Shown: positions 1-64,000 of the stretch, in pieces
Position numbering within the stretch: position 1 is the stretch's first letter
How the letters are laid out: each line of letters starts with the position of its first letter
From: an uncultured Ulvibacter sp.
Lineage (GTDB): Bacteria; Bacteroidota; Bacteroidia; Flavobacteriales; Flavobacteriaceae
Length of the DNA: 64,000 nucleotides
Direction: 5' to 3'
NCBI GenBank assembly: GCA_938041335.1
Contig: CALIAF010000005.1
Location: 25 to 64,024, forward strand
The notes under the pieces: generated by a model
Databases searched by the model: none
Told to the model about the DNA's origin: nothing
Seen by the model: only the letters and a program-made list of their open reading frames with translations
Position numbers and translations under genes: made by a program

Positions 1-1341
1 TAATGATATTCCATATTTTCGACCTTCTTTGGCAATCCGTTCAAAACTTTGTAAACCTTTCGCTTCTATACTTCCTTTTGGGTCAGCCGGAATATACAAA
101 TGTGCTTCATCACAAAATAAAGCAATTGGATGTCTTTTATCTACCTCCATCCATTGTTGTATTGAAAACACTAATCTACCAATCAAGCCAGTTATTAGGG
201 GCAGTATGTCCGAAGGAACTTCTGAAAAATCAATAATTTTCAATCCTTTTTCATTACCAAAATCAAGGAGATTCTTAACAAGAGAAACAAACCAATCGTA
301 TTGTAATAATTCATCTTCAGAATTAAAAATGAAATTCAATCTTTTATCTGATTGTTTACTCTTTAATCGTTGTATAAATCGAGTTAATTTTCCGTGCAAA
401 GGACCTTGTTTTTCACTTCTTGCACCCGGAACCATTTCTGAGTCTTTTGCTTCAAGATCAGACAATACCATTTTAATGTTGTAGGGGATTGGGCTTTCAA
501 CAGTAAAATTATTTAACACTTCTTGTTGGTCTTCTTCTTCTAGTTTTTCTTTTTTATATTTTATAATTAAATCAAATAAAGCTCTTGATTGATTCGGAGC
601 ATTACTATCACTTCTGTCCAAGAGCATTGATTCAATCTCTTCATAAGATAATAGCCAATAAGGTAAAAACATAACATTTTCATCTGTTGGCATGTCAGAT
701 GGACCTGCAATTTTTAATAGTGTAGTGTTTTTTAATTTTGCTAAAGGCTTATATTCTCCATGTAAATCGAAAACAACACTATTAATGGATTTCAATTTAG
801 TAGCTTTTTCTAGGATGTTCGCAACTGTCCAAGATTTACCTGAACCGGTTCCACCTACAATTACTGCATGCCTTTGAAAGAATTTATTACCATCAAGGTT
901 TGCGTCAGATTCCTCTGCTATAGTATATTTTCCAATTTTAAGGGGATTTTCGCTGTTAGAGGAAATTATATTCATAAAAGCAGAAAGCTCGTTACCTTGA
1001 AGTAAAAAACAATCAGCATTTATACTTGGCACTGTATTTAAAGTACGCTTAAAAACATTTTTATCAGTTCCTGATTTTTCAATCAAAGTACCAACTAAAT
1101 TTATTTTTATTAGGTTTTCTATTATAAAATCGGGCTCAGAACTCTCGTCAATTTTATCGGCAACAGCTTTTCGCATTATTTTAGAAATCAGTCCAATGAT
1201 TTTTTCTCCTGTTTTTGTTGAACGAATTTGTACAATTTGATTTATTTGAACATTATTGAGCAGTTCTTCTCTATCAACTTTTATTGATACATTACCCGTA
1301 TCAACGCTTTGTACTTTTCCAATTAAAAATTCTGTTTCCAT
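1..1341 (-). CDS. herA: HerA-like (DUF87/FtsK-HerA) ATPase, 3' end outside the window; not in the ORF track
   Basis: Manual minus-strand translation from ATG at 1341: METEFLIGKVQSVDTGNVSIKV (HAS-barrel-like start), Walker A RHAVIVGGTGSGKS, Walker B LFCDEAHLY, ERIAKEGRKYG; starts 2 nt after the SIR2 stop. Confidence 0.92.
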   Translation of the reverse strand, partial: METEFLIGKVQSVDTGNVSIKVDREELLNNVQINQIVQIRSTKTGEKIIGLISKIMRKAVADKIDESSEPDFIIENLIKINLVGTLIEKSGTDKNVFKRTLNTVPSINADCFLLQGNELSAFMNIISSNSENPLKIGKYTIAEESDANLDGNKFFQRHAVIVGGTGSGKSWTVANILEKATKLKSINSVVFDLHGEYKPLAKLKNTTLLKIAGPSDMPTDENVMFLPYWLLSYEEIESMLLDRSDSNAPNQSRALFDLIIKYKKEKLEEEDQQEVLNNFTVESPIPYNIKMVLSDLEAKDSEMVPGARSEKQGPLHGKLTRFIQRLKSKQSDKRLNFIFNSEDELLQYDWFVSLVKNLLDFGNEKGLKIIDFSEVPSDILPLITGLIGRLVFSIQQWMEVDKRHPIALFCDEAHLYIPADPKGSIEAKGLQSFERIAKEGRKYGISL

Positions 1342-1343
1342 AA

Positions 1344-2309
1344 TTATAATATTTCCATAAATTCATTCAGTTGCCAAAAATTCCCTTCAATTATTTCTAC
1401 TATTTGTTCAGTTGAGTTATTTTCTTTATAAATTACTCTCGTTTTTCCAATGTCAGCTTCTTCAAACAATATATACTTTTCTGCATTTTTTAATTCTTTA
1501 AAAGTATTTGGAGAAATCTCTTTTGTTATTAGAACAATAGGAATACCTTTTTTAACATTGTTTTCAATTCTTGGGGTTAAATGCTTATCGTTAAAACCAA
1601 AACCTACAACAAGAAAACTTAAGGCATTATTGATTAGAACATCCGACTTTTGTATTAATTCCCTATATGGCAGATTGTAAGTTTCTTCAAATTTGTTTTT
1701 ACTCGGCACAACAATTTGAGGCAATTCAGTTACTGTCTGACTTGAGAAATAGCGAATTTCTCCATTTACATTAAACCAATTTAAGGAGCCGTGAACTTTC
1801 ACAAGGTTTACAATATTTGCGTCTTTAAAATTGGTTTCATTGAAAATTGATAATGTTTTGCCTTCAAAACCATCAGTAAAGTCTATACATTGATGAGCCA
1901 ATAAATGTTCTAATACTCTATCATAATTCGTTGTAACTATGTTGAGAACTCTGGGGTGTGCTTCAATAAATTTTTTAACCATCAATTTGATGCCGTTGAA
2001 ATCATTTGTATCATTGACAATAATTTTTTTTAGAACTAATACATCAGCATTGTTTACCTCATTCCATATCGTCTTTTTTATTTGAGGTAATTTCTCTTGA
2101 TACTTTTCTTTACCCAGCTCATCTTCTAAATTATCATTTGAAATATCAAAATCTTTAATTTCTTTTTTTAAAACCTCATTTAAATCCTGCATACTTGGTA
2201 ATCCAAAAGAAATCGTTGCTCCAGAACCCCAAACGATTAACGGTGGGTTTTTCAAGAAAGCTTGCACAATTTTGAAGATTTTTTCCTGGATATCTTCTTG
2301 TTTCTTCAT
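1344..2309 (-). CDS. SIR2-like (SIR2_2) NADase, effector of a SIR2-HerA defence pair
   Basis: Motifs WGSGATISFGLPSM, IVTTNYD, KVHGSLNW, IVVPSKNK, FLVVGFGFNDKHL. Confidence 0.9.
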   Translation of the reverse strand: MKKQEDIQEKIFKIVQAFLKNPPLIVWGSGATISFGLPSMQDLNEVLKKEIKDFDISNDNLEDELGKEKYQEKLPQIKKTIWNEVNNADVLVLKKIIVNDTNDFNGIKLMVKKFIEAHPRVLNIVTTNYDRVLEHLLAHQCIDFTDGFEGKTLSIFNETNFKDANIVNLVKVHGSLNWFNVNGEIRYFSSQTVTELPQIVVPSKNKFEETYNLPYRELIQKSDVLINNALSFLVVGFGFNDKHLTPRIENNVKKGIPIVLITKEISPNTFKELKNAEKYILFEEADIGKTRVIYKENNSTEQIVEIIEGNFWQLNEFMEIL

Positions 2310-2523
2310 TTTGCAGTTTGTTTTATTTTATCTACTACGCGATTTTCACCCGATTTTATCTAACATAAAACGTCACCTCTTAGGTGCTATGCAAATCCAT
2401 CTTGGTTACCCACCAAATATACCATAACCCCATCCGCTATGGTATAGGTATTTACCCCTATTTTTCAACAATACACAAATATCCCCTCTAACCCCCACTC
2501 CCAAAAATCTCAACAATTTTTAA

Positions 2524-2547
2524 ATTTACTATGCACGCATAGTAAAT
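2524..2547. promoter_or_regulatory. Palindromic operator, probable MarR autoregulatory site
   Basis: ATTTACTATGC-AC-GCATAGTAAAT (perfect 11-bp arms), 6 nt upstream of the -7 box TATCTTTG. Confidence 0.75.
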
Positions 2548-2553
2548 AATCAC

Positions 2554-2561
2554 TATCTTTG
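2554..2561 (+). promoter_or_regulatory. Bacteroidota housekeeping -7 promoter element of the marR-fad operon
   Basis: TATCTTTG matches TAnnTTTG, 22 nt before the marR start. Confidence 0.7.
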
Positions 2562-2583
2562 AATTTCGATTAAAAAGTTTCCC

Positions 2584-3042
2584 TTGAAAGAAAAAACAAT
2601 AGATTATATATTACGTAGCACTTGGATGGCGGTACAGAAAATGTACAATGAAGAAGCCGGCAGAAAAGGCAGTACGATGGCTACTGGTTTTGCACTGGTA
2701 AGTATCGATCCAGAAGAAGGTACGCCTTCTACCGCATTAGGCCCTAAAATGGGGATGGAAGCCACTTCCCTATCGCGTACCCTTAAAAAAATGGAAGAGC
2801 AAGGCTTAATCGTCCGCAAGCCCAACCCTAACGATGGTCGTGGCGTACTCATCCACCTCACGCCTTTTGGTGTGGAGATGCGCGAATTCTCTAAGAGCGT
2901 GGTCTTTAGTTTTGACGAGGCGGTAAAAGAGAACATTTCAGAAGAAGAAATAAGAATATTTAAAAAAGTTGCTGGGCAGATGATGGAGTTGATTAGTGAT
3001 AAGAAGATTTATAAGAATCAGGAATTAGGGATTAGGAACTAG
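2584..3042 (+). CDS. MarR-family transcriptional regulator of the fad operon
   Basis: wHTH motif TSLSRTLKKMEEQGLIVRKPNPNDGRGVLIHLTPFG; TTG start. Confidence 0.92.
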   Translation: MKEKTIDYILRSTWMAVQKMYNEEAGRKGSTMATGFALVSIDPEEGTPSTALGPKMGMEATSLSRTLKKMEEQGLIVRKPNPNDGRGVLIHLTPFGVEMREFSKSVVFSFDEAVKENISEEEIRIFKKVAGQMMELISDKKIYKNQELGIRN

Positions 3043-3047
3043 GGATT
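3020..3047 (+). repeat. Heptamer tract (AGGRAYT)x4 overlapping the marR 3' end
   Basis: AGGAATT AGGGATT AGGAACT AGGGATT; encodes the terminal ELGIRN. Confidence 0.8.
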
Positions 3048-3063
3048 AGTAAAAAGCAGAAAG

Positions 3064-3291
3064 AGATAAAATATTTCCTTCGGAAATAGGCTTGATTGAA
3101 GCACATTTCAGAAGAAAAAAAAATAGCTCAATTAGACGGCACCCTTTAGGGCCGGGGTGAGCACTAATAAAAAGTAGAAAGTATTAAGATAAAATATTTC
3201 CTTCGGAAATAGGCTTGATTGAAGCACATTTCAGAAGAGAAAAAGAATAAAAAATTAAAGTCCAAGTAGACGGCACCCTTTAGGGCCGGGG
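3064..3291. repeat. Tandem duplicated intergenic unit (52-bp and 25-bp identical blocks, each with a hairpin)
   Basis: 3064-3115 = 3187-3238; 3133-3157 = 3267-3291; hairpins TATTTCC-TTC-GGAAATA and CGGCACCCTTTAGGGCCG. Confidence 0.9.
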
Positions 3292-3326
3292 CAAGAAGAA
3301 TATAAAAACAATACATAATTAAGAAT

Positions 3327-5735
3327 ATGTCAAAACGAAGAATTAATAAAGTAGCCGTAATAGGTTCGGGAATTATGGGAAGCGGGATCGCTTGTCATTT
3401 TGCAAACATTGGCGTGGAGGTATTGCTCCTCGATATCATTCCACGTGAATTAAGCGATAAAGAAAAAGCGAAAGGCTTAACCCTAGAAGATAAAGTAGTG
3501 CGCAACCGTATGGTAAACGACGCATTAACGGCTTCTATAAAATCTAAGCCCGCTCCTTTATATAACACCGAGTTTGCAAAACGCATTACTACGGGGAACC
3601 TGACCGATGATATCGCGAAAGTAGGATCTGTAGATTGGATTATCGAGGTGGTCGTAGAGCGTCTTGATATTAAGCAGCAGGTTTTCGAAAACCTAGAAAA
3701 GCACAGAACACCAGGAACCTTGATTACATCAAACACCTCTGGGATTCCTATAAAATTTATGAGCGAAGGGCGTAGTGAAGATTTCCAGAAGCATTTCTGT
3801 GGAACGCACTTCTTTAACCCACCGCGTTATTTAAAATTATTTGAAATCATCCCTGGACCAAAAACAGCTCCTGAGGTTTTAGATTTCTTTAATAGCTATG
3901 GCGAACAGTTTTTAGGTAAGACCACCGTGGTCGCTAAAGACACGCCTGCCTTTATTGGTAACCGTGTTGGGATCTTCTCTATTATGAGTTTATTCCACGC
4001 CGTTAAAGAAATGGGATTAACCGTAGAAGAAGTAGACAAATTATCTGGACCGGTAATCGGTAGGCCTAAGTCGGCCACCTTTCGTACCGTAGATGTGGTA
4101 GGTTTGGATACTTTAGTACACGTAGCCAACGGGATTCGTGAAAACTGCCCGAAAGACGAGCGTGCTTCTTTATTTGAGCTGCCTGCATTCATCAATACGA
4201 TGATGGAGAACAAATGGCTAGGATCTAAAACAGGACAAGGTTTTTATAAGAAGACTAAAAATGCCGAGGGTAAGACCGAAATTCTAGGTCTTGACTTAGA
4301 CACCTTAGAATACAGAGCGGGTAAAAAAGCAAAGTTTGCCACATTAGAATTAACAAAAACCGTTGATAATGTAGCAGACCGCTTCCCTATCCTTGTTAAA
4401 GGAAAAGACAGAGCTGGTGAGTTTTATAGAAAGTCATTCGCTTCTTTATTTGCATACGTAACCAATCGTATTCCTGAAATATCTGACGAGTTGTACAAGA
4501 TTGATGATGCGATGAAAGCTGGTTTTGGTTGGCAACACGGGCCGTTCCAGATTTGGGATGCCATAGGCGTTGAAAAAGGAATCGAAATCATGAAAGCAGA
4601 AGGACTTGAGCCTGACGCTTGGGTGAACGATATGATCGCGAGTGGTGTGACTTCTTTTTACTCAGTAAAAGATGGCGCAACCTATTTCTACGACATTGCT
4701 AAAAAGGAACAAGTTAAAGTACCAGGACAAGATGCCTTTATCATTCTTGATAATGTACGTAAGACCACCGAAGTATTTAAAAACAGTGGTGTATCTGTAC
4801 AAGATTTGGGCGATGGGATCTTAAATGTAGAATTCCGCAGTAAAATGAACTCCATTGGAGGTGATGTGCTTGCAGGAATCAACAAAGCCATTGACTTAGC
4901 AGAAGATAAATATGACGGTTTAGTGATCGGAAACCAAGGCGCTAACTTCTCTGTTGGTGCAAACATAGGAATGATCTTTATGATGGCCGCAGAGCAAGAA
5001 TACGACGAACTAAACGCTGCTGTAAAGTATTTTCAAGATACGGTAATGCGTTTGCGCTACTCTTCTATCCCAACCGTAATGGCTCCTCACGGGATGACCT
5101 TAGGGGGTGGTTGTGAGTTGACATTACACGCAGATCGCGTGGTTGCCGCAGCAGAGAGTTATATAGGTCTGGTAGAATTTGGTGTCGGTGTGATTCCAGG
5201 TGGTGGTGGTTCTAAAGAAATGGCTTTACGTGCCAGTGATATGTTCCAAAAAGGAGATGTAGAGCTCAACGTATTACAAGAGCATTTCTTAACCATAGGT
5301 ATGGCAAAGGTTTCTACCTCTGCGCACGAAGCATACGACCTTGACATTTTAAAGCCAGGAAAAGATATCGTAGTCGTAAATACCAATCGCCAGATTGCAA
5401 CCGCGAAAGCCGTAGCAAGACAAATGGCAGATATGGGCTACACGAAACCAGCACCTAGAAACGATGTGAAAGTATTAGGAAAGCAAGCCCTAGGGATGTT
5501 CTTAGTAGGAACAGACTCCATGAACGCCAGTAAATACATAAGTGAGCACGATCAGAAAATCGCCAACAAACTAGCCTACGTAATGGCCGGTGGGGATTTA
5601 AGTGAACCACAACTGGTAAGCGAGCAATACTTGTTAGACCTAGAGCGCGAAGCATTCTTGAGCTTAACGGGAGAGCGTAAGACCTTGGAGCGACTTCAGC
5701 ATATGATACAGAAGGGGAAACCTTTGCGTAACTAG
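3327..5735 (+). CDS. fadN: 3-hydroxyacyl-CoA dehydrogenase / enoyl-CoA hydratase (FadN-like)
   Basis: GSGIMGSG Rossmann motif, SNTSG, HFFNPP, C-terminal crotonase GGGCE...GLVEFGVGVIPGGGG. Confidence 0.93.
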   Translation: MSKRRINKVAVIGSGIMGSGIACHFANIGVEVLLLDIIPRELSDKEKAKGLTLEDKVVRNRMVNDALTASIKSKPAPLYNTEFAKRITTGNLTDDIAKVGSVDWIIEVVVERLDIKQQVFENLEKHRTPGTLITSNTSGIPIKFMSEGRSEDFQKHFCGTHFFNPPRYLKLFEIIPGPKTAPEVLDFFNSYGEQFLGKTTVVAKDTPAFIGNRVGIFSIMSLFHAVKEMGLTVEEVDKLSGPVIGRPKSATFRTVDVVGLDTLVHVANGIRENCPKDERASLFELPAFINTMMENKWLGSKTGQGFYKKTKNAEGKTEILGLDLDTLEYRAGKKAKFATLELTKTVDNVADRFPILVKGKDRAGEFYRKSFASLFAYVTNRIPEISDELYKIDDAMKAGFGWQHGPFQIWDAIGVEKGIEIMKAEGLEPDAWVNDMIASGVTSFYSVKDGATYFYDIAKKEQVKVPGQDAFIILDNVRKTTEVFKNSGVSVQDLGDGILNVEFRSKMNSIGGDVLAGINKAIDLAEDKYDGLVIGNQGANFSVGANIGMIFMMAAEQEYDELNAAVKYFQDTVMRLRYSSIPTVMAPHGMTLGGGCELTLHADRVVAAAESYIGLVEFGVGVIPGGGGSKEMALRASDMFQKGDVELNVLQEHFLTIGMAKVSTSAHEAYDLDILKPGKDIVVVNTNRQIATAKAVARQMADMGYTKPAPRNDVKVLGKQALGMFLVGTDSMNASKYISEHDQKIANKLAYVMAGGDLSEPQLVSEQYLLDLEREAFLSLTGERKTLERLQHMIQKGKPLRN

Positions 5736-5743
5736 TTGTAGAG

Positions 5744-5793
5744 GACGTAGGACTTTTTTGCTTTACAGCAAAAATGACTTACGATGTACGACT
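5744..5793 (+). repeat. Opening GAC-heptamer tract upstream of the four-helix-bundle gene
   Basis: GACGTAG GAC ... GACTTAC GATGTAC GACT; 5776-5793 is reverse-complementary to 6178-6195 at 16/18 positions. Confidence 0.8.
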
Positions 5794-5813
5794 AAATTTT
5801 TAAGTGAAATAAT

Positions 5814-6179
5814 ATGGGAGCAAGACACAATTTTAGGAAACTGACTATTTGGAAAGAAGGGATAGAAATCGCTAAGGACACCTATGCTAACACCAAGCTT
5901 TTTCCTAAATCTGAAATGTACGGTTTAAGCAGTCAAATGCAACGCTGTGCTGTTTCAATCCCATCAAATATTGCTGAAGGAACATCACGTAATACAGATA
6001 AACACTTCAAACAATTTTTAGAAACCGCTTTAGGTTCTGCTTTCGAATGGGAAACACAATTAATAATTTCTTTTGAAATTGGATACATATCACAAGAAAC
6101 GTTCACACATTTAGAGAATAAAATACAGAGAATTCAAGGTATGATTACGAATTTTATTAATAATCTTCAAATCAAGTAG
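5814..6179 (+). CDS. Four-helix-bundle protein (23S rRNA IVS / bAvd-like family)
   Basis: HNFRKLTIWKEG...FPKSEMYGLSSQMQRCAVSIPSNIAEG...ALGSAFEWETQLIIS. Confidence 0.92.
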   Translation: MGARHNFRKLTIWKEGIEIAKDTYANTKLFPKSEMYGLSSQMQRCAVSIPSNIAEGTSRNTDKHFKQFLETALGSAFEWETQLIISFEIGYISQETFTHLENKIQRIQGMITNFINNLQIK

Positions 6180-6210
6180 TCGTAAATCGTACGTCGTACC
6201 GTCATAAGTC
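6178..6210 (-). repeat. Closing (inverted) GTC-heptamer tract
   Basis: AGTCGTAAATCGTACGTCGTACCGTCATAAGTC is the reverse complement of GACNTAC-type units. Confidence 0.85.
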
Positions 6211-6222
6211 AAAAATAAAATT

Positions 6223-7413
6223 ATGAAAACAGCATATATAGTAAAAGCATACAGAACTGCCGTAGGGAAAGCAGGAAGAGGAGGATTTCGTTTTAAAAGA
6301 GCCGATGAGCTTGCTGCGGAAACGATCCAACATTTAATGAAGGAGCTACCTAATTTAGATCCTAAACGAATTGATGATGTGATTGTGGGTAACGCAATGC
6401 CTGAAGGTTCGCAAGGATTAAACATGGCACGTCTCATCTCTTTAATGGGATTAGAGATTGTGGATGTTCCTGGAGTAACCGTTAACCGTTTCTGTTCTTC
6501 TGGACTAGAAACCATAGGTATGGCCGTAGCAAAAATACAAAGCGGAATGGCAGAGTGTATTCTTGCCGGTGGTGCAGAATCTATGTCTAGTGTACCAATG
6601 ACTGGTTTTAAACCAGAATTGAACTACGATATCGTAAAAGCAGGACACGAAGATTATTACTGGGGTATGGGAAATACCGCAGAAGCCGTAGCAGAACAAT
6701 TTAACGTAACGCGTGAAGAACAAGATCAGTTCGCTTATGAAAGCCATATTAAGGCCTTAGCAGCGATTGATAGTGATCGTTTTCAAGATCAGATTGTTCC
6801 TATTAATGTAGACGAGACGTTTATCAACGCTGCAGGTAAAAAAGAAACGAGAACCTACACGGTAACGAAAGACGAAGGGCCACGTAGAGGTTCTACCGTA
6901 GAAGCATTAGCAAGATTACGTCCTGTATTTGCTGCTAACGGAAGTGTGACTGCGGGTAACTCATCACAAACAAGTGATGGTGCTGCCTTTGTAATGGTGA
7001 TGAGTGAGGATATGGTAAAAGAGTTAAATCTGGAACCTATTGCAAGAATGGTAAGCTATGCGGCTATGGGTGTGGAACCTCGTATAATGGGAATTGGTCC
7101 TGTTGCTGCCGTGCCAAAAGCATTAAAGCAAGGTGGATTAAGCCTTAACGACGTAAAACTGATTGAATTAAACGAAGCCTTTGCTTCGCAGTCTGTTGCC
7201 GTAATTAGAGAGCTAGGCATCAACCAAGAAATCACAAACGTAAATGGAGGAGCGATCGCATTAGGTCACCCACTAGGATGTACAGGAGCAAAACTATCGG
7301 TACAGTTATTTGACGAGATGCGTAAGCGTAACATGCAAGGGCAACACGGAATGGTAACGATGTGTGTAGGTACCGGTCAAGGTGCTGCTGGAGTTTTTGA
7401 GTTCCTTAAATAA
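6223..7413 (+). CDS. fadA: Acetyl-CoA C-acyltransferase (thiolase)
   Basis: NRFCSSG catalytic Cys, NEAFASQ, GHPLGCTGA, MCVGTGQG. Confidence 0.95.
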   Translation: MKTAYIVKAYRTAVGKAGRGGFRFKRADELAAETIQHLMKELPNLDPKRIDDVIVGNAMPEGSQGLNMARLISLMGLEIVDVPGVTVNRFCSSGLETIGMAVAKIQSGMAECILAGGAESMSSVPMTGFKPELNYDIVKAGHEDYYWGMGNTAEAVAEQFNVTREEQDQFAYESHIKALAAIDSDRFQDQIVPINVDETFINAAGKKETRTYTVTKDEGPRRGSTVEALARLRPVFAANGSVTAGNSSQTSDGAAFVMVMSEDMVKELNLEPIARMVSYAAMGVEPRIMGIGPVAAVPKALKQGGLSLNDVKLIELNEAFASQSVAVIRELGINQEITNVNGGAIALGHPLGCTGAKLSVQLFDEMRKRNMQGQHGMVTMCVGTGQGAAGVFEFLK

Positions 7414-7417
7414 AAAG

Positions 7418-7527
7418 GACGACTTACGACGGTAGGACGTACGACATTAGGACATACGACGGTACGACTTACGACAGTAGGACTTAGGACAGTACGACTT
7501 AGGACAGTAGGACTTACGACGTACGAC
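7418..7527 (+). repeat. 110-bp opening GAC tract with alternating 7-mer/8-mer units (15-bp higher-order period)
   Basis: GACTTAC GACGGTAG GACGTAC GACATTAG GACATAC GACGGTAC GACTTAC GACAGTAG GACTTAG GACAGTAC GACTTAG GACAGTAG GACTTAC GACGTAC GAC. Confidence 0.95.
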
Positions 7528-7528
7528 T

Positions 7529-7600
7529 TTTAAACATTAAAAAGGTAAAATTCATAAAATCCAAAGTATGATATCAAAATTTATAAGTACTATTTCATAA
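7529..7600 (+). pseudogene. 3' remnant 1 of a four-helix-bundle gene
   Basis: Translates FKH*KGKIHKIQSMISKFISTIS*, aligning to FTHLENKIQRIQGMITNFINNLQ of 5814-6179. Confidence 0.75.
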
Positions 7601-7615
7601 AACGTCATTTTTTTG

Positions 7616-7661
7616 GTCGTAAGTCGTAAGTCGTTTCGTCGTATGTCGTATATCTTATGTC
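7616..7661 (-). repeat. Closing GTC tract after remnant 1
   Basis: GTCGTAAGTCGTAAGTCGTTTCGTCGTATGTCGTATATCTTATGTC. Confidence 0.9.
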
Positions 7662-7672
7662 ATTGACAATCA

Positions 7673-7783
7673 ATAATAGCTTTTGAAATAGTGTAGATTT
7701 CGGAAAAAACATTTAAACATTTAGAAGATAAAATTCATAAAATCCAAAGTATGATCTCAAAATTTATAAGTACTACTTCATAA
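7673..7783 (+). pseudogene. 3' remnant 2 of a four-helix-bundle gene
   Basis: Translates IIAFEIV*ISEKTFKHLEDKIHKIQSMISKFISTTS*, vs IISFEIGYISQETFTHLENKIQRIQGMITNFINNLQ of 5814-6179. Confidence 0.85.
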
Positions 7784-7799
7784 ATCAGTATCACTTTTG

Positions 7800-7832
7800 G
7801 TCGTAAGTCGTTTGTCGTTTCGTCTTATGTCG
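7800..7832 (-). repeat. Closing GTC tract after remnant 2
   Basis: GTCGTAAGTCGTTTGTCGTTTCGTCTTATGTCG followed by TTGACAAT, as after remnant 1. Confidence 0.85.
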
Positions 7833-7871
7833 TTGACAATTAATAAATACAATTAAAATAGTTAGATAATT

Positions 7872-9686
7872 ATGGACAATACATCCAATATAAGTGACAA
7901 AGACATCCTAAGAGGAGGTCAATTTTTAGTAAAAGAAACCGCTTGCGAAGATATTTTCACACAAGAAGATTTTACAGAAGAGCAAAAGATGATGAAAGAT
8001 GCGGTGATGGAATTTAATGATCGTGAAATCGTAGCACACAGAGATCGCTTTGAAGCTAAAGACTTTGCATTGACTGAAGAGGTAATGCGTAAAGCAGGTG
8101 AACTAGGATTTTTAAGCGTTGCCGTGCCAGAAGACTTGGGCGGACTAGGTATGGGCTTTGTCTCTACGGTATTAACATGTGACTATATCTCAAGTGGTAC
8201 GGGCTCCTTCTCTACTGCTTTTGGAGCACATACAGGAATTGGTACCATGCCAATTACTTTATATGGTAACGAAGAACAGAAACAAAAATACGTTCCTAAA
8301 TTAGCGAGCGGAGAATGGTTTGGTGCGTATTGCTTAACAGAGCCAGGTGCAGGTAGTGATGCCAATAGCGGTAAAACAAAAGCAGAATTAACAGAAGACG
8401 GGAAGCACTATTTGATCAATGGTCAAAAAATGTGGATCTCAAATGCAGGTTTTTGTACGATAATGATCGTATTTGCACGTATTGGAGATGATAAAAACAT
8501 TACCGGTTTTATCGTTGAGAACGATGCGAGTAATGGAATCACGATGGGTGATGAAGAACACAAATTAGGAATTAGAGCTTCTTCTACAAGACAGGTATTC
8601 TTTAACGATACAAAAGTATCTGTGGACAATATGTTAGCCGGTCGTGGTGAAGGATTTAAAATAGCGATGAATGCACTAAACGTAGGTCGTATTAAGTTGG
8701 CCGCAGCATGTTTAGATTCGCAACGTCGTGTGATTTCTGGCGCTGCAACCTATGCAAATGAGCGTATCCAGTTTAAAACGCCTATCGCGAGTTTTGGAGC
8801 GATCAAATTGAAGTTGGCAGAGATGACTGCTTCGGCGTACGCTGGCGAAAGTGCAACCTACAGAGCTGCAAAAAATATTGAAGACCGTATTAATATGCGT
8901 ATTGCTGCTGGTAACACACATCAAGAAGCAGAATTAAAAGGAGTTGAAGAGTATGCCATTGAGTGTTCTATCTTGAAGGTAGCTGTTTCAGAAGACATAC
9001 AAAACTGTGCAGATGAAGGCATCCAGATCTTTGGTGGGATGGGCTTCTCTGAAGACACCCCTATGGAAGCGGCTTGGAGAGATGCACGTATTGCGCGTAT
9101 CTATGAAGGTACCAACGAGATTAACCGTATGCTAGCGGTAGGAATGTTGGTAAAGAAAGCGATGAAAGGTCACGTTGATCTTTTAGGACCTGCACAAGCG
9201 GTTGCGACAGAGCTTACTTCTATCCCTTCTTTTGAAACGCCAGACTTTAGCGAACTTTTTGCTGAAGAAAAGGATATGATTAAGAAGTTGAAAAAAGTAT
9301 TCCTAATGGTGGCAGGTAGTGCAGCACAGAAATATGGAACAGAACTAGAAAAGCACCAACAGACGTTAATGGCTGCTGCAGATATCTTAATCGAGATCTA
9401 TATGGCAGAAAGTGCGATACTTAGAACAGAAAAGAATGCAAAGCGTTCTGGAGAAGATACACAAGAAGTACAGATTGCAATGTCTAAATTATACTTGTAT
9501 CACGCGGTTGATACCGTTTCTATTAAAGCGAAGGAGTCTATTATCTCTTTTGCTGAAGGTGATGAGCAACGTATGATGTTAATGGGACTTAAGCGTTTCA
9601 CAAAGTATCAGAATATGCCTAACATAGGTGCGATGCGTAAAACGATTGCAGAGAAAGTTTCTGCAGAAGGAAAGTATCCTTTCTAA
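7872..9686 (+). CDS. fadE: Acyl-CoA dehydrogenase
   Basis: CLTEPGAGSDA, GQKMWISNAG, QIFGGMGF, RIYEGTNEINR. Confidence 0.95.
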   Translation: MDNTSNISDKDILRGGQFLVKETACEDIFTQEDFTEEQKMMKDAVMEFNDREIVAHRDRFEAKDFALTEEVMRKAGELGFLSVAVPEDLGGLGMGFVSTVLTCDYISSGTGSFSTAFGAHTGIGTMPITLYGNEEQKQKYVPKLASGEWFGAYCLTEPGAGSDANSGKTKAELTEDGKHYLINGQKMWISNAGFCTIMIVFARIGDDKNITGFIVENDASNGITMGDEEHKLGIRASSTRQVFFNDTKVSVDNMLAGRGEGFKIAMNALNVGRIKLAAACLDSQRRVISGAATYANERIQFKTPIASFGAIKLKLAEMTASAYAGESATYRAAKNIEDRINMRIAAGNTHQEAELKGVEEYAIECSILKVAVSEDIQNCADEGIQIFGGMGFSEDTPMEAAWRDARIARIYEGTNEINRMLAVGMLVKKAMKGHVDLLGPAQAVATELTSIPSFETPDFSELFAEEKDMIKKLKKVFLMVAGSAAQKYGTELEKHQQTLMAAADILIEIYMAESAILRTEKNAKRSGEDTQEVQIAMSKLYLYHAVDTVSIKAKESIISFAEGDEQRMMLMGLKRFTKYQNMPNIGAMRKTIAEKVSAEGKYPF

Positions 9687-9704
9687 TCTAATCTACTTAT
9701 AGAT

Positions 9705-9740
9705 AAGCCTCTCCGTTAAAATGAACGGAGAGGCTTTTTT
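9705..9740 (+). terminator. Intrinsic terminator of the fad operon
   Basis: AAGCCTCTCCGTT-aaaatg-AACGGAGAGGCTT plus T tract. Confidence 0.9.
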
Positions 9741-10043
9741 AGTTTATGGCTTTTATGACTTCCATACTATAAAGGTACCATCCTCCTATTCCTGACTTTC
9801 TGCAAATCATAAAATAATTTCATTTTTTTTGAAATTTCTTTCCATTTTATTGACCTCCTGTAAAAAAAGCCCCGAACACCCTTTAAAGACTAGGGTTATG
9901 AATAGTGCACCTATGCCCTACGCTTCTTAATAACTCAATATTGTTGTTAAACTATTGTTAAAATAGTACTATGCGATACAAAGTACTGTAACAAATATGA
10001 TGATTAATAGTCTACTTAGTATAACCTTTAAAAAATATTTATT

Positions 10044-10130
10044 ATGAGAACTTTAAATACAGACCACTTAACAGAAAGAGTAACAACATCACATATCCAT
10101 ATTTGGAATTCAAAAAGACGTTACAGATAA
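10044..10130 (+). CDS. Micro-ORF 1, 28 aa, WNxKRRY family
   Basis: MRTLNTDHLTERVTTSHIHIWNSKRRYR; A-rich start context; paralogy with the next two ORFs. Confidence 0.75.
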   Translation: MRTLNTDHLTERVTTSHIHIWNSKRRYR

Positions 10131-10163
10131 ACTTAATTTTAATCAATCAAAAAACCAATCATT

Positions 10164-10253
10164 ATGAGAAATTCAAAATCAGATCAAATAATAGAGAGAT
10201 CAAATAATTCACATATTCAAATATGGAATTCAAAAAGAAGATACAGAAGCTAA
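10164..10253 (+). CDS. Micro-ORF 2, 29 aa, WNxKRRY family
   Basis: MRNSKSDQIIERSNNSHIQIWNSKRRYRS. Confidence 0.75.
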   Translation: MRNSKSDQIIERSNNSHIQIWNSKRRYRS

Positions 10254-10296
10254 ACTAAGGTTAGCCATTAATTACTAATCATAAAAACAACCCATC

Positions 10297-10383
10297 ATGA
10301 TCACATTAAACAGAAATCACTTTTCGGCAACAACACTATCAAAATCTTTTACTTGGAACCAAAAAAGAAGGTATTCTAACTAA
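10297..10383 (+). CDS. Micro-ORF 3, 28 aa, WNxKRRY family
   Basis: MITLNRNHFSATTLSKSFTWNQKRRYSN. Confidence 0.7.
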   Translation: MITLNRNHFSATTLSKSFTWNQKRRYSN

Positions 10384-10419
10384 GGAGGTTATTTATCAAT
10401 CAATCTTTAATCAAGCGCC

Positions 10420-10536
10420 ATGAAAAGAAAGCAAAACATCAAAATAAGAGAATGGGTAGGTAACGCTGTTCCATCAGTACTACTACGCCCCTTTGAAACG
10501 AGACTAGAAAGTAATTCATTTTTAAGCATCCATTAA
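10420..10536 (+). CDS. Micro-ORF 4, 38 aa, unrelated to ORFs 1-3
   Basis: MKRKQNIKIREWVGNAVPSVLLRPFETRLESNSFLSIH; same ~120-130 nt start spacing; ends just before the palindrome. Confidence 0.45.
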   Translation: MKRKQNIKIREWVGNAVPSVLLRPFETRLESNSFLSIH

Positions 10537-10560
10537 GAATACGCATACTTGGTACCCACC

Positions 10561-10604
10561 AAAGTAAAAGCTGAATGTATCGAGATACATTCAGCTTTTA
10601 CTTT
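10561..10604. terminator. Perfect 21-bp-arm palindrome, probable bidirectional terminator
   Basis: AAAGTAAAAGCTGAATGTATC-GA-GATACATTCAGCTTTTACTTT between convergent transcription units. Confidence 0.7.
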
Positions 10605-10642
10605 TACTTTTACTTTTACTTTTACTTTTATTTTTACTTTTA
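10595..10642. repeat. Hexamer microsatellite (CTTTTA)x8
   Basis: Six perfect CTTTTA units, then TTTTTA and CTTTTA. Confidence 0.95.
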
Positions 10643-10655
10643 TTTTAAACCGGAG

Positions 10656-11069
10656 CTAGGCCTTGGTCATAAGAAAACTATGTTTCTTCACCTTAAACTC
10701 GACGGTCTCATAATGTCCAGCTTGTATTTTTTTAATCTGCGCTTTTGTCACATCAAAACTAATCTGGGCAACGTGGCGTTGTAATGGCTTTGCATAGTCG
10801 CAATCAAATTCTTGAATGGCAGAAGGCAATGAATATGTGCCTTGTTTCCCGCTAAAGATGATGGTAGCCCCTACTTTGCTTTTAAAGCGCTTCGTACTTA
10901 CAAACAAGCCTTCAAAAAAATAATATTCGTTCAACTCTTGAAAACCACCAAACAATAGCATCTCTTCAGAAACACCAAGCTTTTGACCATCCTCCACTTT
11001 CATTTCCTTCTCCACCTCTTCATTGGTCATGAGGTTTGTTTTTTTTGCACCGAAGATTTTTTTAAGCAT
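10656..11069 (-). CDS. Hypothetical protein
   Basis: 137-aa ORF, 8 nt after the upstream gene's stop; no recognised motif. Confidence 0.7.
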   Translation of the reverse strand: MLKKIFGAKKTNLMTNEEVEKEMKVEDGQKLGVSEEMLLFGGFQELNEYYFFEGLFVSTKRFKSKVGATIIFSGKQGTYSLPSAIQEFDCDYAKPLQRHVAQISFDVTKAQIKKIQAGHYETVEFKVKKHSFLMTKA

Positions 11070-11077
11070 AGATGTTT

Positions 11078-12226
11078 TTATTTCTGTAATTTAATAATAG
11101 TTTGATTGCGATCTAAGTTGGTAACAACAGCGATAAATAAACCTTCAGAGAGCGCAGCGGTGTTTATGACCATTTGGCTGTCTGGAAACTTATGGTTTTC
11201 AGATAATACTAATTGCCCCAAGGTAGTATATATTTCTACTTGAATTTCAGTTTCAAGACGATCTAAATATAAAACGAGCTCCTGGTCTATTGGGTTTTTA
11301 GCAGTGATAAAAGACGATTCAGTACTTTCCGAAGTGCCTAACACTTGTGGCAGTACCACGCGCATACCTACTGGTCTATGGTCAGAAACGTTTTGATCAT
11401 ATTCCGTAAAACCACCCGCTAAAAAGGCATCTACTTTAATTGTTTCTACTCCTCCACCATAAGCAAAAAACGGCGTAAAGAGCTCTTTATTAATTAAAAT
11501 ATGATCTAAATGTGAAGGCCAAGATGGGTATGAAAAATGTGCCGATGGCCCCATTGCGATTTCCAAATCTGTAAAAAGGTAATTGTCAGGATCATCCAGA
11601 AAATTCTGAAATACATTATTCTGGGGATCATCAGTTAAATTATCATTTAAGTCCCCTAAAAGCACTGTTGGAACAGTAGATAGCTCTGCATCCATATATG
11701 CTTTTAGTAATAAATTTGCATTGTACCTTCGTGTTTCTTCATCACCACTATCGTCGAGATCAAGATCTCCATCCCCACAACATTTATAGTGATTATTAAT
11801 TAACACCACTTTCTCTTGATAGTAATTTACATCAAGTACCATAGGGAATCTAGGAAAATTGAAGGACTCTGGCGGTGCTAAAAACAACTCGTAGGCGCTG
11901 TTAATACTTATTATGTCAGATTTGTATAAATAAGCAAGTCCTCTGTTATTTGTAGATTGATAATAACCATCATATTCCGCTAGCAAATCTACTAAGTCAT
12001 TAAAATAAAAATAATCATCAACTTCTTGTATAGCAATGATATCTGCATCTATTGCTTCTACGATGGCAACAACATACTGTAATGTGATTTCGTCATTTTT
12101 GGGAAACCACTCTATATTCCAAGTGACAATATCCAGTGTTTCTTCTGTACCAAATTCAATATCTTCTAAGGTCTGCGAGCAGATGGTAGAGAATGGGATG
12201 AGTAAAAAAAGGAGTAAAAACCGCAT
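11078..12226 (-). CDS. Secreted endonuclease/exonuclease/phosphatase-family protein with T9SS C-terminal domain
   Basis: Signal peptide; TWNIEWF, IAIQEV, LGDLND, HLDHILI, SDHRPV; CTD-like tail (NPIDQEL...IYTTLGQLV...IIKLQK). Confidence 0.88.
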   Translation of the reverse strand: MRFLLLFLLIPFSTICSQTLEDIEFGTEETLDIVTWNIEWFPKNDEITLQYVVAIVEAIDADIIAIQEVDDYFYFNDLVDLLAEYDGYYQSTNNRGLAYLYKSDIISINSAYELFLAPPESFNFPRFPMVLDVNYYQEKVVLINNHYKCCGDGDLDLDDSGDEETRRYNANLLLKAYMDAELSTVPTVLLGDLNDNLTDDPQNNVFQNFLDDPDNYLFTDLEIAMGPSAHFSYPSWPSHLDHILINKELFTPFFAYGGGVETIKVDAFLAGGFTEYDQNVSDHRPVGMRVVLPQVLGTSESTESSFITAKNPIDQELVLYLDRLETEIQVEIYTTLGQLVLSENHKFPDSQMVINTAALSEGLFIAVVTNLDRNQTIIKLQK

Positions 12227-12304
12227 AGCTTTACAAAATTAACCATAATTTAGACTACGTGTTATCTTTAAAGGAAATTTAAGATAAATTTAAATTTATA
12301 AGCT

Positions 12305-13861
12305 ATGTATTTTCGTCCGTTTTTAGTCTTTATCCTGTGTTCATTTGCTGTTCAGGCGCAACAAGAAACGGAGATTTATTTTTTTGAATTTTATAAAGTA
12401 CAAGATACTACACCAATTGTAACTTTTAATTTTAAAAATATATCGCAAAATAAAGGGTATGACAGTCAGCCCTCTTTTATTAGTAATTTTGAGATTATTT
12501 ATGCCGGAACTCATAATTCGCAAACCGAGATATTATATCACGATACCTCTCGCGAAATTACTGAACAAATAAATGCTCCTACTTTAGGCGGAGAATACTC
12601 CCCGCAATGGATTCCTAACTCTAAAGAAATTGCTGCCGTACGTCTGGATCCAAATGGTCTACAGCGCTTATACAGTTATAACGTTACAGAGGATGGTTCT
12701 GGCAGTAGTAAAGAACTCCTCGCAGATTATAAAGTTGCCTATTTTACATTTTACGACAACAATAATATTGTCGCTTCTGTTATTGAAGACGACCAATTAA
12801 ATCTTATTAAAGCAAACCTAAGCACTGGTGTAGTAGCTTCTATTACTACAAATACTGGGCGATCTATACACAAAGTACCAGAATCTAAAAACGTAAGCTA
12901 TACAGCGGTTAATGAAGACGGCATACACGAAGTTTATATTATTGACATATTGGGAGATAATCAAAGTTATTACGTCTGTGATTTACCTGTCGGAATCCAA
13001 GATCATTGCTGGCTTAACGCTACCGAGTTACTATTAGGAAGCGGTAGTAAATTATATAAGTATGATCTCTTCGGAAATGGGAAGTGGGAAGAAGTAGCAG
13101 ATCTATCGGATGCTAATATTTCAGAAATAAATAGAATTACGGTAAGTCCTGACAAAAGTAAAATTGCACTCGTGGGCAGTCCCATAAAACCATTGCTTAC
13201 TCCTGGAGTTATTGTAGACGCACATATCGCGCCTTTTAATGAACGAAATCTTCGCGCGTTTTCTGAAGCATTCTCAGAAGATGTTATTGTAAAAAGATTT
13301 CCGGCAGATACCACACAGGTGGGTCGTCAAGCATTATACGATAGCTACCAATCATTTTTTAAGAATAAAGAAAATTTTAATGTTTCGGTAACCAATAGGA
13401 TGATCCATAATGACTGGGTGATTGATGAAGAAAAGGTAATCGTAGATGATAAAACACATCATCAAGCCACACTGTATAATACGCAAGGCGGGTACATTTC
13501 AGAAATGACCTTTCTAGAACGAAAACGTAATAACAATCCGGAGCTTTTGGTAGATAAACAACTAGAGGGATACAATGCACGAGATATAGATGCCTTTATG
13601 GAGCCTTTTGACGAACAAGTTGTTTTTATGGATTATCCATCAACCGTCCTCTTTAAAGGTAAAGATGCCCTTAGAGATAGTTTTAAATCATTTTTTGATG
13701 AGACACCCAATTTAAATGTGACCCTTAAAAACAGAATAGTGAATGGAAACAAAGTTATTGATCAAGAAGTAGTCGTGATGAACACTTCAATTATACATGC
13801 TGTCGCCATTTATGAGGTCGAAAATAATAAAATAATAAAAGTTACTTTTTTACCTAATTAA
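12305..13861 (+). CDS. Secreted TolB-like beta-propeller fused to two NTF2/SnoaL-like domains
   Basis: GYDSQPSF, EYSPQWIP, ITVSPD; two repeats IVDAHIAPFNERNLRAF / LVDKQLEGYNARDIDAF...NRIVNGNKVIDQE. Confidence 0.75.
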   Translation: MYFRPFLVFILCSFAVQAQQETEIYFFEFYKVQDTTPIVTFNFKNISQNKGYDSQPSFISNFEIIYAGTHNSQTEILYHDTSREITEQINAPTLGGEYSPQWIPNSKEIAAVRLDPNGLQRLYSYNVTEDGSGSSKELLADYKVAYFTFYDNNNIVASVIEDDQLNLIKANLSTGVVASITTNTGRSIHKVPESKNVSYTAVNEDGIHEVYIIDILGDNQSYYVCDLPVGIQDHCWLNATELLLGSGSKLYKYDLFGNGKWEEVADLSDANISEINRITVSPDKSKIALVGSPIKPLLTPGVIVDAHIAPFNERNLRAFSEAFSEDVIVKRFPADTTQVGRQALYDSYQSFFKNKENFNVSVTNRMIHNDWVIDEEKVIVDDKTHHQATLYNTQGGYISEMTFLERKRNNNPELLVDKQLEGYNARDIDAFMEPFDEQVVFMDYPSTVLFKGKDALRDSFKSFFDETPNLNVTLKNRIVNGNKVIDQEVVVMNTSIIHAVAIYEVENNKIIKVTFLPN

Positions 13862-13911
13862 CCCATAAGCAACCTATTCTTTTTACGTAATTTTATCCAA
13901 AACCATTAGCT

Positions 13912-15243
13912 ATGAAATACTTCCTGTTTTTCTTTATAACTGCGGCATCCACAATATGCACGGCACAAACAGACCAGAGAATTTACGATATTATAGAAGC
14001 CGTTTCTACAGAACGCATAGAAGCAGATATAACCACTTTAGCTGGGTTTGGAACGCGTAACACGTTTAGTGATACCATTAGTGACACACGAGGTATAGGT
14101 GCTGCTAGACGTTGGATTAAGAACGAATTTGATGATATCTCCTCTAAATGCTATGGTTGTATGGATGTCTTTTACCAAAAAGATTTAGTGCTTGCAGAAG
14201 GCAATCAGAGAGTTCCTATGGATACCTGGGTGGTCAATGTGGTTGCCATACAGAAAAGTAGAACGGGTTCTAATCGCTACATTATAATGAGTGGTGATAT
14301 AGATTCTCGCAATAGCGATGGCAGCAATTATACAAAAGACGCCCCTGGCGCAAATGATAATGCTAGTGGTATGGCGGGTGCCATAGAAGCAGCCAGAGTG
14401 TTAACGCAATATCAATTTGATGCAAACATTGTCTACTTAGGATTGAGCGGCGAAGAACAAGGGCTTTTTGGTGGTGCAGGTTTTGCAGCCTATGCAAAAG
14501 AAAAAGGTTGGGATATTATTGGGGTACTTAATAATGATATGATCGGAAATATTAAAGGCGTGGATGGCGTGATAAGCAATGTAGATTTCAGGATTTTTAG
14601 TGAGCCGGTTCCTCCTACAGAAACAGAGCGTGAGCGTAAAATGCGTCGTTTTTATGGTGGCGAAGTAGATGGGATTTCTCGTCAACTAGCCCGCTATGTC
14701 CATAAAACCACAAAGACCTATATGCCAGAGATGAACCCAATGATGATTTATCGCTTAGACCGTTTTGGGCGAGGTGGGCACCACCGTCCTTTCAATGATT
14801 TAGGTTTTGCAGGTATTCGAATTATGGAAGCGCACGAGAACTACACGCAACAGCATCAAGATATTCGTACAGAAGATGGGATTGAGTATGGTGATAAACT
14901 TAAGTTTGTAGATTTTGACTATGCAAAAAAGTTAACAGCTGTAAATGCAATAACGATGGCAAGTTTGGGCTTTGCACCTTTACAACCGGCAGAAGTATCC
15001 ATAGGTGGGATTGTAGCACCCTCTGCAAAATTTAAATGGACAAAGAGCAAGAATGCAGTAGGGTATAAAATATACTGGAGAGATACTACAAGTCCTACTT
15101 GGGATCACAGTCGCTATGTGGGTGATGTGTCTGAATTTACTTTAGACGGTATCGTGATTGATAATTTTTTCTTCGGTATCGCAGCAGTGGGTAAAGATGG
15201 GCACGAGAGTGTGGTTGTGTTTCCGAATGCTGTTTTTAGGTAA
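13912..15243 (+). CDS. M28-family metallopeptidase with C-terminal FN3-like domain
   Basis: DIDSR, GANDNASG, EEQGLFG, NNDMIG, DRFGRGGHHRPF. Confidence 0.88.
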   Translation: MKYFLFFFITAASTICTAQTDQRIYDIIEAVSTERIEADITTLAGFGTRNTFSDTISDTRGIGAARRWIKNEFDDISSKCYGCMDVFYQKDLVLAEGNQRVPMDTWVVNVVAIQKSRTGSNRYIIMSGDIDSRNSDGSNYTKDAPGANDNASGMAGAIEAARVLTQYQFDANIVYLGLSGEEQGLFGGAGFAAYAKEKGWDIIGVLNNDMIGNIKGVDGVISNVDFRIFSEPVPPTETERERKMRRFYGGEVDGISRQLARYVHKTTKTYMPEMNPMMIYRLDRFGRGGHHRPFNDLGFAGIRIMEAHENYTQQHQDIRTEDGIEYGDKLKFVDFDYAKKLTAVNAITMASLGFAPLQPAEVSIGGIVAPSAKFKWTKSKNAVGYKIYWRDTTSPTWDHSRYVGDVSEFTLDGIVIDNFFFGIAAVGKDGHESVVVFPNAVFR

Positions 15244-15299
15244 TCGTATTTTTGCACCTAATTGCCAGTAATAAAATCTAAAAACAAAACCCAAATCAT

Positions 15300-16598
15300 A
15301 TGAGTAAGTATTTAATAGCTTCATTTTTAATGATTTTGTTGACTTGTAGTTGCAACAAAACCGATAATGAGAATACTGATGATGGAGCTGCAACATTAGA
15401 TTCGCCTAATATTATTTTGATCATCGCTGACGATTTAGGCAAGGATGCTATCTCTGGTTTTACAGAAGGAACTGTTAAGCCAAATACAAGCAACATAAAT
15501 GCGATAAGAACCGCTGGTCTTTCCTTTAATAATTTATGGGTTTACCCTACTTGTTCTCCTACTCGATCTTCTATAATTACGGGTAAATATGGTTATAGTA
15601 CTGGTGTAAAATGGGCAGGCGACGCTTTGTCCACCTCAGAAAATATTTTACAAAATTATATAAATACGCAAACCAATAACAAATATGCTACAGCTGTTAT
15701 AGGCAAATGGCACTTATCTGGAGCTGGAAATACTACATTTAACCCAGAAACATTGGGAATCAATTATTATGCTGGGGTATTATCTGGCGCTAGTGATTAT
15801 TATGATTGGGTGCTTAGAGAAGATGGCTCAAGTGTAACCCAAAATAATTATATAACAGAAAAATTTACTGATATGTCTATTGAATGGATTGACGCACAGG
15901 ATAAACCATTTTTTTTATGGCTAGCATATACTGCACCGCATACACCTTTTCATACCCCTCCATCAGAGATGCATTCACAAGGGAATTTACCTGAGTATAG
16001 TAAAGGTATGGATCCAGAACCCTATTATATGGCCGCAATTGAAGCCATGGATTTTCAAATAGGTAGACTTTTAAGTAGTATTCCAGATGATGAACTAGAA
16101 AACACAACAATTATTTTTATTGGGGATAATGGCTCTCCAAATCAAGTGGCACAATTTCCATATAGTAATGCAACTGCAAAAGGAACATTATATCAAGGTG
16201 GAATTAATACGCCTATGTTTATTTCTGGACCTAGTGTTTCTAGAACAGGAAGTGATAGTAATCTTATTTCTGGAACCGACTTGTTTGCCACGATATCAGA
16301 GTTATCCGGTGTTACTGTGCCTGAAATTAATGATAGTAAAAGTTTTAAGTCACTCTTAACATCAACGGATACCATACGTGAATTCCAATATTCCGAAATG
16401 AATGATGGAGAAAATGATTTATGGAGCATAAGAAATAACCAGTTCAAATTAATAGTTAATAATACTGGAGATGCAGAAATGTATGATTTAGAAATTGATC
16501 CTTATGAAAATATAAACTTGCTCAATACCACATTAACAAATGTGCAATTACAGGCGAAAAACGAATTAGAAATTGAACTTTCTGAAATACGTAATTAA
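15300..16598 (+). CDS. Sulfatase-like hydrolase, lipoprotein
   Basis: PNIILIIADDLG, CSPTR (CxPxR formylglycine motif), IGKWHL, APHTPFH, GDNG. Confidence 0.92.
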   Translation: MSKYLIASFLMILLTCSCNKTDNENTDDGAATLDSPNIILIIADDLGKDAISGFTEGTVKPNTSNINAIRTAGLSFNNLWVYPTCSPTRSSIITGKYGYSTGVKWAGDALSTSENILQNYINTQTNNKYATAVIGKWHLSGAGNTTFNPETLGINYYAGVLSGASDYYDWVLREDGSSVTQNNYITEKFTDMSIEWIDAQDKPFFLWLAYTAPHTPFHTPPSEMHSQGNLPEYSKGMDPEPYYMAAIEAMDFQIGRLLSSIPDDELENTTIIFIGDNGSPNQVAQFPYSNATAKGTLYQGGINTPMFISGPSVSRTGSDSNLISGTDLFATISELSGVTVPEINDSKSFKSLLTSTDTIREFQYSEMNDGENDLWSIRNNQFKLIVNNTGDAEMYDLEIDPYENINLLNTTLTNVQLQAKNELEIELSEIRN

Positions 16599-16685
16599 AA
16601 CTTGACTGAGATGATAAAAAATTACAGTGAGGTTTATTAACTTTGAGTTTTTAATTACATATTCATTCCACAATACAAATACTAA

Positions 16686-18317
16686 ATGAGGCACTACATT
16701 TTATCAATTATCACCATTTTATCAAGTATCGCAATTGTAGCCCAAGAAGATTTCACTAAAGAGGATGAACTAAGAGGCACCATCACAGAAGATCGTGCTT
16801 GGTGGGATGTGCAACATTATGATTTAAAGGTAGAAGTGTTCCCAGAATCTAAAACAATTGAAGGATCAAACACCATAACCTACAAGGTATTAGCATCAAA
16901 TAAAATGATGCGCCTTGATCTTCAAGCTCCCATGCAGATTAAGAAGATTACTCAAAACGGAAAAAAACTAAAGTTTAATACCAAAGGGGACTTTCACTAC
17001 ATCAAATTTAAAAAAGCGGCCAAGGTAGACTCAGAACAATCAATCACCATAGAATTTAAAGGAGCACCTAAAGAGGCTGTAAATGCACCTTGGGATGGTG
17101 GTTTTTCTTGGAAAAAAGACGAAAACGGAACCGATTTTATAGCAAATGCAAATCAAGGCATTGGCGCTAGTGTTTGGTGGCCACTTAAAGACCATCCTGC
17201 AGACGAGCCTGACAATGGGGTAGACTTAGCGATCACTGTTCCTGCTCATTTAATGGGCGTAGGTAATGGAAGGCTTATTTCTGAAGTAGATAATGGAGAC
17301 ACAAAGACCTTTAACTGGAAAGTAACACAACCCATTAACAGTTATGGAGTGAATGTCAATGTGGGTGATTATGTGCAATTTGGATACAAACACGAAGGAC
17401 TCAATGGATTACTTGATGTGGATTACTATGTGTTGTCATACAACTTAGAGAAAGCAAAAGAACAGTTTAAGCAAGTACCAATGATGCTTAATGCATTTGA
17501 ATACTGGTTTGGCCCCTACCCTTTTTATGAAGACAGTTTTAAACTCGTTGAAGTACCTTATTTAGGGATGGAGCACCAGAGTAGTGTTACCTACGGAAAT
17601 GGCTATCAAAATGGCTATCTGGGCAAAGACTTATCAGGTTCTGGTTGGGGATATCGTTTTGATTTTATCATTATTCACGAAGCAGGTCACGAATGGTTTG
17701 CCAATAGCATTACCAATCAGGATGTCGCAGATATGTGGATTCACGAAGGCTTTACTGCGTATTCAGAAAACTTATACTTGGACTATAATTTTAGTACTGC
17801 TGCAGCCAGCGAATATGTAATAGGTACGCGAAGAATAATAAATAACGATCGCCCTATTATTGGTACCTACGGGATGGATAACGAAGGGAGTAGCGACATG
17901 TATTATAAAGGAGCAAATATTATACATACGTTGCGCCAACTTGTAGAAGATGATAGAAAATGGAGAGATATATTAAGAGCCCTAAATAAAGCGTTTTACC
18001 ATAAAAATGTAACCACAAAGCAGGTAGAAGATTTTTTAAGTGAACAAACAGGAATTGATCTTACCGAATTCTGGGAACAGTATTTACGCACAACTCTGGT
18101 GCCTAAACTAGAGTACAAACAAACATCATTTAATGAAATGGAGTTTAGATATGTAGATATTATAGAAGGGTTTGATATGCCTGTTATTGCGATCATTAAT
18201 GGAAAAGACCAATGGATTTACCCTAAAGCCGAGTGGCAATCTTTTGAAAATACTGGCGATATTAAATCACTCGTGATCAAAGAAGATTTTTACATCAATA
18301 GTGAAAAGGTTAAATAA
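16686..18317 (+). CDS. M1-family aminopeptidase
   Basis: GMEHQS, HEAGHEW...WIHEG, MYYKGA. Confidence 0.92.
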   Translation: MRHYILSIITILSSIAIVAQEDFTKEDELRGTITEDRAWWDVQHYDLKVEVFPESKTIEGSNTITYKVLASNKMMRLDLQAPMQIKKITQNGKKLKFNTKGDFHYIKFKKAAKVDSEQSITIEFKGAPKEAVNAPWDGGFSWKKDENGTDFIANANQGIGASVWWPLKDHPADEPDNGVDLAITVPAHLMGVGNGRLISEVDNGDTKTFNWKVTQPINSYGVNVNVGDYVQFGYKHEGLNGLLDVDYYVLSYNLEKAKEQFKQVPMMLNAFEYWFGPYPFYEDSFKLVEVPYLGMEHQSSVTYGNGYQNGYLGKDLSGSGWGYRFDFIIIHEAGHEWFANSITNQDVADMWIHEGFTAYSENLYLDYNFSTAAASEYVIGTRRIINNDRPIIGTYGMDNEGSSDMYYKGANIIHTLRQLVEDDRKWRDILRALNKAFYHKNVTTKQVEDFLSEQTGIDLTEFWEQYLRTTLVPKLEYKQTSFNEMEFRYVDIIEGFDMPVIAIINGKDQWIYPKAEWQSFENTGDIKSLVIKEDFYINSEKVK

Positions 18318-18331
18318 CACCATCATATAAT

Positions 18332-18910
18332 TTGCCAGAAACCCGCCCAGAACTATACTTTCCGCGTGACGTAGAATTCTACGATTGGCTACTTGCCAAC
18401 CATAATCAATATTCTAAGGGTGTATATATTATCCTGTATAAAGTAGAAAACCCTGAGACGAGTATGCGCTGGGAAGAAGCCGTAAAAGTAGCCATATGTT
18501 TTGGATGGATAGACAGCACGGTAAAAAGCCTTGGTAACGGAAAACGCAAGCAACTCTTTACCCCACGTAACTTAAAAAGCACCTGGAGCGCTCTAAATAA
18601 AACCTATGTAATCTCTTTAGAAGCGGAAGGCCTCATCCAAGAACCAGGATGGAAACTTATTAATCACGCTAAAAAAACGGGCACCTGGACGGTGATGGAC
18701 GGGCCAGAAAAAAGAATCATCCCTCCTACTTTACAAGATGCTTTTGATAAAAGCCCTACAGCGTTTGCGTTCTATAAAAACCTAACTCCTGGCTATCAAA
18801 AAAGCCATTTACGATGGTTGGCTACTGCAAAGACACAACCTACTATAATAAAGCGCGTTGCAGAAATTATTAGAATGTGTGAGGAGAAAATAAAATCTAG
18901 AGGCTGGTAA
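18332..18910 (+). CDS. YdeI/OmpD-associated family protein
   Basis: EEAVKVAICFGWIDS, FTPRNLKSTWSALNK, C-terminal OmdA-like region. Confidence 0.85.
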   Translation: MPETRPELYFPRDVEFYDWLLANHNQYSKGVYIILYKVENPETSMRWEEAVKVAICFGWIDSTVKSLGNGKRKQLFTPRNLKSTWSALNKTYVISLEAEGLIQEPGWKLINHAKKTGTWTVMDGPEKRIIPPTLQDAFDKSPTAFAFYKNLTPGYQKSHLRWLATAKTQPTIIKRVAEIIRMCEEKIKSRGW

Positions 18911-18914
18911 AACT

Positions 18915-18947
18915 AAAATGAGACCCACAACTTGTAGGTCCCATTTT
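18915..18947. terminator. Bidirectional terminator
   Basis: AAAATGAGACCCACAA-c-TTGTAGGTCCCATTTT between convergent genes. Confidence 0.7.
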
Positions 18948-18974
18948 ATTAATTACGCTCTTCATTATGACTCA

Positions 18975-19541
18975 CTATAACTTTCCATACTCAATATCAC
19001 CTAGTAACTTTAGCTTTGGCGATCCATCAATAAATAAAACATAGTCTCTTGTTGTGGCAACACCATGTGTATAGGGTTCTTTTTCTTTATCAGACATTCC
19101 TGATAAATCTAAGATCATAAGCTTTTCCCATTTCATATCATCCATACTTACACTATCAATGGTATATACAATGGCATCTAGTCCTTGAAATGGAAGGATT
19201 CTTCGATTGCTCATGGAAACAAAAACCATGTTTTTATTTACTTTAAGATTGAAGGTGTCACCAGCAATATTTATTGCAAATGTCGCATCACTGCCTATAA
19301 ATTCTCCCACAAAACCAACGGTTGTTATGGTTTTTGGCACCTCTTTTTTGGTCACTACTTTTGTTTTTTCTGGCGGAGCTACATATACAGGAGTAGGTTT
19401 AACGACTACGGCCTTTTCTTTCTTTTCTTCCTTTACCCTTTTTGCATATTGTCTGGCCTCCTTTTTGGTTAATTCTCTTTGGGCATTCATTTCTGTGATA
19501 CCTAGAGCTAAAAATGCAAGTAGTATGATATAAATTTTCAT
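18975..19541 (-). CDS. Secreted hypothetical protein
   Basis: Signal peptide, Lys/Glu-rich N-terminus, 188 aa. Confidence 0.7.
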   Translation of the reverse strand: MKIYIILLAFLALGITEMNAQRELTKKEARQYAKRVKEEKKEKAVVVKPTPVYVAPPEKTKVVTKKEVPKTITTVGFVGEFIGSDATFAINIAGDTFNLKVNKNMVFVSMSNRRILPFQGLDAIVYTIDSVSMDDMKWEKLMILDLSGMSDKEKEPYTHGVATTRDYVLFIDGSPKLKLLGDIEYGKL

Positions 19542-19554
19542 AATTTATTGGCTT

Positions 19555-20493
19555 TTAAAATTCGTATTCAAATAACGTTTTTGTTCCTTTTTCACCTATG
19601 CCATCTACGGATCCTAGGTTATTCCCGTAGGTATCATAACGCGTCACATTATGGATAGCGACTTCTTCTGTTCCGTCATCTTCTACTGATGAGATTTTCT
19701 CGTCTGTTAACTCTCCGTATTCATTATAACTATACTCTGTTTTATGGATTCCTAGGCTAGAACCTTCTACGACAGCAAGTTTTAGACCCAGTTCATTGTA
19801 AATAAATTCTTCAGATCGTGTAGGATTACCTGCTTCATTATATCGCATTTTTATTTTAACTTTATTATCCTCAAACTCTTGAGTGAAATGATATTGTAAT
19901 AAATCTACGGTGCCATCCAGATATTTTTCCCATTTTTTTTCAACTAGAATATTTCCGTTAAGGTCATACTCATATTCAATCGCACGAGAAAAATCTTCCT
20001 TCATATCTGCAGTAAATACTTTTTCTTCTATAAGATCTCCATGCTCATTATAAGTAAATTGACTGGTACTTCCTTGCCCATTATCTCGTTTCCAACTTTC
20101 TTTAGTTTTTTGGTTTTTCGCATTGTATTCATAACTATAATAAGTAATGTTTCCGTCATCATTCTCTATTGATGACACTATATTTCCTTGTGGCGAAATG
20201 GTATTTGTAGTTGTACCTACTTCTCTTCCAGAGCCATAGTAATCAAATTCTTTAATTGATATAATTTTACCATTTTCATCATAGTAAGTTTCAGATACTA
20301 TATAAGGAAATGCATCCCTATCTGGAACCATTAATTCTCTCATTACTTTTATAGGAGGAGATGTTGGTCTTTTCTTAAGAGTAACTACTTGATCTTCTGT
20401 AGCATTAGTTGTATCCTGAGATTTAGAGTCTTTACACACTAATAATAAAAAAACGAGTGTTATACTAAATAGTAATTTGCTTTGATTATACAT
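19555..20493 (-). CDS. Exported YD-like repeat protein
   Basis: Repeated Y-x-Y-[DN]-x-x-G-[NDE] units (YYDENGK, YNEHGDL, YDLNGNI, YNEYGEL, YDTYGNN). Confidence 0.7.
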   Translation of the reverse strand: MYNQSKLLFSITLVFLLLVCKDSKSQDTTNATEDQVVTLKKRPTSPPIKVMRELMVPDRDAFPYIVSETYYDENGKIISIKEFDYYGSGREVGTTTNTISPQGNIVSSIENDDGNITYYSYEYNAKNQKTKESWKRDNGQGSTSQFTYNEHGDLIEEKVFTADMKEDFSRAIEYEYDLNGNILVEKKWEKYLDGTVDLLQYHFTQEFEDNKVKIKMRYNEAGNPTRSEEFIYNELGLKLAVVEGSSLGIHKTEYSYNEYGELTDEKISSVEDDGTEEVAIHNVTRYDTYGNNLGSVDGIGEKGTKTLFEYEF

Positions 20494-20712
20494 AGCTACA
20501 TTATTTGTTAATTTAAATTATATACACTGTAAATTTATTAGAAAACCTATTTCAAATCTATAAGGCAATTGCCCCATATTGCTTTTAGTCAATATACTAT
20601 GAAAATGAAATCGTGAAGAATAGAATAAATTTTACAGAAGTATTTAAGCTAATTGTCCTACTCCTCAAAAACCCATATCTTTAAGTTCTATAATTTATAC
20701 CAAATAATAAAA

Positions 20713-23700
20713 ATGAAAAAACTATTCACTCTTGTATTTCTAATAGCGACAACTATATCCTTTGCACAAAAAGATAAAGATGATACGAAATGGGACGTCA
20801 ACAATCCAGGCAAAGATTTTAACTATAAAACACATCGTTTTACCACCACAGAAGGTACTTGGATGAACCTAGATGTTAGCCCAAATGGACAAACCATCGT
20901 GTTTGATATGTTAGGTGACATTTATACAATGTCTATTTCTGGTGGTAAAGCCACCGCAATTAGAACAGGGATCGCTTTTGAAGTTCAACCTCGTTTTAGC
21001 CCAGACGGTAAACACATTTCATTTACCAGTGATGCAGGAGGAGGAGATAATATTTGGGTAATGAATAGCAATGGTAGCGATGCAAAGCAAATTACTAAAG
21101 AGAGCTTTAGGTTGCTAAACAATGCCGTATGGATGCCAGATAGTAATTATTTAATAGCCAGAAAACATTTTACAAGTGGCCGCAGTCTAGGTGCAGGCGA
21201 GTTATGGCAATATCATATTACTGGTGGTAGCGGTATTCAATTAACTGAGCGCAAAAACGACCAGCAGGATTTAGGAGAACCATTTATTTCTAGCGATGGT
21301 AAGTATGTATACTACTCAGAAGATATGTATCAAGGAGGTTTTTTTCAATACAACAAAGACCCAAACAGCCAGATTTACGTGATAAAAAGATATGAGTTTG
21401 AAACTGGCAAAACAAAAACAATTACAGGAGGACCAGGAGGTGCAGCGCGTCCTACCTTATCACCAGATGGTAAAACACTAGCGTTTATTAAGCGTGTACG
21501 GGAGAAGACCGTATTATACATTCATAATTTAGAAACTGGAGAAGAGTTTCCTGTCTATGATGCGCTAAACAAAGACCAGCAAGAGGCTTGGGCCATTTTT
21601 GGAGTCTACCCTAACTTTGATTGGATGCCTAATAATGAAGATATTATTATCTGGAGTGGCGGAACATTTCAAAAAATCAATGTGCAGAGCTTGGCAGTAA
21701 CTAATATAAAATTTGAAGCAAATGTCAAGATTGACTTGGCACAAACAGTCAAGACAAACACGCCCATTGAACGTAGTGAGTTCACATCTAAAGTAATTCG
21801 TGATGCCATCACAACACCAGACGGAAAAACAGTAATCTTTAATGCATTAGGAAAACTATACAAGAAGTCATTACCTAATGGAACCCCTGTTAGATTGACC
21901 ACAGGAACAGATTTTGAGTACGAACCTAGCTTATCTCCTAGCGGAAATGAAATTATTTACGTCACTTGGAATGACCTTGAAAAAGGGGCCATTTATAAGT
22001 TAAATATAAACGGCGGCACACCCCTTAAAATTTCAGAAGAGAAAGGAATTTACAGAACACCAAGCTATTCTAACGATGGTAGAAATATCGTTTTTAGAAA
22101 AGAAAATGGGAACAGCGATCAAGGTAATTCGCACACTAAAAATGCTGGTATTTATACGATGACCGTGCAAGGTGCTAATGAGAAAAAACTAGACACTGGT
22201 GGCGAGTACCCAAGATATAGTGCAGATGACAGTCGTATATTTTTAAAAACGGGAGGCACTTACTTCGGAAATTTGACAAAAAAATTAATCTCGGTCAACT
22301 TAAATGGAAATGACCAACGCGAGCATGTGATCTCAAAATATGCAAATCATATTGTACCGAGCCCAGATAATAAATGGGTGGCGTTCTCAAACTTACACAA
22401 AGTATATATTGCACCTATGCCCCAAAATGGAAAACCATTAACCATTGATGGCAAAAGTAATAGTGTACCTGTACAACAGATTGCTAAAGATGCCGGTGTA
22501 AATATTCACTGGTCCCCTAATAGCAATAAAGTGATGTGGACTTTAGGTGATGAATATTTTAGTAATACCCTTCAAGAGAAATTTAGTTTTGTAACTGGTG
22601 GAGCGGCTACTCCTTCTGAAATGCCAACAAGCGGTATAAAAGTAAATTTGAAAGCTCCTGTAGACAACCCTACAGGTAAAATCGCTTTCACTAATGCCCG
22701 AATCATTACCATGAACGGCAATGAGGTAATAGAAGATGGAAACATTATCATAGAAGGAAATAAAATTGTAGCCATTGGTCCTGCAGCGACTACGCCAGTG
22801 CCAAGTAATGCTAAAATGTATGGAATGCTTGGCAAAACCATTATGCCTGGTATGGTAGATAGCCACGCCCACATTGGTGCTTTTAGAAGCGGATTGCCTG
22901 CACAGCAAAATTGGCAGTTTCTGGCTAACCTTGCTTTTGGGGTAACCACAGCACACGACCCTTCTGCAAATACAGAAACCGTTTTTACCCTAAGTGAATT
23001 ACAGAAAAATGGACAATTAACTGGGCCTCGACTCTTCTCTACAGGCTTTATATTATATGGAGCAGACGGTGACTTTAAGGCCGTAATTAACAATCTAGAT
23101 GATGCACGTAGTAGTATTAGACGTACAAAGGCCTTTGGAGCAAAGAGTGTTAAAAGTTATAATCAACCGCGTCGTGAGCAACGCCAGCAAGTATTACAGG
23201 CTGCTCGAGAACAAGGTATTAATGTAGTGCCAGAAGGTGGCTCTACGTTTTTCCATAATATTACAATGGTCATAGACGGTCACACTGGTGTTGAGCATAA
23301 TATACCAGTAGCACCAGTGTATAAAGATGTGCTAGAAATCTGGGGTAAAAGCGGTACTGGCTATACGCCTACCCTTATTGTTAACTATGGTGGTCTAAAC
23401 GGAGAGTTCTTTTACTACCAGCGTGATAATGTTTGGGAAAACGAAAAGTTATTAAAATACAGTCCTAGGGCTATTATTGATAGTCGCTCAAGACATAGAA
23501 TGATGGTACCACAAAAAGAATATGAAAACGGACATATTTTAGTGTCAAAAACTGCAAAAGACTTAAGTGAAGCTGGCGTAAAAGTAAATATGGGAGCACA
23601 TGGCCAAATACAAGGTATTGGTGCACATTGGGAAACGTGGATGATTGCAGCTGGAGGTATAGGAAACCACGAAGCCTTAAAAGCAGCTACTATTAACGGT

Positions 23701-23982
23701 GCAAACTATATAGGAGCTGGTCAAGATATAGGGAGTTTAGAAGTAGGTAAACTGGCAGATTTATTGGTCTTAGATAAAAACCCACTGGATGATATTGAAA
23801 ATACACAGTACATTAAATTTGTCATGCAAAATGGACGTTTATACGATCCAGAAACAATGAATGAGATCGGCAATTCGCCAAAAGAACGAGCGCCTTTTTA
23901 CTGGGAAGTAAACGGGTACAATCAAGCCTTTGAGTGGCACGAAGAGAGCGGAAGTTTTATTCACGGTAATTGTAGGCATTAA
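20713..23982 (+). CDS. Amidohydrolase-family protein with N-terminal PD40/tricorn-like propellers (start moved from 20653 to the ATG at 20713)
   Basis: DVSPNG/FSPDG/LSPDG repeats; IMPGMVDSHAH; KSYNQP; GSLEVGKLADLLVL. Confidence 0.88.
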   Translation: MKKLFTLVFLIATTISFAQKDKDDTKWDVNNPGKDFNYKTHRFTTTEGTWMNLDVSPNGQTIVFDMLGDIYTMSISGGKATAIRTGIAFEVQPRFSPDGKHISFTSDAGGGDNIWVMNSNGSDAKQITKESFRLLNNAVWMPDSNYLIARKHFTSGRSLGAGELWQYHITGGSGIQLTERKNDQQDLGEPFISSDGKYVYYSEDMYQGGFFQYNKDPNSQIYVIKRYEFETGKTKTITGGPGGAARPTLSPDGKTLAFIKRVREKTVLYIHNLETGEEFPVYDALNKDQQEAWAIFGVYPNFDWMPNNEDIIIWSGGTFQKINVQSLAVTNIKFEANVKIDLAQTVKTNTPIERSEFTSKVIRDAITTPDGKTVIFNALGKLYKKSLPNGTPVRLTTGTDFEYEPSLSPSGNEIIYVTWNDLEKGAIYKLNINGGTPLKISEEKGIYRTPSYSNDGRNIVFRKENGNSDQGNSHTKNAGIYTMTVQGANEKKLDTGGEYPRYSADDSRIFLKTGGTYFGNLTKKLISVNLNGNDQREHVISKYANHIVPSPDNKWVAFSNLHKVYIAPMPQNGKPLTIDGKSNSVPVQQIAKDAGVNIHWSPNSNKVMWTLGDEYFSNTLQEKFSFVTGGAATPSEMPTSGIKVNLKAPVDNPTGKIAFTNARIITMNGNEVIEDGNIIIEGNKIVAIGPAATTPVPSNAKMYGMLGKTIMPGMVDSHAHIGAFRSGLPAQQNWQFLANLAFGVTTAHDPSANTETVFTLSELQKNGQLTGPRLFSTGFILYGADGDFKAVINNLDDARSSIRRTKAFGAKSVKSYNQPRREQRQQVLQAAREQGINVVPEGGSTFFHNITMVIDGHTGVEHNIPVAPVYKDVLEIWGKSGTGYTPTLIVNYGGLNGEFFYYQRDNVWENEKLLKYSPRAIIDSRSRHRMMVPQKEYENGHILVSKTAKDLSEAGVKVNMGAHGQIQGIGAHWETWMIAAGGIGNHEALKAATINGANYIGAGQDIGSLEVGKLADLLVLDKNPLDDIENTQYIKFVMQNGRLYDPETMNEIGNSPKERAPFYWEVNGYNQAFEWHEESGSFIHGNCRH

Positions 23983-24293
23983 TGAACCTTCGTCCCTACA
24001 CTCAATTCTATACATCGATATTCCCATTTGTTGCGGCGTTCGCATTAGTAGGCATTATAGCCTTTGGTGTGGCTTATGGGTTTCTTTTCTTTTTAACCAT
24101 AGGTTTGGGCTTTGGGTTTATAGGTTTTAATACCTTCTATAAAGAGCAATGGTATACGTATCAAAACCTAGGCATCACAAAATGGAAATTATTTAAAACT
24201 TCCTTTATCTATAATCTTATAATAGGCCTGCCCGTGTTTCTAATTCTGTTTCTTTTAATCTCATTTATACTTGGCGACTTTAGTCTTACATAA
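23982..24293 (+). CDS. Small membrane protein
   Basis: Hydrophobic 103-aa ORF coupled to the upstream stop (TAATG) and overlapping the ABC ATPase gene. Confidence 0.7.
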   Translation: MNLRPYTQFYTSIFPFVAAFALVGIIAFGVAYGFLFFLTIGLGFGFIGFNTFYKEQWYTYQNLGITKWKLFKTSFIYNLIIGLPVFLILFLLISFILGDFSLT

Positions 24294-24933
24294 CATATCT
24301 AAAAGCTTCGAGAATAAGCCCGTATTGAAAGAGGTTACTTTTTCATTAGAAACAGAAGAAATCTTGGGGTTATTTGGACGCAACGGTTCAGGTAAATCTA
24401 CATTGCTTAAAATTCTCTTCGGAAATGTGAAAGCCGATAGTATCAGAGCAGAAATAAATAACCAACCGCTTCCTATTTCAGAAGTAATACCAAAACGGTT
24501 GATTGGATATTTACCACAACATCCGTTTTTACCAAAGCAAACAAAAGTACGGGATGTGATTATTATGTATCATCCCAATGAAAAGGAACAAGATGCCGTT
24601 TTTTATGATTCGCATATCGCCACAATGACGCATAAACGAACGAGTGATTTATCCTTAGGGGAGCTAAAATATTTCGAAGTGGTACTACTTAGTCAGCTCT
24701 CCCACCCATTTTTAATGCTCGACGAACCTTTCTCCATGCTAGAACCATTACACAAAGAGAAACTAAAAGAAAGGCTACTAGAGATCAAAAAAACAAAAGG
24801 AATCATCATCACAGACCATTATTATAACGATGTGCTTGAGATCGCTACAAAAAGTATGGTAATAAAGGATGGTGTTGGGTTTCAAGTTAACTCGATAGAA
24901 GACTTAAAAGAATTTGAATACTTAAGAAATTAA
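24271..24933 (+). CDS. ABC transporter ATP-binding protein
   Basis: GRNGSGKST, LSLGE, MLDEPF, ITDH. Confidence 0.9.
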   Translation: MATLVLHNISKSFENKPVLKEVTFSLETEEILGLFGRNGSGKSTLLKILFGNVKADSIRAEINNQPLPISEVIPKRLIGYLPQHPFLPKQTKVRDVIIMYHPNEKEQDAVFYDSHIATMTHKRTSDLSLGELKYFEVVLLSQLSHPFLMLDEPFSMLEPLHKEKLKERLLEIKKTKGIIITDHYYNDVLEIATKSMVIKDGVGFQVNSIEDLKEFEYLRN

Positions 24934-24938
24934 AAAAA

Positions 24939-25394
24939 ATGTATCAATTAGCTCAACTCAACTTAGCAGACGCTATTGCAGATATGGAAAGCCCTATTAT
25001 GGCCGGTTTTGTGAATGCTACAGATCGTATCAATGCATTAGCGGCAGGTAGCCCGGGCTATGTTTGGAGTTTAGAAAGCCGTCCAGACGATGAAAAAGAA
25101 GATCGAGTTGCCATTTTTGGCAAGGAAAGCTTATTAGTAAATATGACCGTTTGGGAAGATCGGGAGGCATTATTTGACTTTGTCTATAATACGATGCATA
25201 AGGACATAATGATCCGAAAAAAAGAATGGTTTAAAAAGATGCCAAAAATGCATATGGTACTCTGGTTTGTTCCTGTAGGTCATTATCCCACAATTACAGA
25301 AGGGAAAGAAAAATTAGATTATTTAAGAAAAAATGGAGAATCACCCTTGGCATTCAGCTTTAAAAGTAAGTTTTCACCGAAAGACGTACTATAA
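24939..25394 (+). CDS. DUF3291-family protein
   Basis: YQLAQLNLA, NALAAGSPGYVW, NMTVWEDREALFDFVY, VLWFVPVGHYPT. Confidence 0.8.
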   Translation: MYQLAQLNLADAIADMESPIMAGFVNATDRINALAAGSPGYVWSLESRPDDEKEDRVAIFGKESLLVNMTVWEDREALFDFVYNTMHKDIMIRKKEWFKKMPKMHMVLWFVPVGHYPTITEGKEKLDYLRKNGESPLAFSFKSKFSPKDVL

Positions 25395-25469
25395 TATCTC
25401 GGACTATAGCCAACCTAAGTTAAGATTTTGTATATTTAAAACATTATAATAAACTTTAAAATTAAAACA

Positions 25470-25847
25470 ATGGTTAGAGCAAAATATGCAAGCGTACTAG
25501 AGCTTGGAGAAAAATTAAGTATTCAAAATGGGGACGTTAAAGAAGAAAATGGCGTACTTCATGTAACGGGTACTGCTGGTACTCCACACGAGAAAAATCT
25601 TTTATGGGATGCAATTAAAGCTGCTGGTGGTGAAAACCCTGCAGATATTATGGCAGACATTAGTGTAGCAGATGAATCTGTTTTTGCACGTCACACTGTA
25701 GCCAGTGGAGAGTCTTTAAGTAAGATAGCAAAACATTACTATAAAGATCCAATGAAATACAATGCAATTTTTCAAGCAAACACTGATCAATTAAAAAGTG
25801 CAGATGTGATACATCCTGGACAAGAGTTAGTGATTCCTAATTTGTAG
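25470..25847 (+). CDS. LysM peptidoglycan-binding protein (BON-like + LysM)
   Basis: HTVASGESLSKIAKHYY...IFQAN...IHPGQELVIP. Confidence 0.9.
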   Translation: MVRAKYASVLELGEKLSIQNGDVKEENGVLHVTGTAGTPHEKNLLWDAIKAAGGENPADIMADISVADESVFARHTVASGESLSKIAKHYYKDPMKYNAIFQANTDQLKSADVIHPGQELVIPNL

Positions 25848-25866
25848 TCCCTAATTTAAGAAAATG

Positions 25867-25891
25867 AAAAAGCCGCAATTTGCGGCTTTTT
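25867..25891. terminator. Bidirectional intrinsic terminator
   Basis: AAAAAGCCGCA-att-TGCGGCTTTTT. Confidence 0.9.
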
Positions 25892-25921
25892 TTTTGTTTT
25901 AAACGTATTCTTTAACCTATG

Positions 25922-28450
25922 TTATTGAATTAAAAGCCCCTTTATAACCGCTTCCTTTCCTTCAGAAATTTTAACAAAATAAAATCCGCTCGCAACATCA
26001 TCAATTGCAATTTCTAAGGTGTCAGCAGCTTCTAGCACACCTTTATACAGGATCTTAATCTCTCGTCCTTGTGTATCTATTAATGAAACTTTTCCTTCAG
26101 CATTAAAATTATGCTTAATGTGTATTTGCGTACTTGCAGGATTAGGATAGAGTAAAATGTCAGGTGTTAAGAATGAAGCATCGTTTGCAGTACCAAGTGT
26201 AATTAATGTACTTACATCATAACTAAACATAGACCTACCATATGTACCTGCATATAAAGTCGCTGTGGGTTCATGTAGCTTTAAATCTGCAGTAATTGTT
26301 ATTGGTAAATTTGCCCCTAATATTTCCCAAGAAAGCCCATCATCGATTGAATTCCATACGTTAAGATCTGTGGCTAAAAAAAGTACTTCTTCAGCGCTAT
26401 TTATTATAATATCATTAGCTGGTACACTAGGCAGGTTTCCCGAAATATCACTCCAATTTTGTCCACCATTCTCTGTTTTAAAAACATGCGGCGTATAATC
26501 AAGGGTTTGAAAACCTGATAAGGTAACGTAAGCTACTAAATCATCTGTTGGCGAAATAGCGATAGAAGTTATATACCTGTCGGGTAAATTATTTGTGACA
26601 TTACTCCAAGTAGCACCGCCATCTAAAGTAACATTTACATTCCCATCATCACTACCGGTATATATCACCTCTAGATTATTATAAGAAGGTGCAATAGCTG
26701 TAAGCGTTCCATAAGACAAGGCACCACTAGGATGCTGACCATCTGTTAAATCTGGGCTAATAGGCGTCCAAGTTTCTGCAAAATCTGAGATGTATAAACG
26801 GTTGGTTCCAAAAAATACTTTGCTATGATCAAATGGAGAAATGATTTTTGGCGAATTCCAATTATTTCTATCGTTTGAATCAATCCCATCAGTTGCCAAG
26901 TCAAAAGTTGCTCCCCCATCAATAGAGCGCCCTATTCTTCCAAATTGTGACTCAACATAAATAAAGTTATTGTCTATTGGATCAACGCTCACATGAAAAC
27001 CATCGCCTCCCCAAATGGAATTCCAATCTAATATACCAGCATCTATAGTTCTAATCGTGTTATTATCTTGCGTACCACCGTATAATCTTTCCGGTTGTTG
27101 AAAATCAACTTCTATATTATAAAATTGGGTTATTGGTAAGTTTGTGAATTTATTCCATGTTTCTCCAGCATCATTTGAGGCGTAAACGCCACCATCATTA
27201 CCAGCCAAAATAAAATTTGGATCATTAGTAGAAAACTCCATAGCGTGATGATCCACGTGCATTCCGTTTACTTCTTCCCAAGCTGCACCACCATCTCCGC
27301 TTTTATATAAGCGTTGTCCTAAAACATAGATCTCATTATCAGTATTAGGATTCACTCTTATATTCCCAAAATACCATCCAAAACTCGAATCTATATCTTG
27401 CAATTCTTCTAGAACAACTAAGTTCCAGTTTTCACCATTATCAATAGATTTATAAATGCCATTAAATTGGTTTGTAATTTCATTAGTAGTAAATCGAGCA
27501 TATACAGTAGCGGGAGTTGATGCAGATACGGCTAGGCCAATTCTACCAGTCTGTTCATCCGGTTCTGGAAGACCCTGAGAAGCCCCCAATGCTGTCCATG
27601 TATCTCCTCCGTCTATAGATCTATGTACAACAGATGTTATACCGCCATAATCACGTTGCCAAGGTTCACGTGTGCGCTCCCACATAGCAGCATGAAGAAT
27701 GTTGGGATTGGTTGGGTTCATTACTATATCTATAGCCGCGGTTCCTTCACCTATAAATAATACGTGTTCCCAATTTGTGCCACCATCTGTGGTTCTATAA
27801 ATTCCACGCGCTTCATTTGTACCATATAAAATTCCAGTTGCTGCAGCAAACACTCGATTTTCATTGGTAGGATCGACAACAATACGGCCTATGTGACCAC
27901 TTTCAGGTAATCCAACATGTATCCATGAATCACCACCATTAGCTGATCGATACACTCCATCTCCAAAAAAAGTACCAGAATAAGCGTCTCCATTCGCTTC
28001 GCCTGTCCCTGCGTATATAACTTGCGAATTTGAAGGTGCAATTGCAATATTCCCAATGGAAGGACGTCCTATATCATCAAATATAGCAGTCCAGTTTAAA
28101 CCATGATCTGTTGTTTTAAAAATACCTCCTACACTTGTTCCAATAAAGAACGTTGCATCGTCTGATGGATCTATTGCAAGATCTGTAATACGACCTCCTG
28201 TATTAAAAGGACCTACCTGTGACCATGAGCCGCCTTGTTCTTGTGACCGTAATGCCTTTGATGAGCGGACTTTCACTATCCCTTTACGTATGGCGTTTTG
28301 ATTTATTATATTATCTGGATAAGCACGCTGACTGTACATATATTCGGATGGCGCCTCATTTTTTCCTGAAACTTCTGTTATTTTTTGTTTGTCAATGCAA
28401 GAATGAAACAACAAACAAAAACATCCTAAAAAAGCTATATAATTTCTCAT
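25922..28450 (-). CDS. VPS10/BNR (Asp-box) beta-propeller protein with T9SS C-terminal domain
   Basis: Repeated S/T-x-D-x-G-x-x-W boxes; tail LYPNPAST...DTQGREI...SGFYFVKI. Confidence 0.88.
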   Translation of the reverse strand: MRNYIAFLGCFCLLFHSCIDKQKITEVSGKNEAPSEYMYSQRAYPDNIINQNAIRKGIVKVRSSKALRSQEQGGSWSQVGPFNTGGRITDLAIDPSDDATFFIGTSVGGIFKTTDHGLNWTAIFDDIGRPSIGNIAIAPSNSQVIYAGTGEANGDAYSGTFFGDGVYRSANGGDSWIHVGLPESGHIGRIVVDPTNENRVFAAATGILYGTNEARGIYRTTDGGTNWEHVLFIGEGTAAIDIVMNPTNPNILHAAMWERTREPWQRDYGGITSVVHRSIDGGDTWTALGASQGLPEPDEQTGRIGLAVSASTPATVYARFTTNEITNQFNGIYKSIDNGENWNLVVLEELQDIDSSFGWYFGNIRVNPNTDNEIYVLGQRLYKSGDGGAAWEEVNGMHVDHHAMEFSTNDPNFILAGNDGGVYASNDAGETWNKFTNLPITQFYNIEVDFQQPERLYGGTQDNNTIRTIDAGILDWNSIWGGDGFHVSVDPIDNNFIYVESQFGRIGRSIDGGATFDLATDGIDSNDRNNWNSPKIISPFDHSKVFFGTNRLYISDFAETWTPISPDLTDGQHPSGALSYGTLTAIAPSYNNLEVIYTGSDDGNVNVTLDGGATWSNVTNNLPDRYITSIAISPTDDLVAYVTLSGFQTLDYTPHVFKTENGGQNWSDISGNLPSVPANDIIINSAEEVLFLATDLNVWNSIDDGLSWEILGANLPITITADLKLHEPTATLYAGTYGRSMFSYDVSTLITLGTANDASFLTPDILLYPNPASTQIHIKHNFNAEGKVSLIDTQGREIKILYKGVLEAADTLEIAIDDVASGFYFVKISEGKEAVIKGLLIQ

Positions 28451-28485
28451 ACCTCGAAATTTAAATATTTAAATTAACGTATTTA

Positions 28486-29949
28486 CTAGAGCCCACTAAT
28501 ATAACCTCCATACACATCTTTAAAACGCATACCATCTGTAAGGTTATATTTACTCAACTTTTTCATCTCCACTAAAGCCCACAAAATAAACTCTTTGAAG
28601 AAAGGGATATCATTGTATGGCACTTCTTGTGCATACTTATGGATTAAATCATCTAAGGGTTCTATTCTGTCTAACTGCAATTGATACTCGTTATCATCTA
28701 GGGTATCTAAAAGCTCAAAACTACTTTGCTCAAAAAACCAAGCTACTATTTCTTGATATGGATCGTGATCGTCTGCTTTTTGTAATTTTTCAATCTTAGG
28801 AAAATAATTTAAAAACTCCGTTTTAATAGCATCAGCCACCAATTGCTTTGCCACCTCATTTGCGCCTTCTTGCTCTCCTTCATATACCAACTCTACTTTA
28901 CCGGTTATGGCAGGTATTACCCCTAAAAAATCACTTACTCGCACACTGGTTTCTATATTACCATTAAGTAAACCTCTGCGTTCTGCCGTACTCAAAAGAT
29001 TTTGGAAAGCTGTGATACTTAAACGAGCACTTACACCGCTCTTAGCATCTACAAATTCGCTGTTTCTTGCCTCAAAACTAATTTGTTCTAAGATGTTTTT
29101 TGCCAGCTCTGGCACATACACATTGGATTTTTCTTTTGCGGCAGCAGCTGTTTCTTGTTGTGTTATTGTTCTAGCAATCTCTAAAGTTTCTGGATAATGC
29201 GTTAATATTTGAGACCCTATTCTATCTTTTAGTGGTGTTACAATGCTTCCTCTGTTCGTATAGTCCTCAGGATTGGCAGTAAACACAAACTGTATATCTA
29301 AAGGCAATCTCAATGCAAACCCTCTAATTTGAACATCTCCTTCTTGCAAAATATTAAATAGGGCTACTTGTATTCTTGCTTGTAAATCTGGAAGTTCATT
29401 AATCACAAAAATACATCGATGAGCTCGAGGGATCATCCCAAAATGAATCACGCGATCATCTGCATAACTCAATTTTAAATTCGCGGCTTTAATAGGATCA
29501 ACATCCCCTATTAAATCTGCAACCGTTACATCTGGTGTTGCTAGTTTCTCAGCAAAACGATAGTCTCGATGCAACCAACTTATTGGTGTATCATCTCCCT
29601 TTTCTTCAAGCAGGTTTTGAGCATATCTTGAGATAGGTTTTAAGGGGTCATCATTGATTTCGCTACCCGCTACAACTGGAATATACTCATCCAATAATGT
29701 AATCATTTGTCGTGCAAGCCTTGTCTTTGCTTGCCCTCTCAAGCCTAGAAGATTGATATTATGTTTAGACAAAATAGCGCGCTCTAGTTCAGGTATCACG
29801 GTATGTTCATACCCGTGAATCCCTTCAAAGACCGTTTCTTTTTTCATCATCTTTTGCAACAAATTACGTCGCAATTCTTCTTTTACTGTCTTGTATTCGT
29901 AACCGGCTTTTTTAAGTGCGCCGAATGTTTTTATGTTTTTTATATCCAT
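28486..29949 (-). CDS. AAA+ ATPase (Mg-chelatase-like / sigma54-interaction-like), partner of the VWA protein
   Basis: GLRGQAKT variant Walker A, INELPDL, FTANPEDYTNRG, DRIGSQI. Confidence 0.85.
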   Translation of the reverse strand: MDIKNIKTFGALKKAGYEYKTVKEELRRNLLQKMMKKETVFEGIHGYEHTVIPELERAILSKHNINLLGLRGQAKTRLARQMITLLDEYIPVVAGSEINDDPLKPISRYAQNLLEEKGDDTPISWLHRDYRFAEKLATPDVTVADLIGDVDPIKAANLKLSYADDRVIHFGMIPRAHRCIFVINELPDLQARIQVALFNILQEGDVQIRGFALRLPLDIQFVFTANPEDYTNRGSIVTPLKDRIGSQILTHYPETLEIARTITQQETAAAAKEKSNVYVPELAKNILEQISFEARNSEFVDAKSGVSARLSITAFQNLLSTAERRGLLNGNIETSVRVSDFLGVIPAITGKVELVYEGEQEGANEVAKQLVADAIKTEFLNYFPKIEKLQKADDHDPYQEIVAWFFEQSSFELLDTLDDNEYQLQLDRIEPLDDLIHKYAQEVPYNDIPFFKEFILWALVEMKKLSKYNLTDGMRFKDVYGGYISGL

Positions 29950-29963
29950 AGTTTTATTTTTTT

Positions 29964-30106
29964 AGAAGCAAGAGGAAAGACGGTTCCTGCGGAACTGAAA
30001 GAGGAAAGATTAAATGTAAAAAATCTTCTAATTCTTCTTATCTAATTCTTCATCAATTCTTTCTTCTTTCAATAAGCCAAGGGAAAGGTCTTTACTTCTT
30101 ACTTCT
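29964..30106 (-). repeat. GAAAGA-family self-complementary element, copy 1
   Basis: Purine arm 29964-30009 with hairpin GTTCC-TGC-GGAAC; pyrimidine arm 30057-30106. Confidence 0.85.
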
Positions 30107-30109
30107 CAT

Positions 30110-30466
30110 TTATTGTAATGTTTTCTGAAATCCGGCCGTCATTCTTTGCCATTCTTCTATTTGACATTCTAACTCTTGTAATTCTTTAATGGTAATATAA
30201 TTTTTATGTTGTGCAATTAATAATTGCATGTTTAATTCATAAGATGACCCCATAGCAATATCTATAAAATGAATAAAAGATTTTTCACTTCTAGCAGAGC
30301 CTTCTGCTATATTACTGGGTATAGAAACGGAACACCTACTAATTTGGGATGTAAGACTATATTGCTCTTTACTAGGGAAATTTTCTATTTTATCTGAAAC
30401 GACAAAAGCAATATTTAAAGCTTTTTGCCAAATTTTTAAATTTCTGAAATTGTGTTTTTTATTCAT
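30110..30466 (-). CDS. Four-helix-bundle protein (23S rRNA IVS / bAvd-like family), second copy
   Basis: HNFRNLKIWQKA...FPSKEQYSLTSQISRCSVSIPSNIAEG...AMGSSYEL. Confidence 0.92.
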   Translation of the reverse strand: MNKKHNFRNLKIWQKALNIAFVVSDKIENFPSKEQYSLTSQISRCSVSIPSNIAEGSARSEKSFIHFIDIAMGSSYELNMQLLIAQHKNYITIKELQELECQIEEWQRMTAGFQKTLQ

Positions 30467-30479
30467 AATTACTGTTTTT

Positions 30480-30639
30480 AGAAGAAAGAAGAAAGACCGT
30501 CCGCCCAGGCGGACTGAAAGAGGAAAGACTTAACTACTCCCAACTTATTGCTTATTCTAAAATCAATCTTTAATCAATATTATCCATTCTGTCTTTCTTC
30601 TTTCAATGAGCGAAGCGAATGGTCTTTCCTCTTACTTCT
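30480..30639 (-). repeat. GAAAGA-family self-complementary element, copy 2
   Basis: Arms 30480-30529 and 30591-30639; hairpin GTCCGCC-CA-GGCGGAC; insert GAGCGAAGCGAATG. Confidence 0.9.
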
Positions 30640-30646
30640 CCATTTT

Positions 30647-31813
30647 TCACCTCAATTTCCGTTTCCTATTATTCTCATAATCGGTAAATATCATCTCTCC
30701 TAATCCTTGCAAGCCTGTATAAAAGGCTTTCCCTTGATTTGCTTCTGTAAACGCATCTACAAACTGCTGTAAGTAGGGGTCACTGGCAATCATAAAGGTT
30801 GTAATTGGAATATGTAACTTTCTAGCCTGAGCTGCCATCATATAACACTTGTTTACAATGTGCTCATCTAAGCCATTACTGTTTTTATAATATCGCCCAT
30901 CTGGCAAACGCAAGCAACTTGGCTTTCCATCTGTGATCATAAAAATCTGTTTGTTGGTATTTCGCTTTCTGCGAAGCATATCCATTGCCAGTTGCAACCC
31001 TGCTACTGTATTTGTGTGATACGGTCCTACATTAAGATACGGCAAATCTTTAATTTTAATAGGCCAGGCATCATTCCCGAAAACTAAAATATCTAGTGTA
31101 TCTTTTGGGTATCGTGTTGTGATTAACTCTGCTAGTGCCATTGCCACTTTCTTGGCTGGTGTGATTCTATCTTCTCCGTAAAGTATCATGGAGTGACTAA
31201 TATCAATCATCAACACCGTGCTCATTTGCGATTTATGCATCGACTCTTCAACCACCAGATCATTTTCTGTTAACTTAAAATCCCCTATTCCATTATTGAT
31301 TTGGGCATTTTTTATACTCTCAGTCATCGAGATTTGATCTAGGGCATCGCCAAATTGATACTTTCTAAAATCACCAGATTGCTCGTCACCACTACCCATA
31401 TATTTTGTTTTGTGATTGCCTTGACCGCTTCTTTTGATCTTTCCAAATATTTGCTCTAAGGCACGTTTCCGGAGGGCTCGCTCTAGTTTTTCTGTGATAG
31501 AAATCCCGCCTTTCCCATCTCCTTTATTCCCACCTTTTCCATCTGGCTTAAACTCCTCTCTTATGTAACCACGGTCTTTTAATTCTTGAATAAAATCGTC
31601 AATGGTATAGTCTTCTGTGGTTATTTCATATTCTTGATCTAACTGTCTCAACCAATCTATGGCTTCATCAAAGTCACCAGAGGTGTGCGTGATTAACTCT
31701 TGAAAAACTTCAAAAAGACGATCAAAAATGGATTTCTCCTTTGGGGTATGTTTGGTAAAAATAAAACCCGATTTAAAGTCTGGGTTAAGGCTATTATTTT
31801 TGTCTTTCGTCAT
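30647..31813 (-). CDS. VWA-domain protein
   Basis: MIDAS-like DISHSM, HTNTVAGL, FMITDGKPS. Confidence 0.88.
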   Translation of the reverse strand: MTKDKNNSLNPDFKSGFIFTKHTPKEKSIFDRLFEVFQELITHTSGDFDEAIDWLRQLDQEYEITTEDYTIDDFIQELKDRGYIREEFKPDGKGGNKGDGKGGISITEKLERALRKRALEQIFGKIKRSGQGNHKTKYMGSGDEQSGDFRKYQFGDALDQISMTESIKNAQINNGIGDFKLTENDLVVEESMHKSQMSTVLMIDISHSMILYGEDRITPAKKVAMALAELITTRYPKDTLDILVFGNDAWPIKIKDLPYLNVGPYHTNTVAGLQLAMDMLRRKRNTNKQIFMITDGKPSCLRLPDGRYYKNSNGLDEHIVNKCYMMAAQARKLHIPITTFMIASDPYLQQFVDAFTEANQGKAFYTGLQGLGEMIFTDYENNRKRKLR

Positions 31814-31935
31814 TTGATAAAATTACTACAATTTAAAGTTTAACATCCCTAAGATATTGTTAAACAAATATGGGTTTATTAATTCTCTTCGGAAATAGTA
31901 AAACCATTCTAAATAAGTCTACAAATTTTTAAAAA

Positions 31936-31984
31936 TTCTTTCTTCTTTCAACAACCGAAGCGAATGGTCTTTCTTCTTTCTTCT
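31936..31984 (-). repeat. GAAAGA-family half element (opening arm only)
   Basis: TTCTTTCTTCTTTCAACAACCGAAGCGAATGGTCTTTCTTCTTTCTTCT, near-identical to 30591-30639. Confidence 0.85.
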
Positions 31985-32070
31985 ATTTTGTAGCAGCTTC
32001 TCCAAATTTTATGATACGTACTGCCGAAGTTTTTTTATCTTTAAGCTTTAATCAACCAAGCCAATTTCCG

Positions 32071-35000
32071 ATGAAAAATATATTGCTCTTGCTATGCCTT
32101 AGCCTATTTACAACCACTCAATCTCAAGAATTAACCAATTCAATACTTAATGAAATGACGCCCAGAAACATAGGCCCAGGGGGTATGTCTGGTCGTGTAA
32201 CTTCTATTGATGTGGTTACTGATAATCCAGACATTATGTATGTGGGTACTGCTTCTGGTGGATTATGGAAATCTACGAGCGGTGGGATTAAATGGGACCC
32301 AATTTTTGATAACGAATTGACAGCATCTATAGGTGCCGTCGCCATCACACAATCTAATCCATCTGTGATTTGGGTGGGAACTGGAGAAGGAAACCCGCGT
32401 AACAGTCTCAATGGTGGTTATGGTGTTTATAAATCGCTTGATGGTGGTAAAAACTGGATGGCCATGGGACTTGAAAAAACGAGACACATTCATAAAATAC
32501 TCATTGATCCTACTGATCCAGACACCGTCTATATAGGCGCAATTGGTTCTCCTTGGGGTGATCACGAAGAACGAGGGCTTTATAAAACAACAGATGGCGG
32601 AAAGTCCTGGAACAAGATTCTGTACCAAAACAAAACAACAGGAGTAGCAGATATGGTAATGGACCCTACCAACCCTAATAAACTGCTTGTGGCGATGTGG
32701 GATCATAAACGGGACCCTTGGTTTTTTAGAAGTGGTGGCGAAGGCTCTGGACTATTTATTACTCACGATGGCGGTGATACTTGGGAAGAACGAACAGAAA
32801 AAGAAGGATTACCTAAAGGTGATTTGGGGCGAATCGGGCTTTCTATTGCACCTAACAAGCCAAATATCATTTATGCTTTAGTAGAAGCCAAAAAGAATGC
32901 TTTATATAAATCTGAAGATGGTGGCTTTAACTGGAAAAAAATCAATGACAAGAGTGATATTGGTAACCGACCTTTTTATTACAGTGACATTTTTGTAGAT
33001 CCAGAAAACGAGAATCGAGTGTTTTCTGTATTTACATATGTAAATGTTTCTGAAGATGGAGGGAAAAACTTTAAGCAGTTAATGGGCGCATATGGTGTAG
33101 ATAACGGTGTACACCCCGATCATCACGCTTGGTGGATTCACCCAACAGATGGGAGTTTTATGATCGACGGTAACGACGGCGGACTCAATATTACGTACGA
33201 TGGAGGAAAAACATGGCGCTTTATTGGCAACCTACCCGTGGCTCAATTTTACCATATTAATGTAGACAATGAATATCCGTACAATGTGTATGGCGGAATG
33301 CAAGATAACGGCAGCTGGAGAGGTCCCGCTTATGTTTGGAAAGCGCAAGGAATACGGAATAGCTACTGGCAGGAAATAAGTTTTGGTGATGGTTTTGATG
33401 TGGTTCCAGATCAAGATGACAGCCGGTATGGTTGGAGTATGAGTCAGCAGGGCTCTGTGAGCCGCTATGACTGGCAAACGGGTAATAACTATACCATAAA
33501 ACCCACGCATCCAGATGCAGATGTGAAGCTTAGATTTAACTGGAATAGCGCGATTAACATTGATCCATTTGATACGAGTACGATTTATTTTGGTAGTCAG
33601 TTTGTTCACAAATCTGTAGATAAAGGGTTGACCTGGACGGTCATCTCGCCAGACTTGAGTACTAATGATCCAGAAAAACAAAAGCAAAGCGAAAGCGGTG
33701 GCCTTACTATGGATGCCACAGGAGCAGAGAATCACACCACAATTTTAGTGATTGAGCCTTCGCCCGTGGAGAAAGATGTTCTTTATGCCGGAACAGATGA
33801 TGGTCGTGTACACGTTACTCAAAATGGTGGAGCCTCTTGGGAAGAAATCTCTAGACTCCCTAGTTTACCTCCTGGAAGTTGGATCACGCAGATTAAAGCT
33901 AGTCAAACAAAAAAAGGAGCAGCGCTATTGGTAGCAAATGACTATAGGCGATATAACTACAGTCCTTATGCCTATAGAACAGATGACTACGGTAGATCTT
34001 GGCGACGCATTGTAAATGAAAAAGATACCGAGAGTTACACCTTGTGTATTGTAGAAGATCCGGTAGAAAACAACTTGATGTTCTTGGGTACAGACGATGG
34101 TTTATATTACTCTATCAACGCCGGATTTACTTGGGATAAATACACCAATGGATTCCCTACGGTACCGGTAAAGGATTTAGTGATTCATCCAAGAGAACAC
34201 GATTTAGTCATTGGTACTTTTGGTAGAGCGGCTTGGGTATTAGATGACATCAGACCCTTACGCGCCATTGCAAAAAACAAATCAGTACTCAATGAAAGCT
34301 TAAAAGTGTTTGATCCTCCCACCGCTTACCAAGCCGCTTATCAACAACCTACGGGGAGCCGTTTTGGGGGAGATGCTTTATACAATGGTGAGAACAGGTC
34401 TGGAGGTGCGCAAATTAGTTATCTGTATAATGCACCTGCGAGTGCTTCGGAAATGCCAAAAACCGAAGACACAGAAGAGGATGAAAAAGAAGATAAGACA
34501 ATTAAAACGAAGGGACCTTCAAAAGATTCTATTTACATGAAAATTTATGATGGTGATCGATTAATTAGAAGTTTAAAACGAAAAGTCCCTGACAGTTCTG
34601 GTATTTACAAATGGACTTGGAGAATGAGAGAAGCTGGCGTTGACAGACCTTCTCGTACTATCAGAAAACGAAGCCGCGAACCAGGAGGCACATCAGTAAA
34701 GCCAGGAAACTATCGTGTAGAAATGGAAAATAATGGAACTACGACTGCTACAATGATTACTGTAGAAAGCGATCCTAGAATTGACGTTCCACAAAAAGCG
34801 ATTAATGAAAGTTATAACGCATCTAAACAAATAGAGCAAATGACACAAACTGCCGCAGATGCCGTAAAGCAATTAGTAGAAAGTAAAACGGCTTCGGAAA
34901 CGTTCAGCAAAAAATTAAAAGAGAACGATAAAGAGAAATATAAAGACGAACTAAAAGAAGTCAAAGACATCAACAAGAAAATTGACAAATTAATTGCTCT

Positions 35001-35277
35001 TTATATTGGCACAGTAGATAAGCGACAAGGGATAACAAGAAATCCGGAAGTTACAGTAATGAATCGCATAGGAAGTGCCAGTTGGTATTCTGGGACTCGA
35101 CCAAACGGACTCACACAAACGGAGCGTACTTTAATTGAGCACGCAACAAAGGAGCTGAATGATGCGCTCACTAAAACAAATGAATTTTTTAATACAGACT
35201 GGCAAGCATATACGGCAAAAATGAAGGCCATATCAGTGCCTACTTTTAAAGAAACAAAGACTTTTAAACTCAAATAA
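32071..35277 (+). CDS. VPS10/BNR-repeat secreted protein (start moved from 32011 to the ATG at 32071)
   Basis: RNIGPGGMSGRV, many T/S-x-D-G-G-x-x-W boxes, C-terminal coiled coil. Confidence 0.88.
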   Translation: MKNILLLLCLSLFTTTQSQELTNSILNEMTPRNIGPGGMSGRVTSIDVVTDNPDIMYVGTASGGLWKSTSGGIKWDPIFDNELTASIGAVAITQSNPSVIWVGTGEGNPRNSLNGGYGVYKSLDGGKNWMAMGLEKTRHIHKILIDPTDPDTVYIGAIGSPWGDHEERGLYKTTDGGKSWNKILYQNKTTGVADMVMDPTNPNKLLVAMWDHKRDPWFFRSGGEGSGLFITHDGGDTWEERTEKEGLPKGDLGRIGLSIAPNKPNIIYALVEAKKNALYKSEDGGFNWKKINDKSDIGNRPFYYSDIFVDPENENRVFSVFTYVNVSEDGGKNFKQLMGAYGVDNGVHPDHHAWWIHPTDGSFMIDGNDGGLNITYDGGKTWRFIGNLPVAQFYHINVDNEYPYNVYGGMQDNGSWRGPAYVWKAQGIRNSYWQEISFGDGFDVVPDQDDSRYGWSMSQQGSVSRYDWQTGNNYTIKPTHPDADVKLRFNWNSAINIDPFDTSTIYFGSQFVHKSVDKGLTWTVISPDLSTNDPEKQKQSESGGLTMDATGAENHTTILVIEPSPVEKDVLYAGTDDGRVHVTQNGGASWEEISRLPSLPPGSWITQIKASQTKKGAALLVANDYRRYNYSPYAYRTDDYGRSWRRIVNEKDTESYTLCIVEDPVENNLMFLGTDDGLYYSINAGFTWDKYTNGFPTVPVKDLVIHPREHDLVIGTFGRAAWVLDDIRPLRAIAKNKSVLNESLKVFDPPTAYQAAYQQPTGSRFGGDALYNGENRSGGAQISYLYNAPASASEMPKTEDTEEDEKEDKTIKTKGPSKDSIYMKIYDGDRLIRSLKRKVPDSSGIYKWTWRMREAGVDRPSRTIRKRSREPGGTSVKPGNYRVEMENNGTTTATMITVESDPRIDVPQKAINESYNASKQIEQMTQTAADAVKQLVESKTASETFSKKLKENDKEKYKDELKEVKDINKKIDKLIALYIGTVDKRQGITRNPEVTVMNRIGSASWYSGTRPNGLTQTERTLIEHATKELNDALTKTNEFFNTDWQAYTAKMKAISVPTFKETKTFKLK

Positions 35278-35292
35278 CCAAATATATTAATT

Positions 35293-37239
35293 ATGAAAAA
35301 TTTACTAATCATCACAGGATGTGCTTTACTCCTATTGGCGTGTAAAGACAATGCCAAAGAATACAGCACCGCAAAAACGGAAGTAGCAAACTATACCATT
35401 GAGCAATTTATGGATAATGAGAGTGCCTTTGCTAATGGCTACTCGTCAGACAAGAGTAAAATTTTGATGACCAGTAATCGCTCAGGGATTTTTAATATGT
35501 ACACCACAAGTGGAACCGGTGGCGAAGTAATGCCTATTACAAAAAGTGACAGCGCCTCTATTTATGGAATATCGTATTTCCCAGAAGATGATCGTATTCT
35601 TTTTAGAATGGATGGAAATGGCGATGAAATTTTCAAAATTTTTATGAAAGATGGAGAAACAATTAAAGCATTGACACCTGTCGAGAAAGTACGCGCTTTA
35701 TTTCAAGGATGGTCTAAAGATGGAAAACAGTTTTCTTACGCAAGTAATGAAAGAGACCCAAGGTATATGGATCAATACGAAATGGACATTGCTACTTTGA
35801 CTTCAAAAATGGTATATCAAGCAGAAGAAGGAATTGATTTTGCAGGAATGACAGAAGACAAAAAACACATTGCCTTGTTAAGCCCAATAAACACTAATGA
35901 TTCTGACTTGTACGTTCTAAATACTGAGACTGGAATCAAAACAAAAGTGAATGACAATGTGAGCGGAAATAGCCCTCAAGATTTTTCACCAGATGGTAAG
36001 TCTATGTATTATACTACTGATGATGGTGGCGAGTTTAGCTATGTAATGAAATATAATATCGCAGAAGGGACTAAAGAAAGGGTGATTGAAAGGGATTGGG
36101 ATATCAATGGGTATAGCTTTTCAGAAAATGGTAAATATCAAACTACTTTTATAAATGAAGATGCAAAAAACAGTATAGAAATCACAGAAGTTGCTACAGA
36201 AACAGCTTTGGACTTACCTTCTGTAGATGGTAAAGAGATTACAGGCGTTACATTCTCTCGCGATGAAGAATCAGTTTTATTGCGAATAGGAGGGTCTAAC
36301 ACCCCATCAGATTCGTATTCGTATAATTTAAAAACTAAAGCGTTATCTAGACTTACTGAAAATCTAAACGACGAGATTATGCAAGATGATCTTGTATCAG
36401 CTAAAGTAATTAGATATCGTTCTTTTGATGGTGTAGAAATTCCTGCAATCTATTACCAACCTATTCAGGCAACAGCAGATAACCCTGTCCCAGCACTAGT
36501 TTGGGTTCACGGAGGACCAGGTGGTCAGTCTAGACAAGGTTTTAATAGTACGATCCAGTATTTAGTAAATCACGGATATGCAGTACTAGCAGTGAATAAT
36601 AGAGGAAGTAGCGGCTATGGTAAGACCTTCTATAAAATGGATGACCAAAACCACGGAGACAAAGATTTAAAAGATTGTATTGCTGGTAAAGATTGGTTGG
36701 CTGGGCAAGAGGTTATTGATGGTGATAAAATTGGAATTATCGGTGGCTCTTATGGAGGTTATATGACTATGGCTGCACTAACCTATGCTCCAGAAGAATT
36801 TAATGTGGGTGTAAATATTTTTGGTGTAACCAACTGGATGCGTACCTTAAAAAATATTCCGCCATGGTGGGAATCTTTTAAAGACGCATTATATACTGAG
36901 ATGGGTGATCCAAATACAGAAGATAGTATTCGTTTAAAGCAACAGTCTCCCCTATTTCATACAGAAAATGTAACAAAGCCATTAATGGTTTTACAAGGTG
37001 CAAAAGACCCAAGAGTATTACAAATAGAAAGTGATGAGATCGTTGCAGGTGTGCGTAAAAATGGAGTTCCTGTAGAATACGTTTTGTTTGAAGACGAAGG
37101 CCATGGTTTTGTAAAGAAAGAAAATAGAATTGAAGCCTATGGAAAAATCAAAGAGTTTCTAGACCTCTATTTAAAAGGTAGTGCAGAAGTAATGAATGAT
37201 GGAGAGCAACAAAAACCAATTAAGATAGACACGCATTAG
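35293..37239 (+). CDS. S9-family prolyl oligopeptidase / acylaminoacyl peptidase, lipoprotein
   Basis: VHGGPGG, GGSYGG nucleophile, DPRV, DEGHGF. Confidence 0.92.
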   Translation: MKNLLIITGCALLLLACKDNAKEYSTAKTEVANYTIEQFMDNESAFANGYSSDKSKILMTSNRSGIFNMYTTSGTGGEVMPITKSDSASIYGISYFPEDDRILFRMDGNGDEIFKIFMKDGETIKALTPVEKVRALFQGWSKDGKQFSYASNERDPRYMDQYEMDIATLTSKMVYQAEEGIDFAGMTEDKKHIALLSPINTNDSDLYVLNTETGIKTKVNDNVSGNSPQDFSPDGKSMYYTTDDGGEFSYVMKYNIAEGTKERVIERDWDINGYSFSENGKYQTTFINEDAKNSIEITEVATETALDLPSVDGKEITGVTFSRDEESVLLRIGGSNTPSDSYSYNLKTKALSRLTENLNDEIMQDDLVSAKVIRYRSFDGVEIPAIYYQPIQATADNPVPALVWVHGGPGGQSRQGFNSTIQYLVNHGYAVLAVNNRGSSGYGKTFYKMDDQNHGDKDLKDCIAGKDWLAGQEVIDGDKIGIIGGSYGGYMTMAALTYAPEEFNVGVNIFGVTNWMRTLKNIPPWWESFKDALYTEMGDPNTEDSIRLKQQSPLFHTENVTKPLMVLQGAKDPRVLQIESDEIVAGVRKNGVPVEYVLFEDEGHGFVKKENRIEAYGKIKEFLDLYLKGSAEVMNDGEQQKPIKIDTH

Positions 37240-37251
37240 TGTTGCGTAATG

Positions 37252-37279
37252 AGTAGTAAGTAGTAAGTAGTAAGTAGTA
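37252..37279 (+). repeat. Heptamer tract (AGTAGTA)x4
   Basis: Perfect tandem between the S9 peptidase stop and the next start. Confidence 0.9.
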
Positions 37280-37294
37280 AAAATAAAAAAATAA

Positions 37295-38032
37295 ATGAAA
37301 AAAATATGTTTCGCCCTTTTATTGGGGTTAATAGCGAATGCCGCACACGGTCAAATAAACGTTCCAGAAACTGGAGAAGATAAGTTAGGCAGTTGGGTTA
37401 TGTTTTTTGGAAATGCTCGCTTTACCGAGCGCTTTAGTATCAGTCCTGAAATCCAGTACAGAACCTACGAAGTGGGGTCCAATTTTAACCAACTCTTAAT
37501 AAGAAATGGTTTTAATTGGCATATAAATGATAAAGCTACTGCAACATTAGGTTATGGATATATAGCTACCGATGGCACTTTTGAAGAACCTAATGGTGAA
37601 GAAAACACCACAGAACATAGATTCTATGGACAGTTTGCGCTCAAAAACGCTGTTGGAAAAATTAAGTTTTCACATCGTTATAGACTTGAACAACGATTTA
37701 TCAATAGCCCTACTAGTGGTAACGACACCCAATATAGAGCACGTTATTTATTAAGACTCACCTACCCTATTAATGAGACCTGGTATGTAAGCGCCTATGA
37801 CGAAGTTTTTATCAACCTACAAGAACCCATCTTTAGTCAAAATAGATTGTATACTTCGGTGGGTTATAAATGGTCTAAAAACCTAAGATCTGAATTTGGG
37901 TATTTAAAAAACCATTTTACTGGGATTAATTATGATCGTTTACAGTTAGGTTTTTGGTATTCCTTAGACTTAAGAAACGAAACGTCAGACAACAACAAAG
38001 CAAATTTTGAACAAGGAAAAAGAATGTTTTAA
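37295..38032 (+). CDS. DUF2490-like outer-membrane beta-barrel protein
   Basis: LGSW, EIQYR, EHRFYGQ, HRYRLEQRF, RARY, DEVFINL, QNRLY. Confidence 0.8.
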   Translation: MKKICFALLLGLIANAAHGQINVPETGEDKLGSWVMFFGNARFTERFSISPEIQYRTYEVGSNFNQLLIRNGFNWHINDKATATLGYGYIATDGTFEEPNGEENTTEHRFYGQFALKNAVGKIKFSHRYRLEQRFINSPTSGNDTQYRARYLLRLTYPINETWYVSAYDEVFINLQEPIFSQNRLYTSVGYKWSKNLRSEFGYLKNHFTGINYDRLQLGFWYSLDLRNETSDNNKANFEQGKRMF

Positions 38033-38069
38033 TTCTTGATTGAATAGCTTCTAAAAACACAAAATCTTA

Positions 38070-39287
38070 ATGAAATCATCAAAAATCACATTTACCAACG
38101 CCCAAGGCAAATTACTTTCTGGTCGTCTTGATCTTCCTTTAGAACAAGAACCACACAACTTTGCCATCTTTGCACACTGTTTTACGTGTACTAAAGATTT
38201 TAGTGCGGTCCGTAATGTAAGTAAGGCATTAGCCAGTGAAGGTTTTGGCGTACTCCGTTTCGATTTTACGGGTTTGGGGGATAGTGATGGTGATTTTGCC
38301 GACACCAACTTTTCTAGTAATGTGGCAGATTTGGTACAAGCCGCACACTATCTAAAAAAAGAATATAAAGCCCCTTCCCTACTCGTTGGGCATTCCTTAG
38401 GTGGAGCAGCAGCTATTTTTGCTGCTTCGGAAATACCAAGCATTCAAGCTTTGGCTACTATTGGAGCACCAAGCAATCCCGTGCATGTTAAAAAGCAATT
38501 TGGATCACAAGCACAGGCCATCGAAAATAATGGCGTTGGAAAAGTGGTTTTAGCAGGTAGAGATTTCACCTTCAAGAAACAATTTTTTGATGACCTTGAA
38601 GAACAATCCTGTGAAGCGGCCGCTTCAAGATTAGAAGGCAAAGCGTTGCTCATATTGCACTCTCCTCAAGATGCCACAGTATCTATTAAAAATGCAGAAG
38701 AAATTTACCACGCCGCAATGCACCCAAAGAGCTTTGTGACACTCGATGGAAGTGAACACCTTCTCATTGATAAAAAAAATGCGGCTTATGTAGGTAAAGT
38801 GATATCGGGATGGGCGGCACGCTATATTAATGTGCCAGAACAAGAAATTATAAAGACAACACATAATGTTGTAGCCAGTCTAGATGCAGAGGATGGCTTC
38901 ACTACCTTGATGAAAATGGGAACACATTACAGCAAAGCTGATGAACCTTTGCGAGTAGGTGGTAATGATTTTGGACCTACTCCATATGAGCTTTTAGCGG
39001 GTAGCTTATCTGCTTGTACAGCTATGACCATACAGATGTATGCTAAACGTAAAGAATGGCTCATAGAAAATGTAGAGGTGCATACCAGCTATACAAGAGA
39101 CTATGCGCAGGACTGTGCAGACTGCGAGAACAGCGAAGCAAATAAGATTGATACATTTACGAGAGAGATAAAATTTACTGGAAATCTAGATGAAAAACAA
39201 TTAAAACGTCTGCTTCAAATTGCAGATAAGTGTCCGGTGCATAAAACACTGCATAATGAGACACAGGTGATTACAAAGTTGATTTAA
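38070..39287 (+). CDS. Bifunctional alpha/beta-hydrolase / OsmC-family protein
   Basis: FAHCFTC, RFDFTGLG, GHSLGG; OsmC PYELL...ACTAMT...ADKCPVHKTL. Confidence 0.9.
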   Translation: MKSSKITFTNAQGKLLSGRLDLPLEQEPHNFAIFAHCFTCTKDFSAVRNVSKALASEGFGVLRFDFTGLGDSDGDFADTNFSSNVADLVQAAHYLKKEYKAPSLLVGHSLGGAAAIFAASEIPSIQALATIGAPSNPVHVKKQFGSQAQAIENNGVGKVVLAGRDFTFKKQFFDDLEEQSCEAAASRLEGKALLILHSPQDATVSIKNAEEIYHAAMHPKSFVTLDGSEHLLIDKKNAAYVGKVISGWAARYINVPEQEIIKTTHNVVASLDAEDGFTTLMKMGTHYSKADEPLRVGGNDFGPTPYELLAGSLSACTAMTIQMYAKRKEWLIENVEVHTSYTRDYAQDCADCENSEANKIDTFTREIKFTGNLDEKQLKRLLQIADKCPVHKTLHNETQVITKLI

Positions 39288-39388
39288 TCACGTTTAGCAG
39301 TCCCTCAATTTAAAGAATTATTCAATTTGTTGTGAGGGCTATTTAAATCACGTACTTTTAAATGAATCTAATATTAAATACCAATAAA

Positions 39389-39976
39389 ATGAAAAATATA
39401 GCAATGATGGCACTAATGGTGCTTGCTTTAGCGAGTTGTAAAGATGAAAAAAAAGGAGGAAATGATCCAGATAACCCAAGAACTATTGGTGTGAGTGAAT
39501 CTGACTCTAACAATACTTCATCTATGAAAAAGATGACCATTCAGCTTGAGGCCAAAAGTGGCGGTAAGGCAACAGGTGTTGTGAATATTACAGAAAAAGA
39601 TGGAAACGTTGTTTTTGAAGCAAAGCTAAAAGGTCTAACTCCAGGTATGCACGCTATCCATTTACATGAGAAAGCAGATTGTAGTAGTGATGATGGAAAA
39701 TCATCTGGAGGTCACTGGAACCCAACATTTGCTGCTCACGGAAAATGGGGTGCTCCAGAAGGCTATCACAAAGGAGATATAGGAAACTTTAAAGTAGACA
39801 AAGAAGGTACAGGAAGTGTAACCATGATCACTGATGAATGGTGTGTAGGTTGCGGTGATGAAAAGAAAGATATTCTAGGAAAAGCAATCGTTGTTCACCA
39901 AGGAGAAGATGACCTTACGTCTCAACCATCTGGTGCAGCTGGTGCTAGAATGAGTTGTGGGGGTATTATTAAATAG
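39389..39976 (+). CDS. sodC: Cu/Zn superoxide dismutase, lipoprotein (start moved to 39389)
   Basis: Metal ligands intact: HAIHLHE, GGHWNP, AHG, HKGDIGN, VVHQ, GARMSCG; lipobox LASC. Confidence 0.9.
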   Translation: MKNIAMMALMVLALASCKDEKKGGNDPDNPRTIGVSESDSNNTSSMKKMTIQLEAKSGGKATGVVNITEKDGNVVFEAKLKGLTPGMHAIHLHEKADCSSDDGKSSGGHWNPTFAAHGKWGAPEGYHKGDIGNFKVDKEGTGSVTMITDEWCVGCGDEKKDILGKAIVVHQGEDDLTSQPSGAAGARMSCGGIIK

Positions 39977-39998
39977 TATTTTTTATTACTACATATAG

Positions 39999-40033
39999 AA
40001 GCCGATATTGATGTTAATCAGTATCGGCTTTTT
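39999..40033. terminator. Intrinsic terminator after sodC
   Basis: AAGCCGATATTG...CAGTATCGGCTT plus T tract. Confidence 0.8.
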
Positions 40034-40186
40034 ATATTGTACACTGCGGTGTTTCTTTTTAGAGGTGCGGGGAACACTTAATTTATGTTTCACTTTTTGG
40101 TACACATTATAATAGGCAAATATGATACCAAAAAAAGCGAGCTCATACAAAAGTATAAGCTCGCTTTTATTATAAGACTGTTATTG

Positions 40187-43100
40187 TTACTTTTTGATTA
40201 CTTGTTTGACAAGTGTATTATTACCAGCCACAATCTTAATAAAGTAAAAGCCATCTGCAAGATCTGCAATATTAAAGTCAGTAATTTCTGTAATAGAAGG
40301 AATTACATTTTTAATCATTCTTCCATTTACGTCAATAACTTGAATAGCTGTTAATGCAACATCACCATTGTATGTTAACTTAATATTTCCGAAGGTAGGA
40401 TTAGGAACAAGTGAAATACTTGAATCTAACACTTCATCTTCTACTCCTAAGACTGCATCTAGTTCAAACTCGCAAGAGCTGGTATTACCTGAACCATCTG
40501 TAACGGTTAATGTTACCGTATAATTACCTGCAGAAAGAGTACTCCCAATAGCAGGTGACTGTGTTATTGTAAATGAACAGTTATCTGAGGCTACAGCATC
40601 TGTTGTAAAATCTGGCATCTCAAATTCACCTCCTGTTTGAGTAATCACCATATCATCTGGGCACGTAATAGTAGGTGCTTCTTCTTCTCCAGTTACTATA
40701 GCTGGTATACGTTGCGCCAAACACCCCTGAAAACCGAGTTGCATATCTGTATTATAGGTACCATAATCAGAAGCTAAGCAATCTGAGGACCAGTTTGAGG
40801 CACTGTCATTTTCGCTTACTCTTCTATAAGAAGTACTACATACATCCGTAAAATCTGCTCCTGCCCCTGTCCATTCAATATCTGAGGCATCTATTGGAAC
40901 CCCATCAACAGTAATATCGAGGGTAGCTATTTCATTTGACGCTGCATTCCAGAAAACAGATTCTACTACATTATCATCTGTGTCAAGAATAATAATCCAT
41001 CCATTACCACCGTCTCCCCACCAGATATTTTCTCCCCAATAATTAGGGCTTCCTTGCACATCATCGAAAAAGACTACACTGTTTTCTGCCATAAACCCTA
41101 ACTCTTGAACCACACTATTCGTTGTATTAAAATTAGTATAAGGCTCATCGCTTAATACAATCTTATAACCAGAATAATCCTTTGCCGCGCCAATGTTGGT
41201 TATTTCAAAGACATCTGGAAACTGGATACTTATTTCTGTAACTTTTAATTCACTAGTCGTGAATAAAGGTCCTTCTTGGGCATATACCGTGGTATTTTGT
41301 GTTGGAGTAAATGTATAATCAGTTCCAGAAGCTAAAAAGTTACCTCCTTCTTGAGCGTCATACCAATTGATTACATTATCTGCATCATTTAGCGTTGCGG
41401 TTACCGTTACCTCTTCGTTTAAACATGCTAATAACGCATCTGTTGTTGTAGGAGGATTTGGAGCAAAGAATACCTCTATATTATCAAAGGCTGTAGACGC
41501 TATTGAACACTCTCCATCTTGAACTTGGTATACAATTGTATGTACTCCAGGACCCGCTGCATTTGGATCAAAAGTGTATGAATACCCGTCACCATTATCT
41601 GTTACACCTGGACCACTATAAACTCCACCAAATGGCATTCCGCCAGTTGCATTTGTTATTACAGGAACACTTTGACATAGGTCTGCTGGTGCTGAAAAGT
41701 TTGCAAGGTTAGATGGGGTGTCAAAAGCTTCTGTTCCATCACCTCTGCTCGCAGAGCTTCCTTGAATTGCGCTAAAGCCTAAACCTCTTTTTGCAAAAGC
41801 ATCCCAAATAATACATTCGTTTGCACCGCCATAAATAGCAACATCTGCTGCGAGTATCGCATCTCTACCATCTACAAATCCTGGTGCACAAGGTTGAAGC
41901 TTCATACCTTCCATAACTAATAACATCGCTTGTATATTACCTGCATCAAGGTTTACATCTCCTGTTACTGTCATAAAATCATCACTAAAGCCGTGTACGC
42001 CTATCATATTCCAGGTCATTTCCCATAACATCGTTGCCCATACAGATCCTACTCCGTGAGGTACACTCTCTGTCATTATATCATCGTAAGTATGTGGATT
42101 AACACTAAGATCTGTACTATAAGGAAAAGATCTAATACCGTTACCAAGTGGACCTTGTCCAAAAAGATAGGTCCCAACTGCTCTTGCGTCTTCTGGCATA
42201 TCACTCTGTTTCATGGTAAGCATGATTCCAAAATAATCGCTCCATCCTTCACCCATCTGTTCATTACCAGATAAACAACCTGCAGCTGCTGCACCTCCAG
42301 TTAGACGATTAGAAATACCGTGTCCATACTCGTGTGTAATAACTAGTGCATCATAATCTCCATCCTTATCATTACACGTGTACATTTGCATCGTTGGATT
42401 CCCGCCATCTGGTGGAGTTCCAAAATTTGCATTACACTCACCAGAGTTGTCTTGAGCCTCACCATTTACACTATCGCTGCCTAGACCTCCACCTCCATAA
42501 TTATTTTCTTGAAAGTTTCCAGATTTAGGATCAAAACCATATTGATAAGTCACATCATGAATGATATTATTCCAGTAAAATAAATTTGTAATTGCTGCAT
42601 CTTCAGATTGGTCGCCCACGCTATAATTAATATTAAAAGGAAAACCAGTAAAATCTAATGTGGCACCACCTTCCGGTTGATAACCTGGATTATCTCCGTC
42701 TTCATAAGCATTCACATTATTACCACGAGTAGTAGTAAACTCTGCTCCATTAGCGCCATCAGTATCATGCCAACCGAAAGGAGAAGCATCATCATCTGCT
42801 ACCAAGGTTTCAATTGTTCTTGAACCAAAATATGGACTTTCTAATGGGATGGCAAACACTTCATAACACTCAGAACATCCTTGCTCATTATTTAATGAAA
42901 CTGGAGTATTAGCAAGGTCTATTAAATTTCGGTTAAAATCTAATACTTCTTCATGATCGTGGTCATGTTCTAAATTACATTGAGACATCCAATCGAATTT
43001 AGAAATCACTTCTCCTGTGATTGCGCTTACCTTTATATTATACCAATGCTTTTGAGCTTTTTCTTGAATGGCAATATCCCAGACCAATTCAATACCATCT

Positions 43101-43594
43101 TCAACCTTAAAATAAGCAAGAGACACTGGAATGTCACTCAATGAAATGCCACCATCAGAAAAAACATATGCTTCTCTTTGGTTTTCTTTACTGATCTGAA
43201 CTAAGTCGCTAGTCATTCTGTACTGCTCAGAAAGTGCAGCTTTTTCGATGGCATTTTTTGCAGAAATAGCAGGACTACTATTTTTTGCTAGGGTCTTAAC
43301 ACTAGCAATAAATTTTAAATCATTAGCAAAAACGGTTTTATTTTGCAGATGCAACCCAGACTCCGTTCCTACTACTGGAATATCATTAACCGTCTGTCTA
43401 TAATAGATATGATGTATCCCGCTTAACGTACTTACATGTTCACTAGTTATCTCAAACGTAGTGTCATCTGAGGATAAACTACCTCCCTCTCTATTTTGAA
43501 GCATAAATTTTTCTAGCTCTTGTTTTGCATTTTGTGCTTGTAACCCAAATACACAACACATCATTAAAAGACCAAGTACATATAATTTTTTCAT
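40187..43594 (-). CDS. M36 (fungalysin) metalloprotease with FTP/PepSY propeptide, Ig-like/HYR domains and T9SS C-terminal domain
   Basis: THEYGHGISNRL, MGEGWSD, VHGVG-like PHGVGSVW, EGMKLQPC; tail VPNPT...DVNGRMI...DGFYFIKI. Confidence 0.92.
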   Translation of the reverse strand: MKKLYVLGLLMMCCVFGLQAQNAKQELEKFMLQNREGGSLSSDDTTFEITSEHVSTLSGIHHIYYRQTVNDIPVVGTESGLHLQNKTVFANDLKFIASVKTLAKNSSPAISAKNAIEKAALSEQYRMTSDLVQISKENQREAYVFSDGGISLSDIPVSLAYFKVEDGIELVWDIAIQEKAQKHWYNIKVSAITGEVISKFDWMSQCNLEHDHDHEEVLDFNRNLIDLANTPVSLNNEQGCSECYEVFAIPLESPYFGSRTIETLVADDDASPFGWHDTDGANGAEFTTTRGNNVNAYEDGDNPGYQPEGGATLDFTGFPFNINYSVGDQSEDAAITNLFYWNNIIHDVTYQYGFDPKSGNFQENNYGGGGLGSDSVNGEAQDNSGECNANFGTPPDGGNPTMQMYTCNDKDGDYDALVITHEYGHGISNRLTGGAAAAGCLSGNEQMGEGWSDYFGIMLTMKQSDMPEDARAVGTYLFGQGPLGNGIRSFPYSTDLSVNPHTYDDIMTESVPHGVGSVWATMLWEMTWNMIGVHGFSDDFMTVTGDVNLDAGNIQAMLLVMEGMKLQPCAPGFVDGRDAILAADVAIYGGANECIIWDAFAKRGLGFSAIQGSSASRGDGTEAFDTPSNLANFSAPADLCQSVPVITNATGGMPFGGVYSGPGVTDNGDGYSYTFDPNAAGPGVHTIVYQVQDGECSIASTAFDNIEVFFAPNPPTTTDALLACLNEEVTVTATLNDADNVINWYDAQEGGNFLASGTDYTFTPTQNTTVYAQEGPLFTTSELKVTEISIQFPDVFEITNIGAAKDYSGYKIVLSDEPYTNFNTTNSVVQELGFMAENSVVFFDDVQGSPNYWGENIWWGDGGNGWIIILDTDDNVVESVFWNAASNEIATLDITVDGVPIDASDIEWTGAGADFTDVCSTSYRRVSENDSASNWSSDCLASDYGTYNTDMQLGFQGCLAQRIPAIVTGEEEAPTITCPDDMVITQTGGEFEMPDFTTDAVASDNCSFTITQSPAIGSTLSAGNYTVTLTVTDGSGNTSSCEFELDAVLGVEDEVLDSSISLVPNPTFGNIKLTYNGDVALTAIQVIDVNGRMIKNVIPSITEITDFNIADLADGFYFIKIVAGNNTLVKQVIKK

Positions 43595-43765
43595 AAATAT
43601 ATTTTTTCTAAAAATAGGAATTCTCTTCCTTTTAAGAACCCTTTAAGTATCTATTTAACATTTTATTAAATTCATATTTTTTATATCATAAGGTTAATAA
43701 ATTGTTTGTTTTAAATAGAATATTTATACTTTTCTATTCCTTATATTTATAAAAAATATTTTAGA

Positions 43766-44299
43766 ATGAAACAACCCGATGATCTAATCCAATCTATGCA
43801 AGAAGGAGATGAAAGTTCATTTAGTAAGTTATATGATATGTATAATGAAGCTATTTATGGTATTATTTATAGTATCGTACTAGATCGAGCCATTGCACAA
43901 GAAGTGATGCAAGATGTTTTTATAAAAATCTGGAACAAAAGAGATTCATATAACATTAATAAAGGGCGTTTTTTTACTTGGATTTTAAATATTGCCCGAA
44001 ATGCAAGTATTGATCAAATACGATCCAAATCTTTTAAAAATGAAAGAAAAAACCTTTCCACCAGTAATTTCGTAGATATTTTAAAGACAAGCGATTCGCT
44101 TAACAGTAGAATGGATGCTCTAGGTATAAAAAAGTTTATTGATAAGTTGAAACCTACCTGTGTGAGTATTATTGATTTATTGTTTTTTAAAGGATTTACT
44201 CAAGCAGATGCGGCAAAAGAACTTGATATTCCGCTAGGGACTTTAAAAACAAGAAATAGAAGCTGTTTAAATGAATTAAGAACATTAGTCTTAGATTAA
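43766..44299 (+). CDS. ECF sigma factor (SigK-like)
   Basis: AQEVMQDVFIKIW, FFTWILNIARNASID, DIPLGTLKTR. Confidence 0.93.
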   Translation: MKQPDDLIQSMQEGDESSFSKLYDMYNEAIYGIIYSIVLDRAIAQEVMQDVFIKIWNKRDSYNINKGRFFTWILNIARNASIDQIRSKSFKNERKNLSTSNFVDILKTSDSLNSRMDALGIKKFIDKLKPTCVSIIDLLFFKGFTQADAAKELDIPLGTLKTRNRSCLNELRTLVLD

Positions 44300-44300
44300 T

Positions 44301-45089
44301 ATGGAAGAACTTATCACATCTGGAAAACTAGAACTGTTTGTAACAGGTTCGCTTCCTTTAGAAGAAAGGGATGCCGTAACCGCCATGATAAAAAAGCACC
44401 CAGAAGTGCGGCGTGAAGTTGAAAAAATAGAGCAAACACTGCTTACTTTAGGGGCAACAGTTGCTCCACCTATCACCGCTCAAATTTGGACAACTATTTT
44501 AAAAGGCATTGACGGCGTCAAATACTTACCAAAAGAGCAAGGTACTAACTGGACCGCTATCACCGGATGGGCTGCAGCAGTGGCTTGTATGATAGGCTTA
44601 TTCTGGTCATTGAATGAAAAGAATTCAATTCAAAATGATTTTGATATAGTAAACACAAAAAATGTAGTTTTAACTGAAGAGAAAACAAATGCAAATACAG
44701 CTCTAAAAGAAACAACTGTTTTCTTAGAAATACTTAAAGACAAAGATTATAAATCTATTGCACTTCCGGGTAATCAAGCGGTATCACCGGATGCCTTTGC
44801 AACCGTTTATTTTAATGCCAAAGAAGGTGTAGCTGTTATTGATGCTTCTGGTTTACCCATACCTCCAGCAGATAAAGAATACCAAGTATGGTCATTAATT
44901 ATGGATCCATTAACACCGAGTAGTATGGGACTATTTAATAAAAATACAGCAATATCATCTGAGAATCAAGTGTATAAATTTGAAAACTTGCCCGAGACAC
45001 AAGCCTTTGGTATTACCTTAGAACCAAAAGGAGGAAGTGAATCTCCTAACTTAGCTCAATTATACACCTTAGGGGCAGTAGCTCCATAA
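44301..45089 (+). CDS. Anti-sigma factor (RskA-like)
   Basis: LELFVTGSL, one TM segment, LPIPPADKEYQVW, AFGITLEPKGGSESP. Confidence 0.88.
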   Translation: MEELITSGKLELFVTGSLPLEERDAVTAMIKKHPEVRREVEKIEQTLLTLGATVAPPITAQIWTTILKGIDGVKYLPKEQGTNWTAITGWAAAVACMIGLFWSLNEKNSIQNDFDIVNTKNVVLTEEKTNANTALKETTVFLEILKDKDYKSIALPGNQAVSPDAFATVYFNAKEGVAVIDASGLPIPPADKEYQVWSLIMDPLTPSSMGLFNKNTAISSENQVYKFENLPETQAFGITLEPKGGSESPNLAQLYTLGAVAP

Positions 45090-45104
45090 CACTAGGAATA
45101 TTCT

Positions 45105-45142
45105 AAAAAAAATCATCTCGTTTAAACGAGATGATTTTTTTT
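45105..45142. terminator. Perfect 38-bp palindrome, bidirectional terminator
   Basis: AAAAAAAATCATCTCGTTT/AAACGAGATGATTTTTTTT. Confidence 0.88.
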
Positions 45143-45313
45143 GCTAAACAATTGGAATCACAATCAATTAGTACCTCATTACTCCTTATGCATGTAATGC
45201 TCAATTTTACAAACATGTTAAAAGCCCCACAATAAATTGCAGGACACAACTAACAAAAAAACTTTGAAAAACTGGTCGTAGTAAATGATATTACCACTAC
45301 CCGATCAATTATA

Positions 45314-45342
45314 TATACGTGGTATTCTTCGTTTAGGTTTTA
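45314..45342 (-). promoter_or_regulatory. ECF-type promoter motif 2 (points into the 45143-45310 intergenic region)
   Basis: Minus strand TAAAACC-N16-CGTATA, same motif and spacing as 48192-48220. Confidence 0.55.
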
Positions 45343-46635
45343 TAAATCCTGCACTTTTAGTGTTAATATAGGACCTATTTCAAACGAAGCACCCTCAAGT
45401 TCTTCTTTTATCTGACTCACTTTTTCTTCTAGTCCATTGGCTTTATAAACATATGCCGCATGTATAAGTGCCATAGGCTCTTCTGTTTTCTCTGCTATAT
45501 AAGTTTCTATCGTTGTTAGCGCTTCTTTATGTAAACCACTTTTTAATTGCGCTAATGCCAATAAATGATAAGTCTCTGGAGTAGCTCTATTTAAAACTTC
45601 TTGCTTAGCAATGGCCAATGCTTTGTCTGGATTGGTATCTGCATAAAATTCAATGAAATATGCAGTATACATTAGGCCATAATCCGGATTCATTGCAGCG
45701 GCTTCAAACAAGCTTAGGTTCTTATGCATTGCAGCTTCATTACCATCAAATTCTGCTATTTCGGCTTTAAGTAAATAATAATCCGGAACTTTATGTGATT
45801 GTAATAATTTGTCTAAAATTCTATTTGCCTCTACAGTATCGTTTTCATAGGCATAGGCAATCCAGGCAATGCTCTTTTTAGCGTAGGCATTATCTGGCTG
45901 TAGCGCTAGTGTTTTTAAATACATATGGTAGGCATCTTCAATACGACCTGCATGACCATAAAAATCACCAAGATTGGTATAGGTCCATACTTTTAATGGT
46001 TTTAAACCTCCTGACTCTGCAATAACTAAAGCTTGTTCTAAATATTTAATAGCAGCATCCAAATCTCCACGGTAATCACTCCATTTTGCAAGACGTATTA
46101 AATAGTGATAATCTTTGGTATTCTTTACGCGCTCTAACTTCTCAAAAGCTTTGTCGTATAATCCCGTCTCCATATAGGCATCAAATAGTTGCAATGCCGT
46201 ATCTCTTTTGTTATTAGGACCAGCATAAGTACCTTCTAAAAGCTGTTGTGCTTCTTTAAAACGGTGCTGCGAGATGTAATTTTGAGCTAAACTTCGAGCA
46301 TATCCATTTTTATTTGTTGCCGAAATATGATAGGCTTTCTTATATAGGGCTTCTGCATTTTTTAAATATGACACATCACCTGTTGCCGTGAACAATGCTG
46401 CATAAGACCCAGCTAATGGCCCCAAATCGCCTACACCACTACTGTCTGGCGCTAATCGCTTTAGCCAGAATTCATTATTCTTTTTGGCGCTTAAATAGCT
46501 TTCTTTATCACGCTCTAAATAGGCGTTATAGTCTTCACTATTTAAAATAGTCACATGTTTTTCTTCAATTGAATCACAGGAGAAACACATAACACTAAGA
46601 AGAGATAATAAGATCAACTGATTTATCATTTTCAT
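45340..46635 (-). CDS. TPR-repeat lipoprotein of the DUF4331 cluster
   Basis: Lipobox FSC; TPR-like helices (YTNLGDFYGHAG...AYHMYLKTLALQPDNAYA). Confidence 0.82.
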   Translation of the reverse strand: MKMINQLILLSLLSVMCFSCDSIEEKHVTILNSEDYNAYLERDKESYLSAKKNNEFWLKRLAPDSSGVGDLGPLAGSYAALFTATGDVSYLKNAEALYKKAYHISATNKNGYARSLAQNYISQHRFKEAQQLLEGTYAGPNNKRDTALQLFDAYMETGLYDKAFEKLERVKNTKDYHYLIRLAKWSDYRGDLDAAIKYLEQALVIAESGGLKPLKVWTYTNLGDFYGHAGRIEDAYHMYLKTLALQPDNAYAKKSIAWIAYAYENDTVEANRILDKLLQSHKVPDYYLLKAEIAEFDGNEAAMHKNLSLFEAAAMNPDYGLMYTAYFIEFYADTNPDKALAIAKQEVLNRATPETYHLLALAQLKSGLHKEALTTIETYIAEKTEEPMALIHAAYVYKANGLEEKVSQIKEELEGASFEIGPILTLKVQDL

Positions 46636-46653
46636 ACACTTAGTTTTAAAACA

Positions 46654-46683
46654 AAGAAAAGAGCAATCTCTTGCTCTTTTCTT
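46654..46683 (-). terminator. Intra-operon stem-loop between the DUF4331 and TPR genes
   Basis: AAGAAAAGAGCAA-tctc-TTGCTCTTTTCTT. Confidence 0.65.
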
Positions 46684-46702
46684 CTGTAAATTAATTGTTT
46701 TA

Positions 46703-47410
46703 CTAGTTATTAGGAGTCTCTAAATATGGGAATCCTCCTACTACTCTATCTCCAAAATCAACCCCATCTGAAGTTAATTGAGGGGTATCTGGCATACCGT
46801 CACCATCAGTATCTGATCCATCAAAACGTGTTCCTGTAGTCCCACCAAACATTAAGGTAAGTGAAATATCAATCACATCGTCATTAATTGTTCTACCAGT
46901 TAAAGCATTCACACCATCAAAATAGGTGGTTGTTCCATTTGGTGCAACCTGTAAGGCATCTGTATTTGCCAATACAAAAGCAAAAGTAGGTGCATCAAGA
47001 CCTAAAATGTTTGTCTCATAATCTAAATCTGCTGGATCAATACCTAGTGAGGCAGCATATACATCATGATAGAACTCTAGTCTATCATCAAATTTTTGAG
47101 CAAAACTCGCTCGGTCTGCGTGCAGTGCCAAGTTAAAGTCATTTTTATCGCCATCGTTATCATTAAAAACGGTGTTTATACCCGGACGTCCCATAGCATC
47201 TTCTTGTGTATAATCACCAGAAAAATCTATTGCCGTTGCACAAGGTTCGCAGGCGGTACCACCACAGTCAACTCCTTCTTCGTCACCATTCTGTACCCCA
47301 TCATCGCAGGTTACTTGTATTATTACGTTATCGTCATCGTTACCACAAGCTACAAAAGTTAATGCAGCACAGATAGTAAGTATATATATTGGAAAATTAT
47401 ATGTTTTCAT
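46703..47410 (-). CDS. DUF4331-like lipoprotein with Cys-rich insert (start moved to 47410)
   Basis: Lipobox VAC; CDDGVQNGDEEGVDCGGTACEPC; QEDAMGRPGINT; GRTINDDVIDISL; FPYL. Confidence 0.8.
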   Translation of the reverse strand: MKTYNFPIYILTICAALTFVACGNDDDNVIIQVTCDDGVQNGDEEGVDCGGTACEPCATAIDFSGDYTQEDAMGRPGINTVFNDNDGDKNDFNLALHADRASFAQKFDDRLEFYHDVYAASLGIDPADLDYETNILGLDAPTFAFVLANTDALQVAPNGTTTYFDGVNALTGRTINDDVIDISLTLMFGGTTGTRFDGSDTDGDGMPDTPQLTSDGVDFGDRVVGGFPYLETPNN

Positions 47411-47436
47411 AGTATCTAATTTAATGTTGTTATTAA

Positions 47437-48156
47437 TTACTGCTTTCTTTTTGTAGTTACCCAAACGTTATATGCATCTGGTAATGCTCCTTCTGGAAAC
47501 AAACCGGCTGCCACAGCAACGTGCGTTGGTGCTGGACCTAACATTGCGTTTGGTACCTCAACACTTACGGCTAATACATTTAAGTCTTCAAAGAAATCTG
47601 AAGCTTCTCCTGGAGGTAAAAATCCTTCTGGAGCTACTGCACCAGAAATTACCGCATTAAATCTATTAAAGTCAAAGAAAAAACCATCTCTTCTTGGTCC
47701 TGCAAAAATTGACATTCCGTCTTCAGTAGTTACCTGTAAATCATCAGATGTAGAAATACGTACACTTCGCATTGGTCCAGATGTTTCTATTTGTCCAGTA
47801 ATACCAACAGCAGTTGGGACAACAGGTCCAAAAACATACATAGAATCTCCTCTTTTAACAGCTTGTATTACTAAGTCTTCCACAAAATCGCCATCATTAT
47901 CAATATTAAATTGAATCACAACATCTTCATCAAACTCAGCATTAGTGGTAACGTCTCCTGGCGTTAATGGTCCTTGAACAGTTGCAATTAAAACGGTATT
48001 ATTGGGATTGTCTCCCTCAAAAGCGTATAAATCTGCAATATCAGAAGAAGTTGATGCTACACCTGGTGCATCAATGTGATCTGCTGAAGTAAGGAAAAAT
48101 GCTGCCGAAGCTAAAAGCACTCCACCTACTACCCCAAATAATTTCATTTTTTTCAT
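47437..48156 (-). CDS. DUF4331-family protein
   Basis: SADHIDAP, DIADLYAF, FAGPRRDGFFFD, NVLAVSVEVP. Confidence 0.85.
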   Translation of the reverse strand: MKKMKLFGVVGGVLLASAAFFLTSADHIDAPGVASTSSDIADLYAFEGDNPNNTVLIATVQGPLTPGDVTTNAEFDEDVVIQFNIDNDGDFVEDLVIQAVKRGDSMYVFGPVVPTAVGITGQIETSGPMRSVRISTSDDLQVTTEDGMSIFAGPRRDGFFFDFNRFNAVISGAVAPEGFLPPGEASDFFEDLNVLAVSVEVPNAMLGPAPTHVAVAAGLFPEGALPDAYNVWVTTKRKQ

Positions 48157-48191
48157 AGTTATGGTTTAAATTAATATTAAGTTATATCTTA

Positions 48192-48220
48192 GTTACGTTA
48201 AATTTGCAATAATGGTTTTA
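48192..48220 (-). promoter_or_regulatory. ECF-type promoter of the DUF4331 operon
   Basis: Minus strand TAAAACC-N16-CGTAAC (AAC/CGT ECF-like cores), 35 nt upstream of the start codon. Confidence 0.65.
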
Positions 48221-48285
48221 TACAAGACGATAATAATCTGTTAATGTATCTTTACTAACGTTTTTTTTGCTAAATCTTATTTAAA

Positions 48286-49494
48286 ATGGCCATAAATCCT
48301 GCAAGTTCTGGTTGGATCAACAAATATATAAGTTTATTACCTATTCCGTTTCATGAAATGCAACCTCTTCATCAAAAGGAGGTATATAATGTATTAGTTA
48401 AAACGGGTTTCTTTTATGGTGTGTCTAGTGAAATTGCGCTGATCCCACAATTTGATAATAGTATATTTAGTATAGATGATTATACAAAAGTCAACTTGTT
48501 TACGGCTTTACTACTCACCTATAAAAGTCAGTATCCAGATGCTCAAATAGAAGAGGCACTCAAAGCCATCGAGAAATTTTACTCGTCTATTGATAAAGGA
48601 AGAAAAGGAATACTTTCGCTTATTAATTTTTCTAAAGATACCGTATCAAACCTTGAGGCGATGCTTTCTGCGAGGCTTCAAGAATCAAACCCAATTATCA
48701 AGAAAGGATCTTCTTCTTTTTTCACATTAGTGGTGTTAAGCATAGATATTATAGCTTTTTACGGGTATTTAATAAGACCTAGAAATAACATAAAAACATA
48801 TGCTCAACTAGAATTTATCTATAATCGAGTTAGCTATCTTGCCTTAGATGCAAAGTTTAACAAGACCAAACATGATTTAAATATGTTGGCTTTATTTAAA
48901 GAAACTTTTTCTGTTAATCCATCTAACGATTTTATTATCAAGAAAGATTATTTTGAGTTGCCGCGTCCTATTCAAGAAAATGAACTGCTTAAAAACCAAC
49001 TAATCAACCTTTGTTTACTCGCTATTCACGATGACAAGGAGATTGACAGTTCAGAATTAGCTTTTCTAAGTTTATTAGCAAAAGAGCTAGGTGTTCAAGA
49101 ACTGGATGTTTCAGAAAATATAAATGATCTTTATAGCTTTAAAGATTCTTATGGGAAAAAAATTCGCTTGTTCTCCAATGAAAATCCAGTAAAACACTTC
49201 TATAAAGAGACCTCACGTGCGGTAAAAGTGCTTATCTTAAAAAATGCAGATCGCATAGTAAAAGAACTCGTTGAGAGTAAAGAACTGGTCCAACTCATGG
49301 GGCAATCTACTTTACGGGATTTAGATGATGATGAAAAGAAAAAAGTGAAAGAACAATTGCTTGATATCTGCAAAACGATTCCTTCACTTACTATATTTAT
49401 TATCCCTGGTGGTTCTCTACTCTTGCCACTACTCATAAAATTGATCCCGCAATTACTCCCTTCTGCGTTTAATGAAAATAGAATTGAGGACTAA
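48286..49494 (+). CDS. LETM1-related protein
   Basis: MAINPASSGWI start; C-terminal ELVESKELVQL...QLLDICKTIPSLTIFIIPGGSLLLPLL. Confidence 0.8.
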   Translation: MAINPASSGWINKYISLLPIPFHEMQPLHQKEVYNVLVKTGFFYGVSSEIALIPQFDNSIFSIDDYTKVNLFTALLLTYKSQYPDAQIEEALKAIEKFYSSIDKGRKGILSLINFSKDTVSNLEAMLSARLQESNPIIKKGSSSFFTLVVLSIDIIAFYGYLIRPRNNIKTYAQLEFIYNRVSYLALDAKFNKTKHDLNMLALFKETFSVNPSNDFIIKKDYFELPRPIQENELLKNQLINLCLLAIHDDKEIDSSELAFLSLLAKELGVQELDVSENINDLYSFKDSYGKKIRLFSNENPVKHFYKETSRAVKVLILKNADRIVKELVESKELVQLMGQSTLRDLDDDEKKKVKEQLLDICKTIPSLTIFIIPGGSLLLPLLIKLIPQLLPSAFNENRIED

Positions 49495-49505
49495 TTTAAT
49501 TTTAA

Positions 49506-50261
49506 TTACTCTAACCAAAGCTTAAAGTCTTTCACCTTTTCCCTTGCGACAATTACTGGTTGTTCTTTAAAGGAGTTCAATTTTAATTCTAATCTAGAGT
49601 TGGTATAAGAAATAATGTCTTTAATAGCGTTCACGTTAATATAGAACTTACGACTTATTCTAAAAAAAACTTCTGGAGAAATCTCTCCCTCTAGCTGCTC
49701 AAGTGTGGTATCCAATAAATAATTTCTACCATCAACTGTATGTGCATACGTCCCTTTATTTTCTGAATAGAAACACTCAATCTCATCAACTGGTATCATT
49801 TTAATATGCTGCCCAATCTTAGTGGTAAAGCGCTTTTTATATTCTCGCTCTACAGGATTAGTCAGTAATTTTTTTATGTCCTCAAAATCTATTTCCAGCT
49901 TTTGTTTTTTGGGGCTAAACTCTCGATACTTCTCCACTGCTTTTTCTAGATCATCTTCATCTATTGGTTTTAATAAATAATCAATGCTGTTTAATTTAAA
50001 AGCTTGCAATGCATATTCGTCAAAGGCCGTTGTAAAAATAATGGCGCTGCGAACATCTATCGTTTCAAAAATCTCAAAGGAAAGCCCGTCGCTTAATTGT
50101 ATATCTAAAAAGATGAGATCTGGTTGTTCGTTTTGAGAAAACCACGCTATCGATTCTTCTACGCTATGCAGTTGCTCGTTAACAGTTACATCAAGCCGTT
50201 CTAGCATACGCTGCAATCTTCTTGCAGAGGGTCTTTCATCTTCTATTATTATTACATTCAT
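49506..50261 (-). CDS. LytTR-family response regulator
   Basis: IIEDE, FLDIQL, FTTAFDEYA, DYLLKP; LytTR FFRISRKFYIN. Confidence 0.95.
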   Translation of the reverse strand: MNVIIIEDERPSARRLQRMLERLDVTVNEQLHSVEESIAWFSQNEQPDLIFLDIQLSDGLSFEIFETIDVRSAIIFTTAFDEYALQAFKLNSIDYLLKPIDEDDLEKAVEKYREFSPKKQKLEIDFEDIKKLLTNPVEREYKKRFTTKIGQHIKMIPVDEIECFYSENKGTYAHTVDGRNYLLDTTLEQLEGEISPEVFFRISRKFYINVNAIKDIISYTNSRLELKLNSFKEQPVIVAREKVKDFKLWLE

Positions 50262-50281
50262 AGGTTTCTTAATCTGAAATT

Positions 50282-50599
50282 TTAATACTTGAAATTATTG
50301 TCATCATGCTCCATTAGCTCTTTCATCTTACGCTCTTCCCATCGCTTCACAAAACCGAATGATGGCACAAACACTGCTAATCCGTGAATGGACAATCCTA
50401 TTCCCCAGAATACTGGTGTCGAAAGATACTTCCAAAAACCATATCCCTGGCCTTCGCTAAAATCAGTAAAAAAATTAGAGTTTGCGGCTAGAATAAACAC
50501 ATTTACTAGTATAAATACTGATAAATGAGAGTAAAAACCTTTAATCTTTTTTATTCTCTTACGGGCTTTAACCACTCTAATGTCTTCTATATCTTCCAT
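50282..50599 (-). CDS. 2TM-domain protein
   Basis: ARKRIKKIKGFYSHL, WGIGLSIHG, WEERKMKELM. Confidence 0.85.
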   Translation of the reverse strand: MEDIEDIRVVKARKRIKKIKGFYSHLSVFILVNVFILAANSNFFTDFSEGQGYGFWKYLSTPVFWGIGLSIHGLAVFVPSFGFVKRWEERKMKELMEHDDNNFKY

Positions 50600-50602
50600 A
50601 AT

Positions 50603-50908
50603 TTATCTATTAAAATTAGATTTATTTTCTTCATCCATTAATTCTTTCATCTTACGCTCTTCCCAGTCTTTACCAAAAAAGGGATTCCAATCAAAGGCTT
50701 TAGCCGCTTGAAAAATAAGTCCTATTCCCCAACCAAAAGCGGCCCATAAAAACCAAGGGTGTCTCCATTCATTAATGTAATAATTAAGTCCTCCCAAAAG
50801 AGAAATAAACACTACATAGCTCATTAAGCTCGTGTAAAATTTCTTCATTTCTTTTACACGGTCCTTTGCTTTGTAATACGCATCGTCTTTTCTAATAGGT
50901 TCCATCAT
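50603..50908 (-). CDS. 2TM-domain protein
   Basis: AKDRVKEMKKFYTSL, WGIGL, GKDWEERKMKELM. Confidence 0.85.
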   Translation of the reverse strand: MMEPIRKDDAYYKAKDRVKEMKKFYTSLMSYVVFISLLGGLNYYINEWRHPWFLWAAFGWGIGLIFQAAKAFDWNPFFGKDWEERKMKELMDEENKSNFNR

Positions 50909-50931
50909 TTGTTTTTTATTGGTTTATACTA

Positions 50932-51002
50932 TAAAGATACCCAAGGTTTACGTGACTTTAAATTACTTAGTGCTCAACTGTTGAATACGATAGACCAAAT
51001 GT
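50932..51002 (-). promoter_or_regulatory. LytTR-type tandem boxes plus -7 element (2TM-2TM-lytTR unit)
   Basis: Minus strand ACATTTGGT...ACAGTTGAG at 21-bp period; -7 TATCTTTA at 50932-50939. Confidence 0.75.
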
Positions 51003-52336
51003 TAATCTTCTTTATCCAGCATTTCTTTAATCTTTCTATCTTCCCAATCTTTACCAAAAAAGGGGTTCCAATTAAAAGTCTCTGCCGCATGACCAGCAAC
51101 TCCAAACCCCCAACCACCTATTGGGAATATCGCCCAAGGAAAACCAGCATTAGATTGATAGTTTAACCAAATAAAAATAGGTACAAACAAAAGATATATT
51201 GCAAAGTGAACATAAAACCCTTTCATTTTATCCACCTGATCCTTTGCATTCTCATATCGTTTTTCGCTGATGTATGTATCCTGGGTTTTCATAACTTTTA
51301 TGTTTTGTGTGATTATAGGTATGGAAATTTTAAATAGGTCCTGGCTATGTTCAATCTGTACTATTTCCGAAGTTAATATAGCATACCGTTGCTTTATATT
51401 ACGTAGCCCAACTCCACTGCTCTCTTTTAAAGTTTGCTTGACCTGTACGTTATTAGTCACCGTTAGTGTGCCTTCATTTTCTGTGATAGTGATGTATAAT
51501 TTTTTTGAAGGGGTTACTTGATTGTGCTTTACTGCATTCTCTAATAACAATTGCAAGGCTAAGGGCACCACCTTGCCCTCAGGATTCATCAATTTTTCTG
51601 GAGTTGTAAAAACAATACTATCTTCAAAACGCATTTTTAAAAGTGACATATATAAATGTGCAAACTTGATTTCTTCTTCTATGGTTACAAGTTCTTTGTT
51701 TTTCTGTTCTAAAACATATCTATATACCTTTGATAATGCAGTGGTAAATCGTGTTGCTGCTTCTGGGTTTTCTTCTATTAGACTGGTTAATACATTAAGG
51801 CTATTAAATAAAAAATGAGGATCTAACTGGTTTTTTAAGGCATCAAACTGGGCAGAAGCTACGCCCGCTATTATTTTTTGCTCCTTTACACGATTGTCTT
51901 GCTTACTTTTATAATAGTATAAGAAATAGAATATCGTGCTTATTATAACCGAAATCGTGAATCCAATGGTGTAATAAGCTAATGATTCTCGTGTAATAAA
52001 ATCGGTATAGCTCCTATCATACACTACAACCGCAGTAAACAGTCGTATTAAAAACATAGTACTCAAAGTTGCTATAATACCTAAGGCGATACCTTTTATT
52101 AAATTTTTAAATTTAAATAAAGCAGGGCCGTATGTTCTCATCATATAGTTTATAACCAAGTCATTTGCCAGGTATAAGAGGACAGAATAGACTTGATTAT
52201 AGATAAATTGTTCTAGAAGTGCATCATCTAGAGAAAAGCTATAGCCGTTTACAAAATACTGATAGATCCCTAAAAAAAGGAATATTACAATACCTATTAA
52301 GAATGCTTGTACTATTTTGCCTAAATATTGTTTCAT
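51002..52336 (-). CDS. LytS-like sensor histidine kinase with C-terminal 2TM domain
   Basis: LKNQLDPHFLFNSLN, LLLENAVKHN, SGVGLRNI; terminal 2TM WNPFFGKDWEDRKIKE. Confidence 0.92.
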   Translation of the reverse strand: MKQYLGKIVQAFLIGIVIFLFLGIYQYFVNGYSFSLDDALLEQFIYNQVYSVLLYLANDLVINYMMRTYGPALFKFKNLIKGIALGIIATLSTMFLIRLFTAVVVYDRSYTDFITRESLAYYTIGFTISVIISTIFYFLYYYKSKQDNRVKEQKIIAGVASAQFDALKNQLDPHFLFNSLNVLTSLIEENPEAATRFTTALSKVYRYVLEQKNKELVTIEEEIKFAHLYMSLLKMRFEDSIVFTTPEKLMNPEGKVVPLALQLLLENAVKHNQVTPSKKLYITITENEGTLTVTNNVQVKQTLKESSGVGLRNIKQRYAILTSEIVQIEHSQDLFKISIPIITQNIKVMKTQDTYISEKRYENAKDQVDKMKGFYVHFAIYLLFVPIFIWLNYQSNAGFPWAIFPIGGWGFGVAGHAAETFNWNPFFGKDWEDRKIKEMLDKED

Positions 52337-52965
52337 TATTCTTTACAATTGGTGTCTATAAACTCTTGTGCTCTATCGCTGCTAAATTTAGGAAAGAACG
52401 CTCCTTCCGGTTCAAAATTCTGCGATAATTCTATCGCTTTTTGCACATCTGCACAAAAAGGTTGCATAGGCTTCCCAAAATATTTTGCAGTTCCTGCATC
52501 CCATTGTGCTTTTCCAAAAATAACAATTGGATTTTCTGGGGCTAAAGCTAAGGCCTCATTATATATTGTAGTTACTTTACCAGCATATTTCATCCCGTAT
52601 GTCATACCATCAAAAGTAATCCAAGCGGTATAATATTGTCCTTCTAGGACTTTTATATAAGGATTATCTTCTTCTGTTAAACTCTTTGCCTGATTTAAAA
52701 AATCTAGCGCTTTATCCAGTTGTGCTTTTAGCACTGCTGGATCTTTCTCTCCAAAACTCTTTATTACATTAACCTGAGATGTATAATATACTGGAATCCA
52801 GTTGTCTTTTTCTGCCGTAGCGATACGTTCAAAAAGATTAGATGCTTCTCCCATTTTATTTTCTCCCCAAAGATCAAAGGCTTTTTTCATTCCAACTTCA
52901 TACTGTGACTGGGCACTAGCACTTATTGTAAAAAATGCCATACATAAATATAAAAGTGTTTTCAT
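52336..52965 (-). CDS. Secreted TPR-like hypothetical protein
   Basis: Signal peptide, helical repeats; stop/start overlap with the kinase gene. Confidence 0.75.
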   Translation of the reverse strand: MKTLLYLCMAFFTISASAQSQYEVGMKKAFDLWGENKMGEASNLFERIATAEKDNWIPVYYTSQVNVIKSFGEKDPAVLKAQLDKALDFLNQAKSLTEEDNPYIKVLEGQYYTAWITFDGMTYGMKYAGKVTTIYNEALALAPENPIVIFGKAQWDAGTAKYFGKPMQPFCADVQKAIELSQNFEPEGAFFPKFSSDRAQEFIDTNCKE

Positions 52966-53001
52966 AATTCTTATGGTATTAGTAGCTTTTTAGAGGCTAA
53001 T

Positions 53002-53460
53002 TTAGTTATTCATTTTTAAGTTGAAATTTAATGGCTCGTTTTTAAGTGTAAATTTTGCATCTGCCCATTCTGGTGGACCAAACTTTCCTGAGGCATAATT
53101 AGAATGTACGTAATCTTCTTTTGGGAACATGCCTAAAATCATATCGAGTTCTTGATTTTCATTCTCATCATGAAAAGCAGAAACAGCATACTCGCCTGCA
53201 GGAACATCATAAAAAATTACGGTTGCCGTATTATTTGAAATTGATTGAATAGATCCTATTTCAGGTTCTCCCAGAAAATTGTCCTCACTATTGTAAAGCG
53301 CGACCATTAATTTCCCATCATTCGAGTCTAGATTTGTAATAGTTACGGTAATCGATGATTGTGCTGTAAGCATCACCCCTGTAAAAAGTAAAGTTAAATA
53401 AGTAAGTACAGTTTGCATAATATGTTTGGTTTTAATGTTGGTACAAAGATGGAATAACAA
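53002..53460 (-). CDS. DUF2141-family protein (likely start 53420, MQTVL)
   Basis: GKLMVALY, VPAGEYAVSAFHDENEN, FGPPEWADAKF. Confidence 0.85.
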   Translation of the reverse strand: MLFHLCTNIKTKHIMQTVLTYLTLLFTGVMLTAQSSITVTITNLDSNDGKLMVALYNSEDNFLGEPEIGSIQSISNNTATVIFYDVPAGEYAVSAFHDENENQELDMILGMFPKEDYVHSNYASGKFGPPEWADAKFTLKNEPLNFNLKMNN

Positions 53461-53514
53461 GGTTCATTTTTAAAAACTATCCTACCCAACTGTCATTTTC
53501 TAGTACTGAAATGT
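53444..53514 (-). promoter_or_regulatory. LytTR-type tandem boxes plus -7 element (DUF2141-TPR-kinase unit)
   Basis: Minus strand ACATTTCAG...ACAGTTGGG at 21-bp period; -7 CATCTTTG at 53444-53451. Confidence 0.78.
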
Positions 53515-53636
53515 CAAAATTATTTGCGATTTCTGGTTTCTGGCTTAGGACTGCTGTTTGTATTCAATTCAATTTTCGTTTCCAAGCGCTAACTATCCAC
53601 TAAACACTATTTACTAGATACTTAATACCCACTTTT

Positions 53637-55814
53637 TTAAAGCTTATCTAACTGATTATCACTCCCATCTTCACTGATAGTAATAAACAGCCCAATAAAG
53701 AAAAACTGATCTGCCGCTGGACGCAATGTTCTCCTATCAAAATTACCCAAGGGATTGGGAGTATCCGCATACTGGTACCCATTTACATTTTTGAAATTTG
53801 TAATATTATTTACAGAAGCGTAAAGTATGGTTTGCTCAGATAATAAATACGCCCAGTTGACGCTCAAATTATTGTACCCTTTAGTTTTCTGACTTAAAAA
53901 TCCGTCAAGATTGGGATCTGTATAACTACGTCCACTCCCGTATTGATAACTAAAGCCAACTTGGCTTTTCCAGTCTTCTATCCAGTATTTACCTACTACA
54001 GAAAAATTGTGTGTGTTAGCAAAATTAGGCGTTGCTGCTATAGGATAGTTTAAATATTCCCTTTCGCTATCTAAGTATGAATAGCTTACCCAGTAATCTG
54101 TATTTTTAATGGTGCTGTTGTCTCTAAAAAACAAATCAAGTCCTTGTGCATATCCTTTACCATCTGTGCCATAAGCACTATCAAAAGAAGCCATAGGGTC
54201 TGTAAAAGTAACTAGGTTAGTATATTCTTTTCTGAAAATTTCCGCACGGAAAATTCGGTCATTTGCCGTGTACTGGTAATTGGCAATAAAGTGTTGGGAC
54301 TTAGCTGCATGTAGATCTTCTGTATATTTTAAATAAGCACTTTGCGGTTGTTGATAAAAGTCTCCATAGGCAACCGATAACTGGCTATTCTTACCTGTTT
54401 TATAGGCTAATGAGATTCTTGGTGCTACCGTAGCCTCTTTAAAAAGATCACTATAACTACCTCTTAGCCCTAGTTTTACAGCAAATTTTCTGCTAAACAC
54501 ATAATCTGCTTCTGTAAATAACGCCGTGATATTATTATCGTATCCTATTTTTCCACTTGCAAAAGGAGTATCAAAGCGTTCATCAAAATCTGTCATAAAT
54601 TGTTCTGCTCCAAAGCTCCACTTAAATTTACTATTAAAGCTCTTGTGCACTTTGGCTTTTACATGAATTGATTTCTCGTCTGTATGAATAGCAGCCGTAT
54701 CAAAATCTGTTTTGTTATTGGTGTAGGTATAACTCCCACCAGTAAGCAACTTCCATTTATTCCCCAATGGAGCTTGATAACTTAGATTTGCGTAGAAGTT
54801 ATTATTTTTTAGTCCAAAAAGAATACCGTCTTCAACATTAATATCTTCTAGGGTTAATTTAAAATTAGTCGTGTCAAAAGCGGCATATGCTTTTAAGAGT
54901 CCATCTCCTATTTTGTGTCTATAGACCGTTTCTCCAGAAAGCACCTCAAAAGGTTTTTCCCATTCATTACGGTCTGGCAATAATGCTACATATGGAGCAA
55001 GATTAATATAGGAACCATTTACGCTTAAAGAAGAATTATCCCATTTTTGTGTGTTACCCAAAGCACCACCCACAGTCATAATTCCAATTTCTGTTTTTTC
55101 TTGATCCGGCTCGTCTATCGTATTTAATAGTAATACAGATGACAAAGCTTCTCCATACTCTGCGCTATAACCACCTGTGCTAAATGTAATCCCATCAAAC
55201 AAAAATGGACTATACCTTCCTCTAGTAGGTGTGTTTGCCGTTGTGGGTGTGTAAGGGCTAAATACTCTTAAACCATCAATAAAAATCTGTGTCTCATTAG
55301 CATCACCCCCGCGTACAAAGAGCCTTCCATCTTCTGCCACCGTGGTTGTACCTGGTAATGTTTGCAGTGCTCCTACAAAGTCACCCAATGCACTTGCCGT
55401 AGTCACTACATCTAACGGTTTTAACACAGAAACCTTACTATTATCACTTGCCTCAAACGATCCGGCAGATATGACCACCGTGTCTAGTGAGTTTACATCT
55501 TCAATTAGAACCACCTTATAATTGGTAAAAGTGGTCACCTCTTGTGTAATTTTAAAGGTTTCAAAAGAGACAAAACTCACCACCAATGTTTGTTGTCCAG
55601 TTTCATTAGTTGTAAAACTAAACGTACCATCTAATTGAGACGTTGCACCGTCATATGTGCCATCAAGATAAACGTTTGCACCAAGTATGGGCGTTCCGTT
55701 CTTTTCTGTGATGGTACCAGATATGTTTGTTTGAGCTTGCGCAAAAATGCTGAAGAAACAGCATAAGAAGACAAGTATTGAAAATTTCCGAAGAGATTGG
55801 ATGGCAAGAGTCAT
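53637..55814 (-). CDS. TonB-dependent receptor with CarboxypepD_reg-like N-terminus
   Basis: ISGTITEKNGTPILGANV, GATSQLDGTFS, plug LPGT...FVRGG...IFIDGL. Confidence 0.9.
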   Translation of the reverse strand: MTLAIQSLRKFSILVFLCCFFSIFAQAQTNISGTITEKNGTPILGANVYLDGTYDGATSQLDGTFSFTTNETGQQTLVVSFVSFETFKITQEVTTFTNYKVVLIEDVNSLDTVVISAGSFEASDNSKVSVLKPLDVVTTASALGDFVGALQTLPGTTTVAEDGRLFVRGGDANETQIFIDGLRVFSPYTPTTANTPTRGRYSPFLFDGITFSTGGYSAEYGEALSSVLLLNTIDEPDQEKTEIGIMTVGGALGNTQKWDNSSLSVNGSYINLAPYVALLPDRNEWEKPFEVLSGETVYRHKIGDGLLKAYAAFDTTNFKLTLEDINVEDGILFGLKNNNFYANLSYQAPLGNKWKLLTGGSYTYTNNKTDFDTAAIHTDEKSIHVKAKVHKSFNSKFKWSFGAEQFMTDFDERFDTPFASGKIGYDNNITALFTEADYVFSRKFAVKLGLRGSYSDLFKEATVAPRISLAYKTGKNSQLSVAYGDFYQQPQSAYLKYTEDLHAAKSQHFIANYQYTANDRIFRAEIFRKEYTNLVTFTDPMASFDSAYGTDGKGYAQGLDLFFRDNSTIKNTDYWVSYSYLDSEREYLNYPIAATPNFANTHNFSVVGKYWIEDWKSQVGFSYQYGSGRSYTDPNLDGFLSQKTKGYNNLSVNWAYLLSEQTILYASVNNITNFKNVNGYQYADTPNPLGNFDRRTLRPAADQFFFIGLFITISEDGSDNQLDKL

Positions 55815-55838
55815 AGTGATTGGTTTTAAAATCTACTA

Positions 55839-55909
55839 CAAATTTGAGCAAAGAACATATTAGAAATAAATAAAATACTCCCAACTGTAGAAAACAGATA
55901 CCGAAGTGT
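55839..55909 (-). promoter_or_regulatory. LytTR-type tandem boxes plus -7 element (TonB receptor)
   Basis: Minus strand ACACTTCGG...ACAGTTGGG at 21-bp period; -7 CAAATTTG at 55839-55846. Confidence 0.78.
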
Positions 55910-55984
55910 CAGTATTTAATTTGACCCTTTGTTTTTGGGTCTTAAAATGATAAAAGGTATCTTCACTTTATTAAGTTATGGGGT

Positions 55985-56578
55985 ATGACTATTTCAGAAA
56001 AAATAGAAGCAATTATTGAAAAACACCCAAAATGGAAAACAGAACTCTATAAAATTCGAGCCGTTTTGCAAGAAAGCGAACTCGAAGAAGCCATAAAGTG
56101 GGGAGCTCCTGCATATTTGTTAGGAACGAAGATCGTAATAGGCTTTATGGGTTTTAAAAACCATTGCGGTATTTGGTTTCATCAAGGCGTATTTTTAAAA
56201 GATAAAGACAAGGTATTGACTAATGCGCAAGAAGGCAAAACAAAAGCCATGCGTATGTGGAAGTTTTATAAAGGAGACACTGTTGACATCGCCTTGTTAA
56301 GAGAATATATGAATGAATCAATAGCAAATACAATTGCCGGTAAAGAGGTTAAACCGGGGCTAAGATTGATTGCTGCACCTCCATTAATCGTACAAGTGTT
56401 ACATACCAATAATGCCCTTAACGATGCTTTTATGGCTTTATCACAAGGCAAGCAGAACGACTATAATGAGTACATTGCAACTGCAAAGCAAGAGAAGACA
56501 AAACAAAGTAGATTGGAAAAAATTATCCCAATGATTATGGCTGGAAAAGGACTACACGATAAATACAAAAACTGTTAA
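55985..56578 (+). CDS. YdeI/OmpD-associated family protein (DUF1801 + OmdA)
   Basis: EEAIKWGAPAY, FKNHCGIWFHQG, LSQGKQNDYNEYIATAKQEKTKQSR. Confidence 0.88.
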   Translation: MTISEKIEAIIEKHPKWKTELYKIRAVLQESELEEAIKWGAPAYLLGTKIVIGFMGFKNHCGIWFHQGVFLKDKDKVLTNAQEGKTKAMRMWKFYKGDTVDIALLREYMNESIANTIAGKEVKPGLRLIAAPPLIVQVLHTNNALNDAFMALSQGKQNDYNEYIATAKQEKTKQSRLEKIIPMIMAGKGLHDKYKNC

Positions 56579-57693
56579 TGGCAAAAGCACTCCGTTTTAA
56601 AAGTTATACTAAAAGACAATTCTGGTTTTATACCAAACGCGCATTATGGGTGCTATTTGCTTGGACCCTGATTGCCGTAGTGCTTTTCTATTTTGAGTAT
56701 TACACGCTAATAAGTGAAAATGCCTTAACCTCTCAATACGACTTTGAGCAAGCATTTACTGCAAATTTAATTATGGCAGTATCTGCAGGGCTTATAGGTG
56801 GTATAGTTACGGTAAACCTCATGGAAAGATGGCTTCGGAAATATGCTTTCTGGAAGGCACTTACTTTAATTATAGTTACCTATATCGTTGCAGCACTTAT
56901 AGTAAGCAGTATTGCGGGGCTTTATTATTACAGTGAGCAGGATGGCTTACCCTTAACACATCCAGATGTTTTAGCCGAATTTGACGGCTTTTTTAAAGAA
57001 TGGATCTTTATAAAAAACTTTATTATCTGGCTTTTCATTGTTATAGGCACCCTAATCGTATTTATGATTAACAATAAGTTTGGTCCAGGTGTATTTCCAG
57101 ATTACCTAATGGGCCGCTATTTTCATCCTAAACGTGAGAAACGTATTTTCATGTTTGTCGATATCAAGGACGCCACTACCATTGCCGAAAATCTTGGAGA
57201 AGAAAAATACTTCAATTTTTTAAAAGATTTTTTTAGAGATATCGCACCAGCCATTGTCATCACTAAAGGAGAGGTGTATCAATATGTAGGTGATGAAGTT
57301 GTAATTTCATGGAAAATGAAAAATGGACTTAAAAAAGGTAACGTGCTGCATTGTTACTATAGTATGCTTAAAATAATTAATCAAAAAGCTTCTCGATATC
57401 AAAGTAAATATGGTCTTGTACCTGAGTTTAAAGTAGGTATTCATTTTGGCCCAATTATGGTGGGTGAACTAGGAGAAATTAAAAGAGAGATCGTATTTTC
57501 TGGAGATGTTTTAAACACGGCTGCTAGAATTAGTGCCAAATGTAATGATCTAGGAGTTTCGATTTTAGCCTCAAAAGAGTTTGCAAACATCACAACAGAA
57601 CTACCTAAATATGTAAAAGTAATTGATGTAGGTGAAGAAAACCTTAAGGGAAAAGCAGAAGATGTGGCACTTGTCACCTATAAAAAAATATAA
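56578..57693 (+). CDS. Membrane-bound class III adenylate/guanylate cyclase-domain protein
   Basis: Four TM segments; FMFVDIKDAT, YQYVGDEV, GIHFG, FSGDVLNTAARI. Confidence 0.9.
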   Translation: MAKALRFKSYTKRQFWFYTKRALWVLFAWTLIAVVLFYFEYYTLISENALTSQYDFEQAFTANLIMAVSAGLIGGIVTVNLMERWLRKYAFWKALTLIIVTYIVAALIVSSIAGLYYYSEQDGLPLTHPDVLAEFDGFFKEWIFIKNFIIWLFIVIGTLIVFMINNKFGPGVFPDYLMGRYFHPKREKRIFMFVDIKDATTIAENLGEEKYFNFLKDFFRDIAPAIVITKGEVYQYVGDEVVISWKMKNGLKKGNVLHCYYSMLKIINQKASRYQSKYGLVPEFKVGIHFGPIMVGELGEIKREIVFSGDVLNTAARISAKCNDLGVSILASKEFANITTELPKYVKVIDVGEENLKGKAEDVALVTYKKI

Positions 57694-57712
57694 ACTTAAA
57701 ACAGCTATCAAT

Positions 57713-58072
57713 ATGAAAACAGATGCGTACACAAAAGTCATTCTAACTGTTATTGCGGTTTGCTTAACGCTAAACGTGGTTCAAAATTTAGATATTATTC
57801 CTACTGCCCAAGCAGCTAATACTAGTTTGGAAACTCCAGAAGTAGAATACCATTTAGTCCCTGTAACACCTAACCAAGTGATGGACGTGCGCATTGTAGA
57901 TATAAACACCTCAGACGAGATGAACATAAATATTAAAAGTGTAGACACCTATGATGAGTTTAAAGTAAACCTAAAAAGTATAGATACCACTGACGAACTT
58001 GATATCAATATTGATGAAGTAGGCGGCTCTTGGGTTTCTAGTGGAGGACCAATAAAAGTGAAAGTGGAGTAA
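57713..58072 (+). CDS. Hypothetical exported protein with 13-residue repeats (start moved from 57632)
   Basis: MKTDAYTKVILTVIAVCL; VRIVDINTSDEMN/INIKSVDTYDEFK/VNLKSIDTTDELD. Confidence 0.75.
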   Translation: MKTDAYTKVILTVIAVCLTLNVVQNLDIIPTAQAANTSLETPEVEYHLVPVTPNQVMDVRIVDINTSDEMNINIKSVDTYDEFKVNLKSIDTTDELDINIDEVGGSWVSSGGPIKVKVE

Positions 58073-58073
58073 A

Positions 58074-58210
58074 AAAAGACCGCTTCGCTGAAAGATAAAA
58101 GACCAATCGCTTCGCTCTTTGAAATAAGAAAGACTTGAATCAACTTTTATTTAGACAAAAAGTCATTCTTCTTTCAGTGCGCCTTGGCGCACGGTCTTTG
58201 TTCTTTGTTC
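58074..58210 (+). repeat. GAAAGA-family self-complementary element, copy 3
   Basis: AAAGACCAATCGCTTCGCTCTTTGAAATAAGAAAGAC ... GTCATTCTTCTTTCAGTGCGCCTTGGCGCACGGTCTTTG, starting right after a stop codon. Confidence 0.88.
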
Positions 58211-58227
58211 AAATATTATAAAATAAA

Positions 58228-58261
58228 AAAACCGCGTTCTACAAAAGCAGCACGCGGTTTT
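58228..58261 (-). terminator. Terminator after ndk
   Basis: AAAACCGCGT...ACGCGGTTTT. Confidence 0.75.
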
Positions 58262-58279
58262 AAATGTTATAAAATGTTC

Positions 58280-58699
58280 TTAGAACATCTCTCTACCAGA
58301 AAAATGGAAAGCTCCTTCTATCGCAGCGTTTTCATCGCTATCACTACCGTGTACTGCATTTTCACCTATAGAGGCAGCATATAACTTACGGATAGTTCCT
58401 TCTGCAGCGTCTGCTGGATTAGTTGCACCAATTAAGGTACGGAAATCCTCAACAGCATTATCTTTTTCTAAGATAGCAGCTACAATAGGACCTCTTGTCA
58501 TATACTCAACTAGCTCTCCAAAAAATGGACGCTCGTTGTGCACTGCATAAAATGCTTGTGCATCTGCAGTAGTCATTTGCGTTTCTTTTAAAGCTACGAT
58601 TCTAAAACCGGCAGCGTTTATTTTTTCTAAAATGGCACCAATGTGTCCTTTCTCAACACTATCTGGCTTTAACATAGTAAACGTTCTATCTGTTCTCAT
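58280..58699 (-). CDS. ndk: Nucleoside-diphosphate kinase
   Basis: [32 protein letters not shown]. Confidence 0.97.
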
Positions 58700-58809
58700 A
58701 AGAGTAATTTTAAATTTTTTGCAAAAATAAGCCTTTATGTTAGATATGCAAAAAGGTGAGCATTTTTGTTCAACTCAGCGTGATGTAAACATATACGTAC
58801 AAACCCGTA

Positions 58810-58830
58810 TTAACATTTTCTTAACATTTT
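58810..58830 (+). promoter_or_regulatory. 11-bp-period direct repeat upstream of the T9SS/RHS locus
   Basis: TTAACATTTT-C-TTAACATTTT. Confidence 0.5.
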
Positions 58831-58873
58831 TATCTGTTTATCTCTCCTAAATTTCAGGTTAAATAAACACTAT

Positions 58874-60439
58874 ATGAAGATTAGTACTTAACTCCTCGCA
58901 ATCCTCTTTTCAATCTCTTTACAAGCCCAAGATGTACTTTGGGAAAAATCATATGGCGGCATTCACGCCGAAAGGCTCTCTGACGTAATCCCAACTGCAG
59001 ATTTTGGTTTTATTTTGGCAGGAAGTTCTATTTCTGACAAGAATGGGAACAAACAAGACAAATCTTTTGGAGGTTTTGACTATTGGATTTGGAAAATGAA
59101 TGAAACAGGCGGACTTGAATGGCAGAAAAGTCTTGGCGGAAACAAATCTGATTTTTTAAGCAAAGTAATTGGAACTAGCGATGGTGGTTTTTTGCTTGCA
59201 GGAACAAGTAGCTCTGACAAAAACGAAATTAAAAAAGAAGCTAATCAAGGTAATGCAGACTTTTGGGTACTTAAACTAAATGCGGACGGCTCAGAACAAT
59301 GGCAAACTACTTTAGGTGGTTTTGCCAGTGATGAACTCATTACTGCAATTCAATTACCAGATGGTGGATTTCTGCTCGCTGGTAATTCTTCTTCAGGAAA
59401 ATCTGGCACAAAGACAGAAGTCAATTTTGGCAATAAAGACATCTGGTTAATAAGACTAAATTCTTCTGGACAGACAGAATGGGAAAAATCCTATGGAGGT
59501 CATTATGTAGACCAAGTGCAATCGGTTGCTGCAATTGATGATGAGCTCTATATACTAGGATATAGTAACTCTCCAGAAAACGGCAATAAATCAACACAAG
59601 CTCTTGGTATGGGTGACTACTGGCTTATTAAAACAGATAAGGACGGTAATACTATTTGGCAAAAAGCCTTTGGTGGCGAGGGAGATGATCATCCATACAC
59701 TATGATTGTGTTAGCAGATGAGCATTTATTGATAGGTGGTGTTTCTACAACCAATTATAGTGACACCAAAAAAGTTTCTAATGATAAAGGTACCGATATT
59801 TGGATATTTAAAACAACCACAAATGGGGATATTCTATGGGAAGAAACCTATAACATAGGAAAATATGATATGATTGCTAATCTCTCTGAGAATGAAGACG
59901 GCACTATACTCATAGGTGCTTATGCAAAAAGTGAAAAGGCTGGCGTAAAGGCAAGCGATAAAAAAGGCGTCAATGATTATGTGGCTATCAAGATTGAAGC
60001 TGAAGGAAAAAAGAAGTGGCAGAAAGAAATAGGAAGTAATGGCGACGATATTCTTACAAAGTTAATACGAACCAGAGATGGTGGTTATGTTTTAGCAGGG
60101 ACCAGTAAGGGTGCGATTTCTAGGGAACGAAATACCCAACAAGGACAAGATGACTTTTGGGTGGTAAAACTACTAGACGAAGATAATGACGATAATGATG
60201 GTGTCCCGATGTTAGAGGCTATCCCGAACCCTACAGACAGATTTACCAATGTAATTATCAATACAGACTTTGAAGAAGCCGAAGCTATTCTTTACGATAT
60301 AAGCGGTAGAGAATTACAGCGCCTTGAAGTAAATGGACGGACTGTTCCAGTTGATTTACGAAACTTGCCCATGGGTGTCTATCTCGTTCAAATACTAGCG
60401 GACGAAGAAACGTATTCCGTTAAGATATTGAAAAAATAA
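58874..60439 (+). pseudogene. T9SS type-A-sorted beta-propeller repeat protein with an in-frame TAA in its signal peptide (track ORF 59015-60439 is the downstream part)
   Basis: ATG AAG ATT AGT ACT TAA CTC CTC GCA... gives MKIST*LLAILFSISLQAQDVLWEKSYGG, in frame with 59015; W-x-K-x-[LFY]-G-G repeats; CTD IPNPT...YDISGREL...GVYLVQI. Confidence 0.78.
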
Positions 60440-60470
60440 GCAACTCACATTTTCCTTAAAAATATAATTT

Positions 60471-63400
60471 ATGTTAAAGCATATAAGACTGACCTTACCC
60501 CTTTTATTTTTGTTTTCTTTCCTGTATGGGCAGAACCCAAATCAGCATAATGTAGAATTACCCACGATAATACCGCCATCGCCTACGGTTGCAAATCTTA
60601 TGCAATTTGAAGAGGTTCCAATTAATAACTATACAGGTCAGCCTAATATTGGACTACCACTTTATAGCACAAACATTGATTCGAAAATGGGTCTAAATTT
60701 ATCACTTGCCTATAATACTCAGGGGATAAAAATAAATAGTCGATCAGGTTGGACAGGAACTGGATGGAGTCTAATGGCAGGTGGAACTGTATCTCGAACA
60801 GTACGCGGATTGCCAGATGATAAAATGAATAACGTTATGGGAACGGGTGTTGGAGTATTTCATAACGACGCTTTTTGGAACTATGAAAATTTATCAAATT
60901 ATGATAAGTACGAGTTTGCATATCGATCAAATGGAGCATTAGATCATACTTATGACCACGAGCTAGATTTATATCAATTTAATGCTATGGGCGTCTCTGG
61001 TCGATTTGTGGTTGTAAAAGAAGGTGGCGTTTTAATTCCTAAACTTTTATCAAAAGACGCCAATTATAAAATTGAGTTAAATTATGGTACTCCTCAAAAT
61101 CCTTATGAATTAGTAGATTTTACAATTACAGATACAAACGGCTACGAATATGTTTTTTCTGAACAGGAAAAAATACAGAACACACCATTTTCAGGTGTTA
61201 AAAGACAGGGAGAAGTTGGGGAAGTCAACGCAAGCGGTACTGCTTTAGAAACGACCATAACAAATGCTTGGCATTTAAAAAGAATTTACAATCCAAATAA
61301 CATACAAATTGCGCTTTTTCACTATCAAAACAGTGCAGAAACCTATATTTCTTCAGTGCAGAAAACTTCTGCTAGACCAGCTAACCAGCTCTCTTCGTGG
61401 CATAGTATACTAGAAATAGATTATAATCGAAGTGTATTAACTCCAAGACTTACGGTTAATTATCAATCCTCCTCTGGTGTAACAAAAAAAATACAAAAAA
61501 TTGAATTACTAAATAAAACAAAAATTCATTTCGAATTTCATAGCACTAAAGTCAATCCTGAAACTAATGGTAAAGTTTTGCAGTATATTAGAATTGAAGA
61601 CAGACATGAACAAGAGTTTAAAAAGTTTGAATTTATTTATTTTGAAGATTCTCGTTTATGGCTAGATCAAGTAATAGAAACCGCTGGTTCGGGATCTTTA
61701 TCTCATCTATTGACTTACAACGATCGTGACAATCTTCCTGCGTTTGATGAAGAACAAGATGATTGGGGCTATTTTATGGGATCAAATACACAACTTTGTG
61801 GGTTATCTGAACCAGATCCAAGTGTAGTAACAACAGGATTATTAGAATCGATTACATATCCAACTGGCGGAACAAAAGAATTTACTTTTGAACCACATAG
61901 AGTAACGTATCAAGGAGGCGCTATGCTGACCGACGATGAGTATCGACTCATGAATCCAGACAACTGGATTGTGCAACAAAGTAACGGGACATTTGATGCC
62001 AGCACAGATAACAGTGTAGGCAATCCAAATGCTCCGTCAGAAACCTTTACAATTGCGCAAGCACAAGATATTGCATTTCAATATACAATTATCGACCCTA
62101 ACAATGAAGCAGATAATAGTTGGATTGATTTAACTGGGCCAGGTAATTTTAGCCATTCAATACAATTGGATAGACCTGAAGGGTATATTACTCTAGAACC
62201 TGGAAATTACGAGTATAAATTTAGAACATTAACTACAGCAGCAACGTTAACTGTTTCCATATGTTTCGGATACAAAGATTTCGAGCCTACAATTAAAAAG
62301 TTTGTTTACGGCGGTGGGGTTAGAATTAAAGAAATTAAGTTTAATGATGGAATTAACGAAGCGCGTTCCTTTGATTATAGTTATGATGAAGACACTAATG
62401 GTACCATTTCTTCTGGAGCAATTGATGGAGTTTTGACTGGCAATAAAAACCAATATAACAAAATGTTTAATGGTTTTTTATTAGTTTCAAATTGTCCAGT
62501 AGACCCATACTTAGAAAACATTCTCTTTACCCATACATCCAGATCAAATAAAGCAGAACTCACAAGCGGTCAATATGTAGGCTATAAAAAAGTAAAAATT
62601 TCTGAAAGTAATAATGGTTACACTGAAGTTGTCTATACATCCGCTCAAGATTTTTATAGTAACTCGGATGTTTTTACTTATCCCTTTGCTCCCGCAGAAG
62701 ACATCGAATATAAAAGAGGTCTTTTGTTAACCCAACAAACTTTTGATAATGCAAATAGAATTGTTAAAGAAATCTCCAATTTAAATAACAACAATCCAGA
62801 TTATACGTTTATTTCAGATCCTATTGCAGCGTCATATCGTGTATATAGTTCAAACTGTGAATGGGCTCAATTTTATCAAACCTATCAGAATTATTTCAAC
62901 AAAAACAATTCATTGTCACTAAATAAATGTCTAGGTTTAGGTGGTTGCACAGTTGATTGTTTTTTAGAAGGTTACGATAATTGTGGAGCTGCGCCATATA
63001 TATTACAGTCAAATGATGTAAAATCAACTTGGGCAAAACTTAATGGCACTACCACCAAAGACTATTTCTATAATGGCAATACGCAACAAGTAATTGAAAC
63101 TAAAAAAACGTTTACTTACAATGATGAAAATTTTCAAGTTGCTGAAGAAAACCTTTATCTAGATGGATTGAATGGTGACCATTATAAATATGAATATTTT
63201 TATCCTGTAGGAAATACTATACCCTCAAATTATACTGGGTATGCTTATTCAATCACTGGTTTAATCGATAGCAACAAATTAAACGAAGTGCTAGTAAATA
63301 CCATCTCAAAAAATGGAGTGCAACTTTCAGAAAAACATATTAATTACATCGAGTATGCAACGGGACAGTTTTTGCCGTATCAAGTTATAATTGCAAAAGG

Positions 63401-64000
63401 TACTCAACCATTAGAAACTAGATTAACTTTTAACAGATATACTGTCTTAGACAACATTGAAGAGTATGAGAACAGTGCAGGAGATCCTACAACAATTCTG
63501 TGGGGTTACCACGGCACCCTATCAGTCGTAAAACTAGATAACATTAGTTATAATTCAATTCCATCAAGTCATAGAAGTGTAATTGTAAACGGCTCTAGCA
63601 ACTTAGGAGTGACAGATTTGCAAATAGCTAATAGAATTGAAAATCTAAGAAAACACGCCTCTATGGAAGACGCCATGCTCACTGGCCTCTCTTATAAACC
63701 AATTGTTGGAGCAACGACTTCCACCGACGCTAAAGGCAACACCCAATTTTTTGACTACGACCCTTTTGGTAGATTACAAAACATTAAAAACGAACAAGGA
63801 CATCTTGTACAACAAAATCAATATCAGTACACCGATGGTACCAATGAAAACTATGTAAAATCTACAGCCTTTAAAGTGGCAACATCTAATGGCTTTACTA
63901 ATCCTGATGACAGAATTAACAACGTTACTTTTCTTGACGGGCTTGGAAGACCCATTCAACAAGTAGCAGAACGACAAAGTGGTACTGGTGGTGACCTAAT
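60471..64000 (+). CDS. Large YD-repeat protein apparently fused to a DUF6443/RHS N-terminal region; runs off the window; not in the ORF track
   Basis: Signal peptide; IIPPSPT, GWSLMAGGTVSRTVRGLPDD, ITYPTGG, YGGGVRIKEI, YDPFGRL, then ENYVK...FLDGLGRPIQQV. Frame checked at the start, several internal segments and the end, not codon by codon. Confidence 0.82.
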   Translation, partial: MLKHIRLTLPLLFLFSFLYGQNPNQHNVELPTIIPPSPTVANLMQFEEVPINNYTGQPNIGLPLYSTNIDSKMGLNLSLAYNTQGIKINSRSGWTGTGWSLMAGGTVSRTVRGLPDDKMNNVMGTGVGVFHNDAFWNYENLSNYDKYEFAYRSNGALDHTYDHELDLYQFNAMGVSGRFVVVKEGGVLIPKLLSKDANYKIELNYGTPQNPYELVDFTITDTNGYEYVFSEQEKIQNTPFSGVKRQGEVGEVNASGTALETTITNAWHLKRIYNPNNIQIALFHYQNSAETYISSVQKTSARPANQLSSWHSILEIDYNRSVLTPRLTVNYQSSSGVTKKIQKIELLNKTKIHFEFHSTKVNPETNGKVLQYIRIEDRHEQEFKKFEFIYFEDSRLWLDQVIETAGSGSLSHLLTYNDRDNLPAFDEEQDDWGYFMGSNTQLCGLSEPDPSVVTTGLLESITYPTGGTKEFTFEPHRVTYQGGAMLTDDEYRLMNPDNWIVQQSNGTFDASTDNSVGNPNAPSETFTIAQAQDIAFQYTIIDPNNEADNSWIDLTGPGNFSHSIQLDRPEGYITLEPGNYEYKFRTLTTAATLTVSICFGYKDFEPTIKKFVYGGGVRIKEIKFNDGINEARSFDYSYDEDTNGTISSGAIDGVLTGNKNQYNKMFNGFLLVSNCPVDPYLENILFTHTSRSNKAELTSGQYVGYKKVKISESNNGYTEVVYTSAQDFYSNSDVFTYPFAPAEDIEYKRGLLLTQQTFDNANRIVKEISNLNNNNPDYTFISDPIAASYRVYSSNCEWAQFYQTYQNYFNKNNSLSLNKCLGLGGCTVDCFLEGYDNCGAAPYILQSNDVKSTWAKLNGTTTKDYFYNGNTQQVIETKKTFTYNDENFQVAEENLYLDGLNGDHYKYEYFYPVGNTIPSNYTGYAYSITGLIDSNKLNEVLVNTISKNGVQLSEKHINYIEYATGQFLPYQVIIAKGTQPLETRLTFNRYTVLDNIEEYENSAGDPTTILWGYHGTLSVVKLDNISYNSIPSSHRSVIVNGSSNLGVTDLQIANRIENLRKHASMEDAMLTGLSYKPIVGATTSTDAKGNTQFFDYDPFGRLQNIKNEQGHLVQQNQYQYTDGTNENYVKSTAFKVATSNGFTNPDDRINNVTFLDGLGRPIQQVAERQSGTGGDL

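Follow-up and report, generated by a model that had tools for sequence, protein, structure and literature searches.

A PF05635 four-helix-bundle gene nested in inverted heptamer arrays between the VWA and ATPase genes of an uncultured Ulvibacter sp.

Why does a small gene encoding a four-helix-bundle (HB) protein lie, with long repeats on both sides, between two genes of a conserved operon, and what connects the protein to the repeats? The question is raised by a locus in a 64,000-nucleotide stretch of DNA from an uncultured Ulvibacter sp. (contig CALIAF010000005.1), here called the window. A preliminary description placed the gene, HB1, between two co-oriented genes, and that is its position: HB1 and its VWA and ATPase neighbors are all on the minus strand and are presumably co-transcribed. 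The parts of the locus, in sense-strand order, are:

30647..31813, minus strand: VWA-domain protein gene (VWA_2; Rv0959_3rd in orthologues), upstream of the insert (domain matches)
30467..30646, minus strand: U2, palindromic unit from the VWA stop codon to the HB1 start codon (RNA fold, inverted repeats, alignment to U1)
30590..30645, minus strand: 5' ("A") half of U2, a multi-copy module, AGAAGTAAGAGGAAAGACC - ATTCGCTTCGCTCAT - TGAAAGAAGAAAGAC
30478..30530, minus strand: 3' ("B") half of U2, GTCTTTCCTCTTTCA - GC hairpin GTCCGCCTGGGCGGAC - GGTCTTTCTTCTTTCTTCT
30110..30466, minus strand: HB1, four-helix-bundle protein gene (23S rRNA IVS or "S23p" family, Avd-like fold; Pfam, TIGR02436, AF2)
29950..30109, minus strand: U1, second palindromic unit, from the HB1 stop codon to the ATPase start codon (RNA fold, alignment to U2)
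30055-30109 and 29960-30010, minus strand: A half and B half of U1
28486..29949, minus strand: AAA+ ATPase gene (AAA_5/Mg-chelatase-like), downstream of the insert (domain match)

The 118-residue HB1 product is a member of Pfam family PF05635 (23S_rRNA_IVP; E = 2.8e-31, 108.3 bits, cut-off 33.8) and of TIGR02436 (E = 1.8e-29, 102.2 bits, cut-off 24). Its AF2 model, with four helices and a pLDDT of 94.6, has the same four-helix-bundle fold as crystal entries 2gsc (TM 0.88-0.92) and 2rld (TM 0.77-0.81), and it matches the Avd structures 4dwl and 8ub7 at TM 0.77-0.80. Both crystal entries contain five chains, and the protein is probably pentameric. Comparison with orthologues gives dN/dS values of 0.08-0.13, with dS saturated; by this measure HB1 is under strong purifying selection, which marks it as a functional gene. 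Its HNFR.L.IW and SIPSNIAEG motifs recur, as the preliminary description noted, in a second window copy, HB2 (5814..6179), whose product is 42% identical to that of HB1.

The host operon is conserved. Among 80 related species loci (L001-L080) retrieved with the ATPase as query, the VWA and ATPase genes are adjacent in 78; the gap between them is at most 130 nt in 58 of the 78 and has a median of 87.5 nt. An HB gene occupies the junction in one of the 78 species representatives and is absent from 77. The empty sites that had been expected in relatives are common, and relatives with ATPases 87, 83, and 81% identical have gaps of 47, 5, and 58 nt. The empty junctions of the nearest relatives carry no such repeat, and thus the gene and its arms are either both there or both missing. 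The same junction holds orthologous HB genes in L081, whose ATPase is 93% identical, and in L084, L004, L111, and L112, a range that spans Ulvibacter-like organisms to Polaribacter, and L004 has the gene whereas L061, with an ATPase 92% identical to that of L004, does not. HB divergence roughly parallels ATPase divergence, so ancient residence with repeated loss is as compatible with the pattern as recent mobility. Elsewhere, small GIY-YIG and DUF559 genes occupy this junction, each with hairpin repeats of its own. In the source metagenome, no excision or empty-site contig was seen; long "skips" there, identified with 27-nt anchors inside both genes, were rejected as cross-species mis-joins.

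The DNA flanking HB1 forms two units of 160-180 nt built of GAAAGAA/GAAAGAC heptamers. On the sense strand, the 5' half of U2 is purine-rich and the 3' half pyrimidine-rich, and inverted repeats I2, I8, and I13 are internal to the unit. Sense-strand RNA is predicted to fold into a long hairpin in both U2 (-57 kcal/mol, z = -4.3) and U1 (-47.6 kcal/mol, z = -5.6), with 0 of 200 shuffles as stable in either case. U1 and U2 are, moreover, direct repeats of one another, with 80% column identity in alignment. The arms nearest HB1 had been called mutually inverted; indeed, 30058-30070 (TCTTTCTTCTTTC) and 30484-30496 (GAAAGAAGAAAGA) are 100% complementary (inverted pair I12), and the predicted duplex between the upstream and downstream flanks reaches -109 kcal/mol (z = -10). 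The motif GAAAGA[ACG]GAAAGA occurs three times in the 64 kb, every time in the HB1 flanks, and its complement four times, twice in the HB1 flanks and twice in a solo copy upstream of the VWA gene. The preliminary description understated this architecture, missing the full palindromes, the direct-repeat flanks, and the family-wide constancy of the 7-nt period.

HB1 in the window sits between two self-contained hairpins, not within one. In the L081 orthologue, a single palindrome encloses the ORF in an A-HB-B layout. Thus, a "gene in the loop" picture fails here and fits L081. No simple path, whether tandem duplication combined with deletion or integration of a circle, leads from the L081 layout to the order of parts in the window's U-HB-U layout.

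Terminator-like hairpins lie on the minus (sense) strand at 30514-30499 in U2 and at 29995-29983 in U1, and, judged from their letters, the 3' halves of the units look like intrinsic terminators. The letters of the B-half hairpin vary with pairing preserved across U1, L081, L084, and U3, a further unit listed below; in U2, the B half is followed by an A-run and then by the HB1 start codon. In a comparison that used G-U versus A-C mismatches to look for the strand under selection, the sense fold is more stable than the antisense fold in eight of nine cases, by small margins and at related, non-independent loci. An Rfam search of the whole window at the gathering threshold found no family, and an E-value scan of 29900-30700 returned only chance matches resembling miRNA hairpins. 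U1 and U2 thus belong to no described RNA family. An integron-cassette reading, with the hairpins as attC-like sites, was rejected: there is no integrase, and the arms are SSR arrays.

The repeat also exists apart from any HB gene. Two such copies of the GAAAGA family lie in the window:

31930..31985, minus strand: solo A-type half-unit in the intergenic region between divergent genes, some 120 nt ahead of the VWA start codon (sequence), with box matches at 31936 and 31967
58078..58212, plus strand: U3, complete HB-less unit, in the 3' region of gene 57632..58072

At the position orthologous to U3 in L101, the A half is present too. In the source metagenome, the A half is about 10-13-fold over-represented: its words reach a depth of 556 in run X1, where the baseline is 43.6, and of 105.6 in run X2, where it is 10.3, and the sequence beside them is diverse. 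The A-half module is present in L084, L090, L101, and L103, either singly or in a 31-nt tandem array, and HB-less arrays of it are found in the last three. HB-less units are more numerous than HB-linked ones. The window contains further heptamer arrays without an HB gene.

HB2 belongs to a cassette with another heptamer family, and that family likewise has an HB-less unit nearby:

5736..6222, plus strand: HB2 paralogous cassette (ORF 5814-6179) with GAC/GTC heptamer arms, at a fadB-like/thiolase junction
7417..7830, plus strand: HB-less unit of the GAC family, at the thiolase-ACAD junction

The HB2 flanks consist of GTACGAC/GTAGGAC heptamers (duplex z = -3.4), in keeping with the GAC-type arms first reported for it, and HB2 orthologues in four other genera have the same junction and arm type. 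The thiolase-ACAD junction, for its part, is occupied by an HB gene in Nonlabens, Polaribacter, and Sinomicrobium.

How general is this design? A Xanthomonas relative (an XCC0516-type HB gene) lies between accB and accC, bracketed by GGGAATC arrays, and on viral contigs more than 20 different heptamers stand beside HB homologues. Of 39 HB genes, 22 have strong lag-7 arrays in their flanks; among distant homologues on viral contigs, a sample chosen by protein similarity alone, the count is 14 of 25. The corresponding frequency is 2.3% among 919 control windows (mostly coding sequence) and about 0 at other lags. Autocorrelation of HB flanks is 0.45 at lag 7 versus approximately 0.31 at other lags. 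The 7-nt period, not any particular sequence, is the family-wide constant. The upstream and downstream flanks are complementary in most elements (z from -3 to -10; z <= -3 in 21 of 39), G exceeds C upstream of the HB gene in 32 of 39, and the arrays abut the ORF, with the downstream arm often starting inside the stop codon (TA/GTC, the slash marking the boundary). Filled and empty sites again occur side by side: L151 and L152 are filled and L153-155 empty, with a neighboring protein 97-98% identical, and L231-234 and L242 are filled while some 30 relatives are empty. Comparison of a filled with an empty phage site shows about 65 nt replaced by the insert, not a clean addition. Target-site duplications and defined ends were found neither in the window nor in the orthologues or the phage filled/empty pairs. 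Typically, then, an HB gene is nested in inverted heptamer arrays, exactly at gene-gene junctions, with a patchy distribution among close relatives. It is presence and absence, and these only, that suggest mobility of the HB1 cassette.

Our leading reading, held with about even confidence, is that the locus is an IVS-like, foldback-type selfish cassette inserted into a conserved VWA-AAA ATPase operon. The cassette would comprise a PF05635 gene inside inverted 7-nt arrays; read on the sense strand, the upstream array is rich in G and purines, and the downstream one is its complement, rich in C and pyrimidines. In the Ulvibacter genome, the arms would have been built up into the two full palindromic units U2 and U1, members of what appears to be a dispersed REP/MITE-like intergenic repeat family. 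The notion is that the arms fold the insert into a hairpin whichever strand is transcribed, and that the hairpin insulates the insert from the flanking cistrons, by analogy to the RNase III-cut stem of a 23S rRNA IVS. The 3' half of each unit, a GC hairpin with a T-rich tail, may attenuate transcription, or terminate it leakily, as it passes from the VWA gene to HB1 and on to the ATPase gene, and the A-rich run after it could restore a start region for the next gene. Spread would occur most simply if homologous heptamer arrays recombined, HB-less doublets acting as landing pads; alternatively, cassettes could be transferred together with flanking genes.

A second reading, possible although we lean against it, assigns the protein a direct role. 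An HB oligomer would bind its own heptamer arrays sequence-specifically, in the form of single-stranded RNA or DNA, each subunit taking one 7-nt unit, and such binding would mobilize, maintain, or regulate the arrays in a REPIN-RAYT-like or TRAP-like manner. HB-less doublets, copies of the same repeat family in the same genome, would then be non-autonomous or regulated partners. This is the "specificity code" of the preliminary description, which had each paralog associated with its own repeat and took this to suggest protein-repeat co-evolution. The association holds up clade by clade, across genera and despite saturated synonymous sites. Specifically, HB1-clade genes (61-81% identity) at the VWA-ATPase junction in six lineages have purine heptamers upstream and pyrimidine heptamers downstream; the same arrangement accompanies HB1-type genes at the thiolase-ACAD junction in Nonlabens and Polaribacter, where the neighbor within the operon is an HB2-type element with GAC arms. 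In five genera, HB2-clade genes retain arms of nnnnGAC, and a third clade (L114b) has TAAGTAC arms. At the thiolase-ACAD junction itself, the arms are purine-type beside an HB1-type gene and GTAC-type beside a gene of another clade; arm type follows HB clade rather than junction. Two cassettes in one operon retain different arm types in L110, L113, and L114. Protein identity correlates with heptamer similarity (Spearman 0.38), as the proposed co-evolution had anticipated. In addition, units of 7 nt do not keep phase with the helical repeat of DNA, and the five chains of 2gsc and 2rld, together with the relative Avd, a pentamer that binds nucleic acid and reverse transcriptase, would suit a multi-subunit reader.

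Against such a partnership, proteins 58-66% identical stand beside unrelated heptamers (GAGTGGA versus GGTAAGA), whereas GGGAAT(T/C) is common to proteins only 40-45% identical, two of them at the same phage junction, and L108, approximately 30% identical to HB1, has GAAAGAC arrays. The SIPSNIAEG motif is invariant across homologues regardless of heptamer, and the pI of the protein is only about 8.6. Moreover, inheritance of whole cassettes from a common ancestor would yield the within-clade correlation. Thus, a repeat type of its own for each paralog stands; given the HB-less units and the mismatched heptamers and proteins, co-evolution and a strict protein-repeat code are not supported by the sequence comparisons.

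We consider it unlikely that the repeats are host intergenic elements unrelated to HB, such as REP-like mRNA stabilizers, attenuators or terminators, or slippage-prone heptamer SSRs, with HB genes landing or surviving best at hairpin-bearing junctions. The excess of HB-less units, the window arrays that lack an HB gene, the terminator-like 3' halves, and the GIY-YIG and DUF559 genes with their own hairpin repeats would all suit that explanation, as would the 186 GGGAATC arrays of Xanthomonas, 70 inverted pairs included (PMC4692102). Arm copy number varies as well, with 11 versus 5 heptamer copies beside an identical HB protein. Opposed to it are the repeat-free empty VWA-ATPase junctions of the nearest relatives, the abutment of arrays on the ORF up to and into the stop codon, the polarity relative to the HB gene shared by 32 of 39 elements, and an arm type that tracks clade at the thiolase-ACAD junction. 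Finally, that HB1 is a domesticated component or regulator of the VWA-ATPase system is highly improbable: purifying selection, co-orientation with the operon, and retention at the junction as far as Polaribacter accord with it, but nearly all species representatives with the operon lack the gene, the same family occurs in fad and accBC operons, phage genomes, and 23S rRNA, and PADLOC defense models matched none of HB1, HB2, the VWA protein, and the ATPase, nor did HB1 match any other system model.

The orphan family PF05635/TIGR02436 is very large, with 37,473 clusters (50% identity) matching its profile, and its only functional anchors are rRNA intervening sequences and the relative Avd in diversity-generating retroelements. 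The HB1 locus and the comparisons made here tie this orphan family to intergenic heptamer repeats that have long lacked an explanation. A search of the accessible literature found no paper linking PF05635 to heptamer repeats, which does not prove their absence. Were the link functional, it would provide a direct handle on both the protein family and the repeats, and the protein could prove to be a compact scaffold for recognizing short repeats. We offer only as a tentative conjecture that PF05635 proteins in general are cognate partners of inverted heptamer arrays, reading 7-nt units in single-stranded nucleic acid and propagating or controlling them. If so, they would define an unrecognized class of selfish or regulatory elements across bacteria and phages, one that would account for 23S rRNA IVSs, for the GGGAATC repeats of Xanthomonas, and possibly for cyanobacterial STRR. 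Such cassettes also matter for annotation: they interrupt operons and can alter the ends of neighboring genes.

Among known systems, the closest in gene content is the 23S rRNA IVS, in which a stem of 28-bp terminal inverted repeats, cleaved by RNase III, carries an S23p ORF in its loop; S23p-bearing IVSs, as in Leptospira and Coxiella burnetii, are sporadic among relatives and regarded as selfish (PMC4990558). The HB1 cassette likewise has a PF05635 ORF between complementary stem-forming termini and a sporadic distribution. Whereas IVSs reside in helix 9, 25, or 45, the HB1 cassette resides at a protein-coding operon junction: the window yields no Rfam family and hence no rRNA, so HB1 is not inside a 23S rRNA gene. 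Also unlike an IVS, the cassette has tandem heptamer arrays and, in this window, two full palindromes. The Avd protein of diversity-generating retroelements, a pentamer that binds reverse transcriptase and RNA, has the HB1 fold; HB1 scores below the cut-offs of the Avd profiles (PF22296 bAvd, 29.7 bits versus 40; NF033474, 26.8 versus 80, E = 5e-6), and at its locus, where the neighbors are the VWA and ATPase genes, there is no reverse transcriptase gene and no template/variable repeat pair. Foldback transposons and MITEs resemble the cassette in their long inverted termini of short tandem sub-repeats with variable arm length, and in having many coding-free copies and fewer gene-bearing ones; they differ in that no transposase, target-site duplication, or defined ends were found here.

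REPIN-RAYT systems reportedly consist of REP doublets and a Y1 transposase gene flanked by them, as described by Bertels and Rainey. The likeness lies in a protein gene set between inverted copies of a repeat whose other copies are dispersed as intergenic hairpin-forming doublets, in the pairing of protein clades with repeat families, and in largely vertical inheritance at fixed sites; U1 and U2 flank HB1, whereas U3 and the solo half are found at other places in the window. Unlike a RAYT, HB1 is a 118-residue four-helix bundle whose Pfam matches are 23S_rRNA_IVP and bAvd only, without an HUH/Y1 (IS200/IS605-like) domain, and the elements differ further in their variable-copy 7-nt tandem arms and in the several paralogous cassettes per genome and per operon.

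Lastly, heptamer repeats are over-represented between genes in Xanthomonas and in cyanobacteria (Nostoc and Calothrix; STRR), unexplained, and the Xanthomonas GGGAATC repeats have been read as G-quadruplex-forming SSRs, with no associated protein proposed (PMC4692102). The repeats described here share with these SSRs their intergenic tandem 7-mers, convergent inverted pairs, location at operon junctions, and length variation between relatives. The HB flanks, with their lag-7 signal and inverted arrangement, have the features of heptameric intergenic SSRs, and they overlap directly with the Xanthomonas class.

HB1, the PF05635 four-helix-bundle (HB) gene in the VWA-AAA ATPase operon, is an inserted, selected gene lying between complementary, polar arms of a dispersed repeat family with 7-nt periodicity. 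By profile scores, the protein reads as a clear PF05635/TIGR02436 member (PF05635, 108 bits against a cut-off of 33.8; TIGR02436, E 1.8e-29). Its AlphaFold model has four helices (pLDDT 94.6) and superposes on XCC0516 (2gsc, TM 0.9) and BT_0352 (2rld). Purifying selection acts on HB1 orthologues, which show dN/dS values of 0.08-0.13 and saturated synonymous sites. The paralogue HB2 (5814..6179) shares 42% identity with HB1 and has fadB-like and thiolase genes as its neighbours on either side. The preliminary description reported shared paralogue motifs, a gene order and mutually inverted arms nearest HB1; the motifs and order are both present in the sequence, and the arms form a pair of 13 nt with 100% complementarity. 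In operon order, the locus comprises the following features.

31813..30647, minus strand: VWA gene
Between the VWA gene and HB1, minus strand: U2 spacer, 180 nt
30466..30110, minus strand: HB1, an ORF of 118 aa
Between HB1 and the ATPase gene, minus strand: U1 spacer, 160 nt
29949..28486, minus strand: AAA ATPase gene

The HB1 flanks are more than arms. U1 repeats U2 in direct orientation (80% column identity), and each is itself a long imperfect palindrome. On the sense strand, the 5' half (A half) is purine-rich and reads AGAAG.AAGA.GAAAGACC, a 15-nt linker A.TCGCTTYGCTCRT, and then TGAAAGA.GAAAGAC. Following a spacer of 48-61 nt, the pyrimidine-rich 3' half (B half) reads GTCTTTCCTCTTTCA, a short GC hairpin, and then GGTCTTTC.TCTT.CTTCT. 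The boxes are tandem heptamers, GAAAGAA/GAAAGAC, and each unit ends 3' in an A-run followed by the start codon of the next gene. As sense-strand RNA, U2 and U1 have computed folds of -57 kcal/mol (z -4.3) and -47.6 kcal/mol (z -5.6), respectively; neither matches an Rfam family. The sequence of the B-half GC hairpin varies among U1, U2, the HB-less unit U3 and the orthologous loci L081 and L084, with pairing always kept. Only two terminator-like sites occur within 29800-32100, namely the GC hairpin plus T-rich tail of each B half, both on the sense strand.

Among HB1 orthologues, L081 has a simple form consisting of A half, HB gene, spacer and B half, so that the gene occupies the loop of a single palindrome. 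In the window, a complete unit stands on each side of HB1; no single duplication, deletion or circle-integration step was found to yield this layout from the simple form. Two metagenome contigs encode identical HB proteins, but one (L084, 3637-4000) has 11 tandem copies of a 31-nt purine A module upstream of the gene and the other (L085, 3823-4000) has 5, which is VNTR-like length variation. In three further loci (L004, L111, L112), degenerate purine arrays precede the HB gene and pyrimidine arrays follow it.

A search with the ATPase protein as query gave 80 species-level loci in Flavobacteriia, of which 78 have the VWA gene next to the ATPase gene, with a median gap of 87.5 nt (at most 130 nt in 58). 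The empty sites sought at this junction exist in relatives: where the ATPase is 87, 83 and 81% identical, the gaps are 47, 5 and 58 nt, and none of these gaps contains a GAAAGA repeat. The junction is filled in the window and in L081 (ATPase 93% identical) and empty in L001 (87%); likewise, L004 (Aequorivita capsosiphonis), the only retrieved locus with an HB gene there, is filled, whereas L061, an HB-less Aequorivita, is empty, the ATPases of these two being 92% identical. The L061 junction (4901-5001) is not a clean empty site and carries another repeat, CTTTGTG-type and CAGCTG-rich. Among the nearest HB1 homologues looked up, five of six lie at the VWA-ATPase junction (P0003, 81% identity; P0008, 77%; P0014, 69%; P0020, from Polaribacter, 64%; P0039, 61%). 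From these comparisons, HB1 is best read as an insertion into the VWA-ATPase operon, patchily present. The HB genes have diverged roughly in step with the ATPases, so an ancient insertion lost repeatedly is inseparable from repeated homing. No excised or empty allele of the HB1 locus was seen in the window's own metagenome.

Other small genes occupy the same junction in other genera, as do ORF-free repeats.

L011:4398-5001: GIY-YIG gene, 103 aa
L038:4444-5001 and L041:3943-5001: DUF559/Vsr-like genes, 119 and 122 aa
L023:4445-5001: DUF559/Vsr-like remnant
L034:4338-5001: GNAT gene, 147 aa

Several of these genes are bracketed by their own inverted hairpin repeats. The GIY-YIG gene is surrounded by CTCGAGCGGAGTCGAGAGG and its complement, and units of ~190 nt are repeated on both sides of the DUF559/Vsr-like gene in L041. 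The junction is thus a place where small cassettes in general land or are tolerated.

The GAAAGA repeat is not private to HB1. Two copies without an HB gene lie elsewhere in the window.

58078-58212: U3, a complete HB-less unit, after an unrelated gene
31930-31985: solo A half

In two metagenome runs containing the contig, the summed word depth of the A half (30592-30639) was 556 against a baseline of 43.6 and 105.6 against 10.3, corresponding to about 10-13 copies; the B half was only ~2-fold over baseline. A-half contigs in those runs have diverse flanking sequence, several at genome-like depth. Pattern scanning of metagenome contigs found the 31-nt module without an HB gene in L090/L099 (9 tandem copies), L103 and L101, and a distant HB gene with GAAAGAC heptamers upstream in L108. 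The HB2-type repeat is likewise found alone: an HB-less GAC-family unit lies at 7417-7830, at the thiolase-ACAD junction, which an HB gene occupies in Nonlabens, Polaribacter and Sinomicrobium. The HB genes at that junction belong to differing clades in three genera (L110:5001-5360, L113:5197-5547, L114:5185-5535). At the same junction, L115 (5098-5186) has an HB-less hairpin alone, of the AGTAC type found around the third-clade gene L114b, and the window likewise has an HB-less hairpin alone.

The window holds other repeats. At 3011-3290, a GGGATTA/GGAATTA-type heptamer array crosses the MarR stop codon, and after it, between MarR and fadB, come two direct repeats, each of ~125 nt (AAATATTTCCTTCGGAAATAGGCTTGATTGAAGCACATTTCAGAAGA...GACGGCACCCTTTAGGGCCGGGG). 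At 37242-37290, between co-oriented genes (35293..37239 and 37295..38032), a one-sided (GTAGTAA)x5 array precedes an A-run; it has neither an inverted partner nor an HB gene. Directly after U3, between convergent genes, a GC-rich hairpin with A- and T-runs (AAAAAAACCGCGT...ACGCGGTTTT, 58228-58262) looks like a bidirectional terminator.

Arm type follows HB clade. Eight HB1-clade genes, six at VWA-ATPase and two at thiolase-ACAD junctions, have purine/pyrimidine heptamer arms. Five HB2-clade genes, from five genera, lie at the fadB-thiolase junction; their upstream arms read nnnnGAC and their downstream arms GTCnnnn. In L114b, the corresponding arms are TAAGTAC and GTACTTA, respectively. In operons with two cassettes (L110, L113, L114), the arm type of each cassette stays distinct. 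All 16 chromosomal cassettes examined point the same way as the operon around them. The proposal in the preliminary description that each paralogue has its own repeat is supported, and extends to clades, but a strict specificity code is not supported: HB proteins 58-66% identical can have unrelated heptamers, whereas proteins only 40-45% identical, including two at one phage junction, share GGGAAT(T/C). Across pairs, protein identity and heptamer similarity correlate with a Spearman coefficient of 0.38.

The gene-between-arms design is family-wide and patchy in distribution. Cultured carriers include Aequorivita capsosiphonis DSM 23843 (VWA-HB-ATPase), Nonlabens spongiae, whose fad operon has two cassettes, and Xanthomonas campestris (accB-HB-accC). 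Viral contigs, scanned on the basis of protein similarity only, yielded 25 distant, non-redundant HB homologues, most bracketed by inverted heptamer arrays, each with its own unit (including GAGTGGA, TTGGCTG, GGGAATT, GAACTGA, GGTAAGA, GGCAGAA, GTTGCCA and TTCAACG). With arrays called at a lag-7 score of at least 0.75 within a 150-nt flank, 22 of 39 HB genes qualify (14/25 in the viral sample), against 2.3% of 919 control windows, mostly coding sequence (~0 at lags 5, 6 and 8-10). Of the 39 elements, 21 have flank duplexes with z <= -3, and the arrays are G>C upstream in 32/39 and C>G downstream in 32/39. HB genes on viral contigs often run antisense to the adjacent genes, and several contigs have a TAnnTTTG box between array and HB start codon, which we take to be a Bacteroidetes -7 promoter element.

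Phages also provide filled and empty junctions. L151 and L152 carry an HB cassette and L153-L155 lack it, with a neighbouring protein 97-98% identical and flanking DNA 86-87% identical. The insertion point coincides exactly with an overlapping stop/start (ATGA) junction, where the cassette replaces ~65 nt. The upstream gene there ends at a new stop codon supplied by the arrays, and the downstream gene begins at a new ATG that they also supply; the comparison revealed no target-site duplication. At a second junction, filled in five contigs and empty in ~30 relatives, the open heptamer array forms an N-terminal extension of the next gene. Neighbours read through the arrays in L152:3100-3650, L231:2990-3480 and L242:2990-3470, gaining a C-terminal tail and stop upstream, and an ATG with an array-encoded N-terminal extension downstream. 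As 7 is not divisible by 3, the frame used runs through the array without meeting a stop. L231 (3026-3472) and L242 (3018-3431), from related phages with flanks ~77% identical, carry HB genes 45% identical at one junction, both within GGGAATT arrays; this pair suggests either ORF replacement inside conserved arms or independent insertions.

By analogy with the rRNA intervening sequences of Coxiella and Leptospira, the insert would be folded by its arms into hairpins whenever a transcript crosses it, which would make it tolerable, and the window's B halves may serve as leaky terminators between cistrons. Spread could proceed by recombination between homologous heptamer arrays, which would explain the clade-arm link, the targeting of HB-less doublets, and how two different HB genes came to be enclosed by the same arrays. 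A bolder reading, compatible with the data though less likely than not, is that an oligomeric HB protein recognises the heptamers in the manner of REPIN-RAYT or TRAP systems.

The PF05635 family (37,473 clusters at 50% identity), rRNA intervening sequences (IVSs) and heptamer SSRs are already known separately; we found no paper reporting that PF05635 genes at gene junctions, in phages and across phyla, are nested between inverted heptamer arrays typical of their clade. The DGR accessory protein Avd shares the HB1 fold (TM about 0.78), but HB1 scores below the Avd profile cut-offs and no reverse transcriptase gene adjoins it. The 23S rRNA IVSs of Coxiella and Leptospira have a 28-bp inverted-repeat stem, which RNase III cuts, with the S23p ORF in its loop (PMC4990558); the likeness is that of a PF05635-family ORF enclosed by complementary stem-forming arms. 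Xanthomonas relatives of XCC0516 sit between accB and accC, with GGGAATC-type heptamers upstream and their complement downstream, up to the accC start codon. "G-quadruplex" heptamer repeats of Xanthomonas number 186 arrays per genome, 70 of them in inverted pairs, and no protein link has been proposed for them (PMC4692102). The GGGAATC arrays around XCC0516-type genes are that catalogued repeat class.

Follow-up and report, generated by a model that had tools for sequence, protein, structure and literature searches.

Intervening sequences (IVSs) of 23S rRNA, with or without an S23p (PF05635) ORF, occur in Leptospira, Coxiella, Brucella, Xanthomonas and Salmonella, where they are inserted in 23S rRNA helices 9, 25 or 45, and they are viewed as selfish elements with a patchy distribution among relatives. 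Among small bacterial repeats, Correia elements are RNase III substrates and BOX is modular, with a varying number of internal units. In cyanobacteria, Mazel reportedly described STRR heptamer repeats in 1990, and Elhai is said to have described small dispersed repeats lying inside heptamer arrays in 2008. In Coxiella, RNase III excises an IVS that has a 28-bp inverted-repeat stem and carries tandem GACAGAT heptamers upstream of its S23p ORF (PMC4990558). REPs of the CGTC type have no dedicated transposase and are found in Bacteroidetes, Gramella forsetii being listed (Di Nocera et al. 2013, PMC3733652), and members of some REP families lie within a longer palindromic sequence (PMC3733652).

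Here we analysed a stretch of 64,000 nucleotides (the window) from a Patiriisocius-like flavobacterial MAG, which carries three full copies and one half copy of a palindromic element of 115-160 nt. The repeat is real, multi-copy and non-coding, and comes from marine Bacteroidota. The reading that we favour, with a probability of about 60%, is that it represents a gene-less, MITE-like miniature of an IVS-type selfish cassette, in which a PF05635 (S23p/Avd-like) ORF lies between inverted heptamer arrays.

Copies in the window and their predicted fold

The element lies at all four ranges given in the earlier note, with the sequences quoted there, and we only slightly refined its boundaries (c3 now starts at 58075 and the half copy spans 31934-31988); those of c2 were set by how far the outer-arm pairing extends. 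R1 is a covariance model built solely from copies in another organism and then run on the window; 4HB stands for four-helix bundle.

29964-30106, minus strand: full copy c1, flanked by the 4HB stop (30110) and AAA start (29949); R1 match
30088-30106 and 29964-29982, minus: c1 outer arms
30071-30087, minus: c1 module A
30057-30070 and 29997-30010, minus: c1 inner arms
29983-29995, minus: c1 hairpin B, GTTCC-GCA-GGAAC
30110-30466, minus: 4HB gene, 118 aa (PF05635 / TIGR02436), flanked by c2 and c1 within the vWA-AAA operon
30480-30639, minus: full copy c2, flanked by the vWA stop (30647) and 4HB start (30466); R1 match
30621-30639, minus: c2 outer arm P1, 5' side, AGAAGTAAGAGGAAAGACC, read from sequence
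30605-30620, minus: c2 module A, ATTCGCTTCGCTCATT, a degenerate hairpin, core GC-TTC-GC (GCGAAGC on the opposite strand)
30591-30604, minus: c2 inner arm P3, 5' side, GAAAGAAGAAAGAC, two heptamers, exact 14-mer match
30530-30590, minus: c2 variable centre, AT-rich, differing in sequence between copies
30516-30529, minus: c2 inner arm P3, 3' side, GTCTTTCCTCTTTC, 13/14 complementary to 30591-30604
30499-30514, minus: c2 hairpin B (P4), GTCCGCC-TG-GGCGGAC, -11.7 kcal/mol versus -4.0 for shuffles
30480-30498, minus: c2 outer arm P1, 3' side, GGTCTTTCTTCTTTCTTCT, from sequence and pairing extent
31934-31988, minus: half copy (only outer arm, module A and inner arm), in the divergent region upstream of the vWA gene
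58075-58210, plus strand: copy c3, full element, starting 3 nt past the stop of a 146-aa gene; R1 match
58075-58089, plus: c3 leading short unit, AAAGACC-GCTTCGCT
58090-58104 and 58193-58210, plus: c3 outer arms
58105-58120, plus: c3 module A
58121-58134 and 58162-58175, plus: c3 inner arms
58177-58192, plus: c3 hairpin B, GTGCGCC-TT-GGCGCAC

Each element is composed of the 14-mer GAAAGAAGAAAGAC, made of two purine heptamers, in two direct and two inverted occurrences, each arm also containing a small nested hairpin. One arm is a short array of purine heptamers (GAAAGAA/GAAAGAC) and the other consists of the complementary pyrimidine words, a small REP-like hairpin interrupting them. With up to two mismatches the 14-mer occurs 14 times in the window versus 0.84 expected, and 13 of the 14 occurrences fall within the four copies. 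The arm complementarities previously claimed for c2 were read from the sequence with the same values, 13/14 for the inner and 17/19 for the outer arms (30621-30639 versus 30480-30498; 18/19 with G-U counted), and the three quoted hairpins B are present and fold.

As a single strand, the element is predicted to form, on either strand, a four-way junction composed of an outer stem P1 (18-21 bp), a hairpin P2, an inner stem P3 (15 bp or more) with the variable centre, and a hairpin P4. A perfect four-way junction was predicted for four of the six canonical copies folded, z over the six being -4.8 to -14.3; it is the better-preserved copies that fold in this way. The minimum-energy RNA folds of c1 (-47.6 kcal/mol, z=-5.3 versus shuffles) and c2 (-57 kcal/mol, z=-5.0) are extended hairpins in which the two modules pair partly with each other, and that of c3 (z=-2.9) is multi-branch. 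In c2, module A (ATTCGCTTCGCTCATT) corresponds, in degenerate form, to a second hairpin that is well formed in other genomes, and it holds the position of AATTGC-TTC-GCAATT in Lewinellaceae copies. The multi-way junction proposed in the earlier note is upheld on about 26 further copies, and the modelled junction has four arms rather than three and is pseudo-symmetric.

Run on the window, R1 recovered the three full copies with E-values of 1e-17 to 1e-9 (c2, 82 bits, E=2e-17; c1, 57 bits, E=3e-11; c3, 51 bits, E=9e-10) and nothing else below E = 0.1; overall it recovered about 26 elements elsewhere, on both strands and with nearly equal scores. In the alignment, 88.4% of cells are paired, compared with 78.7% after shuffling and 48-58% when the partners are slid, and 226 cells carry double changes versus 81 in shuffles. 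The compensatory changes first noticed among the window copies thereby extend to the further copies, with covariation at 8/8 pairs of P2 and 8/8 pairs of P4, and the module hairpins have a mean energy of -6.5 kcal/mol versus -2.6 for shuffles. The P1 and P3 arms are conserved at the sequence level and show 7-nt register shifts among copies. As folding is equally good on both strands, the element may act as RNA or as single-stranded DNA, and either strand may be the functional one.

Four conserved 14-mers per element, spaced about 31-36 bp apart, that is three helical turns, together with tandem arrays of strict 31-bp period, could also be read as a double-stranded binding-site array for a nucleoid, replication or partition protein, the hairpins being incidental. 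We regard this as very improbable, since hairpin pairing outlasts sequence change, a sign of folding as a single strand and not of a site in duplex DNA, and the arms of related cassettes carry quite different words; we know of no candidate protein binding such arrays.

A match to a known Rfam or REP family, which the earlier note had named as evidence against its claim, was not found. Neither the window nor eight copy-bearing loci matched Rfam 15 at the gathering threshold, E-value mode gave only chance miRNA-like matches (21-23 bits versus thresholds of 85), and the element matched no REP family.

Distribution and placement relative to genes

A genome scan located the further copies mainly in one Lewinellaceae MAG (about 23 loci), plus Marixanthomonas spongiae, Ulvibacter and Flavobacteriaceae UBA1903. 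The distribution is patchy: the corresponding loci of P. marinus, P. hiemis, Jejudonia and two further relatives (L141, L142) carry no copies, and the half copy is missing from the syntenic region of four relatives (L053-L056). Half copies and decayed orthologous copies occur, as do 31-nt tandem arrays of 5-9 units each, and the unit number is 4 versus 10 between two otherwise similar contigs. In 160 kb, no hairpin was found alone outside heptamer arms. Since no consistent direct repeat was seen at the ends of 23 copies (some end in TA-GAAG...CTTC-TA) and no empty site with alignable flanks was found, it is copy number and patchy distribution that suggest mobility.

Being short, non-coding, multi-copy and intergenic, with terminal inverted repeats, the element could be an ordinary MITE or a REP-BIME-type repeat with no real tie to 4HB genes, a 4HB ORF having landed in, or been trapped by, a pre-existing palindrome. 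Its spread would then depend on a transposase acting in trans, such as a RAYT/HUH enzyme recognising single-stranded DNA hairpins, and in keeping with this the triloops are GNA on one strand, GCGAAGC being a very stable DNA mini-hairpin. We consider this explanation unlikely: no consistent target-site duplication was found, no transposase was seen adjoining any copy in the flanks viewed, and the two hairpins within one element differ, unlike the two REPs of a REPIN.

All copies are strictly intergenic, between protein-coding genes in convergent (9), co-directional (11) or divergent (3) arrangement. In agreement with the earlier observation that the full copies start just past a stop codon in the sense of the upstream gene, those in the window begin 1-7 nt past the stops of the vWA, 4HB and 146-aa genes, and many copies overall lie 1-11 nt from a stop. 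Asymmetric flavobacterial copies have the purine arm 5' in the sense of a neighbouring gene at about seven of eight loci.

Such placement would suit a structured cis-acting RNA that serves the host in a 3' UTR or between cistrons by stabilising the message, by attenuation or termination, or by directing processing, with its fold under selection. The strong covariation in P2 and P4 fits this, as does hairpin B at one orthologous site (window, L153, L156), where pairing is kept through sequence change, and hairpin B followed by the pyrimidine arm GGTCTTTCTT passes a loose terminator scan in c1, c2 and c3. We nevertheless find a host-serving RNA quite unlikely, given that folding and scores are equal on both strands, that the neighbouring genes are unrelated and close relatives have no copies at the same loci, and that half copies, tandem arrays and decayed orthologues exist. 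Moreover, c1 and c2 lie inside the vWA-AAA operon, where termination would exclude the AAA gene from the transcript, c3 is followed by a separate canonical terminator hairpin (58228-58262), and no Rfam family matches. Among the alternatives offered in the earlier note, a dedicated 3'-UTR regulatory RNA is thus the less likely.

Association with four-helix-bundle genes

The 118-aa gene between c2 and c1 is a PF05635 member (Pfam E=2.8e-31; TIGR02436 E=1.8e-29; PDB 2GSC E=2.6e-15). By tblastn the window holds two 4HB genes only, at 5814-6170 and 30110-30466, so that copy c3 indeed has none nearby, as had been remarked before. The other 4HB gene, at 5814-6170, lies between the arms of an inverted repeat made of different words, and this word family likewise has a copy without a gene, at 7414-7664.

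In relatives, the PF05635 gene at the orthologous vWA-AAA locus is central within one single element. In three of them (L153, L156, L157) outer arm, module A and inner arm precede the 4HB gene, and inner arm, hairpin B and outer arm follow it; in L155, L140 and L054 the gene lies between purine and pyrimidine heptamers. The arms are thus common to gene-less and 4HB-bearing forms, and the 4HB gene is the only ORF found between the arms of this repeat. The sampled PF05635 genes are generally bracketed by inverted arrays of short words, significantly so at 10 of 12 independent loci, including the 23S rRNA IVS of Azospirillum. That the same bracketing recurs at these loci with quite different arm words makes chance co-location, as an ordinary MITE would imply, hard to credit. 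Of the alternatives in the earlier note, that of a non-autonomous partner of the four-helix cassettes is accordingly the better supported.

Co-location is evident at this locus of relatives but not around the Lewinellaceae copies, where 160 kb contained no 4HB gene and none lies within about 4 kb of any of about 23 copies, which suggests that the gene-less form multiplies on its own. This would also be expected of an ordinary MITE, and shared permissive spacers, or an ORF cassette targeting hairpin loops, could then account for the association. Likewise, the GAAAGAA-armed 4HB genes are all orthologues at one locus, and the case from shared arms hence consists of one ancient event together with the general architecture of other cassettes. 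The centre of c2 does not resemble 4HB cassettes, the centres of gene-less copies show no trace of a 4HB ORF, and the order full element, 4HB gene, full element in the window is not explained by a simple model with the ORF in the centre.

The inverted heptamer arrays around the 4HB ORF have the architecture of an ORF-bearing 23S rRNA IVS; here the cassettes occupy operon spacers and sites downstream of genes instead of rRNA. When transcribed, the 15-21 bp purine/pyrimidine stems would probably be RNase III substrates, cut as IVS stems are. We infer that such cutting would excise the insert or uncouple it from the flanking cistrons, and that insertion inside operons could be tolerated for this reason. 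Like a MITE, the gene-less form seems to multiply on its own; the 4HB protein might contribute to its spread or play no part.

Comparison with known systems

Like REPs and BIMEs, the element comprises short GC-rich palindromes, in high copy, mostly downstream of genes and as inverted dimers; unlike in REPs, its conserved part is the arm and not the hairpin. The class I hairpins C-GTCCCGCC-N4-GGCGGGAC-T match CGTC-1 REPs (reconstructed from PMC3733652) in their TCCCGC/GCGGGA core, 8-bp stem and 4-nt loop, which speaks for an ordinary repeat. However, in CGTC REPs an unpaired CGTC tag is followed by a stem of 8-9 bp that begins with A/T, a loop of 4-5 nt and a tail of CCA, whereas here CGTC overlaps the stem and its GTC is paired, G-C comes first in the stem, the flanks are C...T and CCA is absent.

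With Correia/NEMIS of Neisseria, ERIC, BOX of pneumococcus and RUP, the element shares a length of 100-200 nt, terminal inverted repeats, intergenic location and, probably, co-transcription. It differs from them in having no sequence relation, no target-site duplication found and tandem-heptamer arms, and in being linked to a PF05635 ORF instead of a transposase. Cyanobacterial STRR and small dispersed repeats are similar intergenic tandem heptanucleotide arrays with nested small palindromic units, although in a different phylum and with different words. Inverted arrays of heptamer type bracket those PF05635 genes that we sampled from cyanobacteria; to our knowledge, a link between STRR-type repeats and PF05635 genes, as observed here, has not been published.

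Unlike IVSs, the element resides in mRNA operon spacers or downstream of genes, not in 23S rRNA helices (no rRNA was found in the window), it is multi-copy and dispersed, with tens per genome in the Lewinellaceae MAG, and each of its arms carries a nested covarying hairpin, giving the predicted four-way junction; RNase III excision is known for IVSs and is inferred here. As in IVSs, terminal inverted repeats form a long stem enclosing a variable loop that may hold a PF05635 ORF, ORF-bearing and ORF-less forms both exist and are patchy among relatives, and purine-rich tandem heptamers lie upstream of the ORF, GAAAGAA/GAAAGAC here, GAGGACG/GATGACA in the Azospirillum IVS (L152) and GACAGAT in Coxiella (PMC4990558).

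Palindromic copies in the window

We confirmed the dispersed structured element that the earlier note had described, its quoted sequences being found at the positions assigned to them, and observe that it is a multi-copy palindromic mosaic repeat, tolerated only between genes. The window features discussed here are the following.

29964-30106, minus strand: full copy c1
30480-30639, minus strand: full copy c2
31934-31988, minus strand: half copy, upstream of the vWA gene
58075-58210, plus strand: full copy c3
30110-30466: gene for a four-helix-bundle (4HB) protein, between c2 and c1
5814-6170: second 4HB gene, splitting a fadB-like/thiolase pair
7414-7664: gene-less palindromic element of a second word family, about 250 nt (left arm 7414-7530, right arm 7614-7664), beginning directly past the thiolase stop codon

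The core 14-mer GAAAGAAGAAAGAC occurs 14 times in the window at up to two mismatches, against 0.84 expected, and 13 of these 14 matches fall within the four copies. Read in the sense of the upstream gene, the 5' half of a full copy consists of an outer arm (AGAAG.AAGA.GAAAGAC-C), module A (about 16 nt) and an inner arm (T-GAAAGAAGAAAGAC), and the 3' half of an inner arm (GTCTTTCYTCTTTC-A), hairpin B and an outer arm (G-GTCTTTCTTCTTTCTTCT); between the two inner arms lies an AT-rich centre of 27-63 nt. The window itself is AT-rich (about 36% GC), is represented in marine metagenomes only, and encodes a vWA protein 93-94% identical to its P. marinus and Patiriisocius sp. Uisw_017 counterparts; protein identity places it in a flavobacterium belonging or close to the genus Patiriisocius. 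The three full copies fold much better than shuffles, with z = -5.0 for c2, -5.3 for c1 and -2.9 for c3.

The proximity to stop codons claimed before was upheld, as full copies in the window start 1-7 nt past a stop, and over all genomes copies are 100% intergenic, many of them 1-11 nt from the stop codon of one or both neighbours. A rival and less likely explanation for a repeat in this position would be a host-serving 3'-UTR RNA or a terminator. In a Lewinellaceae MAG, the gene contexts are 9 convergent, 11 co-directional and 3 divergent. At c3, the terminator version is opposed by a separate terminator-like hairpin downstream (58228-58262, AACCGCGT-N14-ACGCGGTT, with an A run and a T run on its sides), which is distinct from c3 and sits between it and the convergent ndk gene; this hairpin resembles a bidirectional terminator, which makes it unlikely that c3 terminates its upstream gene. 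Sigma-70 promoter-like matches within copies were no more frequent than chance. The Rfam search that had been proposed, run under gathering and E-value thresholds, matched no family to the element. Integron attC sites, CRISPR arrays, TnpB/IscB guide RNAs and retrons were dropped as candidates, since GTTRRRY core sites are lacking, the 'spacers' are near-identical to one another and no such genes lie alongside.

Copies in other genomes and the conservation of pairing

The species-representative genomes, scanned once with the arm pattern, yielded about 23 loci, all in one Lewinellaceae MAG (class Saprospiria, 60% GC); the same scan also gave Marixanthomonas spongiae, two Ulvibacter genomes and Flavobacteriaceae UBA1903, the other matches being chance. 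Among metagenome contigs, almost all of 74 matching stretches were chance and only L068/L089, L070/L085, L097 and L119 were real, while none of 9 stretches in viral contigs was real, which argues against a phage link. A typical Lewinellaceae copy reads AGAAGAAAGAAGAAAGACC-[GCATTGCC-TTC-GGCAATAC]-TGAAAGAAGAAAGAC-[CAGACA...TGTCTG]-GTCTTTCTTCTTTCA-[GTCCCGCC-GCAG-GGCGGGAC]-GGTCTTTCCTCTTTCTTCT, both modules being clean hairpins and the centre often lengthening the inner stem.

Classes of nested hairpins
Class I: C-GTCCCGCC-N4-GGCGGGAC-T, with variants GTTCCGCC, GTCTCCGC, GTCCCGAA and ATCCCGCT
Class II: RRTYGC-TYC-GCRAYY; the window module ATTCGCTTCGCTCATT is a degenerate form
Class III: GCATTGCC-TTC-GGCAATAC

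Hairpin triloops are GNA when read on the opposite strand, and no solo class I hairpins were found beyond arms in 160 kb. The Lewinellaceae MAG holds another repeated hairpin pair that is unrelated to the element (CYAGGGG-N-CCCCTRG, then CTGAA... and GGAGTCC-TCC-GGACTCC), at L021 3224-3270, L021 3829-3876 and L035 6201-6248.

A covariance model (R1) built from three Lewinellaceae copies found about 26 elements in 292 kb and recovered the three full window copies at E = 2e-17, 3e-11 and 9e-10. Its near-equal scores on both strands indicate that the element is pseudo-twofold symmetric, and because of this G-U versus A-C mismatches are uninformative for strand assignment. In the R1 alignment, which is fitted to the model and contains both strands of every copy, 88.4% of cells are paired (against 78.7% in shuffles and 48-58% with partners slid), 226 cells carry double-sided changes (against 81 in shuffles) and both nested hairpins covary at every one of their 8 pairs, so that the compensatory changes noticed in the window are seen here too. 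The postulated multi-way junction was likewise borne out: six canonical copies gave z of -4.8 to -14.3, and a perfect four-way junction is the minimum-energy fold in four of them. The arms are conserved in sequence with little covariation, and single-strand pairing is kept though the sequence changes. A duplex protein-binding array is a rival account that we consider improbable.

Half copies also occur, and the arms shift register by 7 nt, indicating that they are heptamer arrays. In flavobacterial contigs, a 31-nt unit made up of the 14-mer and module A is repeated in tandem, with 5-9 units per array. Two near-identical metagenomic contigs with the same genes carry this unit (GAAAGAAGTGAGACC-ACTCGCTTTGCTCGTT) upstream of a 4HB gene four times (L156, 2324-2500) and ten times (L157, 2138-2500), making it a variable-number tandem repeat.

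Presence is patchy: syntenic 21-kb regions of P. marinus, P. hiemis, Jejudonia and two further relatives contain zero copies, and none of the four relatives compared (L053-L056) has the half copy that precedes the vWA gene. No consistent target-site duplication was found at copy ends, nor an empty site with alignable flanks at relatives' loci or among metagenome contigs placed on the c3 region, where no joints were seen. Over the c3 left arm (58090-58133), contigs are 2-4 times as deep as over its flanks, and three contigs continue into other flanking sequence, pointing to further arm copies elsewhere in the source metagenome.

Four-helix-bundle genes between inverted arms

The gene between c2 and c1 encodes a PF05635/TIGR02436 four-helix-bundle protein whose nearest solved structure is XCC0516 (PDB 2GSC). 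This family is encoded in some 23S rRNA intervening sequences (IVS) and is homologous to Avd of diversity-generating retroelements (PMC10053308). Every close homologue (69-87% identity) lies at the vWA-AAA locus, the operon that in the window also holds c1 and c2.

Arrangements at the vWA-AAA locus
L153 (Ulvibacter MAG), L156 and L157 (metagenomic contigs): [outer arm-module A(xn)-inner arm]-4HB-[inner arm-hairpin B-outer arm]
L155 (Aequorivita), L140 and L054 (Uisw_017): purine heptamers-4HB-pyrimidine heptamers
Window and M. spongiae: full element on either side of the 4HB ORF
L068 (flavobacterial contig): left half only, without the ORF, then (AGTTAAA)n-like heptamers (spacer, 2041-2211)
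Five relatives: bare spacer of 18-71 nt

The arms are thus common to gene-less and 4HB-bearing forms, and in L153, L156 and L157 a single element of the family has the ORF as its centre, in agreement with the suggestion that the element may be a partner of four-helix cassettes. At the orthologous position hairpin B varies between lineages yet stays paired (GTTCC-GCA-GGAAC, GTTCACC-GCA-GGTGGAC, GTCCCGA-GAAT-TCGGGAC). The 4HB ORF is frameshifted in L054 (11181-11495) and runs on into the pyrimidine arm in L140 (11242-11631, 129 aa), signs of gene decay in some lineages.

A less likely rival reading is a MITE or REP repeat whose 4HB link is incidental. No 4HB genes were found near Lewinellaceae copies in 160 kb, and centres of gene-less copies hold no 4HB ORF remnants. 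Lewinellaceae copies have centre features in common (e.g. CCAGAC...GTCTGG), and this, with their multiplication away from any 4HB gene, argues that the miniature form amplifies as such.

The other window 4HB gene (5814-6170) is bracketed by an inverted repeat of TACGAC/TAGGAC words (5776-5794 and 6177-6195, in flanks 5736-5813 and 6171-6215), which contains the TAG stop; the same words build the gene-less element at 7414-7664. A segment of about 34 nt, AAAATTCATAAAATCCAAAGTATGAT(A/C)TCAA, lies inside the centre of that element (7547-7580) and again about 180 nt downstream, before the next gene (7729-7760), so that flanking sequence seems to be duplicated within the centre.

Of ten PF05635 genes drawn from plasmids, each occupies a tight slot and the majority split operons; the set includes the 23S rRNA IVS of Azospirillum lipoferum. 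Inverted arrays of about 7-nt words bracket eight of the ten, the words upstream being purine-rich when read on the ORF strand (GGGAGTA, GGGAACA, AGGCAGA, GGAGATA, GAGGACG and others). The bracketing inverted repeat exceeded composition-preserving shuffles at 10 of 12 independent PF05635 loci. On cyanobacterial plasmids (L143-L151), such genes, almost all within inverted STRR-like heptamer arrays, split RNR beta/alpha, hlyD/ABC transporter (on the opposite strand), the type I-D pair cas6/cas4 in two genera and the type III-B pair cas10/cmr3.

Interpretation and known systems

We suggest that the element is probably a gene-less miniature of an IVS-type selfish cassette. Once transcribed, its long purine/pyrimidine stems would be RNase III substrates, and cleavage would excise or uncouple the insert, which would make insertion within operons or rRNA harmless; tandem heptamer arms would permit several stem registers and could grow or shrink by slippage. 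In a wider reading, to which we give a probability of about one in four, PF05635 (S23p/Avd-like) genes mark one widespread class of selfish cassette, bounded by inverted heptamer arrays, that has colonised 23S rRNA and operon spacers of Bacteroidota, Cyanobacteria (cas operons included) and Proteobacteria; the dispersed four-way-junction elements would be its non-autonomous derivatives, and the 4HB protein would bind the arms or the junction and promote maintenance or spread, much as diversity-generating retroelements have Avd to assist their reverse transcriptase.

Where rRNA IVS come from, how they move and what they are for has been a question since about 1990, and the same holds for the 'four helix bundle protein' genes, which are very common yet look functionless. 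If the same type of cassette does occupy operon spacers and leaves gene-less multi-copy derivatives, this question becomes testable in ordinary genes. On a practical level, this unannotated repeat breaks assemblies, has different numbers of units from sample to sample, and is able to split or uncouple operons of marine Bacteroidota; searches for regulatory RNAs should mask or model it, and it would be a new Rfam/Dfam-type family.

Our literature search, of incomplete coverage, found no account of this Bacteroidota element, nor of operon-spacer pairs made up of gene-less and 4HB-bearing forms. The element does not fit the CGTC REP as defined (PMC3733652), would need a target duplication or a parent transposase to be classed as a MITE and, lying outside rRNA, is not of the IVS class in the strict sense. 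Its proposed mode of working comes nearest to that of 23S rRNA IVS elements and that of repeats of the REP/BIME or Correia type. The published Coxiella IVS, which RNase III excises, has a 28-bp inverted-repeat stem and, ahead of its S23p ORF, GACAGAT tandem heptamers (PMC4990558); stem, upstream tandem heptamers and ORF are parts seen in the 4HB cassettes too.
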